Below are positions 1-64,000 of a DNA stretch of 64,000 nucleotides, piece after piece (within the stretch, counting starts at the first letter, position 1; every line of letters starts with the position of its first letter). The stretch comes from Planctomycetaceae bacterium. Lineage in GTDB: Bacteria > Planctomycetota > Phycisphaerae > Phycisphaerales > SM1A02. The stretch is from contig JBIQHI010000004.1 in assembly GCA_044508635.1 (NCBI GenBank), positions 5,476-69,475 of the forward strand, in the 5' to 3' direction. Position numbers and translations under genes: made by a program. A model generated the notes under the pieces. It made no database searches and was not told the origin of the DNA. It saw only the letters and a list, made by a program, of their open reading frames with translations.

Positions 1-823
1 CAGCGAGAATGATCGTCGCCGCCGCGTGATTGCCCACGAGCCCCGGCGCCATCTCCGTGACGACAAACGTCTCGCTGGTGAGCGACGACGAAATCTGCGG
101 CAGCGGGCGCGTGCAGAACGGCACGAGCAAGCGCGGGTCGGGGCTCTCTGCATCGCCCGGCGAACCGAGCGGCTCGGGCTGCGAAGGATCGTCAGCGAAG
201 GCGACGTAGCCGGACACAACGTACGGCGCGTTGACGCGCAGGCGCTTCACGCCGATTGGGCCGCGCAGTGATGCGGCGCAGATGTGATCGGAATCCTTGC
301 CGGGGAAATACGTCGTGCTCCACAGGCATGCGGACGCCTGCAATCCCCACACGTGACTGTTGGCGTGAAACGCTTCGCGGCGTGTGGGAAGATCGATGAT
401 GCTGTCGGCGTCGTCGGTGAGGCTTTGAACGATGGAGTGGAGCGCCTTGCGGCTGCCGGCGTGCGCCTGCACGAGCCGATCGAATTCGACGATGGCGCGG
501 GCGATGCGATCGAGTCGGTCAGCAGGCAAGCCGCGGGCGCGGGCGGCTTCGATGACGCGGGCGACGGCAAGCGAGCCGGGCACGCTTTCAATTTCCTCGA
601 TCGGGTTGCGGGCGCTGGCGAGGCGGTACAGCTGCCAGGCGACGGTGGCGCGGATGTCGAGGGCGCGCTGGAGGTCGGTGGCGCTGCGGATGGGGTGATC
701 GCCGCGCAAGGCGGAGAGAGCCGTGACCAACCCCGAGCACGCGCCGCGGAGGTCGTCCATCACCCGCCTGACTTCGATCTCAAGGGGCTGGGTTTCGCGA
801 TGGGTCGAGGTTTGGGTCGTCAT
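1..823 (-). CDS. hypothetical protein (N-terminal 274 codons; 3' end cut by window edge)
   Basis: Absent from the supplied ORF track because there is no stop inside the window. Hand translation of the minus strand from ATG at 823 gives MTTQTSTHRETQPLEIEVRRVMDDLRGACSG...RNPIEEIESVPGSLAVARVIEAARARGLPADRLDRIARAIVEFDRLVQAHAGSRKALHSIVQSL... It stays open to base 1 and has balanced composition. The listed + ORF 284..1189 is Gly/Ala/Asp/Arg-rich antisense-type sequence. Confidence 0.55.
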   Translation of the reverse strand, partial: MTTQTSTHRETQPLEIEVRRVMDDLRGACSGLVTALSALRGDHPIRSATDLQRALDIRATVAWQLYRLASARNPIEEIESVPGSLAVARVIEAARARGLPADRLDRIARAIVEFDRLVQAHAGSRKALHSIVQSLTDDADSIIDLPTRREAFHANSHVWGLQASACLWSTTYFPGKDSDHICAASLRGPIGVKRLRVNAPYVVSGYVAFADDPSQPEPLGSPGDAESPDPRLLVPFCTRPLPQISSSLTSETFVVTEMAPGLVGNHAAATIILA

Positions 824-848
824 GGTCTCCGCGGTCTCTGGCGTCTTT

Positions 849-1158
849 CTACGGCCTGCACGACTCGCCGCTTCGCCGGACGAGTCGTGGCACCGGGTAG
901 CGCCACCATCGGCCGTGTGTGGCTATCAGCACCCTTCTGCGGCCCGCACGACTCGCCGCTGCGCCGGACGAGTCGTGGCACCGGGTGTCCCACGATCGGC
1001 CGTGTGTGGCTATCAGCGCCCTTCTGCGGCCTGCACGACTCGCCGCTTCGCCGGACGAGTCGTGGCACCGGGTGTCCCACGATCGGCCGTGTAGGCGGCA
1101 TTCAGCACCCTTCTGCAGCCCGCACGACTCGCCGCTGCGCCGGACGAGTCGTGGCACC
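849..1158. repeat. 3.5-copy tandem array of an 87-89 bp unit, each unit carrying a 9-bp-stem hairpin
   Basis: Units start at 849, 937, 1024 and 1113 (the last is partial). The core CACGACTCG-N13-CGAGTCGTG occurs at 859, 947, 1034 and 1123. Copies 1 and 3 read CCTGCACGACTCGCCGCTTCGCC; copies 2 and 4 read CCCGCACGACTCGCCGCTGCGCC, giving an A-B-A-B pattern. The inter-hairpin segments are also conserved, so this is not a CRISPR array. Confidence 0.9.
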
Positions 1159-1368
1159 AATCTTATCGTGCGGGCCGGGAATCCGTTGACCAAATTTTTG
1201 AACAAAACTTCAAATAATGGGTTCGCACGGCAATTGTTGCGCATTACCTTGGGGACCTGCCTCCGTGAATGAGGCACAGTCCAAGGGATGACGGTCTGCA
1301 TCGGGCGGGCCGTCGCCTGCGGACATGACCCCACTATCCGGGCAAACGAGGCCCCGAGGAGATCCGTG

Positions 1369-2064
1369 ATGATGCTCACCCCGCTCGCCGCCGCCGCCAC
1401 GATTTCGAGTGCGATTGTCGCCGGCCCCACCACCTACATTGAGACGTTTGACGATGGCATCAACCACACCGAGTGGACGTGGGACCGCACGACGTTTGGA
1501 TCGGTGGAGCTGACGGGCGGGAATCCGGATGGCTTTTTCCAATCCATTCTCACGGGGGCGCCGGCGCTGTTCAATTCCAACGCCATGTTCACCGGCGACT
1601 TCCGGGCGCGGAAGGTCGGCTCGATCGGCGGCGACCTGGCGACCAAGCAGTTCACAACACCGGCGGGCGTGATTTCAATCGCGCTGGGACATCACAACGG
1701 CACAGACACGCCGTTCGACGATACCTACGCGTACTACGTGTCGAACATTCCGTCGCCGACGAACGAATCGTTCGGCTGGGTGTCGTTTGATTTTGCAATT
1801 CCGTTTGACTCGCTGACGACGCCGGACGGCTGGCAGCTTGGCGGCGTGCTTCCGCAGATTCCGCCGAGCGCGGACTGGAACACGGTGATCACGCACGTGG
1901 ATGAGATCATCATCTCGTGGAACGATCCGTCGCAGCCGGTGCTGCTGTTTGACGTGGTGCGCGGCGCGGACAATTTGCGCATCACGTACAACGTGCCGGG
2001 CCCGGGCGCGGCGGCGCTGCTGCTGGGTGTTGGCGCGGTGGCGCGGCGTCGGCGTCGTGGGTGA
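1369..2064 (+). CDS. secreted protein with PEP-CTERM-like C-terminal sorting tail
   Basis: ORF 1288..2064. The likely start is the ATG at 1369, which has GGAG 9-12 nt upstream and yields the signal-like N-terminus MMLTPLAAAATISSAIVAGP. The C-terminus VPGPGAAALLLGVGAVARRRRRG (Pro-rich motif, hydrophobic helix, Arg cluster) has PEP-CTERM architecture. Confidence 0.7.
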   Translation: MMLTPLAAAATISSAIVAGPTTYIETFDDGINHTEWTWDRTTFGSVELTGGNPDGFFQSILTGAPALFNSNAMFTGDFRARKVGSIGGDLATKQFTTPAGVISIALGHHNGTDTPFDDTYAYYVSNIPSPTNESFGWVSFDFAIPFDSLTTPDGWQLGGVLPQIPPSADWNTVITHVDEIIISWNDPSQPVLLFDVVRGADNLRITYNVPGPGAAALLLGVGAVARRRRRG

Positions 2065-2159
2065 TGGGTTGGTTGTTGGCGATCGGGGGATCGTGCGCTG
2101 GTGAGCGGAGTTTTGCTAAGCCGCAAGCGGCTTGGGGCGAGCGGCTGGGGCGAGCGGCT

Positions 2160-3758
2160 TTAGTTGCAGTTGCCCCAGGCGCCGAGGAGGTAGGCGAGGT
2201 CGGCGGCGTCGACGATGCCGTCGGGCGGCGGCGCGAACGTGGCGCTGCTCACCATGTCGGCGGGACACGGGGCGGCGAACGTGTGCTGGATCGTCATCGG
2301 TGTGCCGTTCACGTGGCCGTCGTTCGGCGTGACGGTGACGGAAAGCGTGTCGCCCGCCTTCGCGGTGGATCGCGGGAGCGCATCCATGTGGCCGGCGCTG
2401 GTGATGTCGCGCACGATGCCGCCGTTCACTTTCCACTCGTAGCGGAAGCGCACGACGTCGAAATCCTTGTCCGCCACGGGCCTGGGCGCGGTGACGCGGC
2501 AGATGATCACTTGATCCGCGTTCGGCGTGAACGGGTCGAAGGACACGAAGATGTCTTCGGGCGAGCGATTGAATGACGGGTTGATCGTCGTGACGACTTC
2601 GAACGCCGCGTCCACAACTTGCTGACCGGCGAGGTAGAAATTCAGACGCCACGTGCCCGGCGTGGTGGCGACGTCGGGGATGAAGATTGGAATCGGATAC
2701 CAGAACCAGAACCACGCGCTGCGATAGGCCACGGCGTTGCTAACCGGCTGGCTGCCGGAGTCATACGCGATCGTGCCGTTCGGCCGCTTGAAGACCGTGC
2801 GAAACGTGGTCATGGCGGGCATGTTCGCCGCCTGGAACCAGAAATAGAGATTCTGATCGGTGGTGAGCACCTGCGCGTTCACGGGAAGGCGATCGGGCAG
2901 CGGCGGCTCGGAAGGAATGTCCGCAGTGCTGATGCCGAAGTCGTAGAGGTACAGGCTGCTGACGAATGGATCCTGATCACGGAAACCGCTCGGCACGGCG
3001 TTGCACGGGCCGGCCATCGGATCGCGCGGCTGGCCGAGGAAATAGGTTTCAAAGTGGAGATGCGGCCATGAACTGTTGCCGCTCGAACCCGCAAGGCCGA
3101 TCTGCTGGCCTTCCTTGACGAACGAGCCGATGCCGGGGAGACCGCTGCCGCTGCGCAGGTGGAGATACCACGCTTCGACGCCGTAGCCGTGATCGATGAT
3201 GACGTAGTTGGACGGCTGGCCGAGCGGCACGGTGTTCATGTCGGGCTCGCCGTCGTGCATGTCGATGACGACGCCATCGAGCGCTGCGAAGACGGGCACG
3301 CCGATGGCTTGTTCATCGAAGGTGCGCAGGTAGCGATCGGTGCCGCGGTGGGTGTCGTAGGTGAGTGACGTGCAGAGGAAGTCGAGGACGCCCGCGGTGT
3401 TGTCGTGATCGAAAAAGTTCACGTCCACGGCATCGCGCGATTCGGTGACGCCAAGCGGGTAGAACGCAAAGACGGGGCTGGGCGCTCCACCCGCCGCGCC
3501 GCCCTGGAACGCGGGGATGCCGAGGCGTTCGCGGTTGTCGGCAATGCGCTGCGTGACCGCAAGGCGCTGCGCGAAGGAGACGCAATCGTCATGTGGCACG
3601 ACGATCGGTCCTCCGCCGGCAAGTCCCGGCTGCGCTGGATGCGCGGCGGCGACGGGCGCTTCGTGCTCGGCGTGATGGCGCTGATCGGAGCGAGCGCCGG
3701 GACCGCAGTGCATGGCCATAAGCATCGCAGCGGTCGCCAACGGAATTGCGAGCGGCAT
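2160..3758 (-). CDS. M23 (LytM-type) metallopeptidase with C-terminal dockerin-like tag
   Basis: 532 aa. M23 motifs IIDHGYGVEAWYLHL and GSSGNSSWPHLHFE are present. The N-terminus is signal-like (MPLAIPLATAAMLMAMHCG), and GGAGGAG lies upstream of the ATG. The C-terminus is CPADMVSSATFAPPPDGIVDAADLAYLLGAWGNC. Confidence 0.85.
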   Translation of the reverse strand: MPLAIPLATAAMLMAMHCGPGARSDQRHHAEHEAPVAAAHPAQPGLAGGGPIVVPHDDCVSFAQRLAVTQRIADNRERLGIPAFQGGAAGGAPSPVFAFYPLGVTESRDAVDVNFFDHDNTAGVLDFLCTSLTYDTHRGTDRYLRTFDEQAIGVPVFAALDGVVIDMHDGEPDMNTVPLGQPSNYVIIDHGYGVEAWYLHLRSGSGLPGIGSFVKEGQQIGLAGSSGNSSWPHLHFETYFLGQPRDPMAGPCNAVPSGFRDQDPFVSSLYLYDFGISTADIPSEPPLPDRLPVNAQVLTTDQNLYFWFQAANMPAMTTFRTVFKRPNGTIAYDSGSQPVSNAVAYRSAWFWFWYPIPIFIPDVATTPGTWRLNFYLAGQQVVDAAFEVVTTINPSFNRSPEDIFVSFDPFTPNADQVIICRVTAPRPVADKDFDVVRFRYEWKVNGGIVRDITSAGHMDALPRSTAKAGDTLSVTVTPNDGHVNGTPMTIQHTFAAPCPADMVSSATFAPPPDGIVDAADLAYLLGAWGNCN

Positions 3759-3895
3759 GGTTTCTCCTCCTCGTGCGCGGCGAGCTGCGGGTGCAGCTTT
3801 GGCGCGGAACGCTCATTGTGAACGAGCGGAGCGCCCAGCGCCAAGGAAAAAGCGATGGACGAGGGCGAGGACCGGGAATGACGCGAATTTTGATG

Positions 3896-3925
3896 AGAAA
3901 AACCCACGGATGGAATCCGTGGGCT
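3896..3925 (-). terminator. Rho-independent terminator downstream of 4004..6403
   Basis: The minus strand reads GCCCACGGAT-TCC-ATCCGTGGG followed by TTTTTCT. Confidence 0.6.
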
Positions 3926-4003
3926 TCGTGGGGGTTCAGGGTGTGATTGTCGGCGTGCGGTATCCGCAGGATTCGCACATTGATGTTTGCGGCCCTGGGT
4001 GCG

Positions 4004-6403
4004 TCAGTCGCACGCGCCCCACTCGCCGAGGAGGAACGCAAGGTCGGCGGCGTCGACGAGCCCGTCGGGCGGCGGCTGGAACGTGACGTTGGAGACGACG
4101 TCCGCAAGCGAGCCCGCGTTTGCGCCCCATTCGCCGAGCAGGTAGGCAAGGTCGGCGCCGTCGACGAATCCATCCGACGGCGGCTGGAACGATGACGAGG
4201 ACACGAAGTCAGACGCGCAGAACGTCGGCTCTTCGCAATCGACGAGCACGATCTTGATGTCATCGACGCCCGCTTCGACGATCGAGCCCTCGCCGAGGTC
4301 GCGCGCGACGAAGCGCAGCTTGATGTTGGCGGACGGCGTGACGAAATCGCTGACGCGGAAGTTCTTCTCCACCCACGTGCCGGCGTTCTCGGCGACGTCT
4401 TCGAGGAGCGTCCACGTCGCGCCGTTGTTGTTGGAGATGTAGACGGGCATGGAGTCGGCATTCGGCGCGGAGCCCTGGTTGTTGGAATACCAGCGCGCGT
4501 ACTGGATGAACGCGACGCCGTTGCCGGTGGCGTCCATGGGCGGAGAGGTGAGCGTGGTGACGCCGCCGTCCACGTCGTTTTCGCCGATCGCGCCGCCGGG
4601 CGAGCCGTTGCCGGTCACCCAGCATTTCGTGCCACTTGGCGAATGGTCAGCGGAGGGCGCGGCTGCGGTGCCGATGGGCGTAACGAGCGCCCATACGCCG
4701 CTGGTGGCGTTGTCGCCGGCGGCGCCGACCTGCCAGCCGAAGTTGGCTTCGCACGCGTCGTCGTGGGCGATGGTGAACGTGTCGCCGACGGTGAGCTGGT
4801 AGACGCCGCCGGGCTGGGCGACGGGATCGCGCCACGTGTTGCCGGGCTGCGACTGCGCGGAGACGTAGAACTGCACGGTCGTGCCGCACGGCAGCTGCGG
4901 GAAGCGGATGTCGTAGCTTGCACCGCCGTTGTGGACGAGCGGCGTGGTTTGCCAGCCGTCGCCGGCGTTGTAGTGGAGCATCGTGGCGCCGGCGACCGGA
5001 CTCCCGCCGGTGTGGCTGACGACGTTGACGGGGATGGTGGCGCCGAACCCTGCGAGCGACTCGGGGAAGCCTTGCGGGTAGTCGAACGTGATGTCCGCAT
5101 CGCCGAGCTTCCACACGAACAGGCCGCGTTCGAGATCGCTGCCGATGATGGTGCCGCTGGGGAAATACGGATACGAACTCCACAGGCCGTTGTACGACTT
5201 GCCGTCGTCATCGGGCCACGTGTCGAAGAACGCAATTTCCGTCGGGGCCGTCTGATTGGAAATGTCGAAGACGCGAATGCCGCTGCGATAGTTGGCGGCG
5301 AAGAGCGTCGAGCCGCGCACATAGACGTTGTGCGTCACCGCGGGCGAGCTGTTGAACGTCTGGCCGACGTACGACACATTCGCGGGGTCGGCGACGTTGA
5401 AAATCACGGTGCGCGAGTTGATGTTGTAGTCGCTGCCGGCCACTTCGTCGTTCAAATAAAGATACTGGCGGTCTTCGGAAAGCCAGCACTGGTGCGAATA
5501 CGCCGCCTGCGGATAGAACTCGCGGTCGAGATTGATGATGGCGGCGGGGTTGGTGACATCGAGCACGTCGAGGCCGGTTTCCACCCAGCCGGAGTTGAAG
5601 CCCGTGCAGCAGAAGGCGATCGTCTTGCCGGCGTATGGCCCGGAGTCGTACGTGCAAATCTCGGCGTCGTGCACATAGCGATCATCCCACGAGCCGACGA
5701 ACACGGGGTTGGACTTGCTCGCCAGCGGCGCGAGCGCCGTGGGCTTGAGCGCGTAGATGCGGAGGCCGCGATCGGGACCGCCGCAGCGATAGAGATAGCC
5801 TTGCACGGTGTCGAGCGCGACGTTGTGCGTCTGCGGTTGGCCACCGGTGGTAATGGTGTTGACGAGCGTGACGACGCCGCTGTCGATGTCCGCCAGACTG
5901 ATCACCTGGATGCCGCTGCCGCCTTCGCTCACGGCGTAGGCGTGATCTTCGTACACCTTGATGTCGCGCCACAGGCTGTTCGGCCCGCCGATGACGGTGA
6001 TCAGATGCGGCTCGCCGGGGTCGGTCACTTCCACAACGCCCGTGCCGTGCGACAGGCCGATGAGCGCATACTCGCGGCCGCTCGGGGAGGTGTAGCCCCA
6101 GCAATCGTTTCCGCTATCGATTTGCGGCGCGAACTCCGGCAGCGATATCCACCCGCGAAGCGTGACGCCTGACGCGGGGAAGGCGCCTTGCATGCCGGCG
6201 CCGGCGATCGAACCTTGCGCGGTGAGCAGCGTCCGGCGTGCATGCATGGGAGAGGACGCCTGTGGCGGTGGCTGGTACGACGGGCCACGGAACGGCGGCA
6301 CGCGATCTTTCAATTTGGGATCATCCTGATGCGCGAAGCTCGCCGATGCGATGGTGAGAACGCACAATCCGCTCGCAACGAGACGGCCGGTGGCAGACTT
6401 CAT
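4004..6403 (-). CDS. secreted beta-propeller protein (LVIVD / choice-of-anchor-B-like) with two dockerin-like repeats
   Basis: 799 aa with signal peptide MKSATGRLVASGLCVLTIASASFA. GNDCWGYTSPSGREYALIGLSHGTGVVEVTDPGEPHLI...WRDIKVYEDHAYAVSE resembles the choice-of-anchor-B / LVIVD signature as I recall it. The C-terminal 71 aa hold two F-Q-P-P-x-D-G-x-V-D-x-A-D-L-A-x-L-L-G-E-W-G repeats bracketed by Cys. Confidence 0.75.
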   Translation of the reverse strand: MKSATGRLVASGLCVLTIASASFAHQDDPKLKDRVPPFRGPSYQPPPQASSPMHARRTLLTAQGSIAGAGMQGAFPASGVTLRGWISLPEFAPQIDSGNDCWGYTSPSGREYALIGLSHGTGVVEVTDPGEPHLITVIGGPNSLWRDIKVYEDHAYAVSEGGSGIQVISLADIDSGVVTLVNTITTGGQPQTHNVALDTVQGYLYRCGGPDRGLRIYALKPTALAPLASKSNPVFVGSWDDRYVHDAEICTYDSGPYAGKTIAFCCTGFNSGWVETGLDVLDVTNPAAIINLDREFYPQAAYSHQCWLSEDRQYLYLNDEVAGSDYNINSRTVIFNVADPANVSYVGQTFNSSPAVTHNVYVRGSTLFAANYRSGIRVFDISNQTAPTEIAFFDTWPDDDGKSYNGLWSSYPYFPSGTIIGSDLERGLFVWKLGDADITFDYPQGFPESLAGFGATIPVNVVSHTGGSPVAGATMLHYNAGDGWQTTPLVHNGGASYDIRFPQLPCGTTVQFYVSAQSQPGNTWRDPVAQPGGVYQLTVGDTFTIAHDDACEANFGWQVGAAGDNATSGVWALVTPIGTAAAPSADHSPSGTKCWVTGNGSPGGAIGENDVDGGVTTLTSPPMDATGNGVAFIQYARWYSNNQGSAPNADSMPVYISNNNGATWTLLEDVAENAGTWVEKNFRVSDFVTPSANIKLRFVARDLGEGSIVEAGVDDIKIVLVDCEEPTFCASDFVSSSSFQPPSDGFVDGADLAYLLGEWGANAGSLADVVSNVTFQPPPDGLVDAADLAFLLGEWGACD

Positions 6404-6496
6404 GGTTCGCTCCCGTCGACATTCTGGCCGCTGGGCGATGCGACCTGGTTCGATCTTACAGCGAGCCTCCCGATTGTCACGCGAAAAAATCGCCCG

Positions 6497-8233
6497 TCAG
6501 TCGGCGGGAGGCGGCGACGACGGCTTCGCGGGCGGCATGGCGCGTGTGCGGGCCCGGCCGGCGCTGAATGAGGCGAGCCACTGGCCATCCGCGCTGAAGA
6601 GCTGGCCGCGGTGGTTCCCGTAATCGAGCACGACAACGCGGCCCTGGCAATCAATGCCGACGGCGGCGGGCAGCCAGAGTTCGCCGTCGCCCGTGCCGCT
6701 CTTGCCGAAGGCGCGAACGAACTGACCGTCGTGGTCGAACTGCACGATGCGGTCCCCGCCGGCGTCCACGATGAACACGCCCGCCTCGGCGAAACATGCC
6801 GCGACCGGAAAGATCAGCTTGTCGCCGTCTTCGCCGAGCGCGTGCAGTGACATCAGGTGACGCCAGCCGGGTTTGAACACGTCCACGCTGCGCGATTGCT
6901 CGTCAATGACGAGCGCGCGAGTGAACGTGGGATCGACGCTGGCGGCGATCAATTGCATGCGCTCCCCCGCTGCGTTCGCTGGTTGCCACGGCGTCCACTC
7001 GTCGTTCGAGGCGCTTCGCACAAGAAGTTGGTCGGCGGTGCGGTCCGTGATGATGAACTCGCCATCGCGTGACACCGTGAGGCCATCGAGCGTGGCGTGA
7101 TCGTTCATGACGAGCGCATGCAGCGGCACCGAGCGCACGAACTTCGCCATGGTCGCATCGAATTTCGGCGGCGCGGCGGGATCAAAGTTGAGTTCAACGA
7201 CATCCATGCGCTGCGTGCCGGCGTCAAGCACGTAGATCGTCTTGCTCGCTTCATCAATCGCGAGGCCGGCGATGTTGGCGAACTGGCCGAGCTTCGTGCC
7301 GTAGCTGCCGAAACTGGTGATGTGGATCGGCACGGGGCGGCCCATATCGAACACGAGCACGCGGCGAAGTTCGGGCTCGGTGATCGCGCACAACCGGCCA
7401 TCCACCGCCATCACCCGGCCGAAGTGTGATTGCACATCGAGCCGCGAGCCTGCGGGCGTTTCATTGAGCGGATCGCCGTCGCGCACGCCGAAAATCTGCA
7501 CTCGGCGTTCGAACAACTCGGCGACAACGACGAAGCTGCCATCGGGCGAAACGGCGACGTCGTTGGGATAATGAATGCGCCCTTCGCCCTGCCGCGGCAC
7601 CATGGCGTGTTTGCCCCATTCATAGAGGAACTCGCCGCTGGTGCTGATCGCCTGTATGCGGTGGTTCTGGGCGTCGGCAACGAGCATCGTGTTCGTGCCG
7701 GGCACCCATGCGATAGCGGCAGGATCATTGAACTGACCGGGGTTGGATCCGAATCCGCCGAGCGACCACAGCACTGCGTTCTCGTTGCCCGCATCAAGGC
7801 AGACGACGCGATGATTGGCGGCGTCGACGACGAAAAGATGCGACGCGTTGTCGGCGGCGAGGTCGACGAGTTTCGGCTCAAGCGGGAAACGCGCATCCGG
7901 CGGCAGCGTGATTTCGCGCAAGCGCCGCTGCAGTTGTTCGGTGCGTGACACGCTGCCTGTGAGCGCGAGCTTCAATTCATTGCCATCACGATCGAACAGT
8001 CGGAGCGAGTGACCGTAGCCGTTGCCAAGTGTGTCCTCGATGAGGATGTGATGGTCATTGTCCACGGAGACAGCCGCGGGCCAGACGTTTTCGATTTGCC
8101 GGAGGAACTTGCCGTAGACCGGTGTGGCCGGCTGCGCGGCTGGCGGCGGCGTTGGTTCCTGCGGCGCGGCGAAGGCGAGCGGCGCAAGCATGCTGACCGC
8201 GAGCGCCGTGATGATGAAGGAAGCACGCATCAC
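6497..8233 (-). CDS. secreted NHL-repeat beta-propeller protein
   Basis: 578 aa with signal peptide MMRASFIITALAVSMLAPLAFAAP. NHL-type blades recur: AANHRVVCLD, AQNHRIQAIS, FERRVQIFG, GTQRMDVVEL, GGDRIVQFD, GNHRGQLFS. Confidence 0.85.
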   Translation of the reverse strand: MMRASFIITALAVSMLAPLAFAAPQEPTPPPAAQPATPVYGKFLRQIENVWPAAVSVDNDHHILIEDTLGNGYGHSLRLFDRDGNELKLALTGSVSRTEQLQRRLREITLPPDARFPLEPKLVDLAADNASHLFVVDAANHRVVCLDAGNENAVLWSLGGFGSNPGQFNDPAAIAWVPGTNTMLVADAQNHRIQAISTSGEFLYEWGKHAMVPRQGEGRIHYPNDVAVSPDGSFVVVAELFERRVQIFGVRDGDPLNETPAGSRLDVQSHFGRVMAVDGRLCAITEPELRRVLVFDMGRPVPIHITSFGSYGTKLGQFANIAGLAIDEASKTIYVLDAGTQRMDVVELNFDPAAPPKFDATMAKFVRSVPLHALVMNDHATLDGLTVSRDGEFIITDRTADQLLVRSASNDEWTPWQPANAAGERMQLIAASVDPTFTRALVIDEQSRSVDVFKPGWRHLMSLHALGEDGDKLIFPVAACFAEAGVFIVDAGGDRIVQFDHDGQFVRAFGKSGTGDGELWLPAAVGIDCQGRVVVLDYGNHRGQLFSADGQWLASFSAGRARTRAMPPAKPSSPPPAD

Positions 8234-8329
8234 CGCATGAGTGTATCGAGCGCGTGCCGCCGCTACACTGCCCGGCCGATGGCAAGCAATGAATCACGAC
8301 ATCATGACGCAACGCCGGGGAAGCGGCGC

Positions 8330-9760
8330 ATGAGCATCATGGCTGTGCTGGCGGGCGCGGCGGCGGCTGTGCTCGTGGCCCTGCTTATCGCACACACGGT
8401 CATGCATCCGCACGAGGAAGCGGCGCATCACGGGCCCCCGCCGATGTGGGGCGTCGGCGTGCTGCCGTTTGTCGCCATCCTGGGCTGCATCGCGGTGTTG
8501 CCGCTGCTTCGCGCGACGCATCACTGGTGGGAGAGCAATGAGCACCGGCTCGGCCTGTCGCTCGGGCTCGCGGCGGCGACGCTTGTGTATTACCTCGCCG
8601 CGGAAGGGTTGGGCGCGATTCCGGATGTGCTCGCCCACGCCATCGTCGTCGAGTATCTGCCGTTCATCACGCTGCTGTTCAGTTTGTACGTGATCTCGGG
8701 CGGCATCAACCTCACGGGCGACCTGCCCGCGCACCCGCTGACGAACACGATCATTCTGGCGATCGGGGCGGCGATAGCCAGCGTCGTCGGCACGACCGGC
8801 GCCAGCATGCTGCTCATTCGCCCGCTGCTCCAGACGAATCGTGAGCGGCAGAAAAAGGTGCACACGGTGGTGTTCTTCATCTTTCTGGTGAGCAACATCG
8901 GCGGGACGCTCCTGCCGATCGGCGATCCCCCGCTGTTTCTTGGCTATCTCTACGGCGTGCCGTTCCTGTGGACGCTCGGACTGTGGAAGGAATGGGCATT
9001 CTGCTGCGCCGTGCTGCTCGTCGTGTATTACATCTGGGACCACATTGAGTATCGGCACGAAAGCAAGGCGGCAATTCGCCGCGATGAGTCGGAGATCGAG
9101 CCGGTGCGGCTGCGCGGCTGGCTCAACTTCGTGTGGCTGGCGGGCGTGGTCTTCGCGGTGGCGCTGGTGGACCCGAAGAACCCGCTGCCGCTGACGGACT
9201 GGCATCCGTTCCTGTTTCTGCGCGAGAGCATCATGCTCACGTTCGTCGCGCTCTCGCTGCTGCTGACGCGGCGCGAGGTGCGGGCGGCGAACCAGTTCAA
9301 CTACGCGGCGATCATCGAGGTGGCGGCGCTGTTCATCGGCATCTTCATCACCATGCAGGTGCCGATCGCGGTGCTGAACGCGTATGGCGCGAATCTCGGG
9401 CTGGACGAGCCGTGGAAGTTCTTCTGGGCGACGGGGGGGCTTTCGAGCTTCCTCGACAACGCGCCGACGTACGTGGTGTTCTTCGAAACAGCGAACGCGC
9501 TGACGACGGAACCCGGCGAAGGCATTCTCGCGCTGGCCTCCGGCGCGCTCATTCGGGCGGATTTGCTCATCGGAATCAGCCTTGGCGCGGTGTTCATGGG
9601 CTCCATGACGTACATCGGCAACGGGCCGAATTTCATGGTGAAGGCGATCGCGGAGCAATCGGGCGTCAAGATGCCGAGCTTTTTCGGGTACATCTTCCGC
9701 TATAGCATTCCCGTCCTCATTCCGCTGTTCATCGTCATGACGTTGATGTTCCTTCTGTAG
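8330..9760 (+). CDS. ion-transporter superfamily permease (ArsB/NhaD/citrate-transporter-like; putative sodium:proton antiporter)
   Basis: ORF 8009..9760, but its first 225 nt overlap the NHL gene on the other strand. The ATG at 8330 gives MSIMAVLAGAAAAVLVALLIAH. An alternative ATG lies at 8279. The protein is polytopic and hydrophobic throughout (at least 10 predicted helices by eye). Family assignment is by recollection of HHWWESNEH-type N-termini. Confidence 0.7.
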   Translation: MSIMAVLAGAAAAVLVALLIAHTVMHPHEEAAHHGPPPMWGVGVLPFVAILGCIAVLPLLRATHHWWESNEHRLGLSLGLAAATLVYYLAAEGLGAIPDVLAHAIVVEYLPFITLLFSLYVISGGINLTGDLPAHPLTNTIILAIGAAIASVVGTTGASMLLIRPLLQTNRERQKKVHTVVFFIFLVSNIGGTLLPIGDPPLFLGYLYGVPFLWTLGLWKEWAFCCAVLLVVYYIWDHIEYRHESKAAIRRDESEIEPVRLRGWLNFVWLAGVVFAVALVDPKNPLPLTDWHPFLFLRESIMLTFVALSLLLTRREVRAANQFNYAAIIEVAALFIGIFITMQVPIAVLNAYGANLGLDEPWKFFWATGGLSSFLDNAPTYVVFFETANALTTEPGEGILALASGALIRADLLIGISLGAVFMGSMTYIGNGPNFMVKAIAEQSGVKMPSFFGYIFRYSIPVLIPLFIVMTLMFLL

Positions 9761-9770
9761 GATTGCAGCG

Positions 9771-10598
9771 ATGGTCAAGCGCGTGCTGATTGGGCTGGGC
9801 GGTTCGCCTGATGTCGATGCGAAGGTGCGCTACGCGCTCCACATGGTGCGGAAATTCGGCGCGGATCTGACCGGCGTGACGGTGGCCGATCTTGCGCGGC
9901 TGATTGACGTTGGCCCGATTCCGCTGGGCGCGGGGGCGGCGGCGACGGCGCTGCGGCAGCATCGCGTGGAACTGGCCGAGCAGTCGATCTCGAAAGCGAT
10001 TGAAGCGTTTCAGAAGAGTTGCAGTGAGTGCGGCGTGCGCTGGCGCGTTGTGCGCGAAGCCGGCGATCCGTTCGAGGAACTCGTGTCGCTGATGCGCTAT
10101 CACGATCTCGTGATCCTCGGCATGCACGGCTTGTTTGATTACGGCCTGCTGCCGGACCCGAACGCATTCATCAGCCGCCTTGTTGTTCGCAACGTGCGGC
10201 CGGTGCTTGCGGCGCCGAGCGAGTACCGTGAGGTTCGCCGCGTGATGGTGGCGTACAACGGCTCGATGGAGTCGGCGAAGGCGATGAAGTCGTTCGCGCA
10301 GATCGGGTTGTGGCCGGAGGCGGAGGTCAAGGTGGTGACCTACGACCGGCCGGAGCACGAAAGCGCGGCGCTGCTGCGCGATGCGGCGGAATATCTGCGG
10401 CTGTGGGGATTTGGCGTGGAAACTGCGTCATCAGAAGAAAAGCCGGCGAAGGCGCTGTTGCGTGACGCCGAGGCGTGGGGCGCGGATTTGATCGTGATGG
10501 GCGCCTCCGGCCGCAACAACATTCTGCGCATGATCGTCGGAGACACAGCGGAGGCCGTCATCGCGAAGTCGCCCGTGCCGCTGTTGATCTCGCATTAA
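9771..10598 (+). CDS. tandem universal stress protein (UspA) domain protein
   Basis: 275 aa with two Usp halves. The second ends with the typical ADLIVMGASGRNNILRMIVGDTAEAVIAKSPVPLLISH. Confidence 0.85.
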   Translation: MVKRVLIGLGGSPDVDAKVRYALHMVRKFGADLTGVTVADLARLIDVGPIPLGAGAAATALRQHRVELAEQSISKAIEAFQKSCSECGVRWRVVREAGDPFEELVSLMRYHDLVILGMHGLFDYGLLPDPNAFISRLVVRNVRPVLAAPSEYREVRRVMVAYNGSMESAKAMKSFAQIGLWPEAEVKVVTYDRPEHESAALLRDAAEYLRLWGFGVETASSEEKPAKALLRDAEAWGADLIVMGASGRNNILRMIVGDTAEAVIAKSPVPLLISH

Positions 10599-10605
10599 CA
10601 CGGCG

Positions 10606-11385
10606 TCAGTTCTCTTCGTTCGTTTTGCGTTTCATGGCGCGGTAGATGAGGCTCTGGACGAGCACGGATTCGCCGAGCATTCGTCCCGCGCGCTCGCCGG
10701 CCTGGGCGAGATCGCGGAACTTGCCGGCGTCGAGTTCCTCTTCGAAATCGCCAAGCGCGTTTTCGATCGCGAGCATCATCGAGGCGAGCACGGCCCACTC
10801 GTGGCGCGTGTTGGGCCTGTAATCCTGCAGAAGGTCGATGGGCAGTTCGATGCGCCACTCGCCATCGACCTCGACGAGCTGCAGTGGGATGCCCGACATC
10901 GGTTCGCCGTCGACGAGGATGGCCGCGGTGCCGTCGCCGAGGTCTTCAGCGGTGAGGCGGCGCTTCTGTTCATCGATGAGGCCGAAGGGGTTGGTGAGGA
11001 ATCGCGCGACCCACGGGCCGGCGCCGAACGCTTCGCGCTTTTCGATGAGCGCGGCGATTTCCTGATCGACCTGGCCGGGATATCGCTCGCGCAGCTTGCG
11101 GGCGACGCGGAAGAGCTGGCCGAGCATCGCGCCCGTCTTGGCGCGAACGTCCTCGATGGCGCTCGCTTCCGTGACGCCGTCGTCAAAGATTTTGTCCTCG
11201 CGCGGCTGGATATGCACGAGCGACGCGATCTGCTCGGCATGGTCGTCTTGAATCATCTGGTAGACCGAATCGAGCACGGCCTGCGGCGTGGAGGTGTCGT
11301 ACGTCGGCTCGCTGCAGCTTGCGAGCATGGCCGTCGCGGCAAGCGCGATGGCGGCGAACACGTGCTGGAGATGGCGGCTCCGCAT
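10606..11385 (-). CDS. hypothetical lipoprotein
   Basis: The ATG at 11385 gives MRSRHLQHVFAAIALAATAMLASC with lipobox LASC. The longer ORF up to 11550 would overlap thiS. Confidence 0.65.
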   Translation of the reverse strand: MRSRHLQHVFAAIALAATAMLASCSEPTYDTSTPQAVLDSVYQMIQDDHAEQIASLVHIQPREDKIFDDGVTEASAIEDVRAKTGAMLGQLFRVARKLRERYPGQVDQEIAALIEKREAFGAGPWVARFLTNPFGLIDEQKRRLTAEDLGDGTAAILVDGEPMSGIPLQLVEVDGEWRIELPIDLLQDYRPNTRHEWAVLASMMLAIENALGDFEEELDAGKFRDLAQAGERAGRMLGESVLVQSLIYRAMKRKTNEEN

Positions 11386-11415
11386 CGGTGCTGTCAATCC
11401 TATGATGGCGGCGTC

Positions 11416-11613
11416 ATGCGTGTGCAAGTGAACGGCGAAGCGGTGGAGATTGCCGACGGCGCGACGGTGCGCGAGCTTGTCGAAACGCTCAAGCTGCGCG
11501 GGCCGGTGGCTGTGGAAGTGAACAAGAGCATCGTTCGCCGGGCCGACCACGAGACGACGACGCTGCGCGAGGGCGATCGGCTGGAAATCGTCACGCTCGT
11601 CGGCGGCGGCTAG
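11416..11613 (+). CDS. thiS: sulfur carrier protein ThiS
   Basis: 65 aa: MRVQVNGEAVEIADGATVRELVETLKL...REGDRLEIVTLVGGG. It has the terminal Gly-Gly and lies immediately upstream of thiG. Confidence 0.85.
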   Translation: MRVQVNGEAVEIADGATVRELVETLKLRGPVAVEVNKSIVRRADHETTTLREGDRLEIVTLVGGG

Positions 11614-11622
11614 GATTCGGCC

Positions 11623-12501
11623 ATGTCAACCATTCATGAGCCGAAGATGACGGCAGCGGCGAATGCGCCCGCAATCGCGATCGAACCACTCACGCTCGGG
11701 CCGGTGACGATTCACAACCGGCTGATCGTCGGGACGGGGAAATACAAGACGTATGAACTGATGCAGCAGGCGCTGGAGGCGTGCGGCGCCGAGGTGGTGA
11801 CTGTGGCGGTGCGGCGCGAGCGGTTGTTCGACGAGAAAGGCCGATCGCTGCTCGAGTTTCTGGATACGGACAAGTACACCGTGCTGCCCAACACCGCGGG
11901 GTGTTTCAACGCGGAGGATGCGGTGCGCGTGGCGCGGCTGGGGCGCGAGATTCTCGATCAGCTCGGCAACGCGGGCCGCGACTGGGTGAAGCTCGAAGTG
12001 CTCGGCGACAAGAAGACGCTGCTGCCTGATCCGGTGGGAACGCTGGAGGCGTGCCGCGAACTGGTGAAGGACGGTTTCGCGGTGCTGTGTTACACGAGCG
12101 ATGATCCGATCATGGCGATGCGCATTCGCGATGCCGGCGCGACGAGCGTGATGCCGGCCGGTTCGCCGATCGGCAGCGGCCGCGGCGTCGCCAATCCCGC
12201 GGCGATTCGCATGATCCTGGAATTGCTCAAGGGCGATGGGAACGAGACGTATCCGGTGATCGTGGATGCGGGCGTCGGCACGCCGAGCGACGTGACGATC
12301 GCGATGGAATTGGGCGCGGATGGCGTACTGCTCAACACCGGCATCGCGCACGCGCAGGATCCGGTTCGCATGGCGCACGCCATGAAGGCGGCATGCGAAG
12401 CGGGCTACCACGGCGCCCGCGCCGGCCGCATCACCAAGAAGATGTACGCCACCGCGTCCAGCCCCTGGGAAGGCGTAGTGACTTACATCCCGGGCGAATG
12501 A
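11623..12501 (+). CDS. thiG: thiazole synthase ThiG
   Basis: 292 aa with ThiG hallmarks [39 protein letters not shown] and [12 protein letters not shown]. Confidence 0.95.
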
Positions 12502-12511
12502 GCCAATCTAT

Positions 12512-12542
12512 CGTTTAGCGGGCGGCGCCCCGCCGCCGAGGA
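12512..12542. repeat. left inverted repeat / REP-like hairpin of the RAYT unit
   Basis: Exact 31/31 reverse-complement match to 13139..13169. Confidence 0.9.
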
Positions 12543-12547
12543 CGCCA

Positions 12548-13138
12548 ATGGTCATCGCCTATCACGCGATTATCACCGTCTACGGCTTCTGGTTGCCGAA
12601 TGATCCGCGAGGCTCGTGGTCCGACGTCGTTCGCAAATGGGAACTGTTGAGCTGTGGCGGGCCGGCAACAAAGGTGACGACCCGACGATCGCTGGCGCGT
12701 GTTCGATATGACGCGGCAGAACACAATCTCCTGAAATACCGACTGAAGCATCCTACGTTCGAATTCAGCGGCGTGCAGGCGCGGGCTGTCGCGCGCGGCT
12801 TTGCTCGCGCTTGCGCGGATGCCCAGTATTGCGTGCTGGCGTGTGCGATCATGCCGGACCACGCGCACATCGTGTTTGCGCGCCACAAACACAGGGCGGA
12901 ATCAATTGTGGCGCATTTCAAGCGTGCCGCCTCGCAATCACTTCGCGAGGAGGGTGTGCACCCGTTTCAGTCGTTCGTGTCGGACGGCGTTTCTCCGCCT
13001 TCGCCGTGGGCGCGCGGGCGGTGGATCGTGTACATCAATTCGGATCGCAACCTGGAGCGCGCGATCGAATACGTCAATGACAATCCGGTGCGGGCTGGCC
13101 TGCGACGCCAGAACTGGAAGTTTGTGCGTGGCGTGTGA
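12548..13138 (+). CDS. REP-associated tyrosine transposase (IS200/IS605 TnpA-like, HUH/Y1)
   Basis: 196 aa. The HUH motif is in MPDHAHIVF and the C-terminal catalytic Tyr context is RAIEYVNDNPVRAGL. Length is typical of this family. Confidence 0.8.
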   Translation: MVIAYHAIITVYGFWLPNDPRGSWSDVVRKWELLSCGGPATKVTTRRSLARVRYDAAEHNLLKYRLKHPTFEFSGVQARAVARGFARACADAQYCVLACAIMPDHAHIVFARHKHRAESIVAHFKRAASQSLREEGVHPFQSFVSDGVSPPSPWARGRWIVYINSDRNLERAIEYVNDNPVRAGLRRQNWKFVRGV

Positions 13139-13169
13139 TCCTCGGCGGCGGGGCGCCGCCCGCTAAACG
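13139..13169. repeat. right inverted repeat / REP-like hairpin of the RAYT unit
   Basis: Exact reverse complement of 12512..12542. Confidence 0.9.
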
Positions 13170-13171
13170 GG

Positions 13172-14572
13172 TTAGTGCGCGACGCGTTTGCCGAGGTGTT
13201 TGGACACTTCTGCGACGCGATCGGCGACTTGCTTTTCGTTCCTGCCTTCGAGATTGAGGCGAAGCAGCGGCTCCGTGTTGCTTGGGCGCACGTTGAACCA
13301 CCAGTCGCCGAGGTCGATGGTGAGGCCGTCGAGTTCGTCCATCTCGGCGTCCTCGTACGTTTCGCGCAGCGATTCAAGCGCGGCTTCCTTGTCTTCCACC
13401 TCGAAGTTGATCTCGCCGGATTGCACGTAACGCTTGATCGGCTTGAGCAGTTCGCTCAAGGGCTTGCCCGATTCCGCGAGCGCGCTCATCGCCACCGCGA
13501 ACGCCATCGCGCCGGAATCCGCGTAGAAGTTGTCGCGGAAATAGAAGTGACCCGACAGCTCGCCGCCGAAGACGGCATTGTGCTCGGCCATCTTCTCCTT
13601 CATGAACACGTGGCCGACGCGCGAGCGCACGGGCTGGCCCCCCGCTTCCTTGATGATCTCCGGCAGCGCCTTCGTGGAACGCAGGTCGTAGACGATCGAC
13701 GCGCCCTTTTCCTGTTTGAGGAACCGCTGCGCAAGCCACGCGGTGAGGATGTCGCACCCCACGGTCGCGCCCGTTTCGTCAACGAGCACGCAGCGGTCCG
13801 CATCGCCATCGAAGCAGATGCCCGCCTGCGCCTTCTGCTCGACCACCTGATCGCGCAGATCATCGAGATTCGATTCCACCAGCGGGTTGGGTTCGTGCGC
13901 GAAGATGCCCTTGCTGTTGTCGAAGTTGAGCTTGCGAATCTTGATGCCGGGGACGTGCGACGCGAAGACTTTGGGAATCATCGTGCCCGCCATGCCGTTG
14001 GAAGCGTCGATCACAACATTCACTTCGCGCTCGCCGTTCAGAAGCGTGGGCGAGACGAAGCGAAGCACGTGCTCGCGGTAGGCGTTCCAGAGATCGCGCT
14101 GCTCGTAGCGGCCGTTGCGCGGCTGGTGTTTGTCGCGATCGATCATGGCGGCGTAGCGGCGGACATCATCGAGGCCGGTCGTCATGCCGACGGGCTTGGC
14201 GTGCGCCTTGGCGATCTTGAAGCCGTTGTAGTTGGCGGGATTGTGCGACGCGGTCGTCTGCACGCCGCCCGCGCAGCCGAGGTAGTTGATGGCGAACGAG
14301 ATGAACGGCGTGTCCACCATGCCGACGTCGATGACGTGGGCGCCGAAGTCGCGCATGCCCTTCACCAATGATTCGCACAGGCTTGGCGAGCTCTGGCGCA
14401 TGTCGCGGCCGACGACGATGTGCCGCATCATCGGGTCGTCGTAGCCGGCTTCTTCCGCCTGCTCGATGAGATACTGGGCGATGGCGAAGCCGATCTGCCA
14501 CGCCATCTTTTCGTTGAGGGGCTTGGGGTAGGTCGCACGGATGTCGTAGGCTTTGAAGACTTTGCCGAGCAT
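13172..14572 (-). CDS. phosphomannomutase/phosphoglucomutase (alpha-D-phosphohexomutase)
   Basis: The ATG at 14572 gives MLGKVFKAYDIRATYPKPLNE. The active-site loop TASHNPANYNGFK and metal loop FDGDADRCVLVDE are present. The ORF's upstream extension to 14773 has no family-like sequence. Confidence 0.9.
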   Translation of the reverse strand: MLGKVFKAYDIRATYPKPLNEKMAWQIGFAIAQYLIEQAEEAGYDDPMMRHIVVGRDMRQSSPSLCESLVKGMRDFGAHVIDVGMVDTPFISFAINYLGCAGGVQTTASHNPANYNGFKIAKAHAKPVGMTTGLDDVRRYAAMIDRDKHQPRNGRYEQRDLWNAYREHVLRFVSPTLLNGEREVNVVIDASNGMAGTMIPKVFASHVPGIKIRKLNFDNSKGIFAHEPNPLVESNLDDLRDQVVEQKAQAGICFDGDADRCVLVDETGATVGCDILTAWLAQRFLKQEKGASIVYDLRSTKALPEIIKEAGGQPVRSRVGHVFMKEKMAEHNAVFGGELSGHFYFRDNFYADSGAMAFAVAMSALAESGKPLSELLKPIKRYVQSGEINFEVEDKEAALESLRETYEDAEMDELDGLTIDLGDWWFNVRPSNTEPLLRLNLEGRNEKQVADRVAEVSKHLGKRVAH

Positions 14573-14806
14573 GGGATTGCCTCGTTTGGCCTTGAATCGG
14601 GGCGGCCATGATACCGATGCGCCGGCGGAGCGAGCACGACACCATTTCCTCCTCCCTCGATGGAGGGGTCGGGGGGTGGGTGAGAGCCAAAGAGTGTCTT
14701 GGCCCTCGATTGTTGATTGCGCCCCACCCTCCCCTTGCTCCTCTTTCGTAGGGAGGTGGATTGGGTGCGTCACGCCAACTCGCGCTCATTCTGTTGCGGC
14801 GCAGCC

Positions 14807-15463
14807 CTACTCGCGCTCGTGGCGGACGACGGCGCCTTCCGTGAGGAAGATCACATCCTCCGCGATGTTCGTGCTCACATCCGCGATGCGCTCGATCTTG
14901 CGCGACACGCTCAAGAGGTCAATCACCGCTTCGCTCGACTCCGATTGATTCGTGAGCACCGTGCGCACCCACTCAAAGATTTCCTTGAGCAGGTCATCCA
15001 CGCGCTGATCGGAGCGGCGAACCTTGCGGGCAAGGGCCGCGTCCCCATCCGCCAGCGCCTTGAGCGCGCTGGTGAACATCTCGCGCGTCTCCGAAATCAT
15101 CTTGAGCAGCGCATCGGGCACCTTGATGGCGGGCAGATGCTCCAGATCAAGCACGCGCTTGGCGATGGAATTGGCGTGATCCGCGATGCGCTCGAGGTTG
15201 CTGTTGATGCGCATCACGGCGAGGACGAAGCGAAGATCGCCGGCCACGGGATGGGACAGCGCAAGCACGCGCAGGCACTCCTGCTCGATGCGGATTTCCA
15301 TTTCGTCGATTTCGTCGTCGCCGGCCCGCACGGATTCCGCGGCCGCCTGATCGTGCTGCAGCATGGCGTTGATGGCCTGGTTGAGGCGTTGCTCGACCGC
15401 GGCCCCCATGGTGAGGATTGCCTTGCGAAGCTCAACGAGTTCCGTCGTCAGCACGATCGCCAT
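14807..15463 (-). CDS. phoU: phosphate signalling complex protein PhoU
   Basis: 218 aa with the duplicated PhoU motif (LERIADHANSIAKR and IERIADVSTNIAEDVIF), directly downstream of pstB. Confidence 0.95.
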   Translation of the reverse strand: MAIVLTTELVELRKAILTMGAAVEQRLNQAINAMLQHDQAAAESVRAGDDEIDEMEIRIEQECLRVLALSHPVAGDLRFVLAVMRINSNLERIADHANSIAKRVLDLEHLPAIKVPDALLKMISETREMFTSALKALADGDAALARKVRRSDQRVDDLLKEIFEWVRTVLTNQSESSEAVIDLLSVSRKIERIADVSTNIAEDVIFLTEGAVVRHERE

Positions 15464-15619
15464 CGTTCACTCCGTATGCGTTCAAGCGTTGCGTGCAGCC
15501 ACGGGCGCGTTTGCACGTTTCAGGTCCAGCCATGGTATGCCGCGATTTTGGAGCGATTCCATCGAACGAACGTTGCCGGCCAAAGCGCGCTCCCACATTG
15601 ACGCGCCGCAACCTTTGGC

Positions 15620-16504
15620 TTATCCGAACCGGCCGGTGACATAATCTTCGGTGTGCTGATTGCGGGGGTTGGTGAAAATCTGCGCCGTGTCGCCGTTCTC
15701 AATGAGTTTGCCTTCGTAGAAGAAGGCGGTGTAATCCGAGACGCGGGCGGCCTGCTGCATGTTGTGGGTGACGATCACGATGCAGTAATTCGCGCGAAGC
15801 TCCATGATGAGTTCCTCGACACGGGCCGTGGAGCGCGGGTCGAGCGCGGAGCATGGTTCATCCATCAGCAGCACTTCGGGGCCCACCGCGATGGCGCGGG
15901 CGATGCACAGGCGCTGCTGTTGACCGCCGGAAAGGCCCAGCGCGGAGGAGCGCAGGCGGTCTTTCACTTCATCCCACAACCCCGCCAGCCGCAGACTTTG
16001 TTCGACAAGCGCTTCGAGGTCGCCGCGCGACATCTTCATGTGCAGGCGCGGGCCGAAGGCGATGTTGTCGAAGATGGATTTGGGGAACGGGTTGGGCTTC
16101 TGGAACACCATGCCGACGCGGCGGCGGAGATCGACGACGTCCATGGTGCGCGACAGGATGTTGAGGCCGTTGAGATCGAGCGTGCCCTCGGCGCGAGCGC
16201 CGTGGACGAGATCGTTCATGCGGTTGATCCAGCGGAGGAAGGTGCTCTTGCCGCACCCGCTGGGGCCGATGAACGCGGTGACGCGCTGATGCGGGATGTC
16301 GATGTTCAGGTTGTGGAGCGCCTGGAAGCTGCCGTACCACGCGGAAAAGTCGCGGACGGTGATGGCCGTCTTCGCCGGGGCCTGCCTTTCAATTTGAGCG
16401 GTGCGCACGGGCATTTGCGGACGCCTCCCCACCAACACTTCCACGGGTCGAGTGACAGCGTAGCGCGGAACCAATCGTTCGTCGTCTTTGTGCCGCGTCG
16501 TCAT
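15620..16504 (-). CDS. pstB: phosphate ABC transporter ATP-binding protein PstB
   Basis: Walker [10 protein letters not shown], signature LSGGQQQRL and Walker B LLMDEP are present. The ATG at 16504 overlaps the pstA stop (ATGA). Confidence 0.95.
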
Positions 16505-17447
16505 TGGAGTGGCTTCTGAAATTTGTAGCGGAGGAAGACGGCCGTGGCGTTGAACACGAGCAGGATACCGAGAAGCACGACGATGCCGGTGGCGGCGACC
16601 TTGGCGAAATCGGCTTGCGGCTTCTTCGCCCACTCGAAAATCTGCAGCGGCATGGCGGAGAAGTTGTCCATCAGGTTCGCGGGCGTGAAGGTGACGAACA
16701 CGACGCCGCCCACGACGATGAGCGGCGCGGCTTCACCGATTGCGCGGCTGATGGCGAGAATGACGCCGGTCATAATGCCGGGCATCGCGGCCGGGAGCGT
16801 CATGCGCGAAACCATCTGCCATCGCGTGGCGCCGGCGGCCAGCGCGCCTTCACGCAATGAATCCGGCACGGCACGCAGCGCTTCGCGCGAGGCGATCACC
16901 ACCATCGGCAGAATCACCAGCATCAGCGCCAGCCCGCCGGTGAGCACGCCGCTCCCAAACGGAAGGCGGAAGTAATACCAGCTCTCGGGATTGCCAATTT
17001 CAAATGCAGGGTCGGACGGCGAGCCGAAGAGACCGAACATGTACGAGAACGCCGTGAGCGCGATGATGCCGTAGACGATCGAAGGCACGCCGGCGAGGTT
17101 GGAGATGTTGAGCTGGATGAATCGCGTCAGGCGATTGCGCGGCGCGAATTCTTCGAGATAGATGGCGGCGCCGATGCCAAGCGGCAACGCGGTGAGACCG
17201 CAGATGGCGACGATGCCGACCGAGCCCCACAGCGCGCCCTTGAAGCCCGCCTTCTCCGGGAAACGCGATGGATAGGTGGTGAGGAAATCGAAACCGAGAA
17301 ACTCGATTCCCTGCGCAACGATCGACCACAGCAGCGTGCCGAGCACGGCGATCGACACGAGCGTCACCATGATGCAGATGACGACGAACAGGCGAGCCTT
17401 GAGCATCCGCCCGCGGCGAGGCACAGCGCTGGGGTAGGTGTACATCA

Positions 17448-17448
<1 letters not shown>
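16501..17448 (-). CDS. pstA: phosphate ABC transporter permease PstA
   Basis: 315 aa polytopic protein with the EAA-type loop [24 protein letters not shown], positioned between pstC and pstB. Confidence 0.9.
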
Positions 17449-18398
<950 letters not shown>

Positions 18399-18416
18399 CG
18401 TGCGGGTTCAAGCGAG

Positions 18417-19439
18417 CTATTTGTAGATTTCCGCCAGCGGGCCGTGCACGGGCTTGCCTTCGGCGTCATGGAATTGCGAGCCGGTCTTCATTGCTTGAAA
18501 GTTGGCGGCGACGCGGCGGTAGAGTTCATCGGGCAATTTGACGTAGCCGACGTCGGGCACGAGTTCGCCGGCGTGTTCGAGATAGAAGGTGACGAACGCC
18601 TTCACTTCCGGACGCACGGCTGCCTTGGTGTTCACATAGATGAACAGCGGCCGCGAGAACGGAGCGTACTCACCGCTTTCGATGGTGGCCGGCGTCGGCT
18701 CCACAGCGTTGCCGGTCGTCGGATTGACGACGGGCACGACGCGCAGTTTCGCCTTGTTCTCGAAGTAGTACGCGCAGCCGAAGAACCCGATGGCGTGCGC
18801 ATCGCCGATGATGCCCTTCACGAGCACGTTGTCATCTTCGGACGCGGTGACGTCGGGACGAATGGAACCTTCGGAGCCGGCGACAACCTCGCGGAAGTAA
18901 TCGAACGTGCCGGAGTCCGTGCCGGGAATGTAAATCTTGATCGCATGATCCGGCCAGTTCGGGCGCACGTCCTTCCACGTTTTGGCGGGCGAATCGGCGA
19001 GGAAGATTTTCTTCAGCTCGCCAAGCGTGAGCTGGTCCGCCCAGGTGTTCGCTTTGTTCACCACGATGGACAAACCGTCGTACGCGATCGGCAGTTCGAT
19101 GAACTCGATCGACGCCTCGGACATGAGCTGAATTTCGCTGGGCTTGACCGGTCGCGACGCGTTGGAGATGTCCGTCTCGCCGGTGGCGAACTTCTTGAAC
19201 CCGCCGCCGGTGCCGGAACTGCCAACGGTGAGCCGCACGCGCGGCGCCGTGCTGGCGAACTCTTCGGCGACGGCTTCGGTGATCGGGTACACGGTGGACG
19301 AGCCGTCGACTTTGATCGAGCCCTTGAGCGCGCTCGCGTCGTGGTCGTTCGATGACGGCGAACACCCCGCGGCGATCAGCACAGCAAAGCCAAGCGTCAC
19401 AATCATCGACGGCCGGTGGGTTGGATGTGCTCGCGTCAC
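18417..19439 (-). CDS. pstS: phosphate ABC transporter substrate-binding lipoprotein PstS
   Basis: Has the PstS-like [22 protein letters not shown]...[10 protein letters not shown] and lipobox IAAGC. The start is either GTG 19439 ([26 protein letters not shown], charged n-region) or ATG 19406. The ORF extension to 19649 would run into the porin gene. Confidence 0.88.
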
Positions 19440-19558
19440 TTGGGTGATTGTTCGCGAGCGCGCCACGCCGGAACGGGCCGCCCGTGTCAAGATTGCGCTC
19501 AAACCGCGCTGACAGGTTGAACCGAGACCGGGCATGGCGCGCTCGCTTGCAAATGCGC

Positions 19559-21007
19559 TTAGAACAGAAGCTGGAACTGGCTGCGCACGACGATCTGGTT
19601 GTCTGCTCCGTCCGTGTCGGTTTGCCAGCCGGCGCTGCTCGATGCCCATGTGGCTTCAACTTCATCGAAGGCGAGGCCGATGTCGGTGCTCCACTTGAGC
19701 TGGTGCTTGTTGAAGTACTTGTTCACGCCGACGGTGACGATCGCAAGTTCATCGTTGCCCGCGATGTCGTCGTCGCCCCACTCGAAGCGGCCGTAGAGAT
19801 CGAGATCGTCCGCGAGAAACACGCTGCCTTCGATGACGAAACCGATCTGGTCGAGGTCCGCCATGCCGGCCGAGTTGAAATCGAGGTGCCGGCCGACGAT
19901 GGCGGCAAAGAGGCCGAACCCGCCGAACTCCGCGGAAGCGTCGAGCGTCCACGAAAGCGTGTCGGTTTCGGTGGCGGCGGTGCCGAACTCGCCGCGCTGA
20001 TAGTGAATCGCCCCGCCGACGAGCAGGCCGAATTCCTCGCCGCGCCACGATGTGAGGTCGTCGAACTGCTTCCAGTCGCCGGCAACGAGCCATTCGCCGC
20101 GGCCGGTGAAGGCGTACTCGGTGTCATAGGTGAGGAACGACGTGTTCTTCAGGCCAGCGCCGTCGCTGTAGGCGCCGTACACGCGGTAGTTGTCGGCGTC
20201 GTATTGCACGCGCACACCCTGCGAGCGGTTCAGCGTGAACGCCGCGTTGATGAGCGAACGCTCGAGGCCAATCTGGCGCGTCGAGGAGACCAGTTCTTCG
20301 TGCAGGAACGGGAGCTTGAACTGGCCGAAGCGCACGTACCAGCCGCCGCCGAGATTCTTCTGGATGTACGCGTCGTCAAGCTCCATCGGGCCGCTGATGG
20401 ATGACGATGAAGTCGTCACGTCCTCTTCATCGAAGTCGACAGCGACGCCGGTGAGATACGGGCGGGTGTCGCGGCCGAACGCGCCCTGGATGGAGTATGT
20501 CCACGACGGATCAATGACGTGTCCCTTCAAGGTGATTTTGGCCCGGCGAAGGTCGAAGCCCCAGCGATCGTCGTCGGAGCTGTTGTCGCGGTGGTTGTAG
20601 CCGAAGCGGACCTGCATGTAGCCGCCGATCTGCAGCATGAAGTTGCCGTCCGGGCTGCCGATCTTGAAGCCCTTGTCCCACCCGGCGACCTGTCCGCCTT
20701 CGAGCAGGCTGGCGCGCGTGTCGGCGTCGGCGAGCACGTCGGCGACCATCGAGCGAATTTCATTGGCCCGCGATTCGGTGAGCCAGCCTTCGCCAGTTTG
20801 AGCCGAGAGCTGCGAGACGAGGTTTTCGAGCTCGGCGACGCGATCTTCGAGTTGCCGCACGCGTTCCGGTTCGCCGGCGACGTCAGCCATGGAGGAGTAC
20901 ACGCATGGGCCGGCGGCGATGAGGCCGGCGACCATCCACGCAAATTCGCGATATCCACGCATCTTCTGGTTTTCCTTGGAAAGAGGTTGGAATGATGCGG
21001 GCATCAT
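19559..21007 (-). CDS. outer-membrane porin, putatively phosphate-selective (OprO/OprP-like)
   Basis: 482 aa. There is an N-terminal coiled coil (RVRQLEDRVAELENLVSQLSAQ). Alternating beta-strand-like sequence follows, ending in a C-terminal aromatic (QFQLLF). The gene is embedded between phoR and pstS. An alternative start lies at 20962. The family call is contextual. Confidence 0.6.
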   Translation of the reverse strand: MMPASFQPLSKENQKMRGYREFAWMVAGLIAAGPCVYSSMADVAGEPERVRQLEDRVAELENLVSQLSAQTGEGWLTESRANEIRSMVADVLADADTRASLLEGGQVAGWDKGFKIGSPDGNFMLQIGGYMQVRFGYNHRDNSSDDDRWGFDLRRAKITLKGHVIDPSWTYSIQGAFGRDTRPYLTGVAVDFDEEDVTTSSSSISGPMELDDAYIQKNLGGGWYVRFGQFKLPFLHEELVSSTRQIGLERSLINAAFTLNRSQGVRVQYDADNYRVYGAYSDGAGLKNTSFLTYDTEYAFTGRGEWLVAGDWKQFDDLTSWRGEEFGLLVGGAIHYQRGEFGTAATETDTLSWTLDASAEFGGFGLFAAIVGRHLDFNSAGMADLDQIGFVIEGSVFLADDLDLYGRFEWGDDDIAGNDELAIVTVGVNKYFNKHQLKWSTDIGLAFDEVEATWASSSAGWQTDTDGADNQIVVRSQFQLLF

Positions 21008-21061
21008 CGCGGCCGATTGTTCAGCTTGCGCTAAGACGGCGTGCGTTGTGTGTGATGAAGA

Positions 21062-22855
21062 TCAGTCGGCGGGCAGGACGATGGTGAACGCGCTGCCTTT
21101 GCCGAGTTCGCTGGTCACGCGGACCTCGCCGTGGTGCGCGAGGGCGATGTGCTTGACGAGCGCGAGGCCGAGACCCGTGCCGCCCACTTCGCGGCTGCGG
21201 GCCTTGTCCACCCGGTAGAACCGCTCGAAGAGGCGCGGCAGGTGCTGCTGCGCGATGCCCGGGCCTTTGTCGATCACGCTGATCTCCACCTTGCGGCCGG
21301 CGGCTGCCGCGCGGATCAGCACCTGCGTCTTCGGCGGGCTGTAGTTGATGGCGTTCGACAACAGGTTGCCGATCGCCTGCTCGATCAGCGGGCCGTGGAC
21401 GGTGACGGCCAGGTCGTCCGGCACATCCGTGTTGATCGCAATCTGCTTCGCCTCGGCGACGCGCTCGAATTGTGCGATGACGGGGCTGATGATGGAGCTC
21501 ACCGTGCGGCGGGTGCGTTCCAGCGTGTCGCGAGCGCTTGGCTGCTCAAGCTTGGCGAGCGTCATCACGTCCTCAATGATCGCCGCCAGCCGCGAGCTGT
21601 TTTTGTCCACGATGTCGAGGAAGCGGCGGGCTTGCTCGGCATCCTCAAAGCCGACTTCGAGCAGCGTTTCCACGTACCCCTTGATGTTCGTGATCGGCGT
21701 GCGCAGCTCGTGCGAGACGTTGGCGGCGAAATCGCTGCGCAGCGATTCCAGCCGGCGGAGGCGCGTCACGTCGTTGAGGATGATGAGCATGCCGCGCGGC
21801 CGTCCGTCCGCGGCGATGAGTTGCTCGCCGATGGCTTCGATGCGCGTCTGCCCTTCCGGATCGATGCTGAACTCGATGGGCAGGCGGGCGGCGTCGCGCA
21901 TGAAGTCGTCCACGTAGCGGTGCAATCGTGCGTTCATCACGACCTCGTGGAGCAACCGGCCGCGTGAATCATCCGCCTTCGCGCCGATCAATTGCTCCGC
22001 GGCGGCGTTCATGTCGAGAATGCGCTGCTCGAGATCAAGCGCGATCACCGCCGAGCTCATCGAGTGCAGAATCGCCTTGTGCATCGATTGCTGCGATTGG
22101 AGCTGATCGACGTGATCGGACATCCGCCGGGCGAGCGTGTTGAGCGATCGCGCGATGGGCATGAGCTCGGCGACTTCATCGCTGGGAAAGCGCGTTCGCA
22201 AATTCCCCGCTGCCACCTGGTCCACCTGCGCCGCAATGGCGCGGGTGCGCTGGCGCATGCGGCCGGCCATCAGCGCGAGCCCGCCTGCCGTGATGCCGAC
22301 GAGCCCGATCGCCGCCAGCGTGAGCGACCACCCGATGCCGGCAAGCCACGCATACTCGGCCGCGAGCGAGCGCCCATAGCGCAGCGTCACCTGGCGGTCG
22401 GCGTCGGCGCTCAAGCGTGTTGCCGCGAAGACGTAGGGCTCGTCGGTGAACAGGTCGACGCGCACAAGGGCGGCGCTGCTCTCGGCAATGGCGCGGGCGA
22501 CCTCCGGCCGGCGCCACGGTTGATCGAGCGGCGAGGACGCTTCGTTGGAGTCATAGAGCACGTGGTCCGCGCCTTCGAAGACGGTGATGCGAGCGTTCAG
22601 CAGTTGCGCATCGCGCCGCACCGCCACGCCGAGGCCTTCGAGGTCGCCTTCACGCTGGCCGTCGCGCAGCAGTTCGCCGTATGTCGTGCCAAGTTGCGTG
22701 ACGATGTTCGCGGCGTCATCAACCGCCCGCTCATCGATGTGCCGTCCTGCGAGCGGCCACAGCACGAGCGCGGTGATGAGGATGAGCAGAAGCTGGACGC
22801 CCAAAAGCGCCAGGCCCCATGCGACGAGGAGGGAGCGCTGGCGGTCGGAGCTCAT
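21062..22855 (-). CDS. phoR: phosphate regulon sensor histidine kinase PhoR-like
   Basis: 597 aa with an N-terminal TM segment, a second TM plus HAMP, a PAS-like segment, H-box SHELRTPITNIKGY and a HATPase domain (GGTGLGLALVKHI). An ATGA overlap joins it to phoB. Confidence 0.85.
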   Translation of the reverse strand: MSSDRQRSLLVAWGLALLGVQLLLILITALVLWPLAGRHIDERAVDDAANIVTQLGTTYGELLRDGQREGDLEGLGVAVRRDAQLLNARITVFEGADHVLYDSNEASSPLDQPWRRPEVARAIAESSAALVRVDLFTDEPYVFAATRLSADADRQVTLRYGRSLAAEYAWLAGIGWSLTLAAIGLVGITAGGLALMAGRMRQRTRAIAAQVDQVAAGNLRTRFPSDEVAELMPIARSLNTLARRMSDHVDQLQSQQSMHKAILHSMSSAVIALDLEQRILDMNAAAEQLIGAKADDSRGRLLHEVVMNARLHRYVDDFMRDAARLPIEFSIDPEGQTRIEAIGEQLIAADGRPRGMLIILNDVTRLRRLESLRSDFAANVSHELRTPITNIKGYVETLLEVGFEDAEQARRFLDIVDKNSSRLAAIIEDVMTLAKLEQPSARDTLERTRRTVSSIISPVIAQFERVAEAKQIAINTDVPDDLAVTVHGPLIEQAIGNLLSNAINYSPPKTQVLIRAAAAGRKVEISVIDKGPGIAQQHLPRLFERFYRVDKARSREVGGTGLGLALVKHIALAHHGEVRVTSELGKGSAFTIVLPAD

Positions 22856-23589
22856 GCGTCAACTGTAGCGGGAAGCTCGTCGAGCCGGTAGCCGACGCCG
22901 CGCACGGTCTGGATCATCGCCCCGAGCGCGCCGAGTTTTTTGCGGATGGCGGTGACGTGCACATCGACGATACGGCCGGTGAGCACCGCATGCTGGCCGT
23001 GAATGGAGGCGATGATCTGATCGCGCGTTCGCACGAACCCGCGGCGCGACGCCAGGCATTGCAGAATGCTGAACTCGGTGCGCGTCAGCTCGACGGGCTT
23101 TCCCCCCGCCGTGACCGTGTGTCGATCCACATCGATGACGAGCGAGCCGCCGGCGAAGGACAGGCGGCGCTGCTCGGTGGCCGTCGCGCCGTCCGCTTCC
23201 GCGCTTCGTCGCAGGATGTTGCGCACGCGCGCCATGAGCACCTTTGGGCTGAAGGGCTTGATCACATAATCATCGGCGCCCAGTTCCAGACCGGTGACGA
23301 CGTCCGCTTCGTCGCCGCGCGCGGAGGCGATGAGGATCGGGATTGAGCGCGTCTGCTCATCGCGCTTGAGCTTTCGGCAGATTTCGAGGCCATCGAGATC
23401 CGGGAGCATCAGGTCGAGCACGACGAGTTGCGGCGTCTCGCGGCGGATCGTTTCCAATGCCACCCTGCCGGAGGCAAACACCTTGGCCGCGTACCCCTCG
23501 CGATCGACGTGAAAGCGGATCAGCTCCGCAATGTCCCGCTCGTCTTCAACGATGACAATGAGTGGTGCAGACACGCAACGCTCCGTCAT
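22852..23589 (-). CDS. phoB: OmpR/PhoB-family response regulator
   Basis: The ATG at 23589 gives MTERCVSAPLIVIVEDERDIAELI. The receiver domain (LVVLDLMLPDLDG) and winged-helix domain (LTRTEFSILQCLASRRGFVRTRDQII...VDVHVTAIRKKL...IQTVRGVGYRL) are both recognisable. Confidence 0.85.
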   Translation of the reverse strand: MTERCVSAPLIVIVEDERDIAELIRFHVDREGYAAKVFASGRVALETIRRETPQLVVLDLMLPDLDGLEICRKLKRDEQTRSIPILIASARGDEADVVTGLELGADDYVIKPFSPKVLMARVRNILRRSAEADGATATEQRRLSFAGGSLVIDVDRHTVTAGGKPVELTRTEFSILQCLASRRGFVRTRDQIIASIHGQHAVLTGRIVDVHVTAIRKKLGALGAMIQTVRGVGYRLDELPATVDA

Positions 23590-23677
23590 TTGAGGCCAGT
23601 CGTGTGCGACGCACGGCATCGTTCGCCGTGTCGGCTCCACACGTCTCCCCCATTGTTCGCACGGTTTGGCGTGCAAT

Positions 23678-23707
23678 CTGTGAGCAAGGCGCTAAATTCC
23701 TGTGAGC
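23678..23707. promoter_or_regulatory. candidate regulator-binding direct repeat upstream of phoB
   Basis: CTGTGAGC occurs at 23678..23685 and again at 23700..23707, a 22-bp period. The pair lies 90-118 nt upstream of the phoB ATG. The octamer resembles the CTGTCA half-site of Pho boxes. Confidence 0.3.
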
Positions 23708-23779
23708 GATGCCTCGCCGCGTGCCTTGCGCTTCGCTTCAGGCCCCCGCGCTGTGTGCCTCCGATTCCAAACCGCCGCA

Positions 23780-25753
23780 TCAACTCTGGCGGCCGAGGAG
23801 CGGCGTTTGCGTTCGCGGCGTGTTGAACTCCGTGCCGGCGCCTTCGCCGCGTTTGGCGATCATCGGACCGACAATGGCCAGCAGAACGCCGAGCGCGAGG
23901 ATCAGCACGATGACGAAGAGAACGATGGTGCTGCGGTCGCGGGCGGGTTTGTATCGGTCGTCGTGCTCTTCCTTGCCCTGGAAGATGCGGCTCATGACCT
24001 GTCGCTGCTGCTCGGCGTCGATGGATGCGGGCACGCCGGCTGGACCGCTCGCGCCGGGCGGCCGAAGCGGCGGCGGCGTCGAAGGCCGTTCGAGCACAGC
24101 GGTGCTGGCCGGCGCGGAAAGAGCGCGCGTGACGACCACGGCGGGCGGGCGAGCTGGGGCCGACTCGCGCGAGCGGTTGTCGGACAACCTGCGAACCTGT
24201 TCCTTGAGCGCGCTCAACTCCGGCGCGGCGTCGGCGGATGAGCCTTCGAGCCGCTCAATGCGTGCCGACAATCGCGCCCCGATGGTTTCGAGCGAGTTTC
24301 GCAGCGCCGCCATTTCGCTGCGCATCTCGGCGTGAGCGAGCGATTCCGTCTCGCGCGGCGCGGCGATGCGCTGCTCGATGCCGTCGAACCATTCGCGCAC
24401 CAAGCTCAACTCTTCGCGCAGGCTCTGCACGCTGGCTTGAAGCTGCGATCGCTCGTCGTGCATTGCCTGGTGCGTGCGGCGCATCTCGTCGATGGTCCGG
24501 CTGATTTCGAGAAGCTGCTGCTGGCCGCGTTCGAGCAACTCTTCGTGCACGGTGACGCGGGCTGACGATTCCGCATCGCGCGCGAGCAACTCCGCAAGGC
24601 GCTCCTGCACGGCGTTCGACTGGGCCGCAACGTTTTCAAAACGGCTGGCGAGCTGCGAAGCTTCTTCGAGCGCCAAGCGGGCGCTGATCGTCCCTTGCTG
24701 CGCGGCTTCTTCGATCGCGGCCATCCGGCTTTCGAGCACGGAACGCAGCGATGCCGCCTCCTCCGGCTGGTGCGTGCGCGAGGCGATTTCCTGCACGGCT
24801 CCAGCGACCTGCGAATGCTCGAAGGCAAGCTGCTCCTGGCTCGCGGCAAGTTTGTCCACGCGCTGCGAAGATTCGTGCAGGCGCTGCTCGGCGCTTTCCA
24901 GGCGGGCGACGACCTGCGGCACGTCGGCCATCGACGCCTCGATGCCCTTCAGGCGGTCGGCCAATTGAGCCAATTCCTCGATGCGCTGCTGCAAGCTCGC
25001 AAACCGGTCATCGCGCTCCGAAACGTGTGCGGCGAGCTCGGCGTGACGAGCCGCAAACTCCTCGGCCATCGCGGCGTGTTGGCCCGGGAGTTCGATGCTC
25101 TGCGATTCCTCGGAGCGGTCTTCGTGCAGATCATCGATTTCGCGCTGCAGCGTGGAAATGGTTTTCTCGCGCTGGCGTGCGGCGCGTTCGAGCTGCGCGA
25201 TCTGCTCGGCGAGTTCCTCCACGCGGCGGTGCATGCGCGCGGTCAGTTCCGCTTCGCCGGCTCGCCCTGCCGCGGTGCTTTCGGATTCGCCATGCGAGCT
25301 CTCTCGCGAATCGTGCGAGAGCGCGAGCGGCTGCGCGAGATCGGGCGTCGCGGTTTCGTCGCTGTCGCTGCCTGATTCGGACGCGTCCCAATCCGCGATC
25401 GCGCTGCCGGCCGGGCTCTGCGAGGAGTCAGTGTGGCGAGCGTCGGTGCTGTCCTGGCGAAGGCAGATGGTGAATGGTCCGATGCGCACGCGATCGCCGG
25501 GGCGCAAGTCGGACTCTTCGCGGCGGCGATTGTTCACCTTGATGCCGCGCACGGAGCCGAGGTCTCGGATGATCGGCCGGCCGGCGACGACTTCGATGAC
25601 GCAATGATGCCGGCTGACGCGCGTGTCGCGCAGCACGATGTCGTTGGTGTGCGAGCGTCCGATGCGGAGCGGCTTGTCGCGCAGCTCAACGGTTCGCCGG
25701 CCAAGTCCGTTCTTGGTGGTGATCTCGATGTAGCTCACAAATCGTTTCGCCAA
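23780..25753 (-). CDS. FHA-domain protein with long coiled coil and C-terminal TM anchor
   Basis: 657 aa. The N-terminal FHA signature is LRIGRSHTNDIVLRDTRVSRHHCVIEVVAGRPIIRDLGSVRGIKVNN. About 400 aa of heptad-like Glu/Ala/Arg/Leu-rich sequence follows. The C-terminal hydrophobic segment is TIVLFVIVLILALGVLLAIVGPMIA. Confidence 0.8.
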   Translation of the reverse strand: MAKRFVSYIEITTKNGLGRRTVELRDKPLRIGRSHTNDIVLRDTRVSRHHCVIEVVAGRPIIRDLGSVRGIKVNNRRREESDLRPGDRVRIGPFTICLRQDSTDARHTDSSQSPAGSAIADWDASESGSDSDETATPDLAQPLALSHDSRESSHGESESTAAGRAGEAELTARMHRRVEELAEQIAQLERAARQREKTISTLQREIDDLHEDRSEESQSIELPGQHAAMAEEFAARHAELAAHVSERDDRFASLQQRIEELAQLADRLKGIEASMADVPQVVARLESAEQRLHESSQRVDKLAASQEQLAFEHSQVAGAVQEIASRTHQPEEAASLRSVLESRMAAIEEAAQQGTISARLALEEASQLASRFENVAAQSNAVQERLAELLARDAESSARVTVHEELLERGQQQLLEISRTIDEMRRTHQAMHDERSQLQASVQSLREELSLVREWFDGIEQRIAAPRETESLAHAEMRSEMAALRNSLETIGARLSARIERLEGSSADAAPELSALKEQVRRLSDNRSRESAPARPPAVVVTRALSAPASTAVLERPSTPPPLRPPGASGPAGVPASIDAEQQRQVMSRIFQGKEEHDDRYKPARDRSTIVLFVIVLILALGVLLAIVGPMIAKRGEGAGTEFNTPRTQTPLLGRQS

Positions 25754-25988
25754 GGCGTCAACGTTTGGTCGTTTCCCTCGGTCGCAGCACAGAGGCGCCG
25801 TCCTGTGCGCCCGCTCCCTCGATGCTCTCGCGCCCCCCAGCCAAGCAACTAGGATACGCTCGCGCGGGGCTCATGCAAAGACCAAACAATCGCCTTCAAT
25901 GGCGGTTTTCAGCCTGCTGGACGGGGCGGGCGTTCGACAGCCGGGCGCGGCGGACTACAATCGACGGCTCGGGGCGATTCGCCCGATT

Positions 25989-26061
25989 GCGCGCGTAGCT
26001 CAATGGATAGAGCATCGGTCTTCGGAACCGAGGGTTGGGGGTTCGAGTCCCTCCGCGCGTG
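25989..26061 (+). tRNA. tRNA-Arg (anticodon UCG)
   Basis: A 73-nt cloverleaf folded by hand. Acceptor GCGCGCG/CGCGCGT (G1-U72), D arm GCTC-AATGGATA-GAGC, anticodon arm TCGGT-CTTCGGA-ACCGA, 5-nt variable loop, T arm GGGGG-TTCGAGT-CCCTC. No CCA is encoded. Confidence 0.9.
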
Positions 26062-26078
26062 TGCCCCACTGGCATCGC

Positions 26079-26125
26079 AAAAACAGAAGCGGCCCGGCGC
26101 ATGAGCGCCGGGCCGCTGTGTTTCC
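26079..26125. terminator. bidirectional hairpin terminator between the tRNA and 26150..27841
   Basis: Perfect 12-bp stem GCGGCCCGGCGC-ATGA-GCGCCGGGCCGC (26089..26116). The minus-strand 3' flank is TTCTGTTTTTG and the plus-strand 3' flank is TGTGTTTCC. Confidence 0.65.
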
Positions 26126-26149
26126 GCTCGTTGCGGTGTGCTCGGCCGA

Positions 26150-27841
26150 TTACCGGAGGATGCTGATTTCGACGCTGTCGACGTTGATGTCGAACGGAAT
26201 CGTCGTGTTGCCGCGCATGGTCGTCAGACGAATGCGCACATCGCGGTTGTTGGCGCGGATGTAGTTACTGGGGTTGGGGATGTTCACGTAGGTCTTGACC
26301 TGATCGTCGCCGGTGAGCTTGAAGGTCTCCAGCTTGTCCCAGCCGCCCAGCGCCCAGTTGCGAATGAACACGCTGCACTTGGTGTTGGGCTGCACGCCGC
26401 CGCTCACTTCGAGCGTGAGGTCCATCTGCTGCACGGTGGTCACGGGCGAAGTCATGCGAATCTGGAAGTTCGACTGCTGCTTCGCGTTGATCTGCTGCGA
26501 TTCAACGATGAAATACTGATCGTCGGAGGCAACCATTTCAGGAAGGTCGCCTTCGATCAGCGTGCCCTGCGTCAACGCGAAGTTGTGCAAGGCAATGGTT
26601 TCGAACTGCGGATTGCTGGGGAACTTCGGACCGGCGGAGTCGGCGGTCACGGTGTTCGGCGTGCCCGGCTTGAAGAGACCAAGCGTGAGCGTCGCGGGGT
26701 TCGGCGTGGTGTTTGCCTTGAAGCGGAAGTTGTAGAGCGTGCCCCAGCGGAGCGCGTTGGCATTGGGGTTCTCTTCGAACGTCTGCGGGCACGACCACAC
26801 GATCTCATCGCCGATGTGCTGGCCCACCCAGTCGGTGCCGTCCCACGGCTCGCCGCTGTGATACGGAACGTCATGGAAACCGATGTCCGTCACCACCGTC
26901 TCCGCAGAGCACGGCACGCGGAACTCGCCGATCGAGCGATCGCAGTTGAGGTTCTGCACAGCGTACTCGTACTGCCACATGTCGCCGCCTGCGGGTGACA
27001 CTTTCACGGCGACAATGACGAGACCATCAAGCGGCACCTGCACGTCGGCTTCGAGCACGGAGTTGTCGGTATCCTTCCACGCGCGGATGCCAGGCTTGGT
27101 GCGCTGCGTGGGCGGCATGCCGGCGAAGCTGAAGTTCCAGTTGGCGCCGGAACCACCGACAGCGATGCGGCGGTAGGACGCGTTGTTGTACTGATTGCCG
27201 GCCGCGGCATCGTCGGGCGAGACGTACTGCCCTTCGACGAAGTACATGCCGCCGCCGTCCTGCGTGGGATCGATATCGGAGATGGCGACCTGCAACCGCT
27301 TATAGATGGAGTTGCCGGTGCTGCTGAAGTTCTGCGCGGGCCACGAGAAGTTGCCGTTGAAGGCGTTGACCTGCCACTTCGGTCCCATGCCGTCCTGATC
27401 GCCGTTGAGGAAGGAGTCATAGGGATCGGAGCAACCGACGCCGAGGCGCGTGCCGTTGGGCCACGCGGAGCAGCCGCAACTGCAGGCGTTCATCTGCAGC
27501 GCGGTGAAGCCGTGCTTGAGCCACGCCTGGCCGATGTGCTCGAAGCGACCGTCCTTCAAGCGAAAGAGATTCTGGCCGATCACAGGGTGCTGATTGCTGC
27601 CCGCAACCCAGAGCAACTCCTGCGTGCCGATGTTGCACGACGTGGTGCCGATCGCGACGGCTTCAATGCCGCCGAGTGAGGTGTAGTTCGACGGGCCGGT
27701 GAGTTCGCCGACGATGACGTCGGGCCCGAACCCGCCCGGGGGGCATTGCGCGAAAAGCGAGCCGGAAATCGCAAGAGCGAGCGCGGCGGCGAAGACACCC
27801 GCGGCGCGTGACCCCTGCTCTGGGCACTTCCAACTATTCAT
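26150..27841 (-). CDS. secreted hypothetical protein with shared C-terminal ~150-aa module
   Basis: The ATG at 27841 is preceded by GGAGGAG and gives MNSWKCPEQGSRAAGVFAAALALAISGSLFAQ (signal). The body is Cys-containing. The last 151 aa are alignable to the C-terminus of 28247..30451. Confidence 0.8.
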   Translation of the reverse strand: MNSWKCPEQGSRAAGVFAAALALAISGSLFAQCPPGGFGPDVIVGELTGPSNYTSLGGIEAVAIGTTSCNIGTQELLWVAGSNQHPVIGQNLFRLKDGRFEHIGQAWLKHGFTALQMNACSCGCSAWPNGTRLGVGCSDPYDSFLNGDQDGMGPKWQVNAFNGNFSWPAQNFSSTGNSIYKRLQVAISDIDPTQDGGGMYFVEGQYVSPDDAAAGNQYNNASYRRIAVGGSGANWNFSFAGMPPTQRTKPGIRAWKDTDNSVLEADVQVPLDGLVIVAVKVSPAGGDMWQYEYAVQNLNCDRSIGEFRVPCSAETVVTDIGFHDVPYHSGEPWDGTDWVGQHIGDEIVWSCPQTFEENPNANALRWGTLYNFRFKANTTPNPATLTLGLFKPGTPNTVTADSAGPKFPSNPQFETIALHNFALTQGTLIEGDLPEMVASDDQYFIVESQQINAKQQSNFQIRMTSPVTTVQQMDLTLEVSGGVQPNTKCSVFIRNWALGGWDKLETFKLTGDDQVKTYVNIPNPSNYIRANNRDVRIRLTTMRGNTTIPFDINVDSVEISILR

Positions 27842-28177
27842 CTGTGAGTCTCCTCCAACCCAGGTGCGAAACAATGCGATCCGCCGTGGACCACAGTGGG
27901 GAGTGGGTTTGCTCCCTTTATAGGGCAAGATGGGCCGGGACGGAATGGGAATCCGGCAAAAGGCGCCGGCAACGTCCGAAAATGCCGTCGTGCGGCCCGG
28001 TCGGGGTTGAGGCCGTGAGCCACGCAGGCCGCGGGGCGAGCGTTGGTGTTGTGAGAGGGGCCAACAAGCCGCCGTAGATCGGGCGATGGCAGTGGTCACT
28101 TGCAATCGCAAGATGGCGGCGGTTTGGCGATGGCGCGAGAAAGCCGCGATTTCACCTCCCACGCGCTCGCCTTCAGC

Positions 28178-28212
28178 TCAAAAGAAGCCCACGGATTGAA
28201 TCCATGGGCTTC
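28178..28212 (-). terminator. Rho-independent terminator downstream of 28247..30451
   Basis: The minus strand reads GAAGCCCATGGA-TTCAA-TCCGTGGGCTTC followed by TTTTGAG. Confidence 0.65.
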
Positions 28213-28246
28213 GGGCGATCACCTGTCGTCTCGTATCGCGAGAACG

Positions 28247-30451
28247 CTACTCCACCACGGTCACCTCCACGTGGTCCACGCGCACGGTGAACGGCGTTGT
28301 CGTGTTGCCGCGCGTGTTGAAGATGCGCACGCGCACATCGCGATTGGTGGAACGGATGTAGTTGTTCTGCAGCGGGATGTCGAGGTACACCTTGGCCGTG
28401 TCGGTGGTCGGCGTGTTGAACTGCGGTTCGAGCAGGTGCCACCCGCCGTTCACCCAGTCGCGCAGGTACAGGCGCGTCTTGTTGTTGGCCTGGCCGGTGT
28501 AGCTCAACTCGATGCGCACGTTCATCTCGTCCACCGTCGTGGCCGGCGCTTGCAGGCGAATGAAGAAGTCCGTGCGCTGGGCTGCGTTCATCTGCACGGA
28601 TTGCACCGTGAGATACTGATTGTCGGACGCTCCAAGCTGCGCGAGGCCGCCGCTCGTGATGGTGCCCTTGTTCACCGTGATGCTGGTGAACGGGATCGGC
28701 TCGGGCTCCGGTTCCGTGCCGGCGCAATCGACGCTCAAGAACCCGTTCCCCTGCTCGCCGCTCGCCCAACCGCCGACACGGATGAGATACCACTGCCCTG
28801 CGGTGGCGTTCACCTGAATGGTGCTGGAGTACGGCTCGTTGGTGCCGCATGAGTTGATCGGATCATCGTCATTGCACGCAAGCAGGTGCGCGAGCAGGTT
28901 GCTGGATGAGCAACTGATCGCGCCTTGGCTGGCGTACGGGCCGTAGAGCACGAGATCGGTGTCATAGGTTGGATCGCCCGCGTGGTGGATGTCATCGCAG
29001 GTGGTGACGGTGAGCACGCCGTTGCACGAAGCCTGGTAGCGATACCAGATGTCATGCCACGTCTGCGGCTGGCCGAAGTCGTTGCATGAATTGCTCGGGT
29101 TTTGCGGTCCGTCGGTGCCGGCGTTGAGCGTGGAATAAGGAATCACGCCGTTGCCGATGACGCTGGCATTGGCGCAGGTGTCGTTCTCCGGCGGGCCAGG
29201 GATGCCGCAGGAGCCCGTGAGACAACTCACGGAATTGCGGTAGGCGATGATCGAGTTGATCGCCCCGCTGTTGAAGCTGTTGGCGCAGGTGATGGATGGG
29301 TTCATCGTGCTGCCCGGGCAGTTGCAGTGCGAAGCGCCCCAGAGGTGGCCGAGCTCGTGGGCGGAGAGGTCGGTCGCGCAACTGAACGTGCCGTTGAAAT
29401 CGGATTCAGCGATGCAGTAAGAGCCGTCGGTGCCGAAGACGCCGCAGTTGCAGCATCCGCTGGCGTGACAGATGTCGCCGATGTCCGCGGCCTGGCCGAT
29501 GGTGCCGCCGTTGATGGATTTGCCGGTGAACAGATGCGCCACATCACGCGTGATGCCGCCCTGGTTGTTCGTCCATTCGGTGATGAACTGGCAGAGCAGC
29601 GTGGTGGAATCGTTGGACGAATATGGGTCGGGCTCTGCGGTGCGCACGAGGATCGTGGTGATCTGATGCGTGAGCGCGACCTGCGCTTCGTACTGGATGT
29701 TCACGGTGTTGATGACGGCGTTGATGCGGTTCTGCGTCGCCGCCACCGTGCCGTAGTGCAGGAAGTATTCGCGGTCCGCATCGCATGCGAGCTGCGCGAT
29801 GCAGTTGCCGCCAGCGACGCCGCCTTCGCCGAGCGGAAAGGCGATGTCATCGTGATTCGCAAGCTCGACTTCGCGGCCGAGCAGCGCATCATCCACGCCG
29901 CACGCGCCGTCGAACGGCACAACGTCCGCGGTGCGGTAGACCACGTAGAGCCCGAGCTGCGCATCGGGAAGCATCGGGCCGACAGGCTCGATCCAGATGC
30001 GGTCGCCATCGGGCATGACGACCATGGCGTGGAGACCATCTTCAAGAAGCGAGGCGGCGACGATGCTGCCGGGCACGCCGGCGAGACGCCCGCGCAAGGT
30101 GCGCTCGACGCCGGGATCCACCGCGACAAAACTGCCGTCTTCGACTTGGGCCAGCACCTCATAGTCCGGCGCGCGGACAGAATGCGGCTGAAGATCGAGC
30201 ACGTGCTGCACGCCGTCGATCGTGACGGGCGTCATGAACGCGTCGCCGGGCTCGGCGTCCACCTCCATCATCACAAGCTGGGCGCGTTCGAATGAGATCA
30301 CCTGCTCGAGCTGCGCCAGCCGAATGTCCGTGGCGGTTGCGAATGCCTCCATGAGCGGCGCCATCGCGAGCGCCTGCGGGGTACCCGGAAAAGCGAGCGC
30401 CAGTGACGCAGTGACAGCGGCGACACCAGCAAACAAACGTGCTGAAGCCAT
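28247..30451 (-). CDS. secreted metzincin metalloprotease (reprolysin/M12B-like) with Cys-rich PPC-like domain and shared C-terminal module
   Basis: 734 aa with signal peptide MASARLFAGVAAVTASLALAFPG. The zinc motif HELGHLWGASH fits HEXXHXXGXXH. A Cys-rich segment NDTCANASVIG...WYRYQASCNGVLTVTTC...ACNDDD follows. The last 147 aa are homologous to the tail of 26150..27841. Confidence 0.85.
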   Translation of the reverse strand: MASARLFAGVAAVTASLALAFPGTPQALAMAPLMEAFATATDIRLAQLEQVISFERAQLVMMEVDAEPGDAFMTPVTIDGVQHVLDLQPHSVRAPDYEVLAQVEDGSFVAVDPGVERTLRGRLAGVPGSIVAASLLEDGLHAMVVMPDGDRIWIEPVGPMLPDAQLGLYVVYRTADVVPFDGACGVDDALLGREVELANHDDIAFPLGEGGVAGGNCIAQLACDADREYFLHYGTVAATQNRINAVINTVNIQYEAQVALTHQITTILVRTAEPDPYSSNDSTTLLCQFITEWTNNQGGITRDVAHLFTGKSINGGTIGQAADIGDICHASGCCNCGVFGTDGSYCIAESDFNGTFSCATDLSAHELGHLWGASHCNCPGSTMNPSITCANSFNSGAINSIIAYRNSVSCLTGSCGIPGPPENDTCANASVIGNGVIPYSTLNAGTDGPQNPSNSCNDFGQPQTWHDIWYRYQASCNGVLTVTTCDDIHHAGDPTYDTDLVLYGPYASQGAISCSSSNLLAHLLACNDDDPINSCGTNEPYSSTIQVNATAGQWYLIRVGGWASGEQGNGFLSVDCAGTEPEPEPIPFTSITVNKGTITSGGLAQLGASDNQYLTVQSVQMNAAQRTDFFIRLQAPATTVDEMNVRIELSYTGQANNKTRLYLRDWVNGGWHLLEPQFNTPTTDTAKVYLDIPLQNNYIRSTNRDVRVRIFNTRGNTTTPFTVRVDHVEVTVVE

Positions 30452-30590
30452 GGCCTTTCCTCCCGTCGTTGGATGTTTGAATCAGCCGCAACCTTCCCGA
30501 TGCGACCGCCCCGCCTTGATGATACCTCGATCGCAACCTCGCGCCGTGAGAAATGTGCTTCTCATCGGAGCACGTTCCGAGCGCTCCCCT

Positions 30591-30740
30591 TCGGGTCGCG
30601 GCTAAACGCACGTGGCAATTTCGACCTTTCGACCTTTCGACGTTTCACCCCGCGCCGCCGCGCTCGCCTCCCGTTGGTCGGGTCGCGGCTAAACGCACGT
30701 GGCAATTTCGACTTTTCGACCTTTCGACGTTTCGACTTTT
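30591..30740. repeat. two direct copies (87-bp period) of a 55-nt element containing CGAC(C/G/T)TTT 8-mer micro-repeats
   Basis: 30591..30646 and 30678..30732 read TCGGGTCGCGGCTAAACGCACGTGGCAATTTCGAC(C/T)TTTCGACCTTTCGACGTTTC, with one mismatch. The second copy runs on into GACTTTTT. Confidence 0.85.
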
Positions 30741-30784
30741 TACCGCAACGGAAACATCCGCATGGCTCGCCGCGATGGCGGCAA

Positions 30785-30833
30785 TAAAAAAAAGACCGCG
30801 CCCCTCGGACAATGAGCGTGACGGGGCGCGGTC
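30785..30833 (-). terminator. strong Rho-independent terminator ending the pseudopilin operon
   Basis: The minus strand has a perfect 11-bp stem GACCGCGCCCC-N18-GGGGCGCGGTC followed by TTTTTTTTATT. It lies 34 nt after the stop at 30867. Confidence 0.8.
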
Positions 30834-30866
30834 GTAAGATGGCTCAAATTGGCTGCGTGAGCGAAA

Positions 30867-33800
30867 TCAGTTCGGCAGCTTCTCCAGGTAAATGATTCGC
30901 GGCTTGTCGGCCGGGCTGTTCACGCGGCTGCGATCGACGAGCATCACATAGCGGCTGTCGTCGATGATGTATTCCGGATCGGTGGCGTCCCACACGCCCG
31001 ATTGCGGGTTCTGGCGGAAGCTGCGCACGCGGAAGTACACCGTGAACGTGTCGCTCGTCGTGGTGATGAGGTTGCTCATGCCCGCGAAGAGCAGGTTGTG
31101 TTCCTCGGCGTCGGCCGCGGCGCCGTCGCCTTCCTTTGCGTCCGGGGCGTTGGGCAGCGTGACATCGGTGCTGATGTACGAGGATTCGACGCCGGCGAGG
31201 CCGCTAATGATCTTGAAGGGCTCATCGGCGGCGAGTTCAAAGCTCCATGTCTTCTGATCCACGGACAGGTTGTTGAACTCGACGATGTTGCCGGTCCCTT
31301 CTTCGTTGAGCGTGAGCAGTTCGCCTTTGACAGCGAAGCCGCGCCCGCCGCGCATGAAGCCGGCGCCCGTCGCGCTGGTGCGACGATCGGTGTAATCCGG
31401 CCCCTTCGGGAAGCCGGTGCGCAGGCCGTTGACCGGCGAATCGTTTCCGTTGTACAGCTCGCGCGCCTGCACGATCGCCTCGGCCAACGCGCTGCGCGGC
31501 ATGTCGGAGAGGTTGAGGCCGGAGGCGCCGCTGCTATCCGCATGAATGATCCGGTTGGCGAAGGGCAGCATGCGCAGCACTTCCACCGGCGCGGTGTTGA
31601 TGTTGATGAGACCGTGCACGGGCAGGCCGGTGAACGCATGCGCCAGCCGGAACGCAGGCGGAATCTGCACCGCGGGCGGCGGCGGCGGCGCGGGAACGGG
31701 GTTGACGCCGGGACCATCCAGCGTGAACGCTTCGAGCACGCGCATCGCCGCGGGCAGCGCCGGCGGGATCACCTGCGGCAACACGCCGCTCGGCATCACG
31801 GCCAGCGGGCTGCCGTTCATCACGCTCTTGGGGCTGTAAGGATTGAGCCGGCCGACGCGCACGCGTTCGGCAAGCGGCGAGTTGCCAAGACGCTGCACTT
31901 CCGCCTGCATGGCTTCGGCGAAGGTGGTCACTGTCTTCTCATACCCGTTCGAGTTGGTGATGAGCAGTTCGTGGCTGACGCCGAAGACATTGAGCAATTC
32001 GCCGACCTGCTCGAACTCGCCGTCCTTCTGCAGCATCTGCAACGCGAACTCGAGGTTCTCGTTTCCGCCGGCGAAATCCTTGTCGGGGTATCCGTTGGCG
32101 TTGTTGTCGTGGTTGAAGCGAGCGGGGAACGCAGGATCGGAGCCGAAGGTGAACCTTGGCTGCGGACTCGCGGAATCCAGCGCGAAGATTTCTTCGCCCG
32201 TGGTCACTTCGTGGCTGGCGAAGATGTAGCGCGGGTTGTGCCACTTCATCTCGGGCCGGATGCCCCACGCCCGCTTCACGTGCGCCCACTGCGCCCAATA
32301 GCGGGACGCGGGGTTGGCGCCGGCGGTGACGTTGATGACGCCGGGCCAATCGACGCCGTCGCCGGGCTCGTTGCTGCAATCGCCGCTGGGCTCGGTATTG
32401 TTGAGGCGCGTCACGGCGGCGCGGAACGCGGGCTGGGCGCCAGGCGCAGGCGGCGGCGACCCCACCGGCGGCGGCGGTGGATCGAAGCGATCGATCACCA
32501 CACGCGCCACGCCGCCACCCGGCTTGAACGGATCCGCAACGACGCGCACAAGCTGAACGCCGTCGGTCGTCGCGGCCTGCGCGCCGAGGCCGGCGTCATA
32601 CCGCGCGCGATCCGTTGACCACACGCCGAAGGGTTCGACGTCGATGTAGATGATGTTGTTCTGATCGAGCCCCAGGGTGCGGGCCATCGTATCTTCGAAC
32701 GCCGCGCCGCCGAGATCGTCATCCATCAGCACAAGCGTAAGCGTGGTCGGCGTGCCGTTGGTCGCGGGCGGCAGCACGACTTGCGGCGCGCCTGGCCCCG
32801 TCGTGGCGCCGGTGAGCTGCGAAAGGTCGAACGACTGGCCGAACACTTCCACCTCAAAGTGCTCGTGCATCGGGATCGCCGGGTTGGAATTGCTAAGAAC
32901 GATCGGCGAGTCATACGGATTCGCAAGCTGCACGACGACGAAGGTGGTGTGGTCGGAATCGCCGCACACGATCCAATCGCCGGTCTGGATTGGCGCCCCG
33001 TTGTCATCGCTCGGGTGATTGTTGATCGCCTGTGTGCCGGCGTGGTAGACGTGACCGATCATCGCCTCGACGAGGAAGGGCTGCTTCTCCATGCCGTAGG
33101 CGCGCAGCTCGCCGCCGGGGTTCGCCTGCCCGGGGAGCAGATCGATGCGAACGGCTTCGGCGAGCGGCGCGTTGGCGTCGGTGTCGCTGTACGCCTTGAT
33201 GTTCGCCGCCAGCGACGCCGCCATGCGGTTCGCGCTGATGAGCGCCGTCGGCGTGATGCCGTAGTACGACTGCACGGCGTCCGGATCGAGCAGGCAGCGG
33301 CGCAACACCTGGTAGAGATACGTCTGATCGTCGGCGTTGAGGAAGTTGTCGCGGTTGTAGTTGCCGGACTGGGCGCGGAGATCAACCTTCTGCATCGCCA
33401 GTTGACGCGCGGTGGGATTGAGCTGCGACCAGTGCAGTTCATTCGGCAACCGACCGCTCGGCCACAACCACGGCGGGAGCAGATCGTTGCGCGTGGCGTT
33501 GTAGGTGGTCACCAGACGGCGCTTGTCGATGACGAGGCCGCGATTGGAGCGCTGGTCAAGGTACTCGGAGGACTCTTCGTGCTGTACACCGGCATGCATC
33601 AGTGTATTGGCAGTTGAGTCAGTCGCAGTGAGTGCGTATTCCAACCTACTGAATGACCACGGGTTGTTGTTGCCGTGGAACATACGCAACTCTAGCTCGT
33701 CGGCCACAGTGAAAGGCGTAAAGCCGCTCTGCGGATACGGCGTGTACGGGCCTTCTACGCCGACGTCTAGCCACCAGATCATTCGCTGCGCCTGGGTCGG

Positions 33801-35318
33801 CGACCAAGCGCCGATTCCAAGAGTTGGAACAAGTAAACCAACTTGTTGAATATGGCGCTGCCAGTACATCAGCGGGTTTGTAGACGGAGTGCCGAGGTAG
33901 TAATTGACGCTATCGATAGCAGCTCCGGGAATCGTCACAGAGTGGTTAGGGGAGTCGCAGAACCCCACTGAGTAGTTGTTGAGGTTCGCTACTTGCGGAA
34001 ATCCGATTGGTGGTGTCGTCGGATGCCCGACGAATGCAAGATCAGCCGGCGTTGTTCCCTTTGTCCGGGAGTCAGGCAAAAATTGCGTCGAATCTTCCGA
34101 CGGCACGAAGCGCGTTGCAACATTGACATTAGCCATACCGTTGTTATCAATGACCCGCACACCAACAATGGTCCGCACGCTGCGATCGATGGACGTGGGC
34201 GCGAGGAACCAGTATGAATCCGTGAAGCCGTCGCCGTCCGTATCACAAAGCACGCGGCTGACGAGATTGCGAGCCGTGCCCCTGATGAACTCGCTCTGCA
34301 TGGATTCCTGCGGAACGCCGCCGATGTTCCAGTTGAACTTGATGCCGTCGCCGTTGAGGTCGCTGAGCTGAAGGAACGTCGGCGGAATCCACTCGGGATC
34401 CGTGAACGAGTTGACGTAGCCCTGCGTCGGGTCGGAACTGAACCATCGGCTGAAGCGCTCGAAGAAGTTGCCGGGCACGCAGGGCAAACCGGCGGCGCTG
34501 ACCGCGCTGGCCCCAACGCCGCCCGGCCGAATGGCAAGGAACTGCTCGACGGGCAACGAGAGATCGGTGAGCACGCCGCCCCCGCCGATAGATTGATTGG
34601 CAAAGGTGACGGCGCCGGTGACGTCGCTGATGTCCTTGCACAGGCGATAGCCGTTGTTGGCGTGCGCGATGTAAGACATGTGCCGCCAGTGCGAGAAGAT
34701 GGTGATGTCGTCGGCGGTACCGAGCAGGCCGTCAAAGCCGGGCAAAACAAATCGCTGCGGTTCGAGGTCAGCGAGCCAGCGCGCGTCGTTCGTGCCGGGG
34801 TCGCCGATCGGGTTGTACTCGCCGAGGTCGGCGAGGATGGGATCGGCGACGGTGCCGTCCGGGTAACGATTGCGGCCATCGGTCGCCGGGAGCGCCGGAT
34901 TGAAAATCGGCAAGCCTGCGTCGGGCCAGTTCGTCCATGGGATGACTTCGTTCTGGCCGAGGTTGAAGCGAACGCCGTTGTTCAAATCAATCAGGTTCGG
35001 CCCGTGGCGCACGCTGTCCTGCGGGATAGGCAAGCGCGGCGTGTTTGCCAGGAAACGCTCGGGCGCGCCGGCGGAATAGTTGAACGGGCGCGCGAAGAGC
35101 GCTTCGGCGATGGAGGTCGCAAGATCGTTTGCGACGTTCGTCGCAATGGCTTCGCGCCCCTGCATGTACTGCTGCGAGGCGCCGGTGATGCGCGTGCCCT
35201 GCACGCGCGTGATGTACGCCGAGGCGATGATCACGAGCAGCACGAGAATCGCCGTCACGAGGATAAGCGAGTTCCCGCGGCGCGTGTGCTGAAGTTGGTT
35301 CGTGTTGCTGTGATTCAT
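30867..35318 (-). CDS. giant GspK-like minor pseudopilin (1483 aa)
   Basis: The ATG at 35318 is preceded by GGGGAG. The ORF extension to 35762 would overlap the upstream gene. The N-terminus RRGNSLILVTAILVLLVIIASAY is a pilin-like hydrophobic helix lacking Glu5, as in GspK. GLININTAPVEVLRMLPF lies near 31.6 kb, and the C-terminal SDTFTVYFRVRS lies near 31.05 kb. Both are GspK-type motifs. Confidence 0.75.
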   Translation of the reverse strand: MNHSNTNQLQHTRRGNSLILVTAILVLLVIIASAYITRVQGTRITGASQQYMQGREAIATNVANDLATSIAEALFARPFNYSAGAPERFLANTPRLPIPQDSVRHGPNLIDLNNGVRFNLGQNEVIPWTNWPDAGLPIFNPALPATDGRNRYPDGTVADPILADLGEYNPIGDPGTNDARWLADLEPQRFVLPGFDGLLGTADDITIFSHWRHMSYIAHANNGYRLCKDISDVTGAVTFANQSIGGGGVLTDLSLPVEQFLAIRPGGVGASAVSAAGLPCVPGNFFERFSRWFSSDPTQGYVNSFTDPEWIPPTFLQLSDLNGDGIKFNWNIGGVPQESMQSEFIRGTARNLVSRVLCDTDGDGFTDSYWFLAPTSIDRSVRTIVGVRVIDNNGMANVNVATRFVPSEDSTQFLPDSRTKGTTPADLAFVGHPTTPPIGFPQVANLNNYSVGFCDSPNHSVTIPGAAIDSVNYYLGTPSTNPLMYWQRHIQQVGLLVPTLGIGAWSPTQAQRMIWWLDVGVEGPYTPYPQSGFTPFTVADELELRMFHGNNNPWSFSRLEYALTATDSTANTLMHAGVQHEESSEYLDQRSNRGLVIDKRRLVTTYNATRNDLLPPWLWPSGRLPNELHWSQLNPTARQLAMQKVDLRAQSGNYNRDNFLNADDQTYLYQVLRRCLLDPDAVQSYYGITPTALISANRMAASLAANIKAYSDTDANAPLAEAVRIDLLPGQANPGGELRAYGMEKQPFLVEAMIGHVYHAGTQAINNHPSDDNGAPIQTGDWIVCGDSDHTTFVVVQLANPYDSPIVLSNSNPAIPMHEHFEVEVFGQSFDLSQLTGATTGPGAPQVVLPPATNGTPTTLTLVLMDDDLGGAAFEDTMARTLGLDQNNIIYIDVEPFGVWSTDRARYDAGLGAQAATTDGVQLVRVVADPFKPGGGVARVVIDRFDPPPPPVGSPPPAPGAQPAFRAAVTRLNNTEPSGDCSNEPGDGVDWPGVINVTAGANPASRYWAQWAHVKRAWGIRPEMKWHNPRYIFASHEVTTGEEIFALDSASPQPRFTFGSDPAFPARFNHDNNANGYPDKDFAGGNENLEFALQMLQKDGEFEQVGELLNVFGVSHELLITNSNGYEKTVTTFAEAMQAEVQRLGNSPLAERVRVGRLNPYSPKSVMNGSPLAVMPSGVLPQVIPPALPAAMRVLEAFTLDGPGVNPVPAPPPPPAVQIPPAFRLAHAFTGLPVHGLININTAPVEVLRMLPFANRIIHADSSGASGLNLSDMPRSALAEAIVQARELYNGNDSPVNGLRTGFPKGPDYTDRRTSATGAGFMRGGRGFAVKGELLTLNEEGTGNIVEFNNLSVDQKTWSFELAADEPFKIISGLAGVESSYISTDVTLPNAPDAKEGDGAAADAEEHNLLFAGMSNLITTTSDTFTVYFRVRSFRQNPQSGVWDATDPEYIIDDSRYVMLVDRSRVNSPADKPRIIYLEKLPN

Positions 35319-35355
35319 GATGAAGCTCCCCGCGTGCGCGAGGCGTGTTCGGAAC

Positions 35356-36948
35356 TCACCGCCCCACTCGCTGCGGAAGGCGCAGCACGATCTGCACGTC
35401 GCGGCCGTTGGGCAGGCGCGTGTTGACATCGTGCAGCGTGAGCGTGACGCGGACGGCGCTCGGCCAGGGCGTGTAGGCCATGTCAATATCTGGAAGGCCG
35501 GTGGCGGGATCGAGCGGCTGCGTCTGGTTGTAGCCGAAGATCGCTTCGTACACCTGCAGCGTCGGCGTATCGACCACGAGTTGCTCGATGTTCGCCGGAA
35601 AGATCGTTTCAATCGGACTGGGCGGCGAGAACGTGGAGAGCGGGAACGTGCCGCGCGCGTCGTTGCCGAGGTTGGGTAGTCCGAACCACGGCTGCTCGAA
35701 GGCCGGATCGAAATTGAAGCCGCGGAACTCGTTGCCGTTATTCGGCAGGCCGTCGCGATCAATGAAGCCGACGCCGTTCGCGTACGTCCAGTCGATGCGC
35801 ACGGAACTGCACGCCGAGCCGATCACGCTGTTGGTGAGCGCCTGATCGACGCGGTGCATGCTGGGCGCCTCGCGCTCGGCGCGGCGGTATTGCATGGTGT
35901 CCTCAATGCGGGTGCGCTGCGTGACGCCAGCGCCGAGCCACGGCAGCGCCGTTCCGCCGCTGAATTCCACGCGATTGCGCACCTGGTGCATTTGTGTGGC
36001 CGCGACATCCACACGGCCATCGCGGATTTGTGGGCTTCCCATTGCAATAAAGGGATCGTTCATAAAGATCGATCGTGCAGCCAGATTCTGCAAATACACT
36101 GTCTTTGAATTTGCGTTCGGCGCACTGTCATCATCGTCTGCAAGCAGCACTTGCTGTCGCAGAAGCAGCCATTGGTTCGGTGGCGGCTGGGTTGCATCAA
36201 CCGAAGGGCCGGGTTGCCGTTGAAATATGTCGGTCGCATTGCCGGTGCCAGCAATCGTACGAAATCGAGTCAGCACCATCGGAAGATTGGCATTATGCGT
36301 CCAAGGGTTGATCTCAGGGCCGCCGAAAATGTCGATCGAGGGCAGAGACGGGCTCGCGTCATGCGCTAAGCCGTTGTTCGCTCCTTGAGCCGAAAACGGA
36401 TCAGCATTCGGGAGTTGGAACCCATGTCCAAAATAGACGAAGGAGACCGTCGCTTCTCCCTTGTGATACAAATTTTCGCTCATGCGAAAGGTCTGGGCAC
36501 TTGCGAGAGAATTGGTGAAATACACCATCTGATCGGCGCGGAAGAAATGATTCGGCGAGAGCGACGGATCGAGCAGATCGTTGACGCCGTTGATGTCGTT
36601 GCGCACGCGCACCTGGCGGATGGCGAAGAAGCCTTCCGGCGCGATGGTGGTGAAATCCTGGCGAAGCTGGCGCTCGATGGTCGTCGCTTCCTGCATCACG
36701 TCCGTCGTCGCTTCGCTCAATCCCGTCACTTTCGTCACGGTGTCGAAGATCTTGCCGGCGGCGGCGATGACGACGAGCAGCACGACGACGGCGATCATCA
36801 GTTCCGTCAGCGTGAACGCGCGGCGAGAGAACGACCAGCGCGATCCTCGAAGACTCGTCACGCGCGGCTTCCGTACGAGGGGCATCGCCCACCGGATTTC
36901 GCCGGTTGCCTTGCTGCCCTGACGCCTTGATGCCTTCCGATTCATCAC
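35356..36948 (-). CDS. prepilin-type N-terminal cleavage/methylation domain protein (oversized minor pseudopilin, 530 aa)
   Basis: The N-terminus ...SRRA/FTLTELMIAVVVLLVVIAAAG has Phe+1 and Glu+5. The start GTG 36948 or ATG 36945 overlaps the upstream stop (GTGATGA). Confidence 0.85.
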   Translation of the reverse strand: MMNRKASRRQGSKATGEIRWAMPLVRKPRVTSLRGSRWSFSRRAFTLTELMIAVVVLLVVIAAAGKIFDTVTKVTGLSEATTDVMQEATTIERQLRQDFTTIAPEGFFAIRQVRVRNDINGVNDLLDPSLSPNHFFRADQMVYFTNSLASAQTFRMSENLYHKGEATVSFVYFGHGFQLPNADPFSAQGANNGLAHDASPSLPSIDIFGGPEINPWTHNANLPMVLTRFRTIAGTGNATDIFQRQPGPSVDATQPPPNQWLLLRQQVLLADDDDSAPNANSKTVYLQNLAARSIFMNDPFIAMGSPQIRDGRVDVAATQMHQVRNRVEFSGGTALPWLGAGVTQRTRIEDTMQYRRAEREAPSMHRVDQALTNSVIGSACSSVRIDWTYANGVGFIDRDGLPNNGNEFRGFNFDPAFEQPWFGLPNLGNDARGTFPLSTFSPPSPIETIFPANIEQLVVDTPTLQVYEAIFGYNQTQPLDPATGLPDIDMAYTPWPSAVRVTLTLHDVNTRLPNGRDVQIVLRLPQRVGR

Positions 36949-38021
36949 AGTTCCCTCACCATGATGTAGACCGGGGTGATCTCGACCTGAACGGGCTGGC
37001 CGCCGATTTGCACCGTGACGGATGTGGGCAGGTACCAGATGTCCGTGACGACGTTCTCCTTGCCGAGAAGGCTCGACATGCTGGGCGCTTCCTTGTAGTA
37101 CACCGGAAGATCAGGCACTTCCGGCACGGGTCGCATCAGCGTGACGGGACCGGACGGATCGTCGGGAAGCGTGCGACCAAGCTGCACACGGTGAATGTTG
37201 TTGTTCTGATCGAGAATCCACTGGCCGGGCATCTGCCACTGGAACGTGTGATCCGTCGGGTCAAAGGTCGAGCCGGGCGCGGTGCCGGGAACGACGACGT
37301 CATCTGGCGTGCCGCGCTTATTGTCCGAGCCGTAGCAATCCCACTGCCGCGCGGGCGATTCCAGCCGAAGCCAGATGGGGAGCGGCGGCACGGACACGTT
37401 GGTCGGGTTGCCGGGCACGCGATAGGTGAACGAGCCCATGTTCGGCGCGGCAACGCGATAGACGAAGATCGCGACGTAGATGCGCCCTTCGAACCGGCGG
37501 AACATGCAGTCCCACACATATTCCGGCTTGGGCGCGACATCCGGGTTCGCTGTCGAAAACGCCTGCGGGTAATAGCGCTCGCCCTGGCGGATGAAGATTT
37601 GCGGTGGCGTGCCGCTCGGGTACTTGATGGCGTTGTAAGGAATCTCGCTGGGGATGGCGCCGCCGCCGCCGAAGATCGCAATGCTGCCGGAATCGGGCGA
37701 GGCGCCGAGCCCGCCGGGGATGACGAAGCCGGGCCGTCGCCAGCGCCAGTCACCGGGGATGGTGGGAATGTCGGGGTCGATCGGATCGCCCGAAGCGTTG
37801 ACGATGAAGCCGAAGTCATCGGGGCGCACTTTGGCGCGAATGATTTCCAGCGCGTTGTTGGCGACGATCGGGCCGAGCATGTCATCGACGCTCTGCCGCT
37901 GCTGCACGATGCCCGCAGGGAAGATGGCGGCGATCGAAATCGCGCCGATGCCGAGGATGAAGATCGCCAGCAGCACCTCGATAAGCGAGAACGCGCGGCG
38001 GGATACCTGCGGAATGGTCAT
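36945..38021 (-). CDS. prepilin-type pseudopilin (358 aa)
   Basis: MTIPQVSRRA/FSLIEVLLAIFILGIGAISIAAIF. A 4-nt overlap joins it to the upstream gene. Confidence 0.85.
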   Translation of the reverse strand: MTIPQVSRRAFSLIEVLLAIFILGIGAISIAAIFPAGIVQQRQSVDDMLGPIVANNALEIIRAKVRPDDFGFIVNASGDPIDPDIPTIPGDWRWRRPGFVIPGGLGASPDSGSIAIFGGGGAIPSEIPYNAIKYPSGTPPQIFIRQGERYYPQAFSTANPDVAPKPEYVWDCMFRRFEGRIYVAIFVYRVAAPNMGSFTYRVPGNPTNVSVPPLPIWLRLESPARQWDCYGSDNKRGTPDDVVVPGTAPGSTFDPTDHTFQWQMPGQWILDQNNNIHRVQLGRTLPDDPSGPVTLMRPVPEVPDLPVYYKEAPSMSSLLGKENVVTDIWYLPTSVTVQIGGQPVQVEITPVYIMVREL

Positions 38022-38926
38022 TTCATTGCCACTCCTGTGTAACGGTTGAAGTGGATGCGGTCGGCGCGCGTGGAGATGTAGCCGTTTGGTCCAATCAAAT
38101 CCTGCACATAACGCTGCGCATCAAAGCCGCTTTCCCCCCACGGTCCCTGCGCCAGCGAACGTGCTTCATCGTCATCGAACACCGCGACAAACGGCGCAAT
38201 AGTCACCATCACCTCGTCTGTCTCTCTTGTCTGGCGAAATAAGAGACTGGCTGGTCCTGAAGGGAACGACGTGCCGCTGTACGTGAACGTCGCTCCACGA
38301 ATCTGCTGGACAAAGTCGTTGTTGAAATCAACGAAAATAAAATGGGAATCAGTTTGTGCATTGCGGGTAGTTGTTGTCCCGTCCGGGGCAAACATCACGC
38401 CGATCAAACCGCCGAATGGATCACCAGCATCAGTCTCTTGATGAATCCGCGGCAAATGTGGCTGGGTAATCCATGGCCAAGTATCGGGATTCGAAGGGTT
38501 CGCGACGGCCAATTCGTCCGCACCTGTCTGATACCCCGGAGCCGCTACTTTGATGCCACGTGGTAGTCGACGTGGGACAATACCGTTAACCGGCACAAAG
38601 CGATCAACCATTGCATGGCCGCCGACGCTAAAATAATTTGGAATTATCGCCGTCTGCCCGGACCACTCCGCCAGCACGGCTTCGACGAACATTTCGTTCG
38701 GTCCGTCGAAGCGCGGGCGGTAGACGACGAGCACGATCTTGTTTTCCTTCATCGCCAGCGCGCGGGCGTTGTCGAGCGACGCCATCACCGCGTTCACACC
38801 GGACGCCTGCCGCGTGTTGCGCGACACCTGGCGCACGGCGACGAGCGTGAGCGAGGCGATCACCACGATGATGCCCATCGCCACGACGAGTTCGACGAGG
38901 GTGAAGCTGCGCGTGCGCGTCGTCAT
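38018..38926 (-). CDS. prepilin-type pseudopilin (302 aa)
   Basis: MTTRTRS/FTLVELVVAMGIIVVIASLTLVAV. A 4-nt overlap joins it to the upstream gene. Confidence 0.85.
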   Translation of the reverse strand: MTTRTRSFTLVELVVAMGIIVVIASLTLVAVRQVSRNTRQASGVNAVMASLDNARALAMKENKIVLVVYRPRFDGPNEMFVEAVLAEWSGQTAIIPNYFSVGGHAMVDRFVPVNGIVPRRLPRGIKVAAPGYQTGADELAVANPSNPDTWPWITQPHLPRIHQETDAGDPFGGLIGVMFAPDGTTTTRNAQTDSHFIFVDFNNDFVQQIRGATFTYSGTSFPSGPASLLFRQTRETDEVMVTIAPFVAVFDDDEARSLAQGPWGESGFDAQRYVQDLIGPNGYISTRADRIHFNRYTGVAMK

Positions 38927-39804
38927 GGCCGGATCACCTCGTAGGAATAGAGGTTGTCGAGCGACTGCTGATAAAGCTCGTCATCGAACGGCGCGGAAAC
39001 GTTGCCGAACTTCCCGTCAGGGCCGGCGGAAAGGAAGCAGATCTTGCGGTTGCGGCACATGCCGTAGAACTCTTCGAGGCCGGTGAAGGGCGCGGTGTCG
39101 TTGAGGAACACGGTGCCATCGTCTTCCTTCACGGGCCCCGTCGGGTTGTTGCCAACTTTCGTCCAAGCCGGCCAGGCGCTGGCGACGGTGGGTTCGGGGT
39201 CGTTGATGGCGGGCAGCAGCGAGCCGCGCTTGCGGCCGGGGTGGATCATGCGAATCGGCGTGCCCCACGCGTCGAGGATGACGAGCACATCGCTGCCGGG
39301 AAAAGCCGCCTGCAGGTTGCCGAAGTTCGCGGTCGTCCACGCGCCGGCGTTGGGGTCGGGATCATCGGCGTCGGCTCGCATCCAGCCGGGCGTTCCGGAG
39401 CCGCCGGTGTCGTAGCGTGCGATCTGATCTTCCGGAATCTGCGCCAGCATCGTCTTCACCGCGGGCGTGCGGCCGATGACGCACAGAAGCTGCGTCACGT
39501 ACGACATGTGCGGCGTGTTCATCTGAATGTCGTAGCTGATGTTGGCGGCGGAGCCGGTGAGATTGACGACGCCGTTCACGCCGAGCGTGATCTCGCGATC
39601 CTCGGCGATCGTCCATTCATCGAGCGCGGACTGCAGCAGGTGCAGCGTGGTTTCCGTTTGCTGAATTTCGCTGCGCGCCACGAGCGACGTGCTGACCGTC
39701 ACGGTGATGGCGACGAGTAGAATGATGACGCCGATGACGACGACCAGCTCGACGAGCGTGAAACCGGGGCGAACGCTGGCGTTGGAAAGTCGGGCGCGCA
39801 TCAT
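38923..39804 (-). CDS. GspG-like pseudopilin (293 aa)
   Basis: The cleavage site is canonical, VRPG/FTLVELVVVIGVIILLVAI. The C-terminal FLSAGPDGKFGN resembles the GspG SxGxDG motif. A 4-nt overlap joins it to the upstream gene. Confidence 0.85.
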   Translation of the reverse strand: MMRARLSNASVRPGFTLVELVVVIGVIILLVAITVTVSTSLVARSEIQQTETTLHLLQSALDEWTIAEDREITLGVNGVVNLTGSAANISYDIQMNTPHMSYVTQLLCVIGRTPAVKTMLAQIPEDQIARYDTGGSGTPGWMRADADDPDPNAGAWTTANFGNLQAAFPGSDVLVILDAWGTPIRMIHPGRKRGSLLPAINDPEPTVASAWPAWTKVGNNPTGPVKEDDGTVFLNDTAPFTGLEEFYGMCRNRKICFLSAGPDGKFGNVSAPFDDELYQQSLDNLYSYEVIRP

Positions 39805-40841
39805 CGGCCAAGCTCCACGATGTTGTCGCGATTGGCGAAATCGGTGTCGATGCCGCCCACGCTGGGGTCGTCATAGCGCACCTTGCGGTTGGCGGTGCGA
39901 TCCGGGCCGTAGCTGAAGAGCGCGAACTCGGCGGCGTTGAGCGCGGCGGTGGTGGCGGTGTCGTTCGCGCGATCGGGAATGCCGGACACGTCTTCGCCCG
40001 GCGGGATGTTGAACTTGCGCAGCACAAAGATGTCGCTCAACGACGGCTTGCGATCGATGTCGCCGTCGCCATCGCGATCAACCGCCGCGAAGCCCGTGCG
40101 AATGCCGCCGATGGGATACGGCAGGCGGTAATACTCGATCGGCCGGCCCCAGTAATCGACGATCACCTTTGGATCGGCTTCGTCGTAGCCCGCTTCACCC
40201 GGGAAAAAGATGTTGAGCATGCCCGTGTTTGGATTCACCGAGCCGTCGATGGACGCGAGCAGGTTGGGGTCATCGAGTTCGAGGTACGGGCCGAAGACGT
40301 TGCCGGAGGTGTCGGGCTTGCGGCGCGTGAGCGCTCCGGCTGGTCCGGGGAGGCCGTTGTCTTTCGACGCGCCCCACACGCCGTCGGATCCGGGATGGCG
40401 AATGCCGAAGGGCGGGTTTTCGGCAGCGTTGGCTGATTCGCTCCCGACCGCGACGCCATAGCCATCCTGGTTGCGGCTGCCGTAGCCCGTGAGGTACTCC
40501 GCCATCGAGGTGACGGAGTAGTAATCCTGAATGACGGTGGCGTAGCTCGGTGCATTCGGATCATGCGCGGGGAGGTTGAGAAGCCCGCGATCACGGTTGA
40601 GCACGGGCGGCAGGTAGCCGATGTCGTTGCGGAACGACACCAGCGCGCGAGACATGGCGGCCATGCGTGCGGACGTGTTCGCCATCTGGCTGCTGCGCGA
40701 CGCCGCGTTGAGCGCGACGATGAGAATGCTGAGCAGCAGGATGACGATCGCCACCACGACGAGCATCTCGACGACGGTGAAGCCGGCGCGGCGTGCCGCG
40801 CCGCTCCCCCGCTGTCTTTGATTGTCCGCACGATTCGACAT
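39801..40841 (-). CDS. GspG-like pseudopilin (346 aa)
   Basis: The cleavage site is canonical, RRAG/FTVVEMLVVVAIVILLLSILIVAL. This is the first pseudopilin after gspF, which is the major-pilin position. Confidence 0.85.
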   Translation of the reverse strand: MSNRADNQRQRGSGAARRAGFTVVEMLVVVAIVILLLSILIVALNAASRSSQMANTSARMAAMSRALVSFRNDIGYLPPVLNRDRGLLNLPAHDPNAPSYATVIQDYYSVTSMAEYLTGYGSRNQDGYGVAVGSESANAAENPPFGIRHPGSDGVWGASKDNGLPGPAGALTRRKPDTSGNVFGPYLELDDPNLLASIDGSVNPNTGMLNIFFPGEAGYDEADPKVIVDYWGRPIEYYRLPYPIGGIRTGFAAVDRDGDGDIDRKPSLSDIFVLRKFNIPPGEDVSGIPDRANDTATTAALNAAEFALFSYGPDRTANRKVRYDDPSVGGIDTDFANRDNIVELGR

Positions 40842-40902
40842 GCGTCACTCCTGGTCGTTCAGCGCCGCACAGCTGCGGCGGCGCTTCGTTGCCTCGATCG
40901 CG

Positions 40903-42198
40903 TCACTTCACCGAGCCGCTGACGGATTCGATCATCTTGACGAGCGGCATGAAGAGCGCGAGCACGATCGTGCCGATGATGCCGCCGAGCACGACGACCA
41001 TCAGAGGCTCGAGCAGCGCCACAAGGCTCTGCACCGCGACGTCCACTTCCTCGTCGTAGTTGTCCGCGATTTTGATGAGCATGGTGTCGAGGTCGCCGGT
41101 CTCTTCGCCGACGTCGATCATGTTGACGACGATGGGATCGCACACCTTCGATTCGCGCAGCGGCCCGGCGAAGCTTTCGCCCTCACGGATCGAGTCATGC
41201 ACTTTCGTGAGCGCCTTCTCGTACACGTAATTGCCCGACGTGTCGCGGGTGATCATGATCGCTTCGAGAATCGGCACGCCTGCTGAAATCAGCGTACCCA
41301 GCGTTCGCGTGAAGCGCGCAATGGAGGTTTTGCGCATGAGCGGGCCGACGAGCGGAATGCGCAATCGCACAATGTCCGTTACCGCCCTTCCGGGATTCGT
41401 CTTTCGTATCAACTTGAAGAAGATGAACAGCACAAAGGGCGAGGCGAGAATCACCACCCATCCCGGCACGACCTGATTCGGGCTTGCGGTGCCGGCCACC
41501 CAGTGGCTGGTGTTGATGAGCCAGAGCGTGATGCCGGGCAGCTCGATCTCGAAGTCGTTGAAGATTTCCTGGAACTTCGGGATGACGTAGTACATGATGC
41601 CCGTGACGATGAGCACGGCGACGGAGATCACCACGGTGGGATAGATCATCGCGCCCTTGATGCGCCGGCGCAGTCGCTGCGACTTCTCCATGAAGTTGGC
41701 GAGTCGCTGAAGGATGACGTCAAGCACGCCGCCGATTTCGCCGGCGTTCACCATTTTGCAATACAGGCGATCGAACGCCTTGGGATGCTTGGCGAACGCG
41801 TCGGAAAGCGTGGAACCGGCTTCGACGTCCTCGGCCACCTGCGAAAGGATCGCCTTCAGAAGGCCGGGCTTCTGCTGGTTCTCAAGAATCTGGATGGAGC
41901 GAAGGAGCGGCAAGCCGGCGTCCTGCAGCGTGGACATCTGCCGCGTGAAGTTCGTGAGCTTCTTGCGACCGACGCCGCCAATCGCCAGCGCGGACATGCC
42001 GCTGCGCTTCTTCTTTTTCTTCAGCGCCCCGGCGCCCCGCACCGCGGAACTGCCCTTCACCTTCTGCTCGCGCACGGAGGTGGGGAAGAAACCCTGGCTC
42101 TTGATGCGTTGCACGGCTTCTTCGCTGCTGCCGGCTTCGATCGTTCCCTTCTGCGGCTTGCCGGCTGAATTCAACGCTTCATAGGCATAGGTGGGCAT
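40903..42198 (-). CDS. gspF: type II secretion / type IV pilus platform protein (GspF/PilC family)
   Basis: 431 aa starting MPTYAYEALNSAGKPQKGTIEAGSSEEAVQRIKSQGFFP. It has two T2SSF repeats and 3 TM segments. Confidence 0.92.
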   Translation of the reverse strand: MPTYAYEALNSAGKPQKGTIEAGSSEEAVQRIKSQGFFPTSVREQKVKGSSAVRGAGALKKKKKRSGMSALAIGGVGRKKLTNFTRQMSTLQDAGLPLLRSIQILENQQKPGLLKAILSQVAEDVEAGSTLSDAFAKHPKAFDRLYCKMVNAGEIGGVLDVILQRLANFMEKSQRLRRRIKGAMIYPTVVISVAVLIVTGIMYYVIPKFQEIFNDFEIELPGITLWLINTSHWVAGTASPNQVVPGWVVILASPFVLFIFFKLIRKTNPGRAVTDIVRLRIPLVGPLMRKTSIARFTRTLGTLISAGVPILEAIMITRDTSGNYVYEKALTKVHDSIREGESFAGPLRESKVCDPIVVNMIDVGEETGDLDTMLIKIADNYDEEVDVAVQSLVALLEPLMVVVLGGIIGTIVLALFMPLVKMIESVSGSVK

Positions 42199-42254
42199 GG
42201 GTCACTCCATCTCAAAGCGTGCGTGTCATCATGGATCCGCTCACGCCGCCGTCT

Positions 42255-44033
42255 TTACTCTTCCTCGCTGATCGTCTCGCGAATGACTTCGTCGATCGTG
42301 GTCTGGCCTTCGAAAAGCGCGAGCAGGCCGCTCTCGCGCAGCGATCGCATGCCGCGCTTGCGGGCCTCGGCGCGCAGCAGGTTCGTGGAGGCGTGCTGCA
42401 TGACGAGCTCGCGCAGCGTGTCGTCGAGCTGCATGATTTCGAAGATGGCCATGCGGCCCTTGTACCCGCTGCCGTTGCACGTATCGCAGCCGCGGCCGCG
42501 GAACAGCGTGCGGCCTTCGATGTCGGAGCGCTTGAGCTGCAACTCCATCAACTGCTCATCTGTGGGCGCGAACGCTTCCTTGCAGTTGACGCAAATGCGC
42601 CGCACGAGCCGCTGCGCGATGATGGCTTCGATCGTCGCAGTGAGCAGGAAGTCATCCATGCCGAGATCGAGCAGACGCAGAATCGACGACGGCGCATCGT
42701 TGGTGTGCAATGTCGAAAACACAAGGTGGCCGGTGAGCGACGCCTGCACGGCGATCTGCGCGGTTTCGAGATCGCGGATTTCGCCGACGAGGATGATGTC
42801 CGGATCCTGGCGAAGGAACGATCGCAACAGCCGTGCGAATGTGAGTTGCTGCTCGGTGTTCACCTGGCACTGAATCAGGCCGTCGATGTCGTATTCGACG
42901 GGGTCTTCCGCGGTGAGAATCTTCGTGGTGGGCTCGTTGAGTTCGCTGAGCGCCGCATAGAGCGTGGTCGTCTTGCCGGAGCCTGTGGGACCGGTGACGA
43001 TCAGAATGCCGTTGGGCTTGTTGATGAGGTGGCGCATCTGCTCGAGCTCATCCGCGCGGAGGCCGATGCGATCGAGCGAAAGCTGTACGTTGGAGCGGTC
43101 GAGCACGCGCATCACGACCGACTCGCCGAACATCGTCGGCAGCACGGAAACGCGGAGATCGACCGGCGCGTTGCCCACGGTGAGTTCGATGCGGCCGTCC
43201 TGCGGCAGGCGGCGCTCCGCGATGTCGAGATTCGCCATGACCTTGATGCGCGAGACGATCGGCAGCGCGAGGTGCTTGGGCGGCGGGATCATTTCGTACA
43301 GCACGCCGTCGATGCGGTAGCGCATCTTGAATTCGTCTTCGAACGGCTCGAAGTGAATGTCCGACGCCTTGTCCTTGATCGCCTGCAGCAGCACGAGGTT
43401 GATGAGGCGAATGACCTTGTTGTCGCCCGCGGCTTGCGCGAGTTCTTCGAGGTCAATGGATTCGCCCCGGCCGCGCAAGCTGGCGAGAGAATCCGCTTCG
43501 TCCAGTTCGGAAATGACTTCCGCCATGGACGTCGCCTTGCCGCTGTATCGCTTCTGCAGCACCTTGTCGATCTGGTCCGCCGGCGCCACGACCGCTTCGA
43601 CGTTGAAGCCCATGAGCAGGCGGAGGTCGTCAACAGCCCGGAAGTTGTCCGGGCTTTTCATCGCGATCGTGATGGCACGTCGGCCGGCGTCGAAGGCGAT
43701 GGGCACGATCTGATAGGTCTGCGCCGTTTCCGCCGGAAGGGCGTCGATGGCTTCGTTCGAGATCTGCTCTTCCCGAATCTGCACCATGCGCATGCCGGCC
43801 TGGCCCGCGCGGGCTTCGAGGACATCAGCTTCGGTGATGTAGCCGAGGCTGACAAGGAGCTGGCCGATCGGTTCCTTGCGGGTCTTCTGAAGCTGAAGCG
43901 CCTCGTGAACCTGGTCGCGCGTCACCCTGCCGAGCTTGGTCAGGATGCGGCCGAGGCGCCGACCCTTCAGTTCCGAAGGATCAACGCCGCCTGCGCCCTT
44001 CACGCCCACCCCTTTGCCGGGATCTTTCGCCAT
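42255..44033 (-). CDS. gspE: GspE/PilB-family assembly ATPase (copy 1)
   Basis: 592 aa. N-terminal MshEN/T2SSE_N-like LGRILTKLGRVTRDQVHEALQLQ, Walker A GPTGSGKTT, Asp/His boxes, and the tetracysteine CVNC...CDTC. Confidence 0.92.
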   Translation of the reverse strand: MAKDPGKGVGVKGAGGVDPSELKGRRLGRILTKLGRVTRDQVHEALQLQKTRKEPIGQLLVSLGYITEADVLEARAGQAGMRMVQIREEQISNEAIDALPAETAQTYQIVPIAFDAGRRAITIAMKSPDNFRAVDDLRLLMGFNVEAVVAPADQIDKVLQKRYSGKATSMAEVISELDEADSLASLRGRGESIDLEELAQAAGDNKVIRLINLVLLQAIKDKASDIHFEPFEDEFKMRYRIDGVLYEMIPPPKHLALPIVSRIKVMANLDIAERRLPQDGRIELTVGNAPVDLRVSVLPTMFGESVVMRVLDRSNVQLSLDRIGLRADELEQMRHLINKPNGILIVTGPTGSGKTTTLYAALSELNEPTTKILTAEDPVEYDIDGLIQCQVNTEQQLTFARLLRSFLRQDPDIILVGEIRDLETAQIAVQASLTGHLVFSTLHTNDAPSSILRLLDLGMDDFLLTATIEAIIAQRLVRRICVNCKEAFAPTDEQLMELQLKRSDIEGRTLFRGRGCDTCNGSGYKGRMAIFEIMQLDDTLRELVMQHASTNLLRAEARKRGMRSLRESGLLALFEGQTTIDEVIRETISEEE

Positions 44034-44464
44034 GCCGTCGCCTCTCTGGCTCGCGGAAAGGAGCCGTCCAAATCACACTTGCGGATGCATCAACTGATGA
44101 GCATCTGACCCGTCACCTGCTCCCCCTTCAGCCCGGGCGCGTTGAGCGCCGCGGGCGAGTAACTCCGGTCCCCCTTCCCCCCGTACACCAATCGAGTGGC
44201 GTGAATTGATGCACAGTCGCGCTGGCGAGCTGTTAGACCATTCGCCAAACGATGACCGATCGGTTCCAATGACGCCAGCCGTTCTGTCCATTCCTAATGA
44301 TAGGACATCTGGTTTTTGTGATGGATAACGACCGATGATGTTTGGCACGGAGGCCCCGGCCCGACCCGCTGGCGTTGGCGTGTTTGGGTCCAAACGGGTT
44401 CGTAAGACTCCCTCTCTGGCGGTTCGGGCTGGTTTGGAACCGCGGCTTTGGGCGGTGCAAATGC

Positions 44465-45586
44465 TTACGCCACAGGGCCGTCCGCATCCTCATCCAGCTC
44501 GACGCGGCCAACCTTGCGGCCAGCCCGGTGGACCTTTTCGGTGAGCTCGCCGGGGTCCTTGCTCTTGTCAATCATTTCATCCGCGTTGATGAGTCCCTTG
44601 CTGTACAGCGACCACAAATGGTCGTCCAGCAACTGCATGCCGAACTTCCGACCGGTCTGGATGGCGGAGTCGATGCGGAAGGTCTTGTTCTCACGGATGA
44701 GGTTCGCGATGGCGGGCGTCACGACGAGGAACTCGTAAGCGGCCACTCGCCCGGGCTTGTCGGCCCTTGCCAGAAGCACCTGGCTCAAGACGCAGATGAG
44801 CGACACCGAGAGCTGCACGCGGACCTGGGCCTGCTGGTTGACGGGGAAGGCGTCGATGATTCGATTGATGGTGCCCGCGGCCCCGGTGGTGTGCAGCGTG
44901 GCGAACACGAGGTGGCCGGTTTCCGCCGCGCGGATCGCCGCTTCGATCGTCTCAAGGTCGCGCATTTCGCCGACGAGAATCACGTCGGGGTCGGCACGCA
45001 GCACGCGTCGCAGCGCTTCGGAGAAGCTTGGCACGTCCACGCCGACTTCGCGCTGATTGACGATCGACTTCTTGTGATAGTGGTAGTACTCGATCGGATC
45101 CTCGGCCGTCACGATGTGGCGATCGAGGTTGATGTTGATGTAGTCGATCATCGTGGCGAGCGACGTGGTCTTGCCGGAGCCCGTCGGGCCGGTGACGATG
45201 AAGAGACCGCGCGGCCGGCGGATCAGTTCCTTGCAGATCGGCGGCAGACCGATTTCCTCGAACGTGAGCAGCCGGTTGGGAATGAGACGCAAGACGATGG
45301 AGATGTCGCCGCGCTGGCGGAAGACGGCGACGCGGAAGCGAGCTTCGGTGCCGTAGGCGAAGCCGAAGTCGCAGCTTCCTTCTTCCTGCAGTTCCTGCTG
45401 GGCTCGTTCGGGGGTGATGGACTTCATGAGCGCCACGCAGTCATCCGAATCGAGCACCTTGGTGTCGAGGTTGCGCAGCGAACCGTTGAGACGAAGCGTG
45501 GGCTTGCGTCCGACACTGATGTGAAGGTCGGAAGCGCCCTGGCGGATGACGGTATCGAGAAGGCGGTCGATTTGGATCGTTGACAT
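44465..45586 (-). CDS. pilT: PilT-family retraction ATPase
   Basis: 373 aa starting MSTIQIDRLLDTVIRQGASDLHISVG. Walker A GPTGSGKTT is present, and the PilT signature context is PAIANLIRENK (AIxNLIRE). Confidence 0.92.
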   Translation of the reverse strand: MSTIQIDRLLDTVIRQGASDLHISVGRKPTLRLNGSLRNLDTKVLDSDDCVALMKSITPERAQQELQEEGSCDFGFAYGTEARFRVAVFRQRGDISIVLRLIPNRLLTFEEIGLPPICKELIRRPRGLFIVTGPTGSGKTTSLATMIDYININLDRHIVTAEDPIEYYHYHKKSIVNQREVGVDVPSFSEALRRVLRADPDVILVGEMRDLETIEAAIRAAETGHLVFATLHTTGAAGTINRIIDAFPVNQQAQVRVQLSVSLICVLSQVLLARADKPGRVAAYEFLVVTPAIANLIRENKTFRIDSAIQTGRKFGMQLLDDHLWSLYSKGLINADEMIDKSKDPGELTEKVHRAGRKVGRVELDEDADGPVA

Positions 45587-45641
45587 CGAAGGAATCCTGA
45601 CATCCGGGCCAGTTCAGGCGTGCCCGGCGACAATCATCATC

Positions 45642-47372
45642 TCAATCTGGAACAAGCACGGAAACATCCATCTGTGCGAACTTCGAAACTTCCTGCGGCG
45701 TGGTGTCGCCCCGCAGAATCTTGATCTTGCCGTCGAGCAGCAGGTTGCGCATGCCGCTGCGAAGGGCCGCGGCACGAATCTTGGACAGGGAAGCCCGCTC
45801 AAACGCAAGTTGCCGAATTTCAGAATTCATGCGCATCAGCTCGAAGATGGCCTTGCGGCCGCGATAGCCGATGTTGCCGCAATTGACGCAGCCGACGGGA
45901 TCGCAAATGTTGCCGCTGGCGATTTCGTCGTCGGTGATGCCGAGCAGGCGCATCACGCGCGGATCGTGCTCGGTCGCACGCTGCTTGCACCGCGGACAGA
46001 GGATGCGGATGAGACGCTGGGCCATGATCGCCTGGATCGAGCTGGCGACGAGGAACGGCTTGACGCCCATGTCGATCAAGCGCGTGATCGCCGAGGGCGC
46101 ATCGTTGGTGTGCAGCGTGGAGAACACGAGGTGACCGGTGAGCGCCGCCTGGATGGCGATTTCAGCGACTTCGCGATCGCGGATTTCGCCGATGAGCACG
46201 ATGTTCGGCGCCTGACGCAGCATGGCGCGGAGAATGGACGCGAACGTGAGGCCGATCGAATCGCGCACCTGGCACTGGTTGATGCCCGTGAAGTTGTATT
46301 CCACGGGGTCTTCCGCAGTGATGATCTTGCGGTCTGGCCGGTTGAGCACATCCAGCGCGGAGTAGAGCGTGGTGGTCTTGCCTGAACCGGTCGGGCCGGT
46401 GACGAGGAAGATGCCCGTGGGCCGGCGGATGATGCGGTTGAAGATTTCGAGGTTGTCGGGCTCGAAGCCGAGGTTGGCGAGACCGATCTTCACCGACTCC
46501 GGCCGCAGAATACGCAATACGATCGACTCGCCGTGATAGGCGGGACAAATGCTGACGCGGAAGTCGATGGGCTCTCCGTCCACCGGCAGCTTGATGCGGC
46601 CGTCCTGCGGCACGCGGCGCTCGGCGATGTTCACGCCCGCCATCAGTTTGAGACGCGCGAGAAGCGCGCCCTGCATGCGCTTCGGCAGGTTGTCGCGCAC
46701 GTGGCACACGCCGTCGATGCGGTAGCGCAGCATCACGCGGTCCGCCATGGGTTCCACGTGAATATCCGACGCGCGGCTGCGCACCGCTTCCGTGATCATG
46801 CGGTGCACGAGCCGGATGATGGGCGCATCTTCGCCGGCCGCAATATCCACCGACGCGTCGACGGAGCGGTCGACCGTGACGTCCACCGACTCGGTGACAA
46901 GCGACTGATCGGAGAACATGCGGACCGCGCCGCCGGCCCCGCCCGCGCCGCCATCGATCACCGCCTTGATCATGGATCTGGGCGCGATCGCCGTATCAAT
47001 CTCCGAGTTCAGGCGGAAGCGGAGCAGGTCGAGCAGCTCCAGATCCATGGGGTCATGGATGATGAGGCGCAGCCGGCCGTTGCGTTTGCTCAAAGGCAGC
47101 ACGAGGTGCTTGCGCGCGAGGTCCTCGGGGATGAGGGACATGTCGAGCTGCGAGCGCGCGTCGGGCGCGCCGAGGTCGATGTATTCAAGATCGAACTGCG
47201 CAGCGAGCGCCTTGGCCACGTCATCTTCCTTGACGAAGCCGGCTTCGATGAGCGCCTCGCCGATGCGCTTGCGCGAACTGGCCGCAAGAGCCATGGCTTG
47301 CTGGAGCTGCGGTTCGGTGACCTTGCCCCACTCGGAAAGAATTTCGCCAAGTTTCTTGCGCTTTCGAGCCAT
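45642..47372 (-). CDS. GspE/PilB-family assembly ATPase (copy 2)
   Basis: 576 aa. N-terminal LGEILSEWGKVTEPQLQQAMALAA, Walker A GPTGSGKTT, and the tetracysteine CPRC...CVNC. Confidence 0.92.
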   Translation of the reverse strand: MARKRKKLGEILSEWGKVTEPQLQQAMALAASSRKRIGEALIEAGFVKEDDVAKALAAQFDLEYIDLGAPDARSQLDMSLIPEDLARKHLVLPLSKRNGRLRLIIHDPMDLELLDLLRFRLNSEIDTAIAPRSMIKAVIDGGAGGAGGAVRMFSDQSLVTESVDVTVDRSVDASVDIAAGEDAPIIRLVHRMITEAVRSRASDIHVEPMADRVMLRYRIDGVCHVRDNLPKRMQGALLARLKLMAGVNIAERRVPQDGRIKLPVDGEPIDFRVSICPAYHGESIVLRILRPESVKIGLANLGFEPDNLEIFNRIIRRPTGIFLVTGPTGSGKTTTLYSALDVLNRPDRKIITAEDPVEYNFTGINQCQVRDSIGLTFASILRAMLRQAPNIVLIGEIRDREVAEIAIQAALTGHLVFSTLHTNDAPSAITRLIDMGVKPFLVASSIQAIMAQRLIRILCPRCKQRATEHDPRVMRLLGITDDEIASGNICDPVGCVNCGNIGYRGRKAIFELMRMNSEIRQLAFERASLSKIRAAALRSGMRNLLLDGKIKILRGDTTPQEVSKFAQMDVSVLVPD

Positions 47373-47493
47373 GTCTCCATCCTGCGCGCGACCGGGCGGC
47401 GCTGACGCCCTGCTTCAAGTGAAGCCGAACACGGTAGTATTGACCGGCAGGCGAGAAGCCGCAACCGGAGCGCCGAAGGTCGGCAAAGGCACC

Positions 47494-48177
47494 ATGGGTC
47501 TGACATCACACCAGCCACGCGTGCTGATCACTGCTGGTCCGACGCATGAGCCACTTGATGCCGTGCGGTACATCGGCAATCGCTCGTCGGGCCGCATGGG
47601 CATCGCGCTGGCGAACGCATCGCTTCGCCGCGGCTGGCCGACCACCCTGCTGCTCGGTCCCGTGACCGCCGACCCCGCTCCCTTTCCGCAGGAACACGTG
47701 CTGCGGTTCCGCACCGCCGCCGAGCTGCAGGCGTTGCTCCGAGAGCGATGGGCCGAGCATGATGTGCTGATCATGGCGGCGGCTGTGGCGGATTGGCAGC
47801 CTTCGAAGCCGCTTGCGGGAGGGAAACTGCGTCGCGACGGAGCGCTCACGCTGGAGCTTGCGCCAACGCCGGACGTGCTGCAAGGCATCGCAGCGACGGC
47901 GCGGCCGGATCAACTGCTCATCGGCTTTGCGCTGGAGCCGGCCGATGAACTGGACGCCAGCGCGAAACGCAAACTGGCCCAGAAGCAAGTGGACGCCATC
48001 GTCGCCAACCCGCTCGAGACAATGGATGCGGCGACCATCGACGCGCGGCTGTACATGCGCGATGGGTCGGTGCGATCGCCGGCGAAGCGAATGCACAAGA
48101 CCGAGTTCGCGGCGTGGCTCCTCGATGAGGTGGCGCGAATGCACGCAGCGAAGATGGTGGCGGGGAAGCGCGACTGA
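47494..48177 (+). CDS. coaB: phosphopantothenate--cysteine ligase (stand-alone CoaB domain)
   Basis: The ATG at 47494 gives MGLTSHQPRVLITAGPTHEPLDAVRYIGNRSSGRMG, a DFP/CoaB signature. The protein is 227 aa with no CoaC flavoprotein half attached. Confidence 0.85.
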   Translation: MGLTSHQPRVLITAGPTHEPLDAVRYIGNRSSGRMGIALANASLRRGWPTTLLLGPVTADPAPFPQEHVLRFRTAAELQALLRERWAEHDVLIMAAAVADWQPSKPLAGGKLRRDGALTLELAPTPDVLQGIAATARPDQLLIGFALEPADELDASAKRKLAQKQVDAIVANPLETMDAATIDARLYMRDGSVRSPAKRMHKTEFAAWLLDEVARMHAAKMVAGKRD

Positions 48178-48302
48178 CCCGCGTCTTCCTCGAAGACTCG
48201 TCTGACGCGGCTTCCCGCAGCGCAGCCTTGAGCCGCGACGACTTCCCTGTCACGGCTTCCCGCAAGCGCCTTCAGTCACGACCACTCACCATTCGCGTCG
48301 GC

Positions 48303-51300
48303 CTATTTGTCCTCCTCGCGGATGCCCATGCCGGCGCGGTCGGGGTCGGCGGGGCGCTTGGGCGGCGTGTACGGATGCGCTTCGATCTCTTCGAGCATGA
48401 CTTCGATGGCGCGATCGAGCTGCGGATCGCCGCCGTTCTGCATCTTGGCGGGATCGTCGAGCACTTCGATGTCGGGATCGACGCCGTGGCCTTCAACGCC
48501 CCACGTGCCGTCGGTTTCATAGAAGCCGAAGGTCGGCACGGTGACGACGGCGCCGTCGATGAGCTGCGGGTTGCCGGAGATGCCGACGAGACCGCCCCAC
48601 GTGCGCATGCCGATCACCTTGCCGAGTTTGTTGTGCTTGAAGAGCCAGGGGAACATGTCGCCGCCGGAACCTGATGGTCCGTTGATGAGCATGCACTTCG
48701 GTCCATGGTGCGCATCGGTCGGCCACGGCCAGTCCTTGCCGTCGCGCCGCGCCCAGTAGTTCGTGATGGGCCGATTGAGCAGTTCGATGAAGCGCGTGGG
48801 AATCTGCCCGCCGCCGTTCCAGCGTTCATCGATGATGAGCGCCTTCTTGTGCGTCTGGCCAAAGAACTGGCGATAGAGATTGTTCTGGCCGTTGACGCCG
48901 GTGTCGGGGACGTGGATGTAGCCAACTTGGCCGTCCGTCTTCTCTTCGACATAGGCGCGGTTCTTTTCGATCCACGCGCGGTAGCGAAGGTTCTGCTCGC
49001 TGCCCATCGGCTTGATGATCACATCGCGAGCCTTTTCATCGCGTGTCGGATTTTCGCTCACGGTGATCGTGATGGTGCGGCCGGCGAGACCGATGAACGC
49101 CGCCCACGGATCCTTCGACGTGTCCACGTCGATGCCGTTGACCGCGAGCAGGTAGTCGCCTTCCTTCACGTCGACGCCGGGCTCGTTGAGCGGGTTGCGG
49201 GCGTCGATATCCCACGGGGCGCCCTGCACGATGCGAGCGATGCGGTAGGCGCCGTTCTCGAGCGTGAAATCGACGCCGAGCATGCCGACGCTGATTGAGG
49301 GCGCATCTTCCACGTCTCCGCCGAAGTAGTACGCGTGGCCGATGTTCAGCTCGGAGATCATCTCGCTGATGATGTAGCCGACGTCCTCGCGGCTGGCGGC
49401 GTCGTCGAGCATGGCGAGGTATTGCCCCTTCACCTTGGGCCAGTCCACGCCGTGCATGTTCTCGACGTAGAAGAAATCGCGCTCCAGGCGCCACGCTTCG
49501 GTGACAAGCTGCTTCCACTCCACGCGAGGATCGATGCGCACCATCATGCCGCTGGTGGGCACGGTTTCGGGCGAGCTTCCAGCCGAGGCGTTTTGGATGG
49601 ACGCCGAGCCGCCGCGAATAACGAGAATCTTCTTGCCATCGGCGGACATTTCGAACGCGCCGCCGCCCGCCACCACGGTCTTCTCTTCCTTCTTGTCGTC
49701 GTTCAGATCGAAGAGCATGATCGCGCCGGGACCATCGCGACCGGCCCGCATGTAGAGCAACTGGCTGCTGTCGTTGCACACCAGGTTGCCGAAGTTGCCG
49801 CGCGGCACGGGGAGCTGCATGAGGCGCAGCTCGAAGCCTTCGAGATCAATCTTGACGGTCTCGGCTGGCTTGTCGTCTTTCTTGTCGCCATCCTTGCTGG
49901 CGGAAGCGGCGGCGGTGCGCTTGCCGGTGAGTTCCGCGGTCGTGCCTTCGATGGTGATGGACATCGTGACGTTGAGACCGGCGAGCGTGCCGGTGAACGT
50001 GCCTTCGCCGCCAGTATCGATGGACACGGTGCCGGAGATCGCGCCGCTGGCTTTGTCATACGTGCCGTTCAGCGTGGCGGAACCGATGGGCACGGTGATG
50101 GTGCCGGAGAGCGTCTTGCCGTCGGATGCGAGCGTGAGCTGCATGACGAAGGTGAGTCCCGGCGGAATTTCGGGATGGGCAATGGTGCCTTCCCACGTGC
50201 CGGAGACGCCATCATCGGGCGCGGGCGTTTCGTCGCCGCCATCGTCCTTTTCGTCGTCGCCGTTGTCGTCATCGGCGTCACCGTTGCCGTCGCCGTTTTC
50301 ATCGTCGGCGTTGTCGTCCTTGGCCTTGTCCTCCGCGGCGTTGTCGGATTTCTCCGCTTCGCCGTTCCTGGCCTTGTCTTCCTCTTTCTTCTCGTCCTTC
50401 TTCCATTCCTCTTCATCGCTCTTCTCGAGGTACGGCGACTTCACATCCTCACGAAGCGGCGCCGCGACGAGCACCTGGCTGCGGTCGTAGATGTACGTCG
50501 AATCGATGTCGGAATAGCTCGGCGCAAACGAGCGTGACGATGCGAAGAACAGGAAATCGCCCTTGCGATCAAACGCCGGTGAAGCGTCATCGAAGAAGCC
50601 GCTCGTCACTTTGTGCGATTGACCGGCCTCGATGTCGTACAGGTAAATGGCGTGCATCGGGCTTTCGTCGCTGGTGCGTGAATAGGCAATCCAGCGGCTG
50701 TCGTGCGAGAACGAAAACCCGCCCGGCGCGTTCCAGGGATCCTGGTCGATCTGCTTCGTGACGCCGTCCGCATCATCCGACGACAGCGTGTGCAGCCAGA
50801 ACTTGCCGGCCTTGTCGCCGAAGAGAATGTGCTTCGAGTCGGGCGACCACATGAGCATCGTGAAGAAGGTCTTGTTGCCTTCGGTGAGCTGCTTCGTCTC
50901 GCCCTTGCCGTCCGATTGCGTGATGTAAAGTTCGTACTCGCCGGTTTCGTCGGAGAAGTACGCAATCCACTTGCCGTCCGGGCTCCACGTGGGATCGCGT
51001 TCCGCGGCGCCGTTGGTGCGTGTGAGATTGCGCGGCGAACCTTTCTTGGCCGGCAGCGTCCACACGTCGCCACGCGCCGAGACGACGGCACGCTTGCCGG
51101 TGGGCGAAATGTGCCACCAGTCGATAAAGTCCGAGGCGTCGACCATCTTCGGCGCAATCGTCGGACGCGCGCCGGGAATCGTCACGTTGAGTTGCTTCGT
51201 CGAGTTGGTGCGCAGGTCAAGCAGGTAAAGCGACGAGCCGTTCTGGAACACGATTTCGCCCTGACCGTTCGCGCCGGGGCCGATCGACGGGAACTTGACG

Positions 51301-52124
51301 TCGTACTCGCTGAACCGCGTGACCTGCTCGGATTTTCCGCTGGCGAGTTCATACTTCCAGATGTTGAGCCGATGCTCGGGACCGGCGTCGCTCTGGTAGT
51401 ACAGCGTGTTGCCGTGCCACATCGGGAAGGAATCGGTGCCTTCCCACGTGGTGGCGCGCTTCGATGTGTGATCCTTCAGGTTGAAGAGCCAGATGTCGCT
51501 GGCGAGCCCGCCGCGGTAACGCTTCCACGTGCGGAAGTCATGGTTGTGCGGCGTGTAGGCGAGCCACGTGCCATCGGGGCTGATGGCGCCGGCAGCGCCG
51601 TACGGCACGGGAATCTGCTCCGGCATGCCGCCGTCCTTGCTCACCAGGAAGAGTTGCTGCTGCCTCGCCTGTCCCGAGAGGCCGTTCATGGCGAAAAGGA
51701 GCCGGCCGTCGGGCGACCAGTCGCACATGATTTCCTGCGACGGGTGATGCGTGACGCGCTCGGGAATGCCGCCGGTGATCGGGAGCGTGTAGAGATCCAT
51801 GTTGCCTTCGTAGTTGCCCATGAAGGCGATGGTCTGGCCGTCGGCGCTGAACCGAGGGAACACTTCGCCGCCGGGCGGACTGGCGAGCGGCACGGCCTGG
51901 CCGCCTTCGCGCGGCACGATCCACAGATCGTTCGCATACGCAAAGACCACGTGCGTTTTGCTCACATCGGGATAGCGCATCATCCCGCCGTGCGGCACGA
52001 TGTTGGCGTTGTCGTCCTGCGCCCGCGCGCTGGTGGGCGCCAGCGTGATCGCGCCGAATATTGCCGCGGCGAGCGAAAGTCCAAGGCTGGTCGTGTGCGT
52101 TCCGCGCTTGCGAAGAACGTGCAT
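48303..52124 (-). CDS. secreted tricorn-like protease (S41 family; beta-propellers + PDZ + S41 domain)
   Basis: The ATG at 52124 gives the signal-like MHVLRKRGTHTTSLGLSLAAAIFGAITLAPTSARAQ. An alternative ATG at 52226 overlaps the upstream stop as ATGA. TolB/PD40-like blades are present (SPDGTWLAY, SPDGKWIAYFSD, SHDSRWIAYSR), as are a PDZ-like segment (GDYLLAVNG) and the S41-type C-terminus (LINGPSGSGGDMF). Confidence 0.85.
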   Translation of the reverse strand: MHVLRKRGTHTTSLGLSLAAAIFGAITLAPTSARAQDDNANIVPHGGMMRYPDVSKTHVVFAYANDLWIVPREGGQAVPLASPPGGEVFPRFSADGQTIAFMGNYEGNMDLYTLPITGGIPERVTHHPSQEIMCDWSPDGRLLFAMNGLSGQARQQQLFLVSKDGGMPEQIPVPYGAAGAISPDGTWLAYTPHNHDFRTWKRYRGGLASDIWLFNLKDHTSKRATTWEGTDSFPMWHGNTLYYQSDAGPEHRLNIWKYELASGKSEQVTRFSEYDVKFPSIGPGANGQGEIVFQNGSSLYLLDLRTNSTKQLNVTIPGARPTIAPKMVDASDFIDWWHISPTGKRAVVSARGDVWTLPAKKGSPRNLTRTNGAAERDPTWSPDGKWIAYFSDETGEYELYITQSDGKGETKQLTEGNKTFFTMLMWSPDSKHILFGDKAGKFWLHTLSSDDADGVTKQIDQDPWNAPGGFSFSHDSRWIAYSRTSDESPMHAIYLYDIEAGQSHKVTSGFFDDASPAFDRKGDFLFFASSRSFAPSYSDIDSTYIYDRSQVLVAAPLREDVKSPYLEKSDEEEWKKDEKKEEDKARNGEAEKSDNAAEDKAKDDNADDENGDGNGDADDDNGDDEKDDGGDETPAPDDGVSGTWEGTIAHPEIPPGLTFVMQLTLASDGKTLSGTITVPIGSATLNGTYDKASGAISGTVSIDTGGEGTFTGTLAGLNVTMSITIEGTTAELTGKRTAAASASKDGDKKDDKPAETVKIDLEGFELRLMQLPVPRGNFGNLVCNDSSQLLYMRAGRDGPGAIMLFDLNDDKKEEKTVVAGGGAFEMSADGKKILVIRGGSASIQNASAGSSPETVPTSGMMVRIDPRVEWKQLVTEAWRLERDFFYVENMHGVDWPKVKGQYLAMLDDAASREDVGYIISEMISELNIGHAYYFGGDVEDAPSISVGMLGVDFTLENGAYRIARIVQGAPWDIDARNPLNEPGVDVKEGDYLLAVNGIDVDTSKDPWAAFIGLAGRTITITVSENPTRDEKARDVIIKPMGSEQNLRYRAWIEKNRAYVEEKTDGQVGYIHVPDTGVNGQNNLYRQFFGQTHKKALIIDERWNGGGQIPTRFIELLNRPITNYWARRDGKDWPWPTDAHHGPKCMLINGPSGSGGDMFPWLFKHNKLGKVIGMRTWGGLVGISGNPQLIDGAVVTVPTFGFYETDGTWGVEGHGVDPDIEVLDDPAKMQNGGDPQLDRAIEVMLEEIEAHPYTPPKRPADPDRAGMGIREEDK

Positions 52125-52222
52125 TCGTGCTGCTCCTGATGTTGAACGTGTGGCCATGGTCGCAAAACTCTCTGTGGTGTGCGTCTGCGCGGGAACCGCG
52201 TGCGTGTTGCCAATCGTGAATG

Positions 52223-54001
52223 TCATTTCGCTGGATCGGGGACGGTGAGCGGCGTTTCCGCAAGTTCAATGGTGCGCTTGATCGTGCCGCCCTTTTCGCT
52301 GCTATATGTCAATGTCACGGAACCGTTGCCCGCGACGAGGAAGTGAAAGATCGTGCTGTCGCGCGAGCCGATGCCGCGACCATTCCAGATACGCTCCGGC
52401 TTCGGCGTGTCTTCCGCGTCCATCTGCTCCCAAGGGAAGAAACTGTCGACGCGGCCGGAGGCCACGACCTTCGCGCCTTCCGACGCGGCGCAGTCCAGGA
52501 AATCGCGACGGCCGATTCCTTTCTGCGCCGCGAGCTGCAGGATGGTCGGAATGATCTTCGGGTTGCGCACTTCGACGGAGACTTCCCACGTTCCGCCCGC
52601 AAGCTGCTTCACTTGCCACGCCCCCCATTCGACCTTCGGCATCTGGTCTGCGTGGTACATCGTGAACGCAAAGTTGCGGTGGCATTCCTCTTCCATGAGC
52701 CACGGCGGGGTGACGCGGCTGGCATACTTCTTCTGCCCGCCCACGAGGATCTTGCCGTACGTCGGGTGATCGAACTCCTTGTACGGCACGCGCGTGTCTT
52801 CAAACTGCAGAAGGTCCTCGAACCGACGCTGATGCTCGCGGCTGGTGGCCTCGGCGTTGCTGAACATCTGGGAATCGGACCACAGTTCGTTGGTGAACGC
52901 GAGAATGCCGAGGCCCTCATAGGCCCAATTCACTTCGCCGCCGTGCACCACGTAGAGGTCCTTCCAGATGATCATGTAGTTGTAAAAAGGAAGGAGGTTG
53001 GCGCCCTGCTGGCCGATGGCGTCGTAGACGCGGTTGTCGCCGCCGGGGTAGTTCACGTAATTCGCGCCGGGGCCGCGGAGGATCATGCCGCCCGCATTGT
53101 GATAGCTTTGCAAGCCGGCGATGTTGGGATGCGTGAAGAGGAATTCGCCTAAAGCGCGCGTTTCGGGCAGTGAGAACGGGTAGTCGCCCGCGCCCCCCTG
53201 CACGTGATCCGGCTGCCAGTCGCTGGGCCAGTCGCGATTGGGGTCGTACCCGCCGGGCCCGTCTTCGTTCACATCGCCATCGCCGTCGTTGTCGAGTCCT
53301 TCCTGGCCGAGAAACGTCCAGCCGCCGGGCGGATCATCGGGGCCGACGCGCGTGAAGAAGCGGTCGTCATCTGGATCACGCTTCCACCGACCGAGCGCAT
53401 CTTCCTTCCACATCGTGGTGATGTGGCCGTCGCCGTCCAGATCATCGGGCGGATCTTCGTCATAGAGGCCGTCGTGATCGTTGTCGGTCGGCCGAATGCC
53501 GCCGCGAAGTGAATGCGGCGTGGCCGGCTCGTGGAACCAGTAGTCGCGACCGTCCGGGTTCTCCATTGGCAGGAAGTAGAACGCACGCTCGTCGACGAGC
53601 TTCGTCAGCTTGTCGATGTGCCCGTAGCTCTTCGTGAGATACCAGATGGAATAGAGCACGACCTCGGAGGCCTGAATTTCGTTGCCGTGGATGTTGCCAT
53701 CAATGAACATCGCGGCTTTGCTGGTGTCCGGCCCCGTCTTCGGATTGTTGAGCGTGACGAGCCAGAGATCGCGGCCGCCGATGCTCTTGCCGATTGACTG
53801 AATCGTCAACAGCTCGGGGTATGCGTCCACCAGGTCATGCAGCGCTTTGGTCATCTCCGCGTAGTCATACCAGTGATTGAACTGCAGGTTGACTTTGCTT
53901 GGATATGGCGCTTGCGCGTGGGTTGGCGCTGCGAGGAAGAGTGACAGCGCCATCAGCATCGCGTTCACCACGGCGCTGAAGCTGCGATTGGCTTGGTTCA
54001 T
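52223..54001 (-). CDS. secreted M14-family zinc carboxypeptidase
   Basis: The ATG at 54001 (ATGA overlap) gives MNQANRSFSAVVNAMLMALSLFLAAPTHAQA. The zinc motif FIDGNIHGNEIQASE (HxxE) lies at 53678..53689. Confidence 0.85.
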   Translation of the reverse strand: MNQANRSFSAVVNAMLMALSLFLAAPTHAQAPYPSKVNLQFNHWYDYAEMTKALHDLVDAYPELLTIQSIGKSIGGRDLWLVTLNNPKTGPDTSKAAMFIDGNIHGNEIQASEVVLYSIWYLTKSYGHIDKLTKLVDERAFYFLPMENPDGRDYWFHEPATPHSLRGGIRPTDNDHDGLYDEDPPDDLDGDGHITTMWKEDALGRWKRDPDDDRFFTRVGPDDPPGGWTFLGQEGLDNDGDGDVNEDGPGGYDPNRDWPSDWQPDHVQGGAGDYPFSLPETRALGEFLFTHPNIAGLQSYHNAGGMILRGPGANYVNYPGGDNRVYDAIGQQGANLLPFYNYMIIWKDLYVVHGGEVNWAYEGLGILAFTNELWSDSQMFSNAEATSREHQRRFEDLLQFEDTRVPYKEFDHPTYGKILVGGQKKYASRVTPPWLMEEECHRNFAFTMYHADQMPKVEWGAWQVKQLAGGTWEVSVEVRNPKIIPTILQLAAQKGIGRRDFLDCAASEGAKVVASGRVDSFFPWEQMDAEDTPKPERIWNGRGIGSRDSTIFHFLVAGNGSVTLTYSSEKGGTIKRTIELAETPLTVPDPAK

Positions 54002-56004
54002 GGTTGCACCTCGCCTTCGTTTGCCGTCGGCAGGTTGATGGTCTTGCGAGCCTCGCCGAACTTCTCGCTGAAGAGCACGACGTCGATGACGGCGCCCTCG
54101 TCCGCAAGGACGATCCACCGCGCCTCTTCTCGTCCGCCGCTGCCGGGGATGGACCAGAATTTCTGCACGCGCTGGCCGCTCACGATCTTCTCGTTCGGCA
54201 CATCGATGCGCAGGACGTAGGGCCGTCCTTTGCGGTTGCGCACAGCCATCGCGGTGCCCGTGGGGAAGTAGCCGTCATTCGTCACCGCGAGCTTGATCTC
54301 GTACACGCCCGCGCTCAACCGCTTCACCTCCGGCTCGCCGATCGACACATTCGGCAAGCGTCCGAGCAGATCGAGCACGAACTCCGTTTGCTTGGCGGCA
54401 ATGGCGTCCACCTCGCTCGCCGGCGGATTGAGCTTGAAATACGGAACCCACCCGCCAACTTCAACCTTGCCGAAATCTGGATGCTCAATCTCCGTCCACG
54501 GCACGAAGCCCTCGCCGCCGCGCACATCGTCGGAATACTTCAGCCATGCGATGTCGTCTTCATTCGCGCCGCCGCCTTTCTTCCCCGCCGGCGACGAACG
54601 GCCGCCGCCATCCTTCTTCACGCGCCGAATCTTCACGTTCATCATCGCGGCGAACTGCTCGACATCCGCGGGCGTGATCTGCGCCCTCATTTCGTCCGTC
54701 ACGGTGATGCCGGCGGCGGTTGCGGCGGCTTCGAGTTCATCCAGCGTTTCCTGGCTGATGTCGCCGACGCCTGATGGTGTGAGTTGTCCTTCGTCGTCGC
54801 CGGCAGGTTTCGCGCCGGCATCGCGCTTGTCGCTGCTCTTGCCGCCCTCCGCTTCCGGCCGCGTCCACAGCGGCGTGGTGAATGACGGGATGCCGAATTG
54901 CGCGTACGCCCATTCGTAGAACGCGCCGCCCGCCGACTCGCTCGGCACGTTCTTGAGGCCCGTGATCTCCTTGAATCGCTCGCCGATGAACGTGTACAGG
55001 CCGACGTCGTTCTCATCGATGTTCTTCGGAGCGCCTGATGGCAACTGCCCCTTGCCGTCCGGCGTGCGCGAGAGGTTGTCGTGCACGCCGAAGGTCAGCG
55101 CTGCGGCGATGTTGGGATGCGCAAGGACGAATTCGATGAGCGCGAGCGATTCCGGCTCGGACAGCATGTACGGCCCGGCGCCGCTGCTGTGCTCGACATA
55201 GCCGTGCGGGAAATTGCGGTTGATGTCGACGCCGCCGACCCAGTCTTCGTTCACCTCGCCGTCGCCGTCGTCGTCGATGCCTTCCACCATGAGCGTAAAC
55301 GCAGCCCGCTCGCCCTTGTTGCGATCCGGTTTGACGTTGAGCCGAGGTTCTTCGGGGTCGGCCATCATGTCGGCTTTCGCAGGGTCGTACACGCGCATCA
55401 TCGTGATGAGCCCGTCGCCGTTCAGATCGAGCGGGTCATCCTCGTCGTACGCCGTGTCGCGATCGTCATCGACGGGTCGGAGGTTTCGGCGCCAGTCCAG
55501 CTTCGAGCCTTGGAAGTAGCGCTCCGCCGCGTCGGGATTGAGCCGCGGGACGATGTAAATGATGTGCTGTTCGAGCAACGTCTTCGCCGCATCGTCACCG
55601 CGTTCGTAGCGTTGCGTGAGATCGGCAGCGATGCCGATGGCGACATCGGTGCCGACAAGGTGATCGCCCTCAATGCCCGCGACGATGAGCAGCGCCGCAC
55701 GGCTGTCGGGATCGACGTCTCCTTCAGCGGCAACGCGTAGCGCTGCGATGTCGCGCTTCTCGACGCTCGTTCCGATTGTCGTCATCGCCACCGTGCCGCG
55801 ATGTTCGGAAGCGAGCGTGCGCATCGCTTCAGTGAGCTGCGCGTGGTTGCGATACTCGGTGAGCGTTGGAGCGTTTTCGGCAGCGAGCGCCGCTCGCGCA
55901 GGCGGCGAGGCGGACTCATCCTGCGCCCCGGCGGAGAATGGAAACGCGAGTGCGGCCGTGACACTCAAGAACCAGGCGGGCCGGACGAGCTTCGAGTCGT
56001 GCAT
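53998..56004 (-). CDS. secreted M14-like protein, paralogue of 52223..54001 with altered zinc-ligand motif
   Basis: The ATG at 56004 gives MHDSKLVRPAWFLSVTAALAFPFSAGAQ. The architecture matches the downstream M14, including DDDxD...NGDG and GIDDDGDGEVNED inserts. The HxxE position reads IEGDH (55660..55674). Confidence 0.75.
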   Translation of the reverse strand: MHDSKLVRPAWFLSVTAALAFPFSAGAQDESASPPARAALAAENAPTLTEYRNHAQLTEAMRTLASEHRGTVAMTTIGTSVEKRDIAALRVAAEGDVDPDSRAALLIVAGIEGDHLVGTDVAIGIAADLTQRYERGDDAAKTLLEQHIIYIVPRLNPDAAERYFQGSKLDWRRNLRPVDDDRDTAYDEDDPLDLNGDGLITMMRVYDPAKADMMADPEEPRLNVKPDRNKGERAAFTLMVEGIDDDGDGEVNEDWVGGVDINRNFPHGYVEHSSGAGPYMLSEPESLALIEFVLAHPNIAAALTFGVHDNLSRTPDGKGQLPSGAPKNIDENDVGLYTFIGERFKEITGLKNVPSESAGGAFYEWAYAQFGIPSFTTPLWTRPEAEGGKSSDKRDAGAKPAGDDEGQLTPSGVGDISQETLDELEAAATAAGITVTDEMRAQITPADVEQFAAMMNVKIRRVKKDGGGRSSPAGKKGGGANEDDIAWLKYSDDVRGGEGFVPWTEIEHPDFGKVEVGGWVPYFKLNPPASEVDAIAAKQTEFVLDLLGRLPNVSIGEPEVKRLSAGVYEIKLAVTNDGYFPTGTAMAVRNRKGRPYVLRIDVPNEKIVSGQRVQKFWSIPGSGGREEARWIVLADEGAVIDVVLFSEKFGEARKTINLPTANEGEVQP

Positions 56005-56544
56005 GTTCACCAGCCAGTGTTGGATGCGCGTGTGGTCCAGAACGTTACGGCAGAACATACGGCGAACCGCACCGCTCCGGCAACCTTTGAGCGATGAACG
56101 CGCCGCGATGCGGCAAGGCCCGCGCGATCGGGCGGCAAGAAGCGCGGCGCAAGCGGCGTTGTCACTGGCGTGATGGTGCGGATCGCAGCATTGATCCTCT
56201 GGGCAAGCCCGGAAGGTTCGTCAATGCCCCGCTGGGATGCTGGCGGACCGCCTCCCTGCCGCCCTTCATCGCGATTTCCTGCGTGGAAACGGGATTCTGA
56301 TTCAGCCGAGGCGGGAAAGATTCGACGAATGAAGGTGAGTGTGAGCACGCTTCTCGCGTTGGGGCGCGACCGGCGAGGCGTTATCCCATTCGTGTGCGTC
56401 AGGCACGCGCCGGCGCCTGGCGGCTGCGGAAAATCCGCAAATTCCTCGCTCGCATCGCCATTTCTCCTCTCCGGTAGAAGAGGCACGGTGACTAGAATCG
56501 GTTTCGTCGTCTGACATCAGGGTTTCGATCAGGAGCACGGATTC

Positions 56545-59500
56545 ATGAGAATGAACGCAGCAATCTTTGCCATGATGATCCCTGTGTCCGTCGCCGCGGT
56601 CGCACTGGCCGCGAGTGATGGAAGCACGGGTGATCAGAACATGGGATCGGATATGCCGCTGGACACGGTGGCGCAGATGCGCATGCCGCGCGGCATGGGT
56701 GGCGGAGAAGGTGGTGGCGGCGGTCAACACGACTTCCCGCCGTTTGAAGAGGTGTCGAAGGACTACACCAAGGTTGTTTCCACGACCGACGGCCAGAGCC
56801 TTTACACGCTGTACAAGCGCGACAAGGACGCGCAGATGCTTGCGGAGCTTCCGCCCAACTTCGAATCGCAGCGGCTGTTCCTCGCTGTCACGATCGCGGG
56901 CGGCATTCCGACAGCCGGCGTGCAATGGGGCGACATGCACGCATCGTGGAAACGCTTCGATAAGACGCTCGCGCTCATCGAACCCAACATGGCGGTTCGC
57001 ACGAGCGGCGATCTCGAGTCGAAGAAGGGACACGACCGTGTGTTCACCGACCGCGTGATTCTCGAAGTGCCCATCGTCTGCATGGGCCCGGGCGGCGGAC
57101 CGGTGATCGACATGGACGCCCTGCTGCTCGGCCAGGCCGGCAACTTCTTCGGTCGCGCCGTCGCGGGCATGAATCCGCGGCTTGCGCGCATTGAGAAGGC
57201 CAAGGCGTTCCCGCAGAACGTCGAGATCGCCTTCGAACTTCCGCTCGCCGGCGGGCGCCTCGGCACGCTGCACTATTCCATCAGCGTCATCCCCGAGAAC
57301 ACCGGCTATCAGCCGCGCCAGGCGGACAGCCGCATCGGCTACTTCACCACCACCTACCTCGACATCGGCAACCCCGCTGATGAAGAGCCGTGGAAGCGGT
57401 ACATCAATCGCTGGAAGCTCGAAAAGGCTGACCCCAAGCTGCGCTTGAGCCCGCCGAAGGAGCCGATCGTCTTCTACCTCGAGCACACCATTCCCGTCCG
57501 TTATCGCCGCTGGGTGCGCGAAGGCGTGCTGGAATGGAACAAGGCGTTTGAGAAGGTCGGCATCATCAACGCCATCGAGGTCTATCAGCAGGACGCCCGC
57601 ACTGGCGCTCACATGGATAAGGACCCCGAAGACGTTCGCTACAACTTCGTGCTGTGGACGAACGCCAACATGGGCTTCGCCATCGGACCGTCACGCGTTG
57701 ATCCCCGCACCGGCCAGATTCTCGATGCGGACATCGTGATGGACGAAGGCTTCATCAGCAGCTGGACGAACCAGTGGCGGAAGTTCATGCCCGAGGTGGC
57801 GATGCAGGGTTTCACGCCGCAGACGCTGGCGTGGCTTGAAGACCATCCGGCGTGGGATCCGCGCGTGCGCCTGTCGCCGATTCAGGAGCGCGATGACGTG
57901 ATCCGCGAGATTCAGATGGCTCGCATGCTCCGCGGATTCAACGCCTTTGCCGGCCACGAAGCGGCGCAGGCTGACCCCACGCTGCTCGGTGACGACCGCT
58001 ACGACGGTCTCGCCAACCGCGTGAGTCAGGTGAACGGCGCGTGCATGAACGCCCGCGCTCGCGGCATGGACATTGCCATGTTCCGCCTCGATCCGGCGCT
58101 CTTCGCTGAACTCGCCAACTCGGCGTTCGCTGTTGCGGACGATGAAGCCGACGACGAAGCGGACGCAAAGGATGACGAGAAGAAGGCCGAAACTAAGAAG
58201 GCGAAGCCCGAGAGCGACATGCTCGACGGCGTGCCGGACTGGTTCATCGGTCCGATGCTCAAGGACGTGGTGATGCACGAGGTCGGCCACACGCTCGGCC
58301 TGCGTCACAACTTCAAGGCGTCCAGCGTCCACACCTGCCATGACGTCAACACCGCCGAGATGAAGGGACAGCCCATCACCGGCTCGGTCATGGATTACAA
58401 CCCCATCAACATCAACTTCGAAGATGGCCCGGTGCAGGGCGAGTACACCATGGTCACCATCGGCCCGTACGACTATTGGGCGATCGACTACGGTTACACC
58501 GCCGACCAGGACCTCAAGCCCATTCTTTCCCGCGTGTCGGAGGATGAACTCCCCTACGCGACAGACGAAGACACATGGGGCCCGGACCCGCTTGCTCGCC
58601 GCTTCGACTTCGGCGCCGAGTCGCTCGACTACGCCGAATCCACCCTGCGTTTGAGCAAGTACCTGCGCGACAAGATTCTCGACCGCATCGTGAAGGACGG
58701 CAACAGCTGGGCGAAGGCCCGCGAGGCGTACGAGCTGCTGCTCTATCGCCATCTGAACGCTGTCTCGATCGCTTCGGCGTGGATCGGCGGCGCGCATGTG
58801 AACCGCGATCACAAGGGCGACCCCGGCGATCGCAACCCGCTCGAAGTCGTGGCTGCCGAGAAGCAGCGCCGCGCGCTTCGCCTCGTGATCGACAACACCT
58901 TCTATGACGATGCGTACGGCCTTTCGCCCGAGCTCCTCTCGAAGATGACGGTCGACAAGTGGTGGGACGAAGGCGGCATGGGCACCATCTTCGAGGATCC
59001 CACGTGGCCCGTGCACGAGCGCATCCTCGGCATTCAGGCCGTGGCCATGACGCTGCTGCTCAACCCGACGACGCTGAACCGTGTCTATGACAACGAGTTC
59101 CGCGTCCCGGCCGAGCAGGACATGATCACCGTGCCCGAAGTGATCAACGCGGTGGCCGACGCCGCGTGGAGCGAGCTGGATCAGACGAACGGCGGCAAGT
59201 ACTCCGCCCGCAAGCCGATGATCAGCTCGCTGCGCCGCAACCTGCAGCGTGAGCACATCGATCGCATGATCGATCTCATCATGCCGAACGCCGGTTTCGG
59301 CGCCGCGTCCAAGCCCGTGTCCAACATCGCCTTGGCCAAGCTCCGTGAGCTCAGCGCCAAGATCGCCAAGATCACCGAGAAGGGCGCGGACAAGGTTGAT
59401 CCGTACACGCTCGCTCACTTGAGCGAAGCCAAGGTGCGCATCGACAAGGCCCTGGATGCTGATTACATCTACAACCTGAACAGCATGGGTATGGGCGGCG

Positions 59501-59553
59501 GCATGCCGATGTTCATCGGCCAGCCCGTCCCGGCGACGCAGCCGCAGAACTGA
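56545..59553 (+). CDS. large secreted zinc metalloprotease (zincin, HEXXHXXGXXH)
   Basis: 1002 aa with AGGAGCA upstream of the ATG and signal peptide MRMNAAIFAMMIPVSVAAVALAA. The motif is VVMHEVGHTLGLRHNF. Confidence 0.85.
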   Translation: MRMNAAIFAMMIPVSVAAVALAASDGSTGDQNMGSDMPLDTVAQMRMPRGMGGGEGGGGGQHDFPPFEEVSKDYTKVVSTTDGQSLYTLYKRDKDAQMLAELPPNFESQRLFLAVTIAGGIPTAGVQWGDMHASWKRFDKTLALIEPNMAVRTSGDLESKKGHDRVFTDRVILEVPIVCMGPGGGPVIDMDALLLGQAGNFFGRAVAGMNPRLARIEKAKAFPQNVEIAFELPLAGGRLGTLHYSISVIPENTGYQPRQADSRIGYFTTTYLDIGNPADEEPWKRYINRWKLEKADPKLRLSPPKEPIVFYLEHTIPVRYRRWVREGVLEWNKAFEKVGIINAIEVYQQDARTGAHMDKDPEDVRYNFVLWTNANMGFAIGPSRVDPRTGQILDADIVMDEGFISSWTNQWRKFMPEVAMQGFTPQTLAWLEDHPAWDPRVRLSPIQERDDVIREIQMARMLRGFNAFAGHEAAQADPTLLGDDRYDGLANRVSQVNGACMNARARGMDIAMFRLDPALFAELANSAFAVADDEADDEADAKDDEKKAETKKAKPESDMLDGVPDWFIGPMLKDVVMHEVGHTLGLRHNFKASSVHTCHDVNTAEMKGQPITGSVMDYNPININFEDGPVQGEYTMVTIGPYDYWAIDYGYTADQDLKPILSRVSEDELPYATDEDTWGPDPLARRFDFGAESLDYAESTLRLSKYLRDKILDRIVKDGNSWAKAREAYELLLYRHLNAVSIASAWIGGAHVNRDHKGDPGDRNPLEVVAAEKQRRALRLVIDNTFYDDAYGLSPELLSKMTVDKWWDEGGMGTIFEDPTWPVHERILGIQAVAMTLLLNPTTLNRVYDNEFRVPAEQDMITVPEVINAVADAAWSELDQTNGGKYSARKPMISSLRRNLQREHIDRMIDLIMPNAGFGAASKPVSNIALAKLRELSAKIAKITEKGADKVDPYTLAHLSEAKVRIDKALDADYIYNLNSMGMGGGMPMFIGQPVPATQPQN

Positions 59554-59595
59554 TCAGCCAGCGCGCTGACGGTTCGGCAACCCTTTGCATGCACG

Positions 59596-59627
59596 AAGCC
59601 CGCGGATTCAGTCCGCGGGCTTTTTTT
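59596..59627 (+). terminator. Rho-independent terminator
   Basis: AAGCCCGCGGA-TTCAG-TCCGCGGGCTT followed by TTTTT, starting 43 nt after the stop at 59553. Confidence 0.8.
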
Positions 59628-59867
59628 CGGTTCCAAGGGGTGAAATTCCGCCGGCCGACTGTTGCATCGATGCAGGCCCGGTGCACACTTGATGAAGACA
59701 AGTTTTTCAGCGCGCAAGTTGAGGCGGCGAAAGGACTTACGATCATGATTCGTTCGCACACACGAAATCATTGGACCTCACTTCTTGGCGGCCTCGTTTC
59801 CCGGAGTACGTTGCTGATGCGGAATGTTCCGAGAAGTCGGAGTCGCCGTGAGACGGTCCGGGAATCC

Positions 59868-61229
59868 ATGTCAATTCCTTCGGGGACTACGAAAACGCAG
59901 CGCGGAGTTCAGCCGGTGGCGGGGTGCATGCCCACAAATCGGCGAAGGTCATGGCGCCCCTCCATCATCAGCGCGTGCGCGGTGATTCTGTCAGGAGCGA
60001 TTGGGGTGAAGGAAGCCAGCGGACAGCACTGCATGTATGAGATTGTCGGCGAGATTTCCACGCCGGGCTGCTTTCCAGGCGAGTTGGCGCCGATCGTGGC
60101 GACCGCAATCAACGACAACAGCGTCGTGGTGGGATACTTTTTTGATTGCGCGTTTAACGAGCAGCCCTTCATGTGGTCGGCGGAGAGAGGCTTCGTCGCG
60201 ATTCCGCTGCCGCCGGGCGTGTTGTTTGCGAAACCGATGGATATCGACGACCAAGGCGAAATGGTTGGATCGCTGGCCAAGCCTAATCTTGGCAAGGAAC
60301 TGGCTTTTCATTGGGCGGATGACGTGTGGACCGAGCTGCCCTCGTTACCCGGTTCGACAAACACTACCGCCTTCGCAATCAACGACTTTGGGGTCATTGT
60401 CGGTGAATCCGCCAATACGATAACAGGGCCTGCAATTGCATGTGTGTGGAAGAATGGCACGATCAGTGCCTTGGATTTGCCACTGGGCCCCAATTCTGCC
60501 GCGTTTGACATCTCGGACGCCTCCTTAGCGGTTGGACGCATGGGTGGGTCTTCGTATCCGTTCGTGCCGTTTTTGTGGACTCGCGAATCTGCAACTGCTC
60601 TTCCAACGCTCCGCAACACATTTCGCAGTGAAGCATTGGCAGTCAATGAACACATGACGGTCGTCGGTCAAGCGTTCGTAGAGACCAAAAGTGGTTCCGT
60701 GCCGCGTCGATCTTGGATGTTCGAGAATAGGCAGCTCACTGATCTCGGGGTGCTGCCGGAAGCAGATCATCGCACGATCGCCAACGATATAAATGATGCG
60801 CGGCAGGTCGTCGGCGACTGCTTCGGTGTCGCAAACGCAACAAATAAGCCCTTCCTTTGGCAGAACGGTTCAATCATCGAATTGCAGACGCTGATCACGA
60901 ACCCACCAGAGCACCTCTTCTTGTTGCACGCCTATGCAATCAATAATGCAGGTCAGATTGTCGTGCAAGGTGCTAGCCAGCCGATGTTCGTGCTCGCGCC
61001 AGTTGGACGTCCGCTCGGAGACGTCAACATCGATTGTGTCGTCGATGAGCGCGACTTGGTTGCGGTACTCGAAGACTGGGGGCCGGCCAAACTCTATCAG
61101 CCAACCGATCAGGTGACGAGTGCAACCTTTCAACCGCCCGCAGACGGCGTTGTGGACGCCGCTGACTTGGCGATCGTTCTCGGCAACTGGAGCGTTTCCA
61201 GTTCTCCATCTCTTCCAGCACGGAGGTAA
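59868..61229 (+). CDS. HAF-family extracellular repeat protein with C-terminal dockerin-like pair
   Basis: Repeats of the IND-x-G-x-VVG type recur: INDNSVVVGY, IDDQGEMVGS, INDFGVIVGE, VNEHMTVVGQ, INDARQVVGD, INNAGQIVVQ. They alternate with xFxW..G...L segments (PFMWSAERG, AFHWADDVW, PFLWQNGS). The start is uncertain (ATG 59868 or 59928); the track ORF start at 59589 lies inside the upstream terminator. Confidence 0.75.
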   Translation: MSIPSGTTKTQRGVQPVAGCMPTNRRRSWRPSIISACAVILSGAIGVKEASGQHCMYEIVGEISTPGCFPGELAPIVATAINDNSVVVGYFFDCAFNEQPFMWSAERGFVAIPLPPGVLFAKPMDIDDQGEMVGSLAKPNLGKELAFHWADDVWTELPSLPGSTNTTAFAINDFGVIVGESANTITGPAIACVWKNGTISALDLPLGPNSAAFDISDASLAVGRMGGSSYPFVPFLWTRESATALPTLRNTFRSEALAVNEHMTVVGQAFVETKSGSVPRRSWMFENRQLTDLGVLPEADHRTIANDINDARQVVGDCFGVANATNKPFLWQNGSIIELQTLITNPPEHLFLLHAYAINNAGQIVVQGASQPMFVLAPVGRPLGDVNIDCVVDERDLVAVLEDWGPAKLYQPTDQVTSATFQPPADGVVDAADLAIVLGNWSVSSSPSLPARR

Positions 61230-61232
61230 TAT

Positions 61233-62930
61233 ATGAGGCACAAATGGGATCGATCGTTTGTGGCTGTGCTCGTGCTCGGCGCCTCGGTGGCGTTGACGGG
61301 ATCAGTGTACGCCGCTGTTATTCGCGTCGATGGATCCTTGATGACCAATGGCGACGGGAGTTCGTGGGCGCTCGCGATGAACACCCTGCCGGGGGCGATC
61401 GCGTCCGCCAATCTCGGCGACGAAATCTGGGTGAAGTCCATCGGTGGGGCCTACACTCCCGGAACTACGACTGGTTCGACGTTTCTGCTCAAGGATGGTG
61501 TTAACCTTTACGGCGGGTTCGCGGGCACCGAAACGAACCGTGTCGAAGCTGACCCGTACCTGCATCCCACCATCCTCAGCGGTGATGTGGACAACAACGA
61601 CGATCCCGCAATTCCGTCCAGCTTTAGCGACAACGCGACCAACGTGGTGACGGCGACCAATACCATTGCCGCGCTCACGCGCCTCGACGGGTTCATCATC
61701 ACCAAGGGCCGCAGCGGCAGCGGCGCTGGACTCCGTGTGGACAATACCAACAACACGATTCCAACCATAGTGAAGTTGAATGTCACGCGGTGTCGATTCA
61801 TCGATAACGACGCGGAGAGCGCTGACGGCGGCGCGGTGGCGCTGATCAAGACATCAACGCTTCAGGGTTCAAAACTGAATGTCGCATTCACCAACTGCGA
61901 GTTCGTGAACAACGCGGCGGGAAGGGGCGGGGCGATCTATTTCGAAGAAACGGTTGGCGCAGTCATTACGAATTCGCTGTTCGTTGGCAACACGGCGACT
62001 GGCGACGGCGGAGGGATTTACATGCGCCGCACCTGCGATGCGGCTGACGGTGACTGTGAAAGGGCGCTGTGCTCGCCGACCCGTTCGGGAGTGGATGTCA
62101 ACAGTTGCACGTTCTTCGGCAACATCACCGGCGGCGAAGGCGGCGCTGCATGGATCGGCCGGAGTGAAGCATGGCACACCGCGGGCTCCATTTTCTGGCA
62201 GAACGAAGATGGTTCGAATGAAAGCACCGAGCGCCAGCAGATCCGAAAGGAGTTCTATTGCGAGGATGACGACGTCGCTGAGGTGACGGTGATCTCTTCG
62301 TGTGTGGAAGGGCTCAGCGAGTTTGCCGGCTACGGGAATATTGGAAATGATCCTGACTTTGAAGACGGCGCAGCCGGCGACTTTCGACTGAAGGCGGGAT
62401 CGCCCTGCATTGACAAGGGCGCGGTCGGCAACTTCTTCCCGTCCGACGACCTTGACTTCGATGGGGATGGCCTTGATAACGAGGAGCTGGCTGTACCCCT
62501 TGATGTTACGGACCAGCGCGTGCTCGGCGCCATGATCGACATGGATCCTTTCGAGAAGCAGCTCTTCGAGGTGACAACCTGCCCGGCGGACTGCGTCACC
62601 AGCGCCACGTTCGCGCCGCCGCCGGACGGCACGATCAACGGCGCGGACATTTCCTATCTGCTCGGCGCATGGGGCGCTTGCCCGCCGCCATGCTGCGCTG
62701 ATACGGTCAACAACATTTCCTTCCAGCCTCCCCCCGATGGCGTGGTAGACGCCGCTGACCTGGCTTGGTTGCTCAATGAATGGGGTGACTGCGAAGAGAG
62801 CTTCATGGAATCCGGCAATCCGTACGAGAATACGGAGATCGGCGATCTCCTCGACGAACTCCTCGAAGAGACTGATCCCGAGGAACAAGCGGCACTGATC
62901 GAGGACCTGCTCGACCTGCTGTCGCCGTGA
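61233..62930 (+). CDS. secreted right-handed parallel beta-helix protein with two dockerin-like repeats and acidic tail
   Basis: 565 aa with signal peptide MRHKWDRSFVAVLVLGASVALTGSVYA. The N-terminal DGSSWALAMNTLPGAIASANLGDEIWVKS...LYGGFAGTET and repeated GGAIY/GGGIY turns indicate a beta-helix. The C-terminal dockerin-like pair lies at 62580..62792. Confidence 0.8.
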   Translation: MRHKWDRSFVAVLVLGASVALTGSVYAAVIRVDGSLMTNGDGSSWALAMNTLPGAIASANLGDEIWVKSIGGAYTPGTTTGSTFLLKDGVNLYGGFAGTETNRVEADPYLHPTILSGDVDNNDDPAIPSSFSDNATNVVTATNTIAALTRLDGFIITKGRSGSGAGLRVDNTNNTIPTIVKLNVTRCRFIDNDAESADGGAVALIKTSTLQGSKLNVAFTNCEFVNNAAGRGGAIYFEETVGAVITNSLFVGNTATGDGGGIYMRRTCDAADGDCERALCSPTRSGVDVNSCTFFGNITGGEGGAAWIGRSEAWHTAGSIFWQNEDGSNESTERQQIRKEFYCEDDDVAEVTVISSCVEGLSEFAGYGNIGNDPDFEDGAAGDFRLKAGSPCIDKGAVGNFFPSDDLDFDGDGLDNEELAVPLDVTDQRVLGAMIDMDPFEKQLFEVTTCPADCVTSATFAPPPDGTINGADISYLLGAWGACPPPCCADTVNNISFQPPPDGVVDAADLAWLLNEWGDCEESFMESGNPYENTEIGDLLDELLEETDPEEQAALIEDLLDLLSP

Positions 62931-62976
62931 GATGAACCGCATTTCCGCAGCACGGGGAAATGGCGTGCGCAAGCCG

Positions 62977-63007
62977 AAGCCCGCGGATTCAGTCCGCGGG
63001 CTTTTTT
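62977..63007 (+). terminator. Rho-independent terminator (same hairpin as 59596..59627)
   Basis: AAGCCCGCGGATTCAGTCCGCGGGCTTTTTT, 47 nt after the stop at 62930. Confidence 0.8.
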
Positions 63008-63129
63008 CGTTTATCATCCCGCCGTTCGGTCTTTGGGCCCTGCGATCCGTGATCTCAATGGCTTGGGCGATTTTCAGATTTGGGATTTGAGATTTCGGAG
63101 CACGCGGGGCCGTTTTCCCGAGGTAGATC

Positions 63130-64000
63130 ATGAACGTCGCGCCAAAATCCGGTCTGGAACATCGTCTCGCGCACCTTGAGGCCACGGTGGCCCGGCAGGA
63201 GCGTTCACTGCGGCGGCATCGCGCGGTCGCCTTGGGCGCTCTTCTCCTTGCGGCGGGCAGCGTCATGGTCGCGGCGACGGCCCAGCGGGCGATTCCAGCG
63301 TTGCTGCAGGCGCAGCGACTTGAGATCGTGAGCGCCGAGGGCAAGCCGCTTTTCTCCGCGGGCCAGGGCGCGAATGGCGGGCGGCTGGAGATCATCGACG
63401 GGGCCGGCAACGTGGTGCTGGTGGCGGAAGCAGGCGGCACGGGCGGGCAGGTGGATCTCTGGAACGCGGACGGCCGGAACGTCCTGCGAACGTCGTGCAA
63501 CGAACACGGCGGCGACCTCGCGATCTGGAACAACGACGGGCAAAACGTGATGGGCGCGTTCGCCACGACGACCGGAGCGGCGACGGCGGTCTGGTCTCGC
63601 GAGGGCTCGCTTGCGTTCCGTGCGGCGACCGGCGAAGCGGCGACCAGGCTCGAAGTGCTCGGCCCGGGGGCGAAGGCGGCGTTCATGGCTGCGGCAGACG
63701 CCACCGGTGGATCGTTTGAAGTGACAAACGCCGCAGGCTCGCCGTTCGTCGCGGGCGGCCGTGGCGAGAACGGTGTGGGCGGCTTGTTTACGGTCTACGC
63801 GGCGGACGGCACGCGCAGCGCGGCGATGACGTGCGAGGACGACGGTTGCGGCCGGCTGGACGTGTACAACAACGCCGACAAGGCGGTGTTCACCGTGGAC
63901 GGTCAGCGCGACCTCGGCTGCGTGATGGCCTTGTCCAACAACGTCGGTTCGCGGCTGTTCATGCTCGGCACGCGGGCCACCGGTGGCCTGCTCAACGTGA
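63130..64000 (+). CDS. membrane-anchored tandem-repeat protein (5' part; runs off window)
   Basis: Absent from the ORF track because there is no stop in the window. Hand translation from ATG 63130 gives MNVAPKSGLEHRLAHLEATVARQERSLRRHRAVALGALLLAAGSVMVAATA. At least 9 units of about 22 aa follow (GGRLEIIDGAGNVVLVAEAG / GGQVDLWNADGRNVLRTSCNEH / GGDLAIWNNDGQNVMGAF ...). The antisense ORF 61869..63704 is an artefact. Confidence 0.6.
   Translation, partial: MNVAPKSGLEHRLAHLEATVARQERSLRRHRAVALGALLLAAGSVMVAATAQRAIPALLQAQRLEIVSAEGKPLFSAGQGANGGRLEIIDGAGNVVLVAEAGGTGGQVDLWNADGRNVLRTSCNEHGGDLAIWNNDGQNVMGAFATTTGAATAVWSREGSLAFRAATGEAATRLEVLGPGAKAAFMAAADATGGSFEVTNAAGSPFVAGGRGENGVGGLFTVYAADGTRSAAMTCEDDGCGRLDVYNNADKAVFTVDGQRDLGCVMALSNNVGSRLFMLGTRATGGLLNV

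What the first reader, a model, noticed from the sequence alone, without database searches (positions are those of the whole stretch)
30867..47372. Secretin-less T2SS/T4P hybrid operon: two GspE-type ATPases, PilT, one GspF, five oversized pseudopilins and a giant GspK-like protein
Seen in sequence: ten co-directional minus-strand genes run in the order ATPase(E2)-pilT-ATPase(E1)-gspF-pseudopilin x5-giant K-like. The four junctions between the five pseudopilin genes are 4-nt stop/start overlaps, and the K-like gene follows after a 37-nt gap. The string ends at a strong terminator (30785..30833). All three ATPases keep Walker A GPTGSGKTT, and both E-type copies keep the tetracysteine. Established knowledge: canonical T2SS operons have one GspE, no PilT, and carry GspC/D/L/M(/O). 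T4aP systems pair PilB/PilT with PilMNOPQ. Pseudopilins are normally about 120-250 aa and GspK about 330 aa. Here they are 293-530 aa and 1483 aa. No secretin, GspC/L/M, PilMNO or prepilin peptidase is visible anywhere in the 64 kb. Inference: this is a retractable pseudopilus or fibre with a very large tip complex. It may export or display the many dockerin-tagged hydrolases encoded around it, or act as an adhesion or uptake fibre. I cannot tell from memory whether this exact architecture has been characterised.
Basis: partly seen in the sequence, partly recalled or inferred. Interest (0 to 1): 0.85.

Follow-up and report, generated by a model that had tools for sequence, protein, structure and literature searches.

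The report
Phycisphaerales pilus operon with giant cap
This is a real ten-gene operon, conserved in an uncultured group of aquatic planctomycetes, that most likely builds a retractable type IV pilus-like fibre from unusually large subunits capped by a 1,483-residue protein with no solved-structure match; nobody seems to have described it, but it is a variant of a known machine, not a new kind.

Summary
Ten minus-strand genes (30867-47372) encode two PilB/GspE-type ATPases, PilT, a PilC/GspF platform, five 293-530 aa pilin-like proteins and a 1,483 aa protein, ending at a strong terminator.

All three ATPases look catalytically intact. Both long ATPases carry tandem MshE-type c-di-GMP-binding motifs and match type IVa PilB over their full length. 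The last protein has a 56-residue pilin-like N-terminal helix without Glu5. Its confident AlphaFold models have no PDB or viral neighbour. It matches GspK and 'Verru_Chthon cassette protein A' only weakly.

The order pilT-E1-F-five pilins-giant recurs in every related locus with enough flank. All 58 such loci come from Phycisphaerales or other planctomycete MAGs. E2 is seen upstream wherever the flank reaches that far.

Best reading: the inner-membrane core and fibre subunits of a lineage-specific, retractile, c-di-GMP-gated type IV filament with a giant tip subunit.

'Secretin-less' is shown only for the locus. Type IVa systems usually keep pilMNOPQ and pilD elsewhere, and I could not scan whole genomes.

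The link to dockerin-tagged hydrolases is not syntenic. However, a reprolysin-like metalloprotease sits just downstream in about 7 of 37 loci, which keeps a secretion role alive.

I found no publication on it. It is a new variant of a known kind.

The parts
45642..47372 (-). E2: PilB/MshE-type hexameric ATPase paralogue 2 (576 aa)
   Evidence: Pfam T2SSE 4e-129 plus MshEN. NCBIfam best hit is PilB (592 bits, below the equivalog cut-off). The MshE-related c-di-GMP motif NF053729 scores 54 bits against a cut-off of 38. Full-length match to Myxococcus and Geobacter PilB in PDB. Walker A, GEIRD, TGH and 2xCxxC are present. Orthologues are 75-90% identical in more than 120 clusters; 118 of 120 keep the catalytic motifs and 119 of 120 keep the first N-terminal motif used as anchor.
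44465..45586 (-). PilT retraction ATPase (373 aa)
   Evidence: NCBIfam TIGR01420 pilT_fam scores 444 bits against a cut-off of 319. No N-terminal MshEN domain and no CxxC pairs. Orthologues that reach the locus edge are 76-92% identical.
44034..44464 (-). 431-nt untranslated spacer between pilT and E1; possible internal promoter or regulatory region
   Evidence: No plausible ORF. No Rfam family. A spacer of variable length, about 100-930 nt, is present in most relatives, but the start-codon picks are uncertain. L004 carries a 241-aa ORF at this position.
42255..44033 (-). E1: PilB/MshE-type hexameric ATPase paralogue 1 (592 aa)
   Evidence: Pfam T2SSE 2e-141 plus MshEN. NCBIfam PilB 630 bits versus GspE 623 bits, both just below their cut-offs; c-di-GMP motif 49.6 bits against a cut-off of 38. 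Best PDB hits are full-length PilB 5zfr, 6olj and 3jc8. 41% identical to E2. Tandem 24-aa MshEN-type motifs at residues 26-78.
40903..42198 (-). PilC/GspF inner-membrane platform protein (431 aa)
   Evidence: Pfam T2SSF, two stretches, 6e-66. NCBIfam PilC (Myxococcus type) 400 bits is about equal to GspF 394 bits, both below their cut-offs. Orthologues are 65-82% identical.
39801..40841 (-). pp1: pilin-like protein, 346 aa; candidate main fibre subunit (inferred)
   Evidence: Class III signal sequence RAG|FTVVE, conserved as [GA]F[ST]xxE in 28 orthologues. Its profile matches the alpha1 helix of major pilins (Geobacter PilA 6e-08, Thermus PilA4, PilE, GspG) and nothing beyond residue ~65. First gene after the platform gene. 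The family has 507 members, all planctomycete, named only generically.
38923..39804 (-). pp2: pilin-like protein, 293 aa
   Evidence: RPG|FTLVE. N-terminus matches GspG at 3e-08, below the cut-off. Motif conserved in orthologues. ATGA overlap with pp1.
38018..38926 (-). pp3: pilin-like protein, 302 aa (GspH/FimU position)
   Evidence: TRS|FTLVE. N-terminus gives weak hits to Verru_Chthon cassette protein D (2e-08) and GspH. Its profile matches only pilin alpha1 helices in PDB.
36945..38021 (-). pp4: pilin-like protein, 358 aa (PilV/GspI position)
   Evidence: RRA|FSLIE. Pfam N_methyl above its cut-off. N-terminus matches TIGR02523 PilV at 3e-07. Nothing in PDB beyond alpha1.
35356..36948 (-). 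pp5: pilin-like protein, 530 aa (GspJ/PilW position), with an unusually long ~40-aa leader if the annotated start is right
   Evidence: RRA|FTLTE at residues 42-49. Pfam N_methyl above its cut-off. Motif conserved in orthologues. Nothing in PDB beyond alpha1.
30867..35318 (-). Giant terminal subunit (1,483 aa): a pilin-type N-terminal helix without Glu5 plus ~1,400 aa with no match to any solved structure
   Evidence: N-terminus RRG|NSLILV..., where position +5 is Leu, nearly invariant in the family. AlphaFold: helix 17-72; N-half pLDDT 79 and pTM 0.73; C-half pLDDT 83 and pTM 0.87. Foldseek against PDB and BFVD gives nothing below E 0.4. Profile search of PDB sequences gives nothing relevant. 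Weak hits: Verru_Chthon_A in 28 of 31 homologues (best 1.7e-05) and GspK in 8 of 31 (best 0.003). Pfam T2SSK matches only the NINTAP motif. More than 160 homologues of 1,337-2,583 aa, all called 'hypothetical' and all planctomycete. The C-terminal ~90 aa occur in 767 cluster representatives, in proteins up to 3,219 aa.
30786..30833 (-). Intrinsic terminator closing the operon
   Evidence: 11-bp GC-rich stem GACCGCGCCCC/GGGGCGCGGTC, 18-nt loop, then T8. The scan tool flags the inner part of it.
47373..47490 (.). Divergent intergenic region between E2 and a CoaBC/DFP-like gene; presumed operon promoter (inferred)
   Evidence: The DFP domain lies in the + strand ORF 46918-48177, from residue 200. 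The same divergent DFP-E2 arrangement is seen in L064 and L065. No sigma-70-type consensus was found.
28247..30451 (-). Reprolysin-like (M12B) zinc metallopeptidase directly downstream; possibly associated, not part of the core
   Evidence: Pfam Reprolysin_3/4/5. HELGHLWGASH at residue 365. A different Reprolysin+FG-GAP_2+dockerin subfamily sits downstream on the same strand in six loci: directly after the giant gene in L014, L027, L036 and L047, close behind it in L030, and about 5 kb away in L057.

Best explanation
The ten genes encode the cytoplasmic-membrane motor and all the fibre subunits of a type IV filament machine specific to Phycisphaerales. It is closest to type IVa pili.

Proposed mechanism:
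- The PilC-like platform, together with two PilB/MshE-type hexameric ATPases, pulls pilin subunits out of the inner membrane and polymerises them. Both ATPases look catalytically intact, and both carry tandem MshE-type c-di-GMP-binding motifs, so extension is probably gated by c-di-GMP.
- PilT takes the fibre apart again, so the fibre extends and retracts.
- Five pilin-like proteins of 293-530 aa carry conserved class III signal peptides with Glu5. They need a prepilin peptidase encoded elsewhere.
- By gene order, and by N-terminal similarity only, the pilins occupy the G, G', H, I/PilV and J positions. The first one or two would form the fibre body. The later ones would form the priming and tip complex.
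- The last protein has a pilin-type N-terminal helix without Glu5, as the cap subunits GspK and PilX do. It therefore sits at the very tip. There it exposes about 1,400 residues of fast-evolving, size-variable module with no solved-structure match, which most likely binds a surface or a polymer.

What is shown: domain identities, intact motifs, conserved order, lineage restriction, and the absence of a PDB or BFVD match for the two modelled halves of the cap protein.

What is inferred: which pilin is the major one, the tip location of the giant protein, c-di-GMP gating, the ligand, and that the outer-membrane conduit, the PilMNO-type alignment proteins and the peptidase are encoded elsewhere.
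For: - Domain calls for all ten genes.
- PilT is above NCBIfam's pilT_fam cut-off.
- Both long ATPases match PilB over their full length, and GspE aligns only after their N-terminal extension.
- The MshE-type motif is above its cut-off in both. It has the layout of two 24-residue motifs joined by a 5-residue spacer. In E2 orthologues the first motif, used as the anchor, is found in 119 of 120, and the consensus over the whole 53-residue stretch is well conserved.
- Catalytic motifs are intact in E1, E2 and PilT and in 118 of 120 E2 orthologues.
- The [GA]F[ST]xxE signal motif is conserved in the orthologues of all five pilins.
- Pilin profiles match the alpha1 helix of type IV pilins.
- The giant protein has a predicted 56-residue N-terminal helix, G at -1 and a nearly invariant Leu at +5. 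It gives weak GspK and Verru_Chthon_A hits.
- The gene order is conserved in every related locus with enough flank, out of 58 species-level genomes, while the outer flanks differ.
- Motor proteins are 60-92% identical across loci, but the pilins and the giant only 23-47%. That is the pattern expected for surface-exposed parts.
- Established knowledge: PilB-PilT-PilC is the core operon order in Myxococcus, Geobacter and cyanobacteria. Minor pilins H-I-J-K prime and cap T2SS pseudopili and type IVa pili, and carry PilY1 at the tip.
Against: - No alignment-complex genes (PilM/N/O or GspL/M), secretin or prepilin peptidase lie in the window or in any conserved flank. The machine as encoded here is therefore incomplete by type IVa or T2SS standards.
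- All equivalog-level NCBIfam scores for PilB, GspE, PilC and GspF fall below their cut-offs.
- The pilins' globular parts and the giant protein match nothing known. The H/I/J/K assignments are positional, apart from short N-terminal similarities.
- No fibre has been seen, because all carriers are MAGs.
- A recurrent metalloprotease gene just downstream fits a secretion role at least as well as adhesion.
Confidence: 0.6

Rival explanations
1. It is a T2SS-like secretion machine. A short pseudopilus made of the five pilins and capped by the giant K-like protein pushes folded exoproteins, such as the adjacent metalloprotease, out through an outer-membrane channel encoded elsewhere.
For: - The gene order E-F-G-(G')-H-I-J-K is the canonical gsp order.
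- pp1 and pp2 N-termini hit GspG best, and the giant protein gives weak GspK hits.
- On the ATPase core alone, E1 scores slightly higher against Vibrio EpsE (412 bits) than against Thermus PilF (376 bits).
- A reprolysin-like zinc metallopeptidase lies downstream on the same strand in the window, L014, L027, L036, L047, L030 and L057.
- Established knowledge: T2SS substrates, often metalloproteases such as StcE or SslE, are frequently encoded next to their gsp operon.
Against: - A conserved PilT inside the operon has no place in a T2SS.
- GspC, D, L and M are absent from the window and from all conserved flanks.
- The ATPases carry an MshE/PilB-type N-terminal extension in front of the region that aligns with GspE.
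- The peptidase neighbour is present in only about 7 of 37 loci, and in the window it lies behind a strong terminator.
- The window's other hydrolase neighbours are not conserved.
Confidence: 0.2
2. It is an enzyme-display fibre. The oversized globular parts of the pilins, or the giant cap, act as docking sites for the many GC-type dockerin-tailed hydrolases of these bacteria. The retractile fibre would carry enzymes to a substrate and reel the products back.
For: - GC-type dockerin tails are present in window genes 4004-6403 and 61233-62930, and weakly in 2160-3758.
- Dockerin-tailed ORFs occur in the flanks of 13 related loci. Several are the gene directly after the giant gene.
- To my knowledge, no cohesin partner for these dockerins is known.
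- Planctomycetia have 6- and 12-nm fibres that bind dextran, and the genes for them are unassigned in that paper (PMC5394234).
Against: - No cohesin or other dockerin-binding domain was detected in any of the ten proteins by Pfam, or in the giant protein by Foldseek.
- Dockerin-tailed genes make up about 10% of flank ORFs, at variable distance and strand, which may simply be their genomic background.
- The immediate neighbours in the window lack dockerins.
Confidence: 0.08
3. It is a DNA-uptake (competence) pilus. A retractile fibre binds extracellular DNA through its tip and pulls it into the periplasm.
For: - PilB, PilT, PilC and minor pilins are what transformation pili of diderm bacteria use (established knowledge).
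- The conserved NINTAPxEVLRxLP stretch of the giant protein resembles a helix-hairpin-helix start. There is one weak HHH_3 hit among 31 homologues.
Against: - No comEA, comEC or dprA lies in the window or in the conserved flanks.
- The HhH-like motif is the one that GspK proteins also have.
- A 1,400-3,200 aa size-variable cap is not a feature of known competence pili.
Confidence: 0.05

Closest known systems
Type IVa pilus machinery (Myxococcus xanthus, Geobacter, Pseudomonas aeruginosa: PilB-PilT-PilC, minor pilins FimU/PilV/W/X plus PilY1)
   Same: - Full-length PilB-type ATPases with an MshEN-type N-domain, a PilT above its family cut-off, and a PilC-like platform.
- The core order pilB-pilT-pilC (established knowledge).
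- An array of pilin-like proteins followed by a very large terminal protein.
- A pp4 N-terminus that resembles PilV.
   Different: - Two PilB paralogues flank pilT.
- No pilMNOPQ, pilD or tsaP in the locus.
- The pilins are two to three times the usual size, with globular parts that match nothing.
- The big terminal protein is itself a pilin-type subunit (N-terminal helix, no Glu5) rather than a non-pilin like PilY1. It shows no PilY1 fold or sequence match.
Type II secretion system (Gsp/Eps/Xcp)
   Same: - Gene order E-F-G-H-I-J-K.
- A last subunit without Glu5 that has the NINTA motif of GspK.
- Tetracysteine ATPases.
   Different: - No GspC, D, L, M or O.
- PilT is present.
- There are two ATPases, each with an extra c-di-GMP-type N-terminal extension.
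- The K-like protein is about 4.5 times longer than GspK and falls below every GspK threshold.
'Verru_Chthon cassette' of Verrucomicrobia (NCBIfam/TIGRFAM TIGR02600 protein A and TIGR02596 protein D, plus proteins B and C recalled from memory); uncharacterised
   Same: - Same superphylum (PVC).
- A cassette of pilin-like proteins plus a ~1,300 aa protein A.
- 28 of 31 homologues of the giant protein hit the C-terminal end of the protein A model (best 1.7e-05).
- The pp3 N-terminus hits protein D (2e-08).
   Different: - Scores are far below the family cut-offs (11-34 bits against 70-332).
- No hits to other cassette-protein models appeared in the scan of the ten proteins.
- The relationship is at most that of a distant superfamily.
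- That cassette has no known function either.
MSH pilus ATPase MshE and other MshEN-domain ATPases
   Same: Two 24-residue c-di-GMP-binding motifs joined by a 5-residue spacer at the N-terminus of both E1 and E2. NF053729 is above its cut-off in both.
   Different: The rest of the MSH locus (mshI-Q, mshA-D) is not present. Binding has not been tested.
Com pseudopilus operon of Gram-positive bacteria (comGA-GG)
   Same: A compact operon with only an ATPase, a platform and pilins. It has no secretin and no PilMNO genes.
   Different: The hosts here are diderm planctomycetes. PilT and a second ATPase are present. The pilins and the cap are very large.

Membership tests
Type IV filament superfamily (generic TFF: ATPase + platform + pilin) | PilB/GspE-family ATPase, PilC/GspF platform, and at least one protein with a class III signal peptide, encoded together | tested here: met
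   Pfam T2SSE x3, T2SSF, and N_methyl in five ORFs. The signal motif is conserved in orthologues.
Type IVa pilus | Extension ATPase PilB at equivalog level | tested here: inconclusive
   TIGR02538 is the best model for both E1 (630 bits) and E2 (592 bits), but the cut-off is 676. Best PDB hits are full-length PilB.
Type IVa pilus | Retraction ATPase PilT | tested here: met
   TIGR01420 scores 444 bits against a cut-off of 319.
Type IVa pilus | Alignment complex PilM/N/O/P and secretin PilQ | tested here: not met
   None in the 64-kb window. No recurrent gene family of that kind in the flanks of the related loci. A genome-wide search was not possible with these tools.
Type IVa pilus | Prepilin peptidase PilD (Peptidase_A24) | tested here: not met
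   No Peptidase_A24 hit in the window. It is often encoded elsewhere. The rest of the genome could not be tested.
Type II secretion system | GspC, GspD (secretin), GspL and GspM alongside GspE, GspF and GspG-K | tested here: not met
   No such domains in the window or in the conserved flanks.
Type II secretion system | A single GspE and no retraction ATPase | tested here: not met
   Two E-type ATPases plus a conserved PilT.
GspK / T2SSK minor pseudopilin | Match to the family model above threshold (Pfam PF03934, NCBIfam NF037980) | tested here: not met
   Window protein: E 0.048, 13 bits against a cut-off of 130. Eight of 31 homologues hit, best E 0.003. Pfam hits cover only model positions 1-16 of 63.
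GspK / T2SSK minor pseudopilin | Pilin-type N-terminal hydrophobic helix with Gly at -1 but no Glu at +5; last gene of the pilin array | tested here: met
   RRG|NSLIL, with Leu at +5 nearly invariant. Predicted helix at residues 17-72. Last gene in every locus examined.
GspK / T2SSK minor pseudopilin | GspK fold (as in the GspI-J-K complex, PDB 3CI0, recalled from memory) | tested here: inconclusive
   Foldseek of both 1,000-residue half-models against PDB gave no hit below E 0.4. The domains could not be searched separately.
PilY1 tip adhesin | C-terminal PilY1 beta-propeller, by sequence or by fold | tested here: not met
   No PilY1 hit by profile search of PDB sequences, by Pfam or NCBIfam, or by Foldseek.
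Verru_Chthon cassette (TIGR02600 A, TIGR02596 D) | Scores above the family cut-offs for the cassette proteins | tested here: not met
   Protein A: 11.5 bits against 332 for the window protein, with weak hits in 28 of 31 homologues. Protein D: 34 bits against 70 for pp3. No other cassette-protein model appeared among the hits.
MshEN c-di-GMP receptor domain | Tandem 24-residue motifs at the N-terminus, with a match to the domain model above its cut-off | tested here: met
   NF053729 scores 54.2 bits (E2) and 49.6 bits (E1) against a cut-off of 38. The motifs with their 5-residue spacer were located in both. The motif region is conserved in E2 orthologues. Actual binding cannot be tested here.

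The most novel reading that the evidence does not exclude
The operon builds a thick, retractile fibre that does not use a conventional secretin. From subunits of about 35 kDa I estimate a diameter of roughly 9-10 nm; this is my own rough inference. Such a fibre, with a compact cap of more than 150 kDa, may be too wide for a standard secretin channel. The oversized pilins or the giant cap would serve as the missing docking partner for the GC-type dockerin-tailed hydrolases of Phycisphaerales, for example the Reprolysin-FG-GAP-dockerin peptidase encoded right behind the operon in several lineages. That would make it a retractable, enzyme-armed 'fishing line' for polymers. It could also give a genetic handle on the unexplained polymer-binding fibres of planctomycetes.
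Probability: 0.08. Interest if true: 0.9.

Novelty: new variant of a known kind. Interest (0 to 1): 0.6.

Why it matters
Type IV filaments are among the most widespread bacterial surface machines. Their variants have repeatedly turned out to have distinct functions, including motility, secretion, DNA uptake and adhesion.

This variant is conserved across dozens of species of abundant aquatic Phycisphaerales. It combines several features not described together:
- twin c-di-GMP-type extension ATPases bracketing PilT;
- pilins two to three times the usual size;
- a cap subunit of 1,300-3,200 residues with no solved-structure match.

It bears on three open questions. How do planctomycetes, which have enlarged periplasms and unexplained polymer-binding fibres, capture macromolecules? 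How large a cargo or tip can a type IV filament carry through an outer membrane? What do the many dockerin-tailed proteins of these bacteria dock onto?

The giant protein family and the five pilin families are currently annotated only as 'hypothetical' or with generic T2SS labels. Naming the module would improve the annotation of hundreds of MAGs.

Tried and rejected
- A single-sequence scan of GTDB genomes with the giant protein found nothing.
- A profile search of PDB sequences with the giant family gave only spurious S16 hits.
- Foldseek of both half-models against PDB, and of the C-half against viral structures, found no neighbour.
- Profile searches of PDB with pp1, pp3, pp4 and pp5 found only the alpha1 helix. 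The WD40-like hits for pp3 are many weak repeats and I reject them. The pp2 alignment failed on a stop codon in one reference and was not repeated.
- Rfam found nothing in the operon, at gathering thresholds or with a permissive search of the pilT-E1 spacer. This rules out, for example, a c-di-GMP riboswitch of a known class there.
- L064 (closed genome CP070772.1) at first looked like a core-only locus without the pilin cassette. In fact the pp1 orthologue runs into a stretch of N, so the locus is uninformative.
- I tested whether the window's peptidase and hydrolase neighbours are conserved next to the operon. They are not.
- I tested whether dockerin-tailed genes are specifically linked. 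They recur in 13 loci but make up about 10% of flank ORFs, so enrichment cannot be judged.
- The window's reprolysin is not detectably homologous to the downstream reprolysins of other loci, beyond shared Pfam family and the HExxH motif.
- Literature searches for this architecture found nothing: Planctomycetes or Phycisphaerae with T4P/T2SS/secretin terms, and 'Verru_Chthon cassette'. The pili reported for Singulisphaera (and, by that paper's citation, Fimbriiglobus) are Tad-type. A 2025 review of the phylum does not mention pilins, T4P or secretins.

Full report
**1. What is in the sequence**

They coincide with NCBI's gene calls on the source record, contig JBIQJJ010000001.1 (857,599 bp) of assembly GCA_044507575.1.

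Pfam gives these results:
- T2SSE on 45642-47372 (E2, 576 aa), 44465-45586 (373 aa) and 42255-44033 (E1, 592 aa).
- An MshEN domain on both long ATPases.
- T2SSF on 40903-42198.
- The N-terminal methylation motif on all five following ORFs of 346, 293, 302, 358 and 530 aa. It is above Pfam's cut-off in pp4 and pp5, and below it in pp1-pp3.
- Nothing on the last ORF of 1,483 aa.

The junctions are as reported. There are three ATGA overlaps. The fourth is a GTGA overlap, or a 1-nt overlap if NCBI's ATG start is correct. A 37-nt gap precedes the giant gene. An 11-bp GC stem followed by T8 lies at 30786-30833.

Walker A (GPTGSGKTT), the GE(I/M)RD region and the TGH box are intact in all three ATPases. 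Both long ATPases have two CxxC pairs.

It has no Rfam match.

Pfam scans of all other large ORFs in the 64 kb found peptidases, a pst/pho cluster, thiamine genes, a citrate transporter and other genes. They found no secretin, no A24 peptidase, no PilM/N/O and no GspC/L/M.

**2. The motor proteins**

The 373-aa ATPase is a PilT. TIGR01420 scores 444 bits against a cut-off of 319.

E1 and E2 are 41% identical to each other. For both, the best NCBIfam model is type IVa PilB, closely followed by GspE, and both scores are below the equivalog cut-offs.

In PDB they align over their full length with Geobacter and Myxococcus PilB (5zfr, 6olj, 5tsg, 3jc8). Vibrio GspE/EpsE aligns only from about residue 119 (E1) or 177 (E2) onward.

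The extra N-terminal part matches NCBIfam's 'MshE-related c-di-GMP-binding' domain above its cut-off in both proteins, at 54 and 50 bits against 38. The sequence shows two 24-residue motifs joined by a 5-residue spacer, at E2 residues 7-59 and E1 residues 26-78.

E2 orthologues are 75-90% identical in more than 120 protein clusters. Of 120 checked, 119 keep the first N-terminal motif I used as an anchor, and the consensus across the whole 53-residue stretch is well conserved. 118 of 120 keep all catalytic motifs. Neither paralogue is degenerate.

The platform protein scores about equally against PilC and GspF models.

So the motor is of the PilB/MshE-PilT-PilC kind rather than the GspE-GspL kind. 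'GspE-type' in the finding's title needs that correction.

**3. The pilin-like proteins**

All five have a class III signal sequence with Glu at +5: RAG|FTVVE, RPG|FTLVE, TRS|FTLVE, RRA|FSLIE and RRA|FTLTE. The motif [GA]F[ST]xxE is conserved in the orthologues I extracted from related loci.

N-terminal similarities suggest positions in the array:
- pp1 and pp2 resemble GspG.
- pp3 resembles GspH and Verru_Chthon protein D.
- pp4 resembles PilV.
- pp5 shows only the generic methylation motif.

Profiles built from 28-33 orthologues match only the alpha1 helix of type IV pilins in PDB: Geobacter PilA, Thermus PilA4, PilE, Myxococcus PilA and GspG. They match nothing beyond about residue 65.

The G-G'-H-I-J reading therefore rests on gene order and short N-terminal similarity. 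The large globular parts are unique to this lineage. The pp1 family has 507 detectable members, all planctomycete, labelled 'PulG' or 'type II secretion system protein' at best.

**4. The giant protein**

It begins ...RRG|NSLILVTAILVLLVII. In the family alignment, Gly at -1 is conserved in the consensus, and position +5 is a nearly invariant Leu rather than Glu. That is the hallmark of cap subunits such as GspK; this comparison comes from established knowledge.

I modelled two overlapping 1,000-residue halves with AlphaFold, using 69-sequence alignments:
- N-half: pLDDT 79, pTM 0.73, with one continuous helix at residues 17-72, as in pilins.
- C-half: pLDDT 83, pTM 0.87.

Foldseek found no PDB neighbour below E 0.4 for either half, and no viral neighbour for the C-half. 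A family profile found nothing relevant among PDB sequences, which include GspK and PilY1.

The only links to known families are below threshold:
- 28 of 31 homologues hit the C-terminal end of TIGR02600, 'Verru_Chthon cassette protein A' (best E 1.7e-05).
- 8 of 31 hit NCBIfam GspK (best E 0.003), around the conserved GLININTAPxEVLRxLP stretch.
- Pfam T2SSK hits cover only the first 14-16 model positions.

More than 160 homologues of 1,337-2,583 aa were found. All are 'hypothetical', have no Pfam domain, and come from Phycisphaerae or other planctomycete MAGs.

The C-terminal ~90 residues are the most conserved part. They occur at the end of proteins of up to 3,219 aa, in 767 representative clusters.

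I call the protein 'K-like' only in the functional and positional sense. It fails the GspK membership tests that I could run.

**5. Conservation and context**

An alignment-based scan of one genome per GTDB species returned 58 loci. All are MAGs labelled as Phycisphaerae, Phycisphaerales or other Planctomycetota, or left unclassified, and many isolate names point to lake or marine samples.

In every locus with enough upstream flank, the order is pilT-E1-F-pp1-pp2-pp3-pp4-pp5-giant. Where the flank reaches further, E2 precedes pilT. A CoaBC/DFP-like gene diverges from E2 in the window and in two other genomes.

Identities to the window proteins across those loci:

| Protein | Identity |
|---|---|
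| PilT | 76-92% |
| E1 | 59-80% |
| Platform (F) | 65-82% |
| Five pilins | 23-47% |
| Giant | 25-38% |

This is the pattern expected when the motor is constrained and the exposed parts evolve quickly.

None of the window's own neighbours (tricorn-like protease, M14 peptidases, the GH114-associated protein, the FHA protein) is conserved next to the operon elsewhere.

Clustering all flank ORFs found only two kinds of recurrence. One is housekeeping synteny within subclades. The other is a heterogeneous group held together by C-terminal dockerin repeats: 16 of 159 ORFs, in 13 loci.

GC-type dockerin tails do exist in the window, at 4004-6403 and 61233-62930 and weakly at 2160-3758. They are not on the operon's immediate neighbours.

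The one recurrent neighbour with a shared function is a reprolysin-like (M12B, HExxHxxGxxH) metallopeptidase downstream of the giant gene on the same strand. It is present:
- in the window, at 28247-30451, behind the terminator;
- as a different Reprolysin+FG-GAP_2+dockerin subfamily directly after the giant gene in L014, L027, L036 and L047, and close behind it in L030;
- about 5 kb downstream in L057.

That amounts to about 7 of 37 loci, spread over at least four or five lineages.

**6. Interpretation**

The module is a member of the type IV filament superfamily. It contains the motor, the platform and all the fibre subunits.

PilT, the PilB/MshE-type architecture of both long ATPases, and the pilB-pilT-pilC core order point to a retractile, type IVa-like fibre rather than a T2SS piston. 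The core order is known from Myxococcus, Geobacter and cyanobacteria (established knowledge). The E-F-G-H-I-J-K arrangement of the fibre genes is the one shared by T2SS and by type IVa minor-pilin operons.

The last subunit combines two features. It has a cap-type pilin helix, and it has a mass comparable to or larger than PilY1. The simplest model is therefore a fused 'cap plus adhesin' at the fibre tip.

Two MshE-type N-domains suggest that extension responds to c-di-GMP.

Why two extension ATPases are kept is unresolved. They are 41% identical, and E2 is the more conserved within the lineage. Possible explanations are separate homohexamers for priming versus elongation, or for different subunits.

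I put 0.6 on this overall model. The ligand and the major-pilin assignment are inference.

**7. 'Secretin-less'**

This is true for the locus and for the flanks of its relatives. However, type IVa systems are typically split over several loci, so the claim about the organism is untested.

I could not scan the source genome or the closed relatives for secretin, PilMNO or PilD, because the collection scans were exhausted.

The question matters for a physical reason. Subunits of about 35 kDa would give a fibre roughly 1.5 times wider than a normal type IV pilus. This is a rough inference of my own and is not shown.

**8. Rivals**

- T2SS-like secretion role, 0.2. It is kept alive by the gsp-like gene order and by the recurrent downstream metalloprotease. 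T2SS substrates are often encoded beside their system.
- Enzyme display through dockerins, 0.08. This is the most novel reading. It has no positive sequence evidence, since no cohesin-like domain was found.
- DNA uptake, 0.05. There is little to support it.

**9. Novelty**

I found no paper that describes this operon, the giant family or the oversized pilins.

Boedeker et al. 2017 (PMC5394234) showed dextran-binding fibres of 6 and 12 nm in Planctomycetia without naming the genes. The pili discussed for chitin attachment in Planctomycetia are Tad-type. A 2025 review of the phylum does not mention pilins, T4P or secretins. Denise et al. 2019 (PMC6668835) would probably class such a locus as 'generic', or exclude it as mixed.

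It is a new variant of a known kind. It is clearly interesting to people who work on type IV filaments and on planctomycete cell biology. It is known only from MAGs and has no function demonstrated. I score interest at 0.6.

Noticed in passing
window 28247-30451; L014 6635-10462; L027 16478-19528; L036 16102-19287; L047 16381-19371; L030 ~16411-17514; L057 22542-24188: A reprolysin-like (M12B, HExxHxxGxxH) metallopeptidase gene lies downstream of the giant gene on the same strand, in the window and in six related loci. It follows directly in L014, L027, L036 and L047, and lies about 5 kb away in L057. In the six loci it carries FG-GAP_2 repeats and a dockerin tail, and it belongs to a different subfamily from the window's copy. 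That makes about 7 of 37 loci with downstream flank.
   Followed up: partly
window 4004-6403, 61233-62930, 2160-3758, 59589-61229: Several secreted-looking proteins end in 'FQPPPDGxVDAADLAxLLGxWGxC' repeats: a choice-of-anchor B protein, a PMP-repeat protein, an M23 peptidase and an HAF-repeat protein. NCBIfam calls this a GC-type dockerin, above its cut-off in two of them and weakly in a third. The binding partner of these tails is unknown to me.
   Followed up: partly
window 847-1158: An 87-bp unit is repeated 3.6 times in tandem (91% matches). Each unit contains an internal hairpin, CACGACTCG...CGAGTCGTG. It lies inside a 301-aa ORF (284-1189) that has no Pfam hit and is probably not a real gene.
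   Followed up: no
window 28247-30451 and 26150-28162: The reprolysin-like peptidase and the next gene, a GH114-associated-domain protein, share a ~90-residue C-terminal module (...NYIRxxNRDVRxR...GNTTxPF...VxxVE...). It could be a common sorting or binding domain.
   Followed up: no
window 44034-44464; L004 209-934: The spacer between pilT and E1 is 431 nt in the window and has no ORF and no Rfam match. In relatives it appears to range from about 100 to 930 nt, though start-codon picks are uncertain. One relative (L004) has a 241-aa ORF without Pfam domains at this position.
   Followed up: partly
window ~47491-48177 (+); L064 9130-9816; L065 9114-9875: A CoaBC/DFP-like gene is divergently transcribed from E2 in the window and in two distant genomes. 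This is the only conserved neighbour on the upstream side.
   Followed up: partly
window 36826-36948 (N-terminus of pp5): pp5 would have an unusually long leader of about 40 residues before its cleavage motif if the annotated start is right. An internal Met 22 residues in is an alternative start.
   Followed up: no
L064 ~17045-17150 (CP070772.1): In this 'complete' MAG the pp1 orthologue runs into a stretch of N, and unrelated genes follow. The pilin cassette may be lost in an assembly gap or a masked stretch at this point.
   Followed up: partly
window 359-367 of the giant protein (about nt 34218-34244): The motif DxDGDGFTD is invariant (D359, G362, G364, T366, D367). It gives weak FG-GAP, TSP3 and EF-hand hits in some homologues, which suggests a calcium site. 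PilY1 is also regulated by a calcium site (from memory).
   Followed up: no
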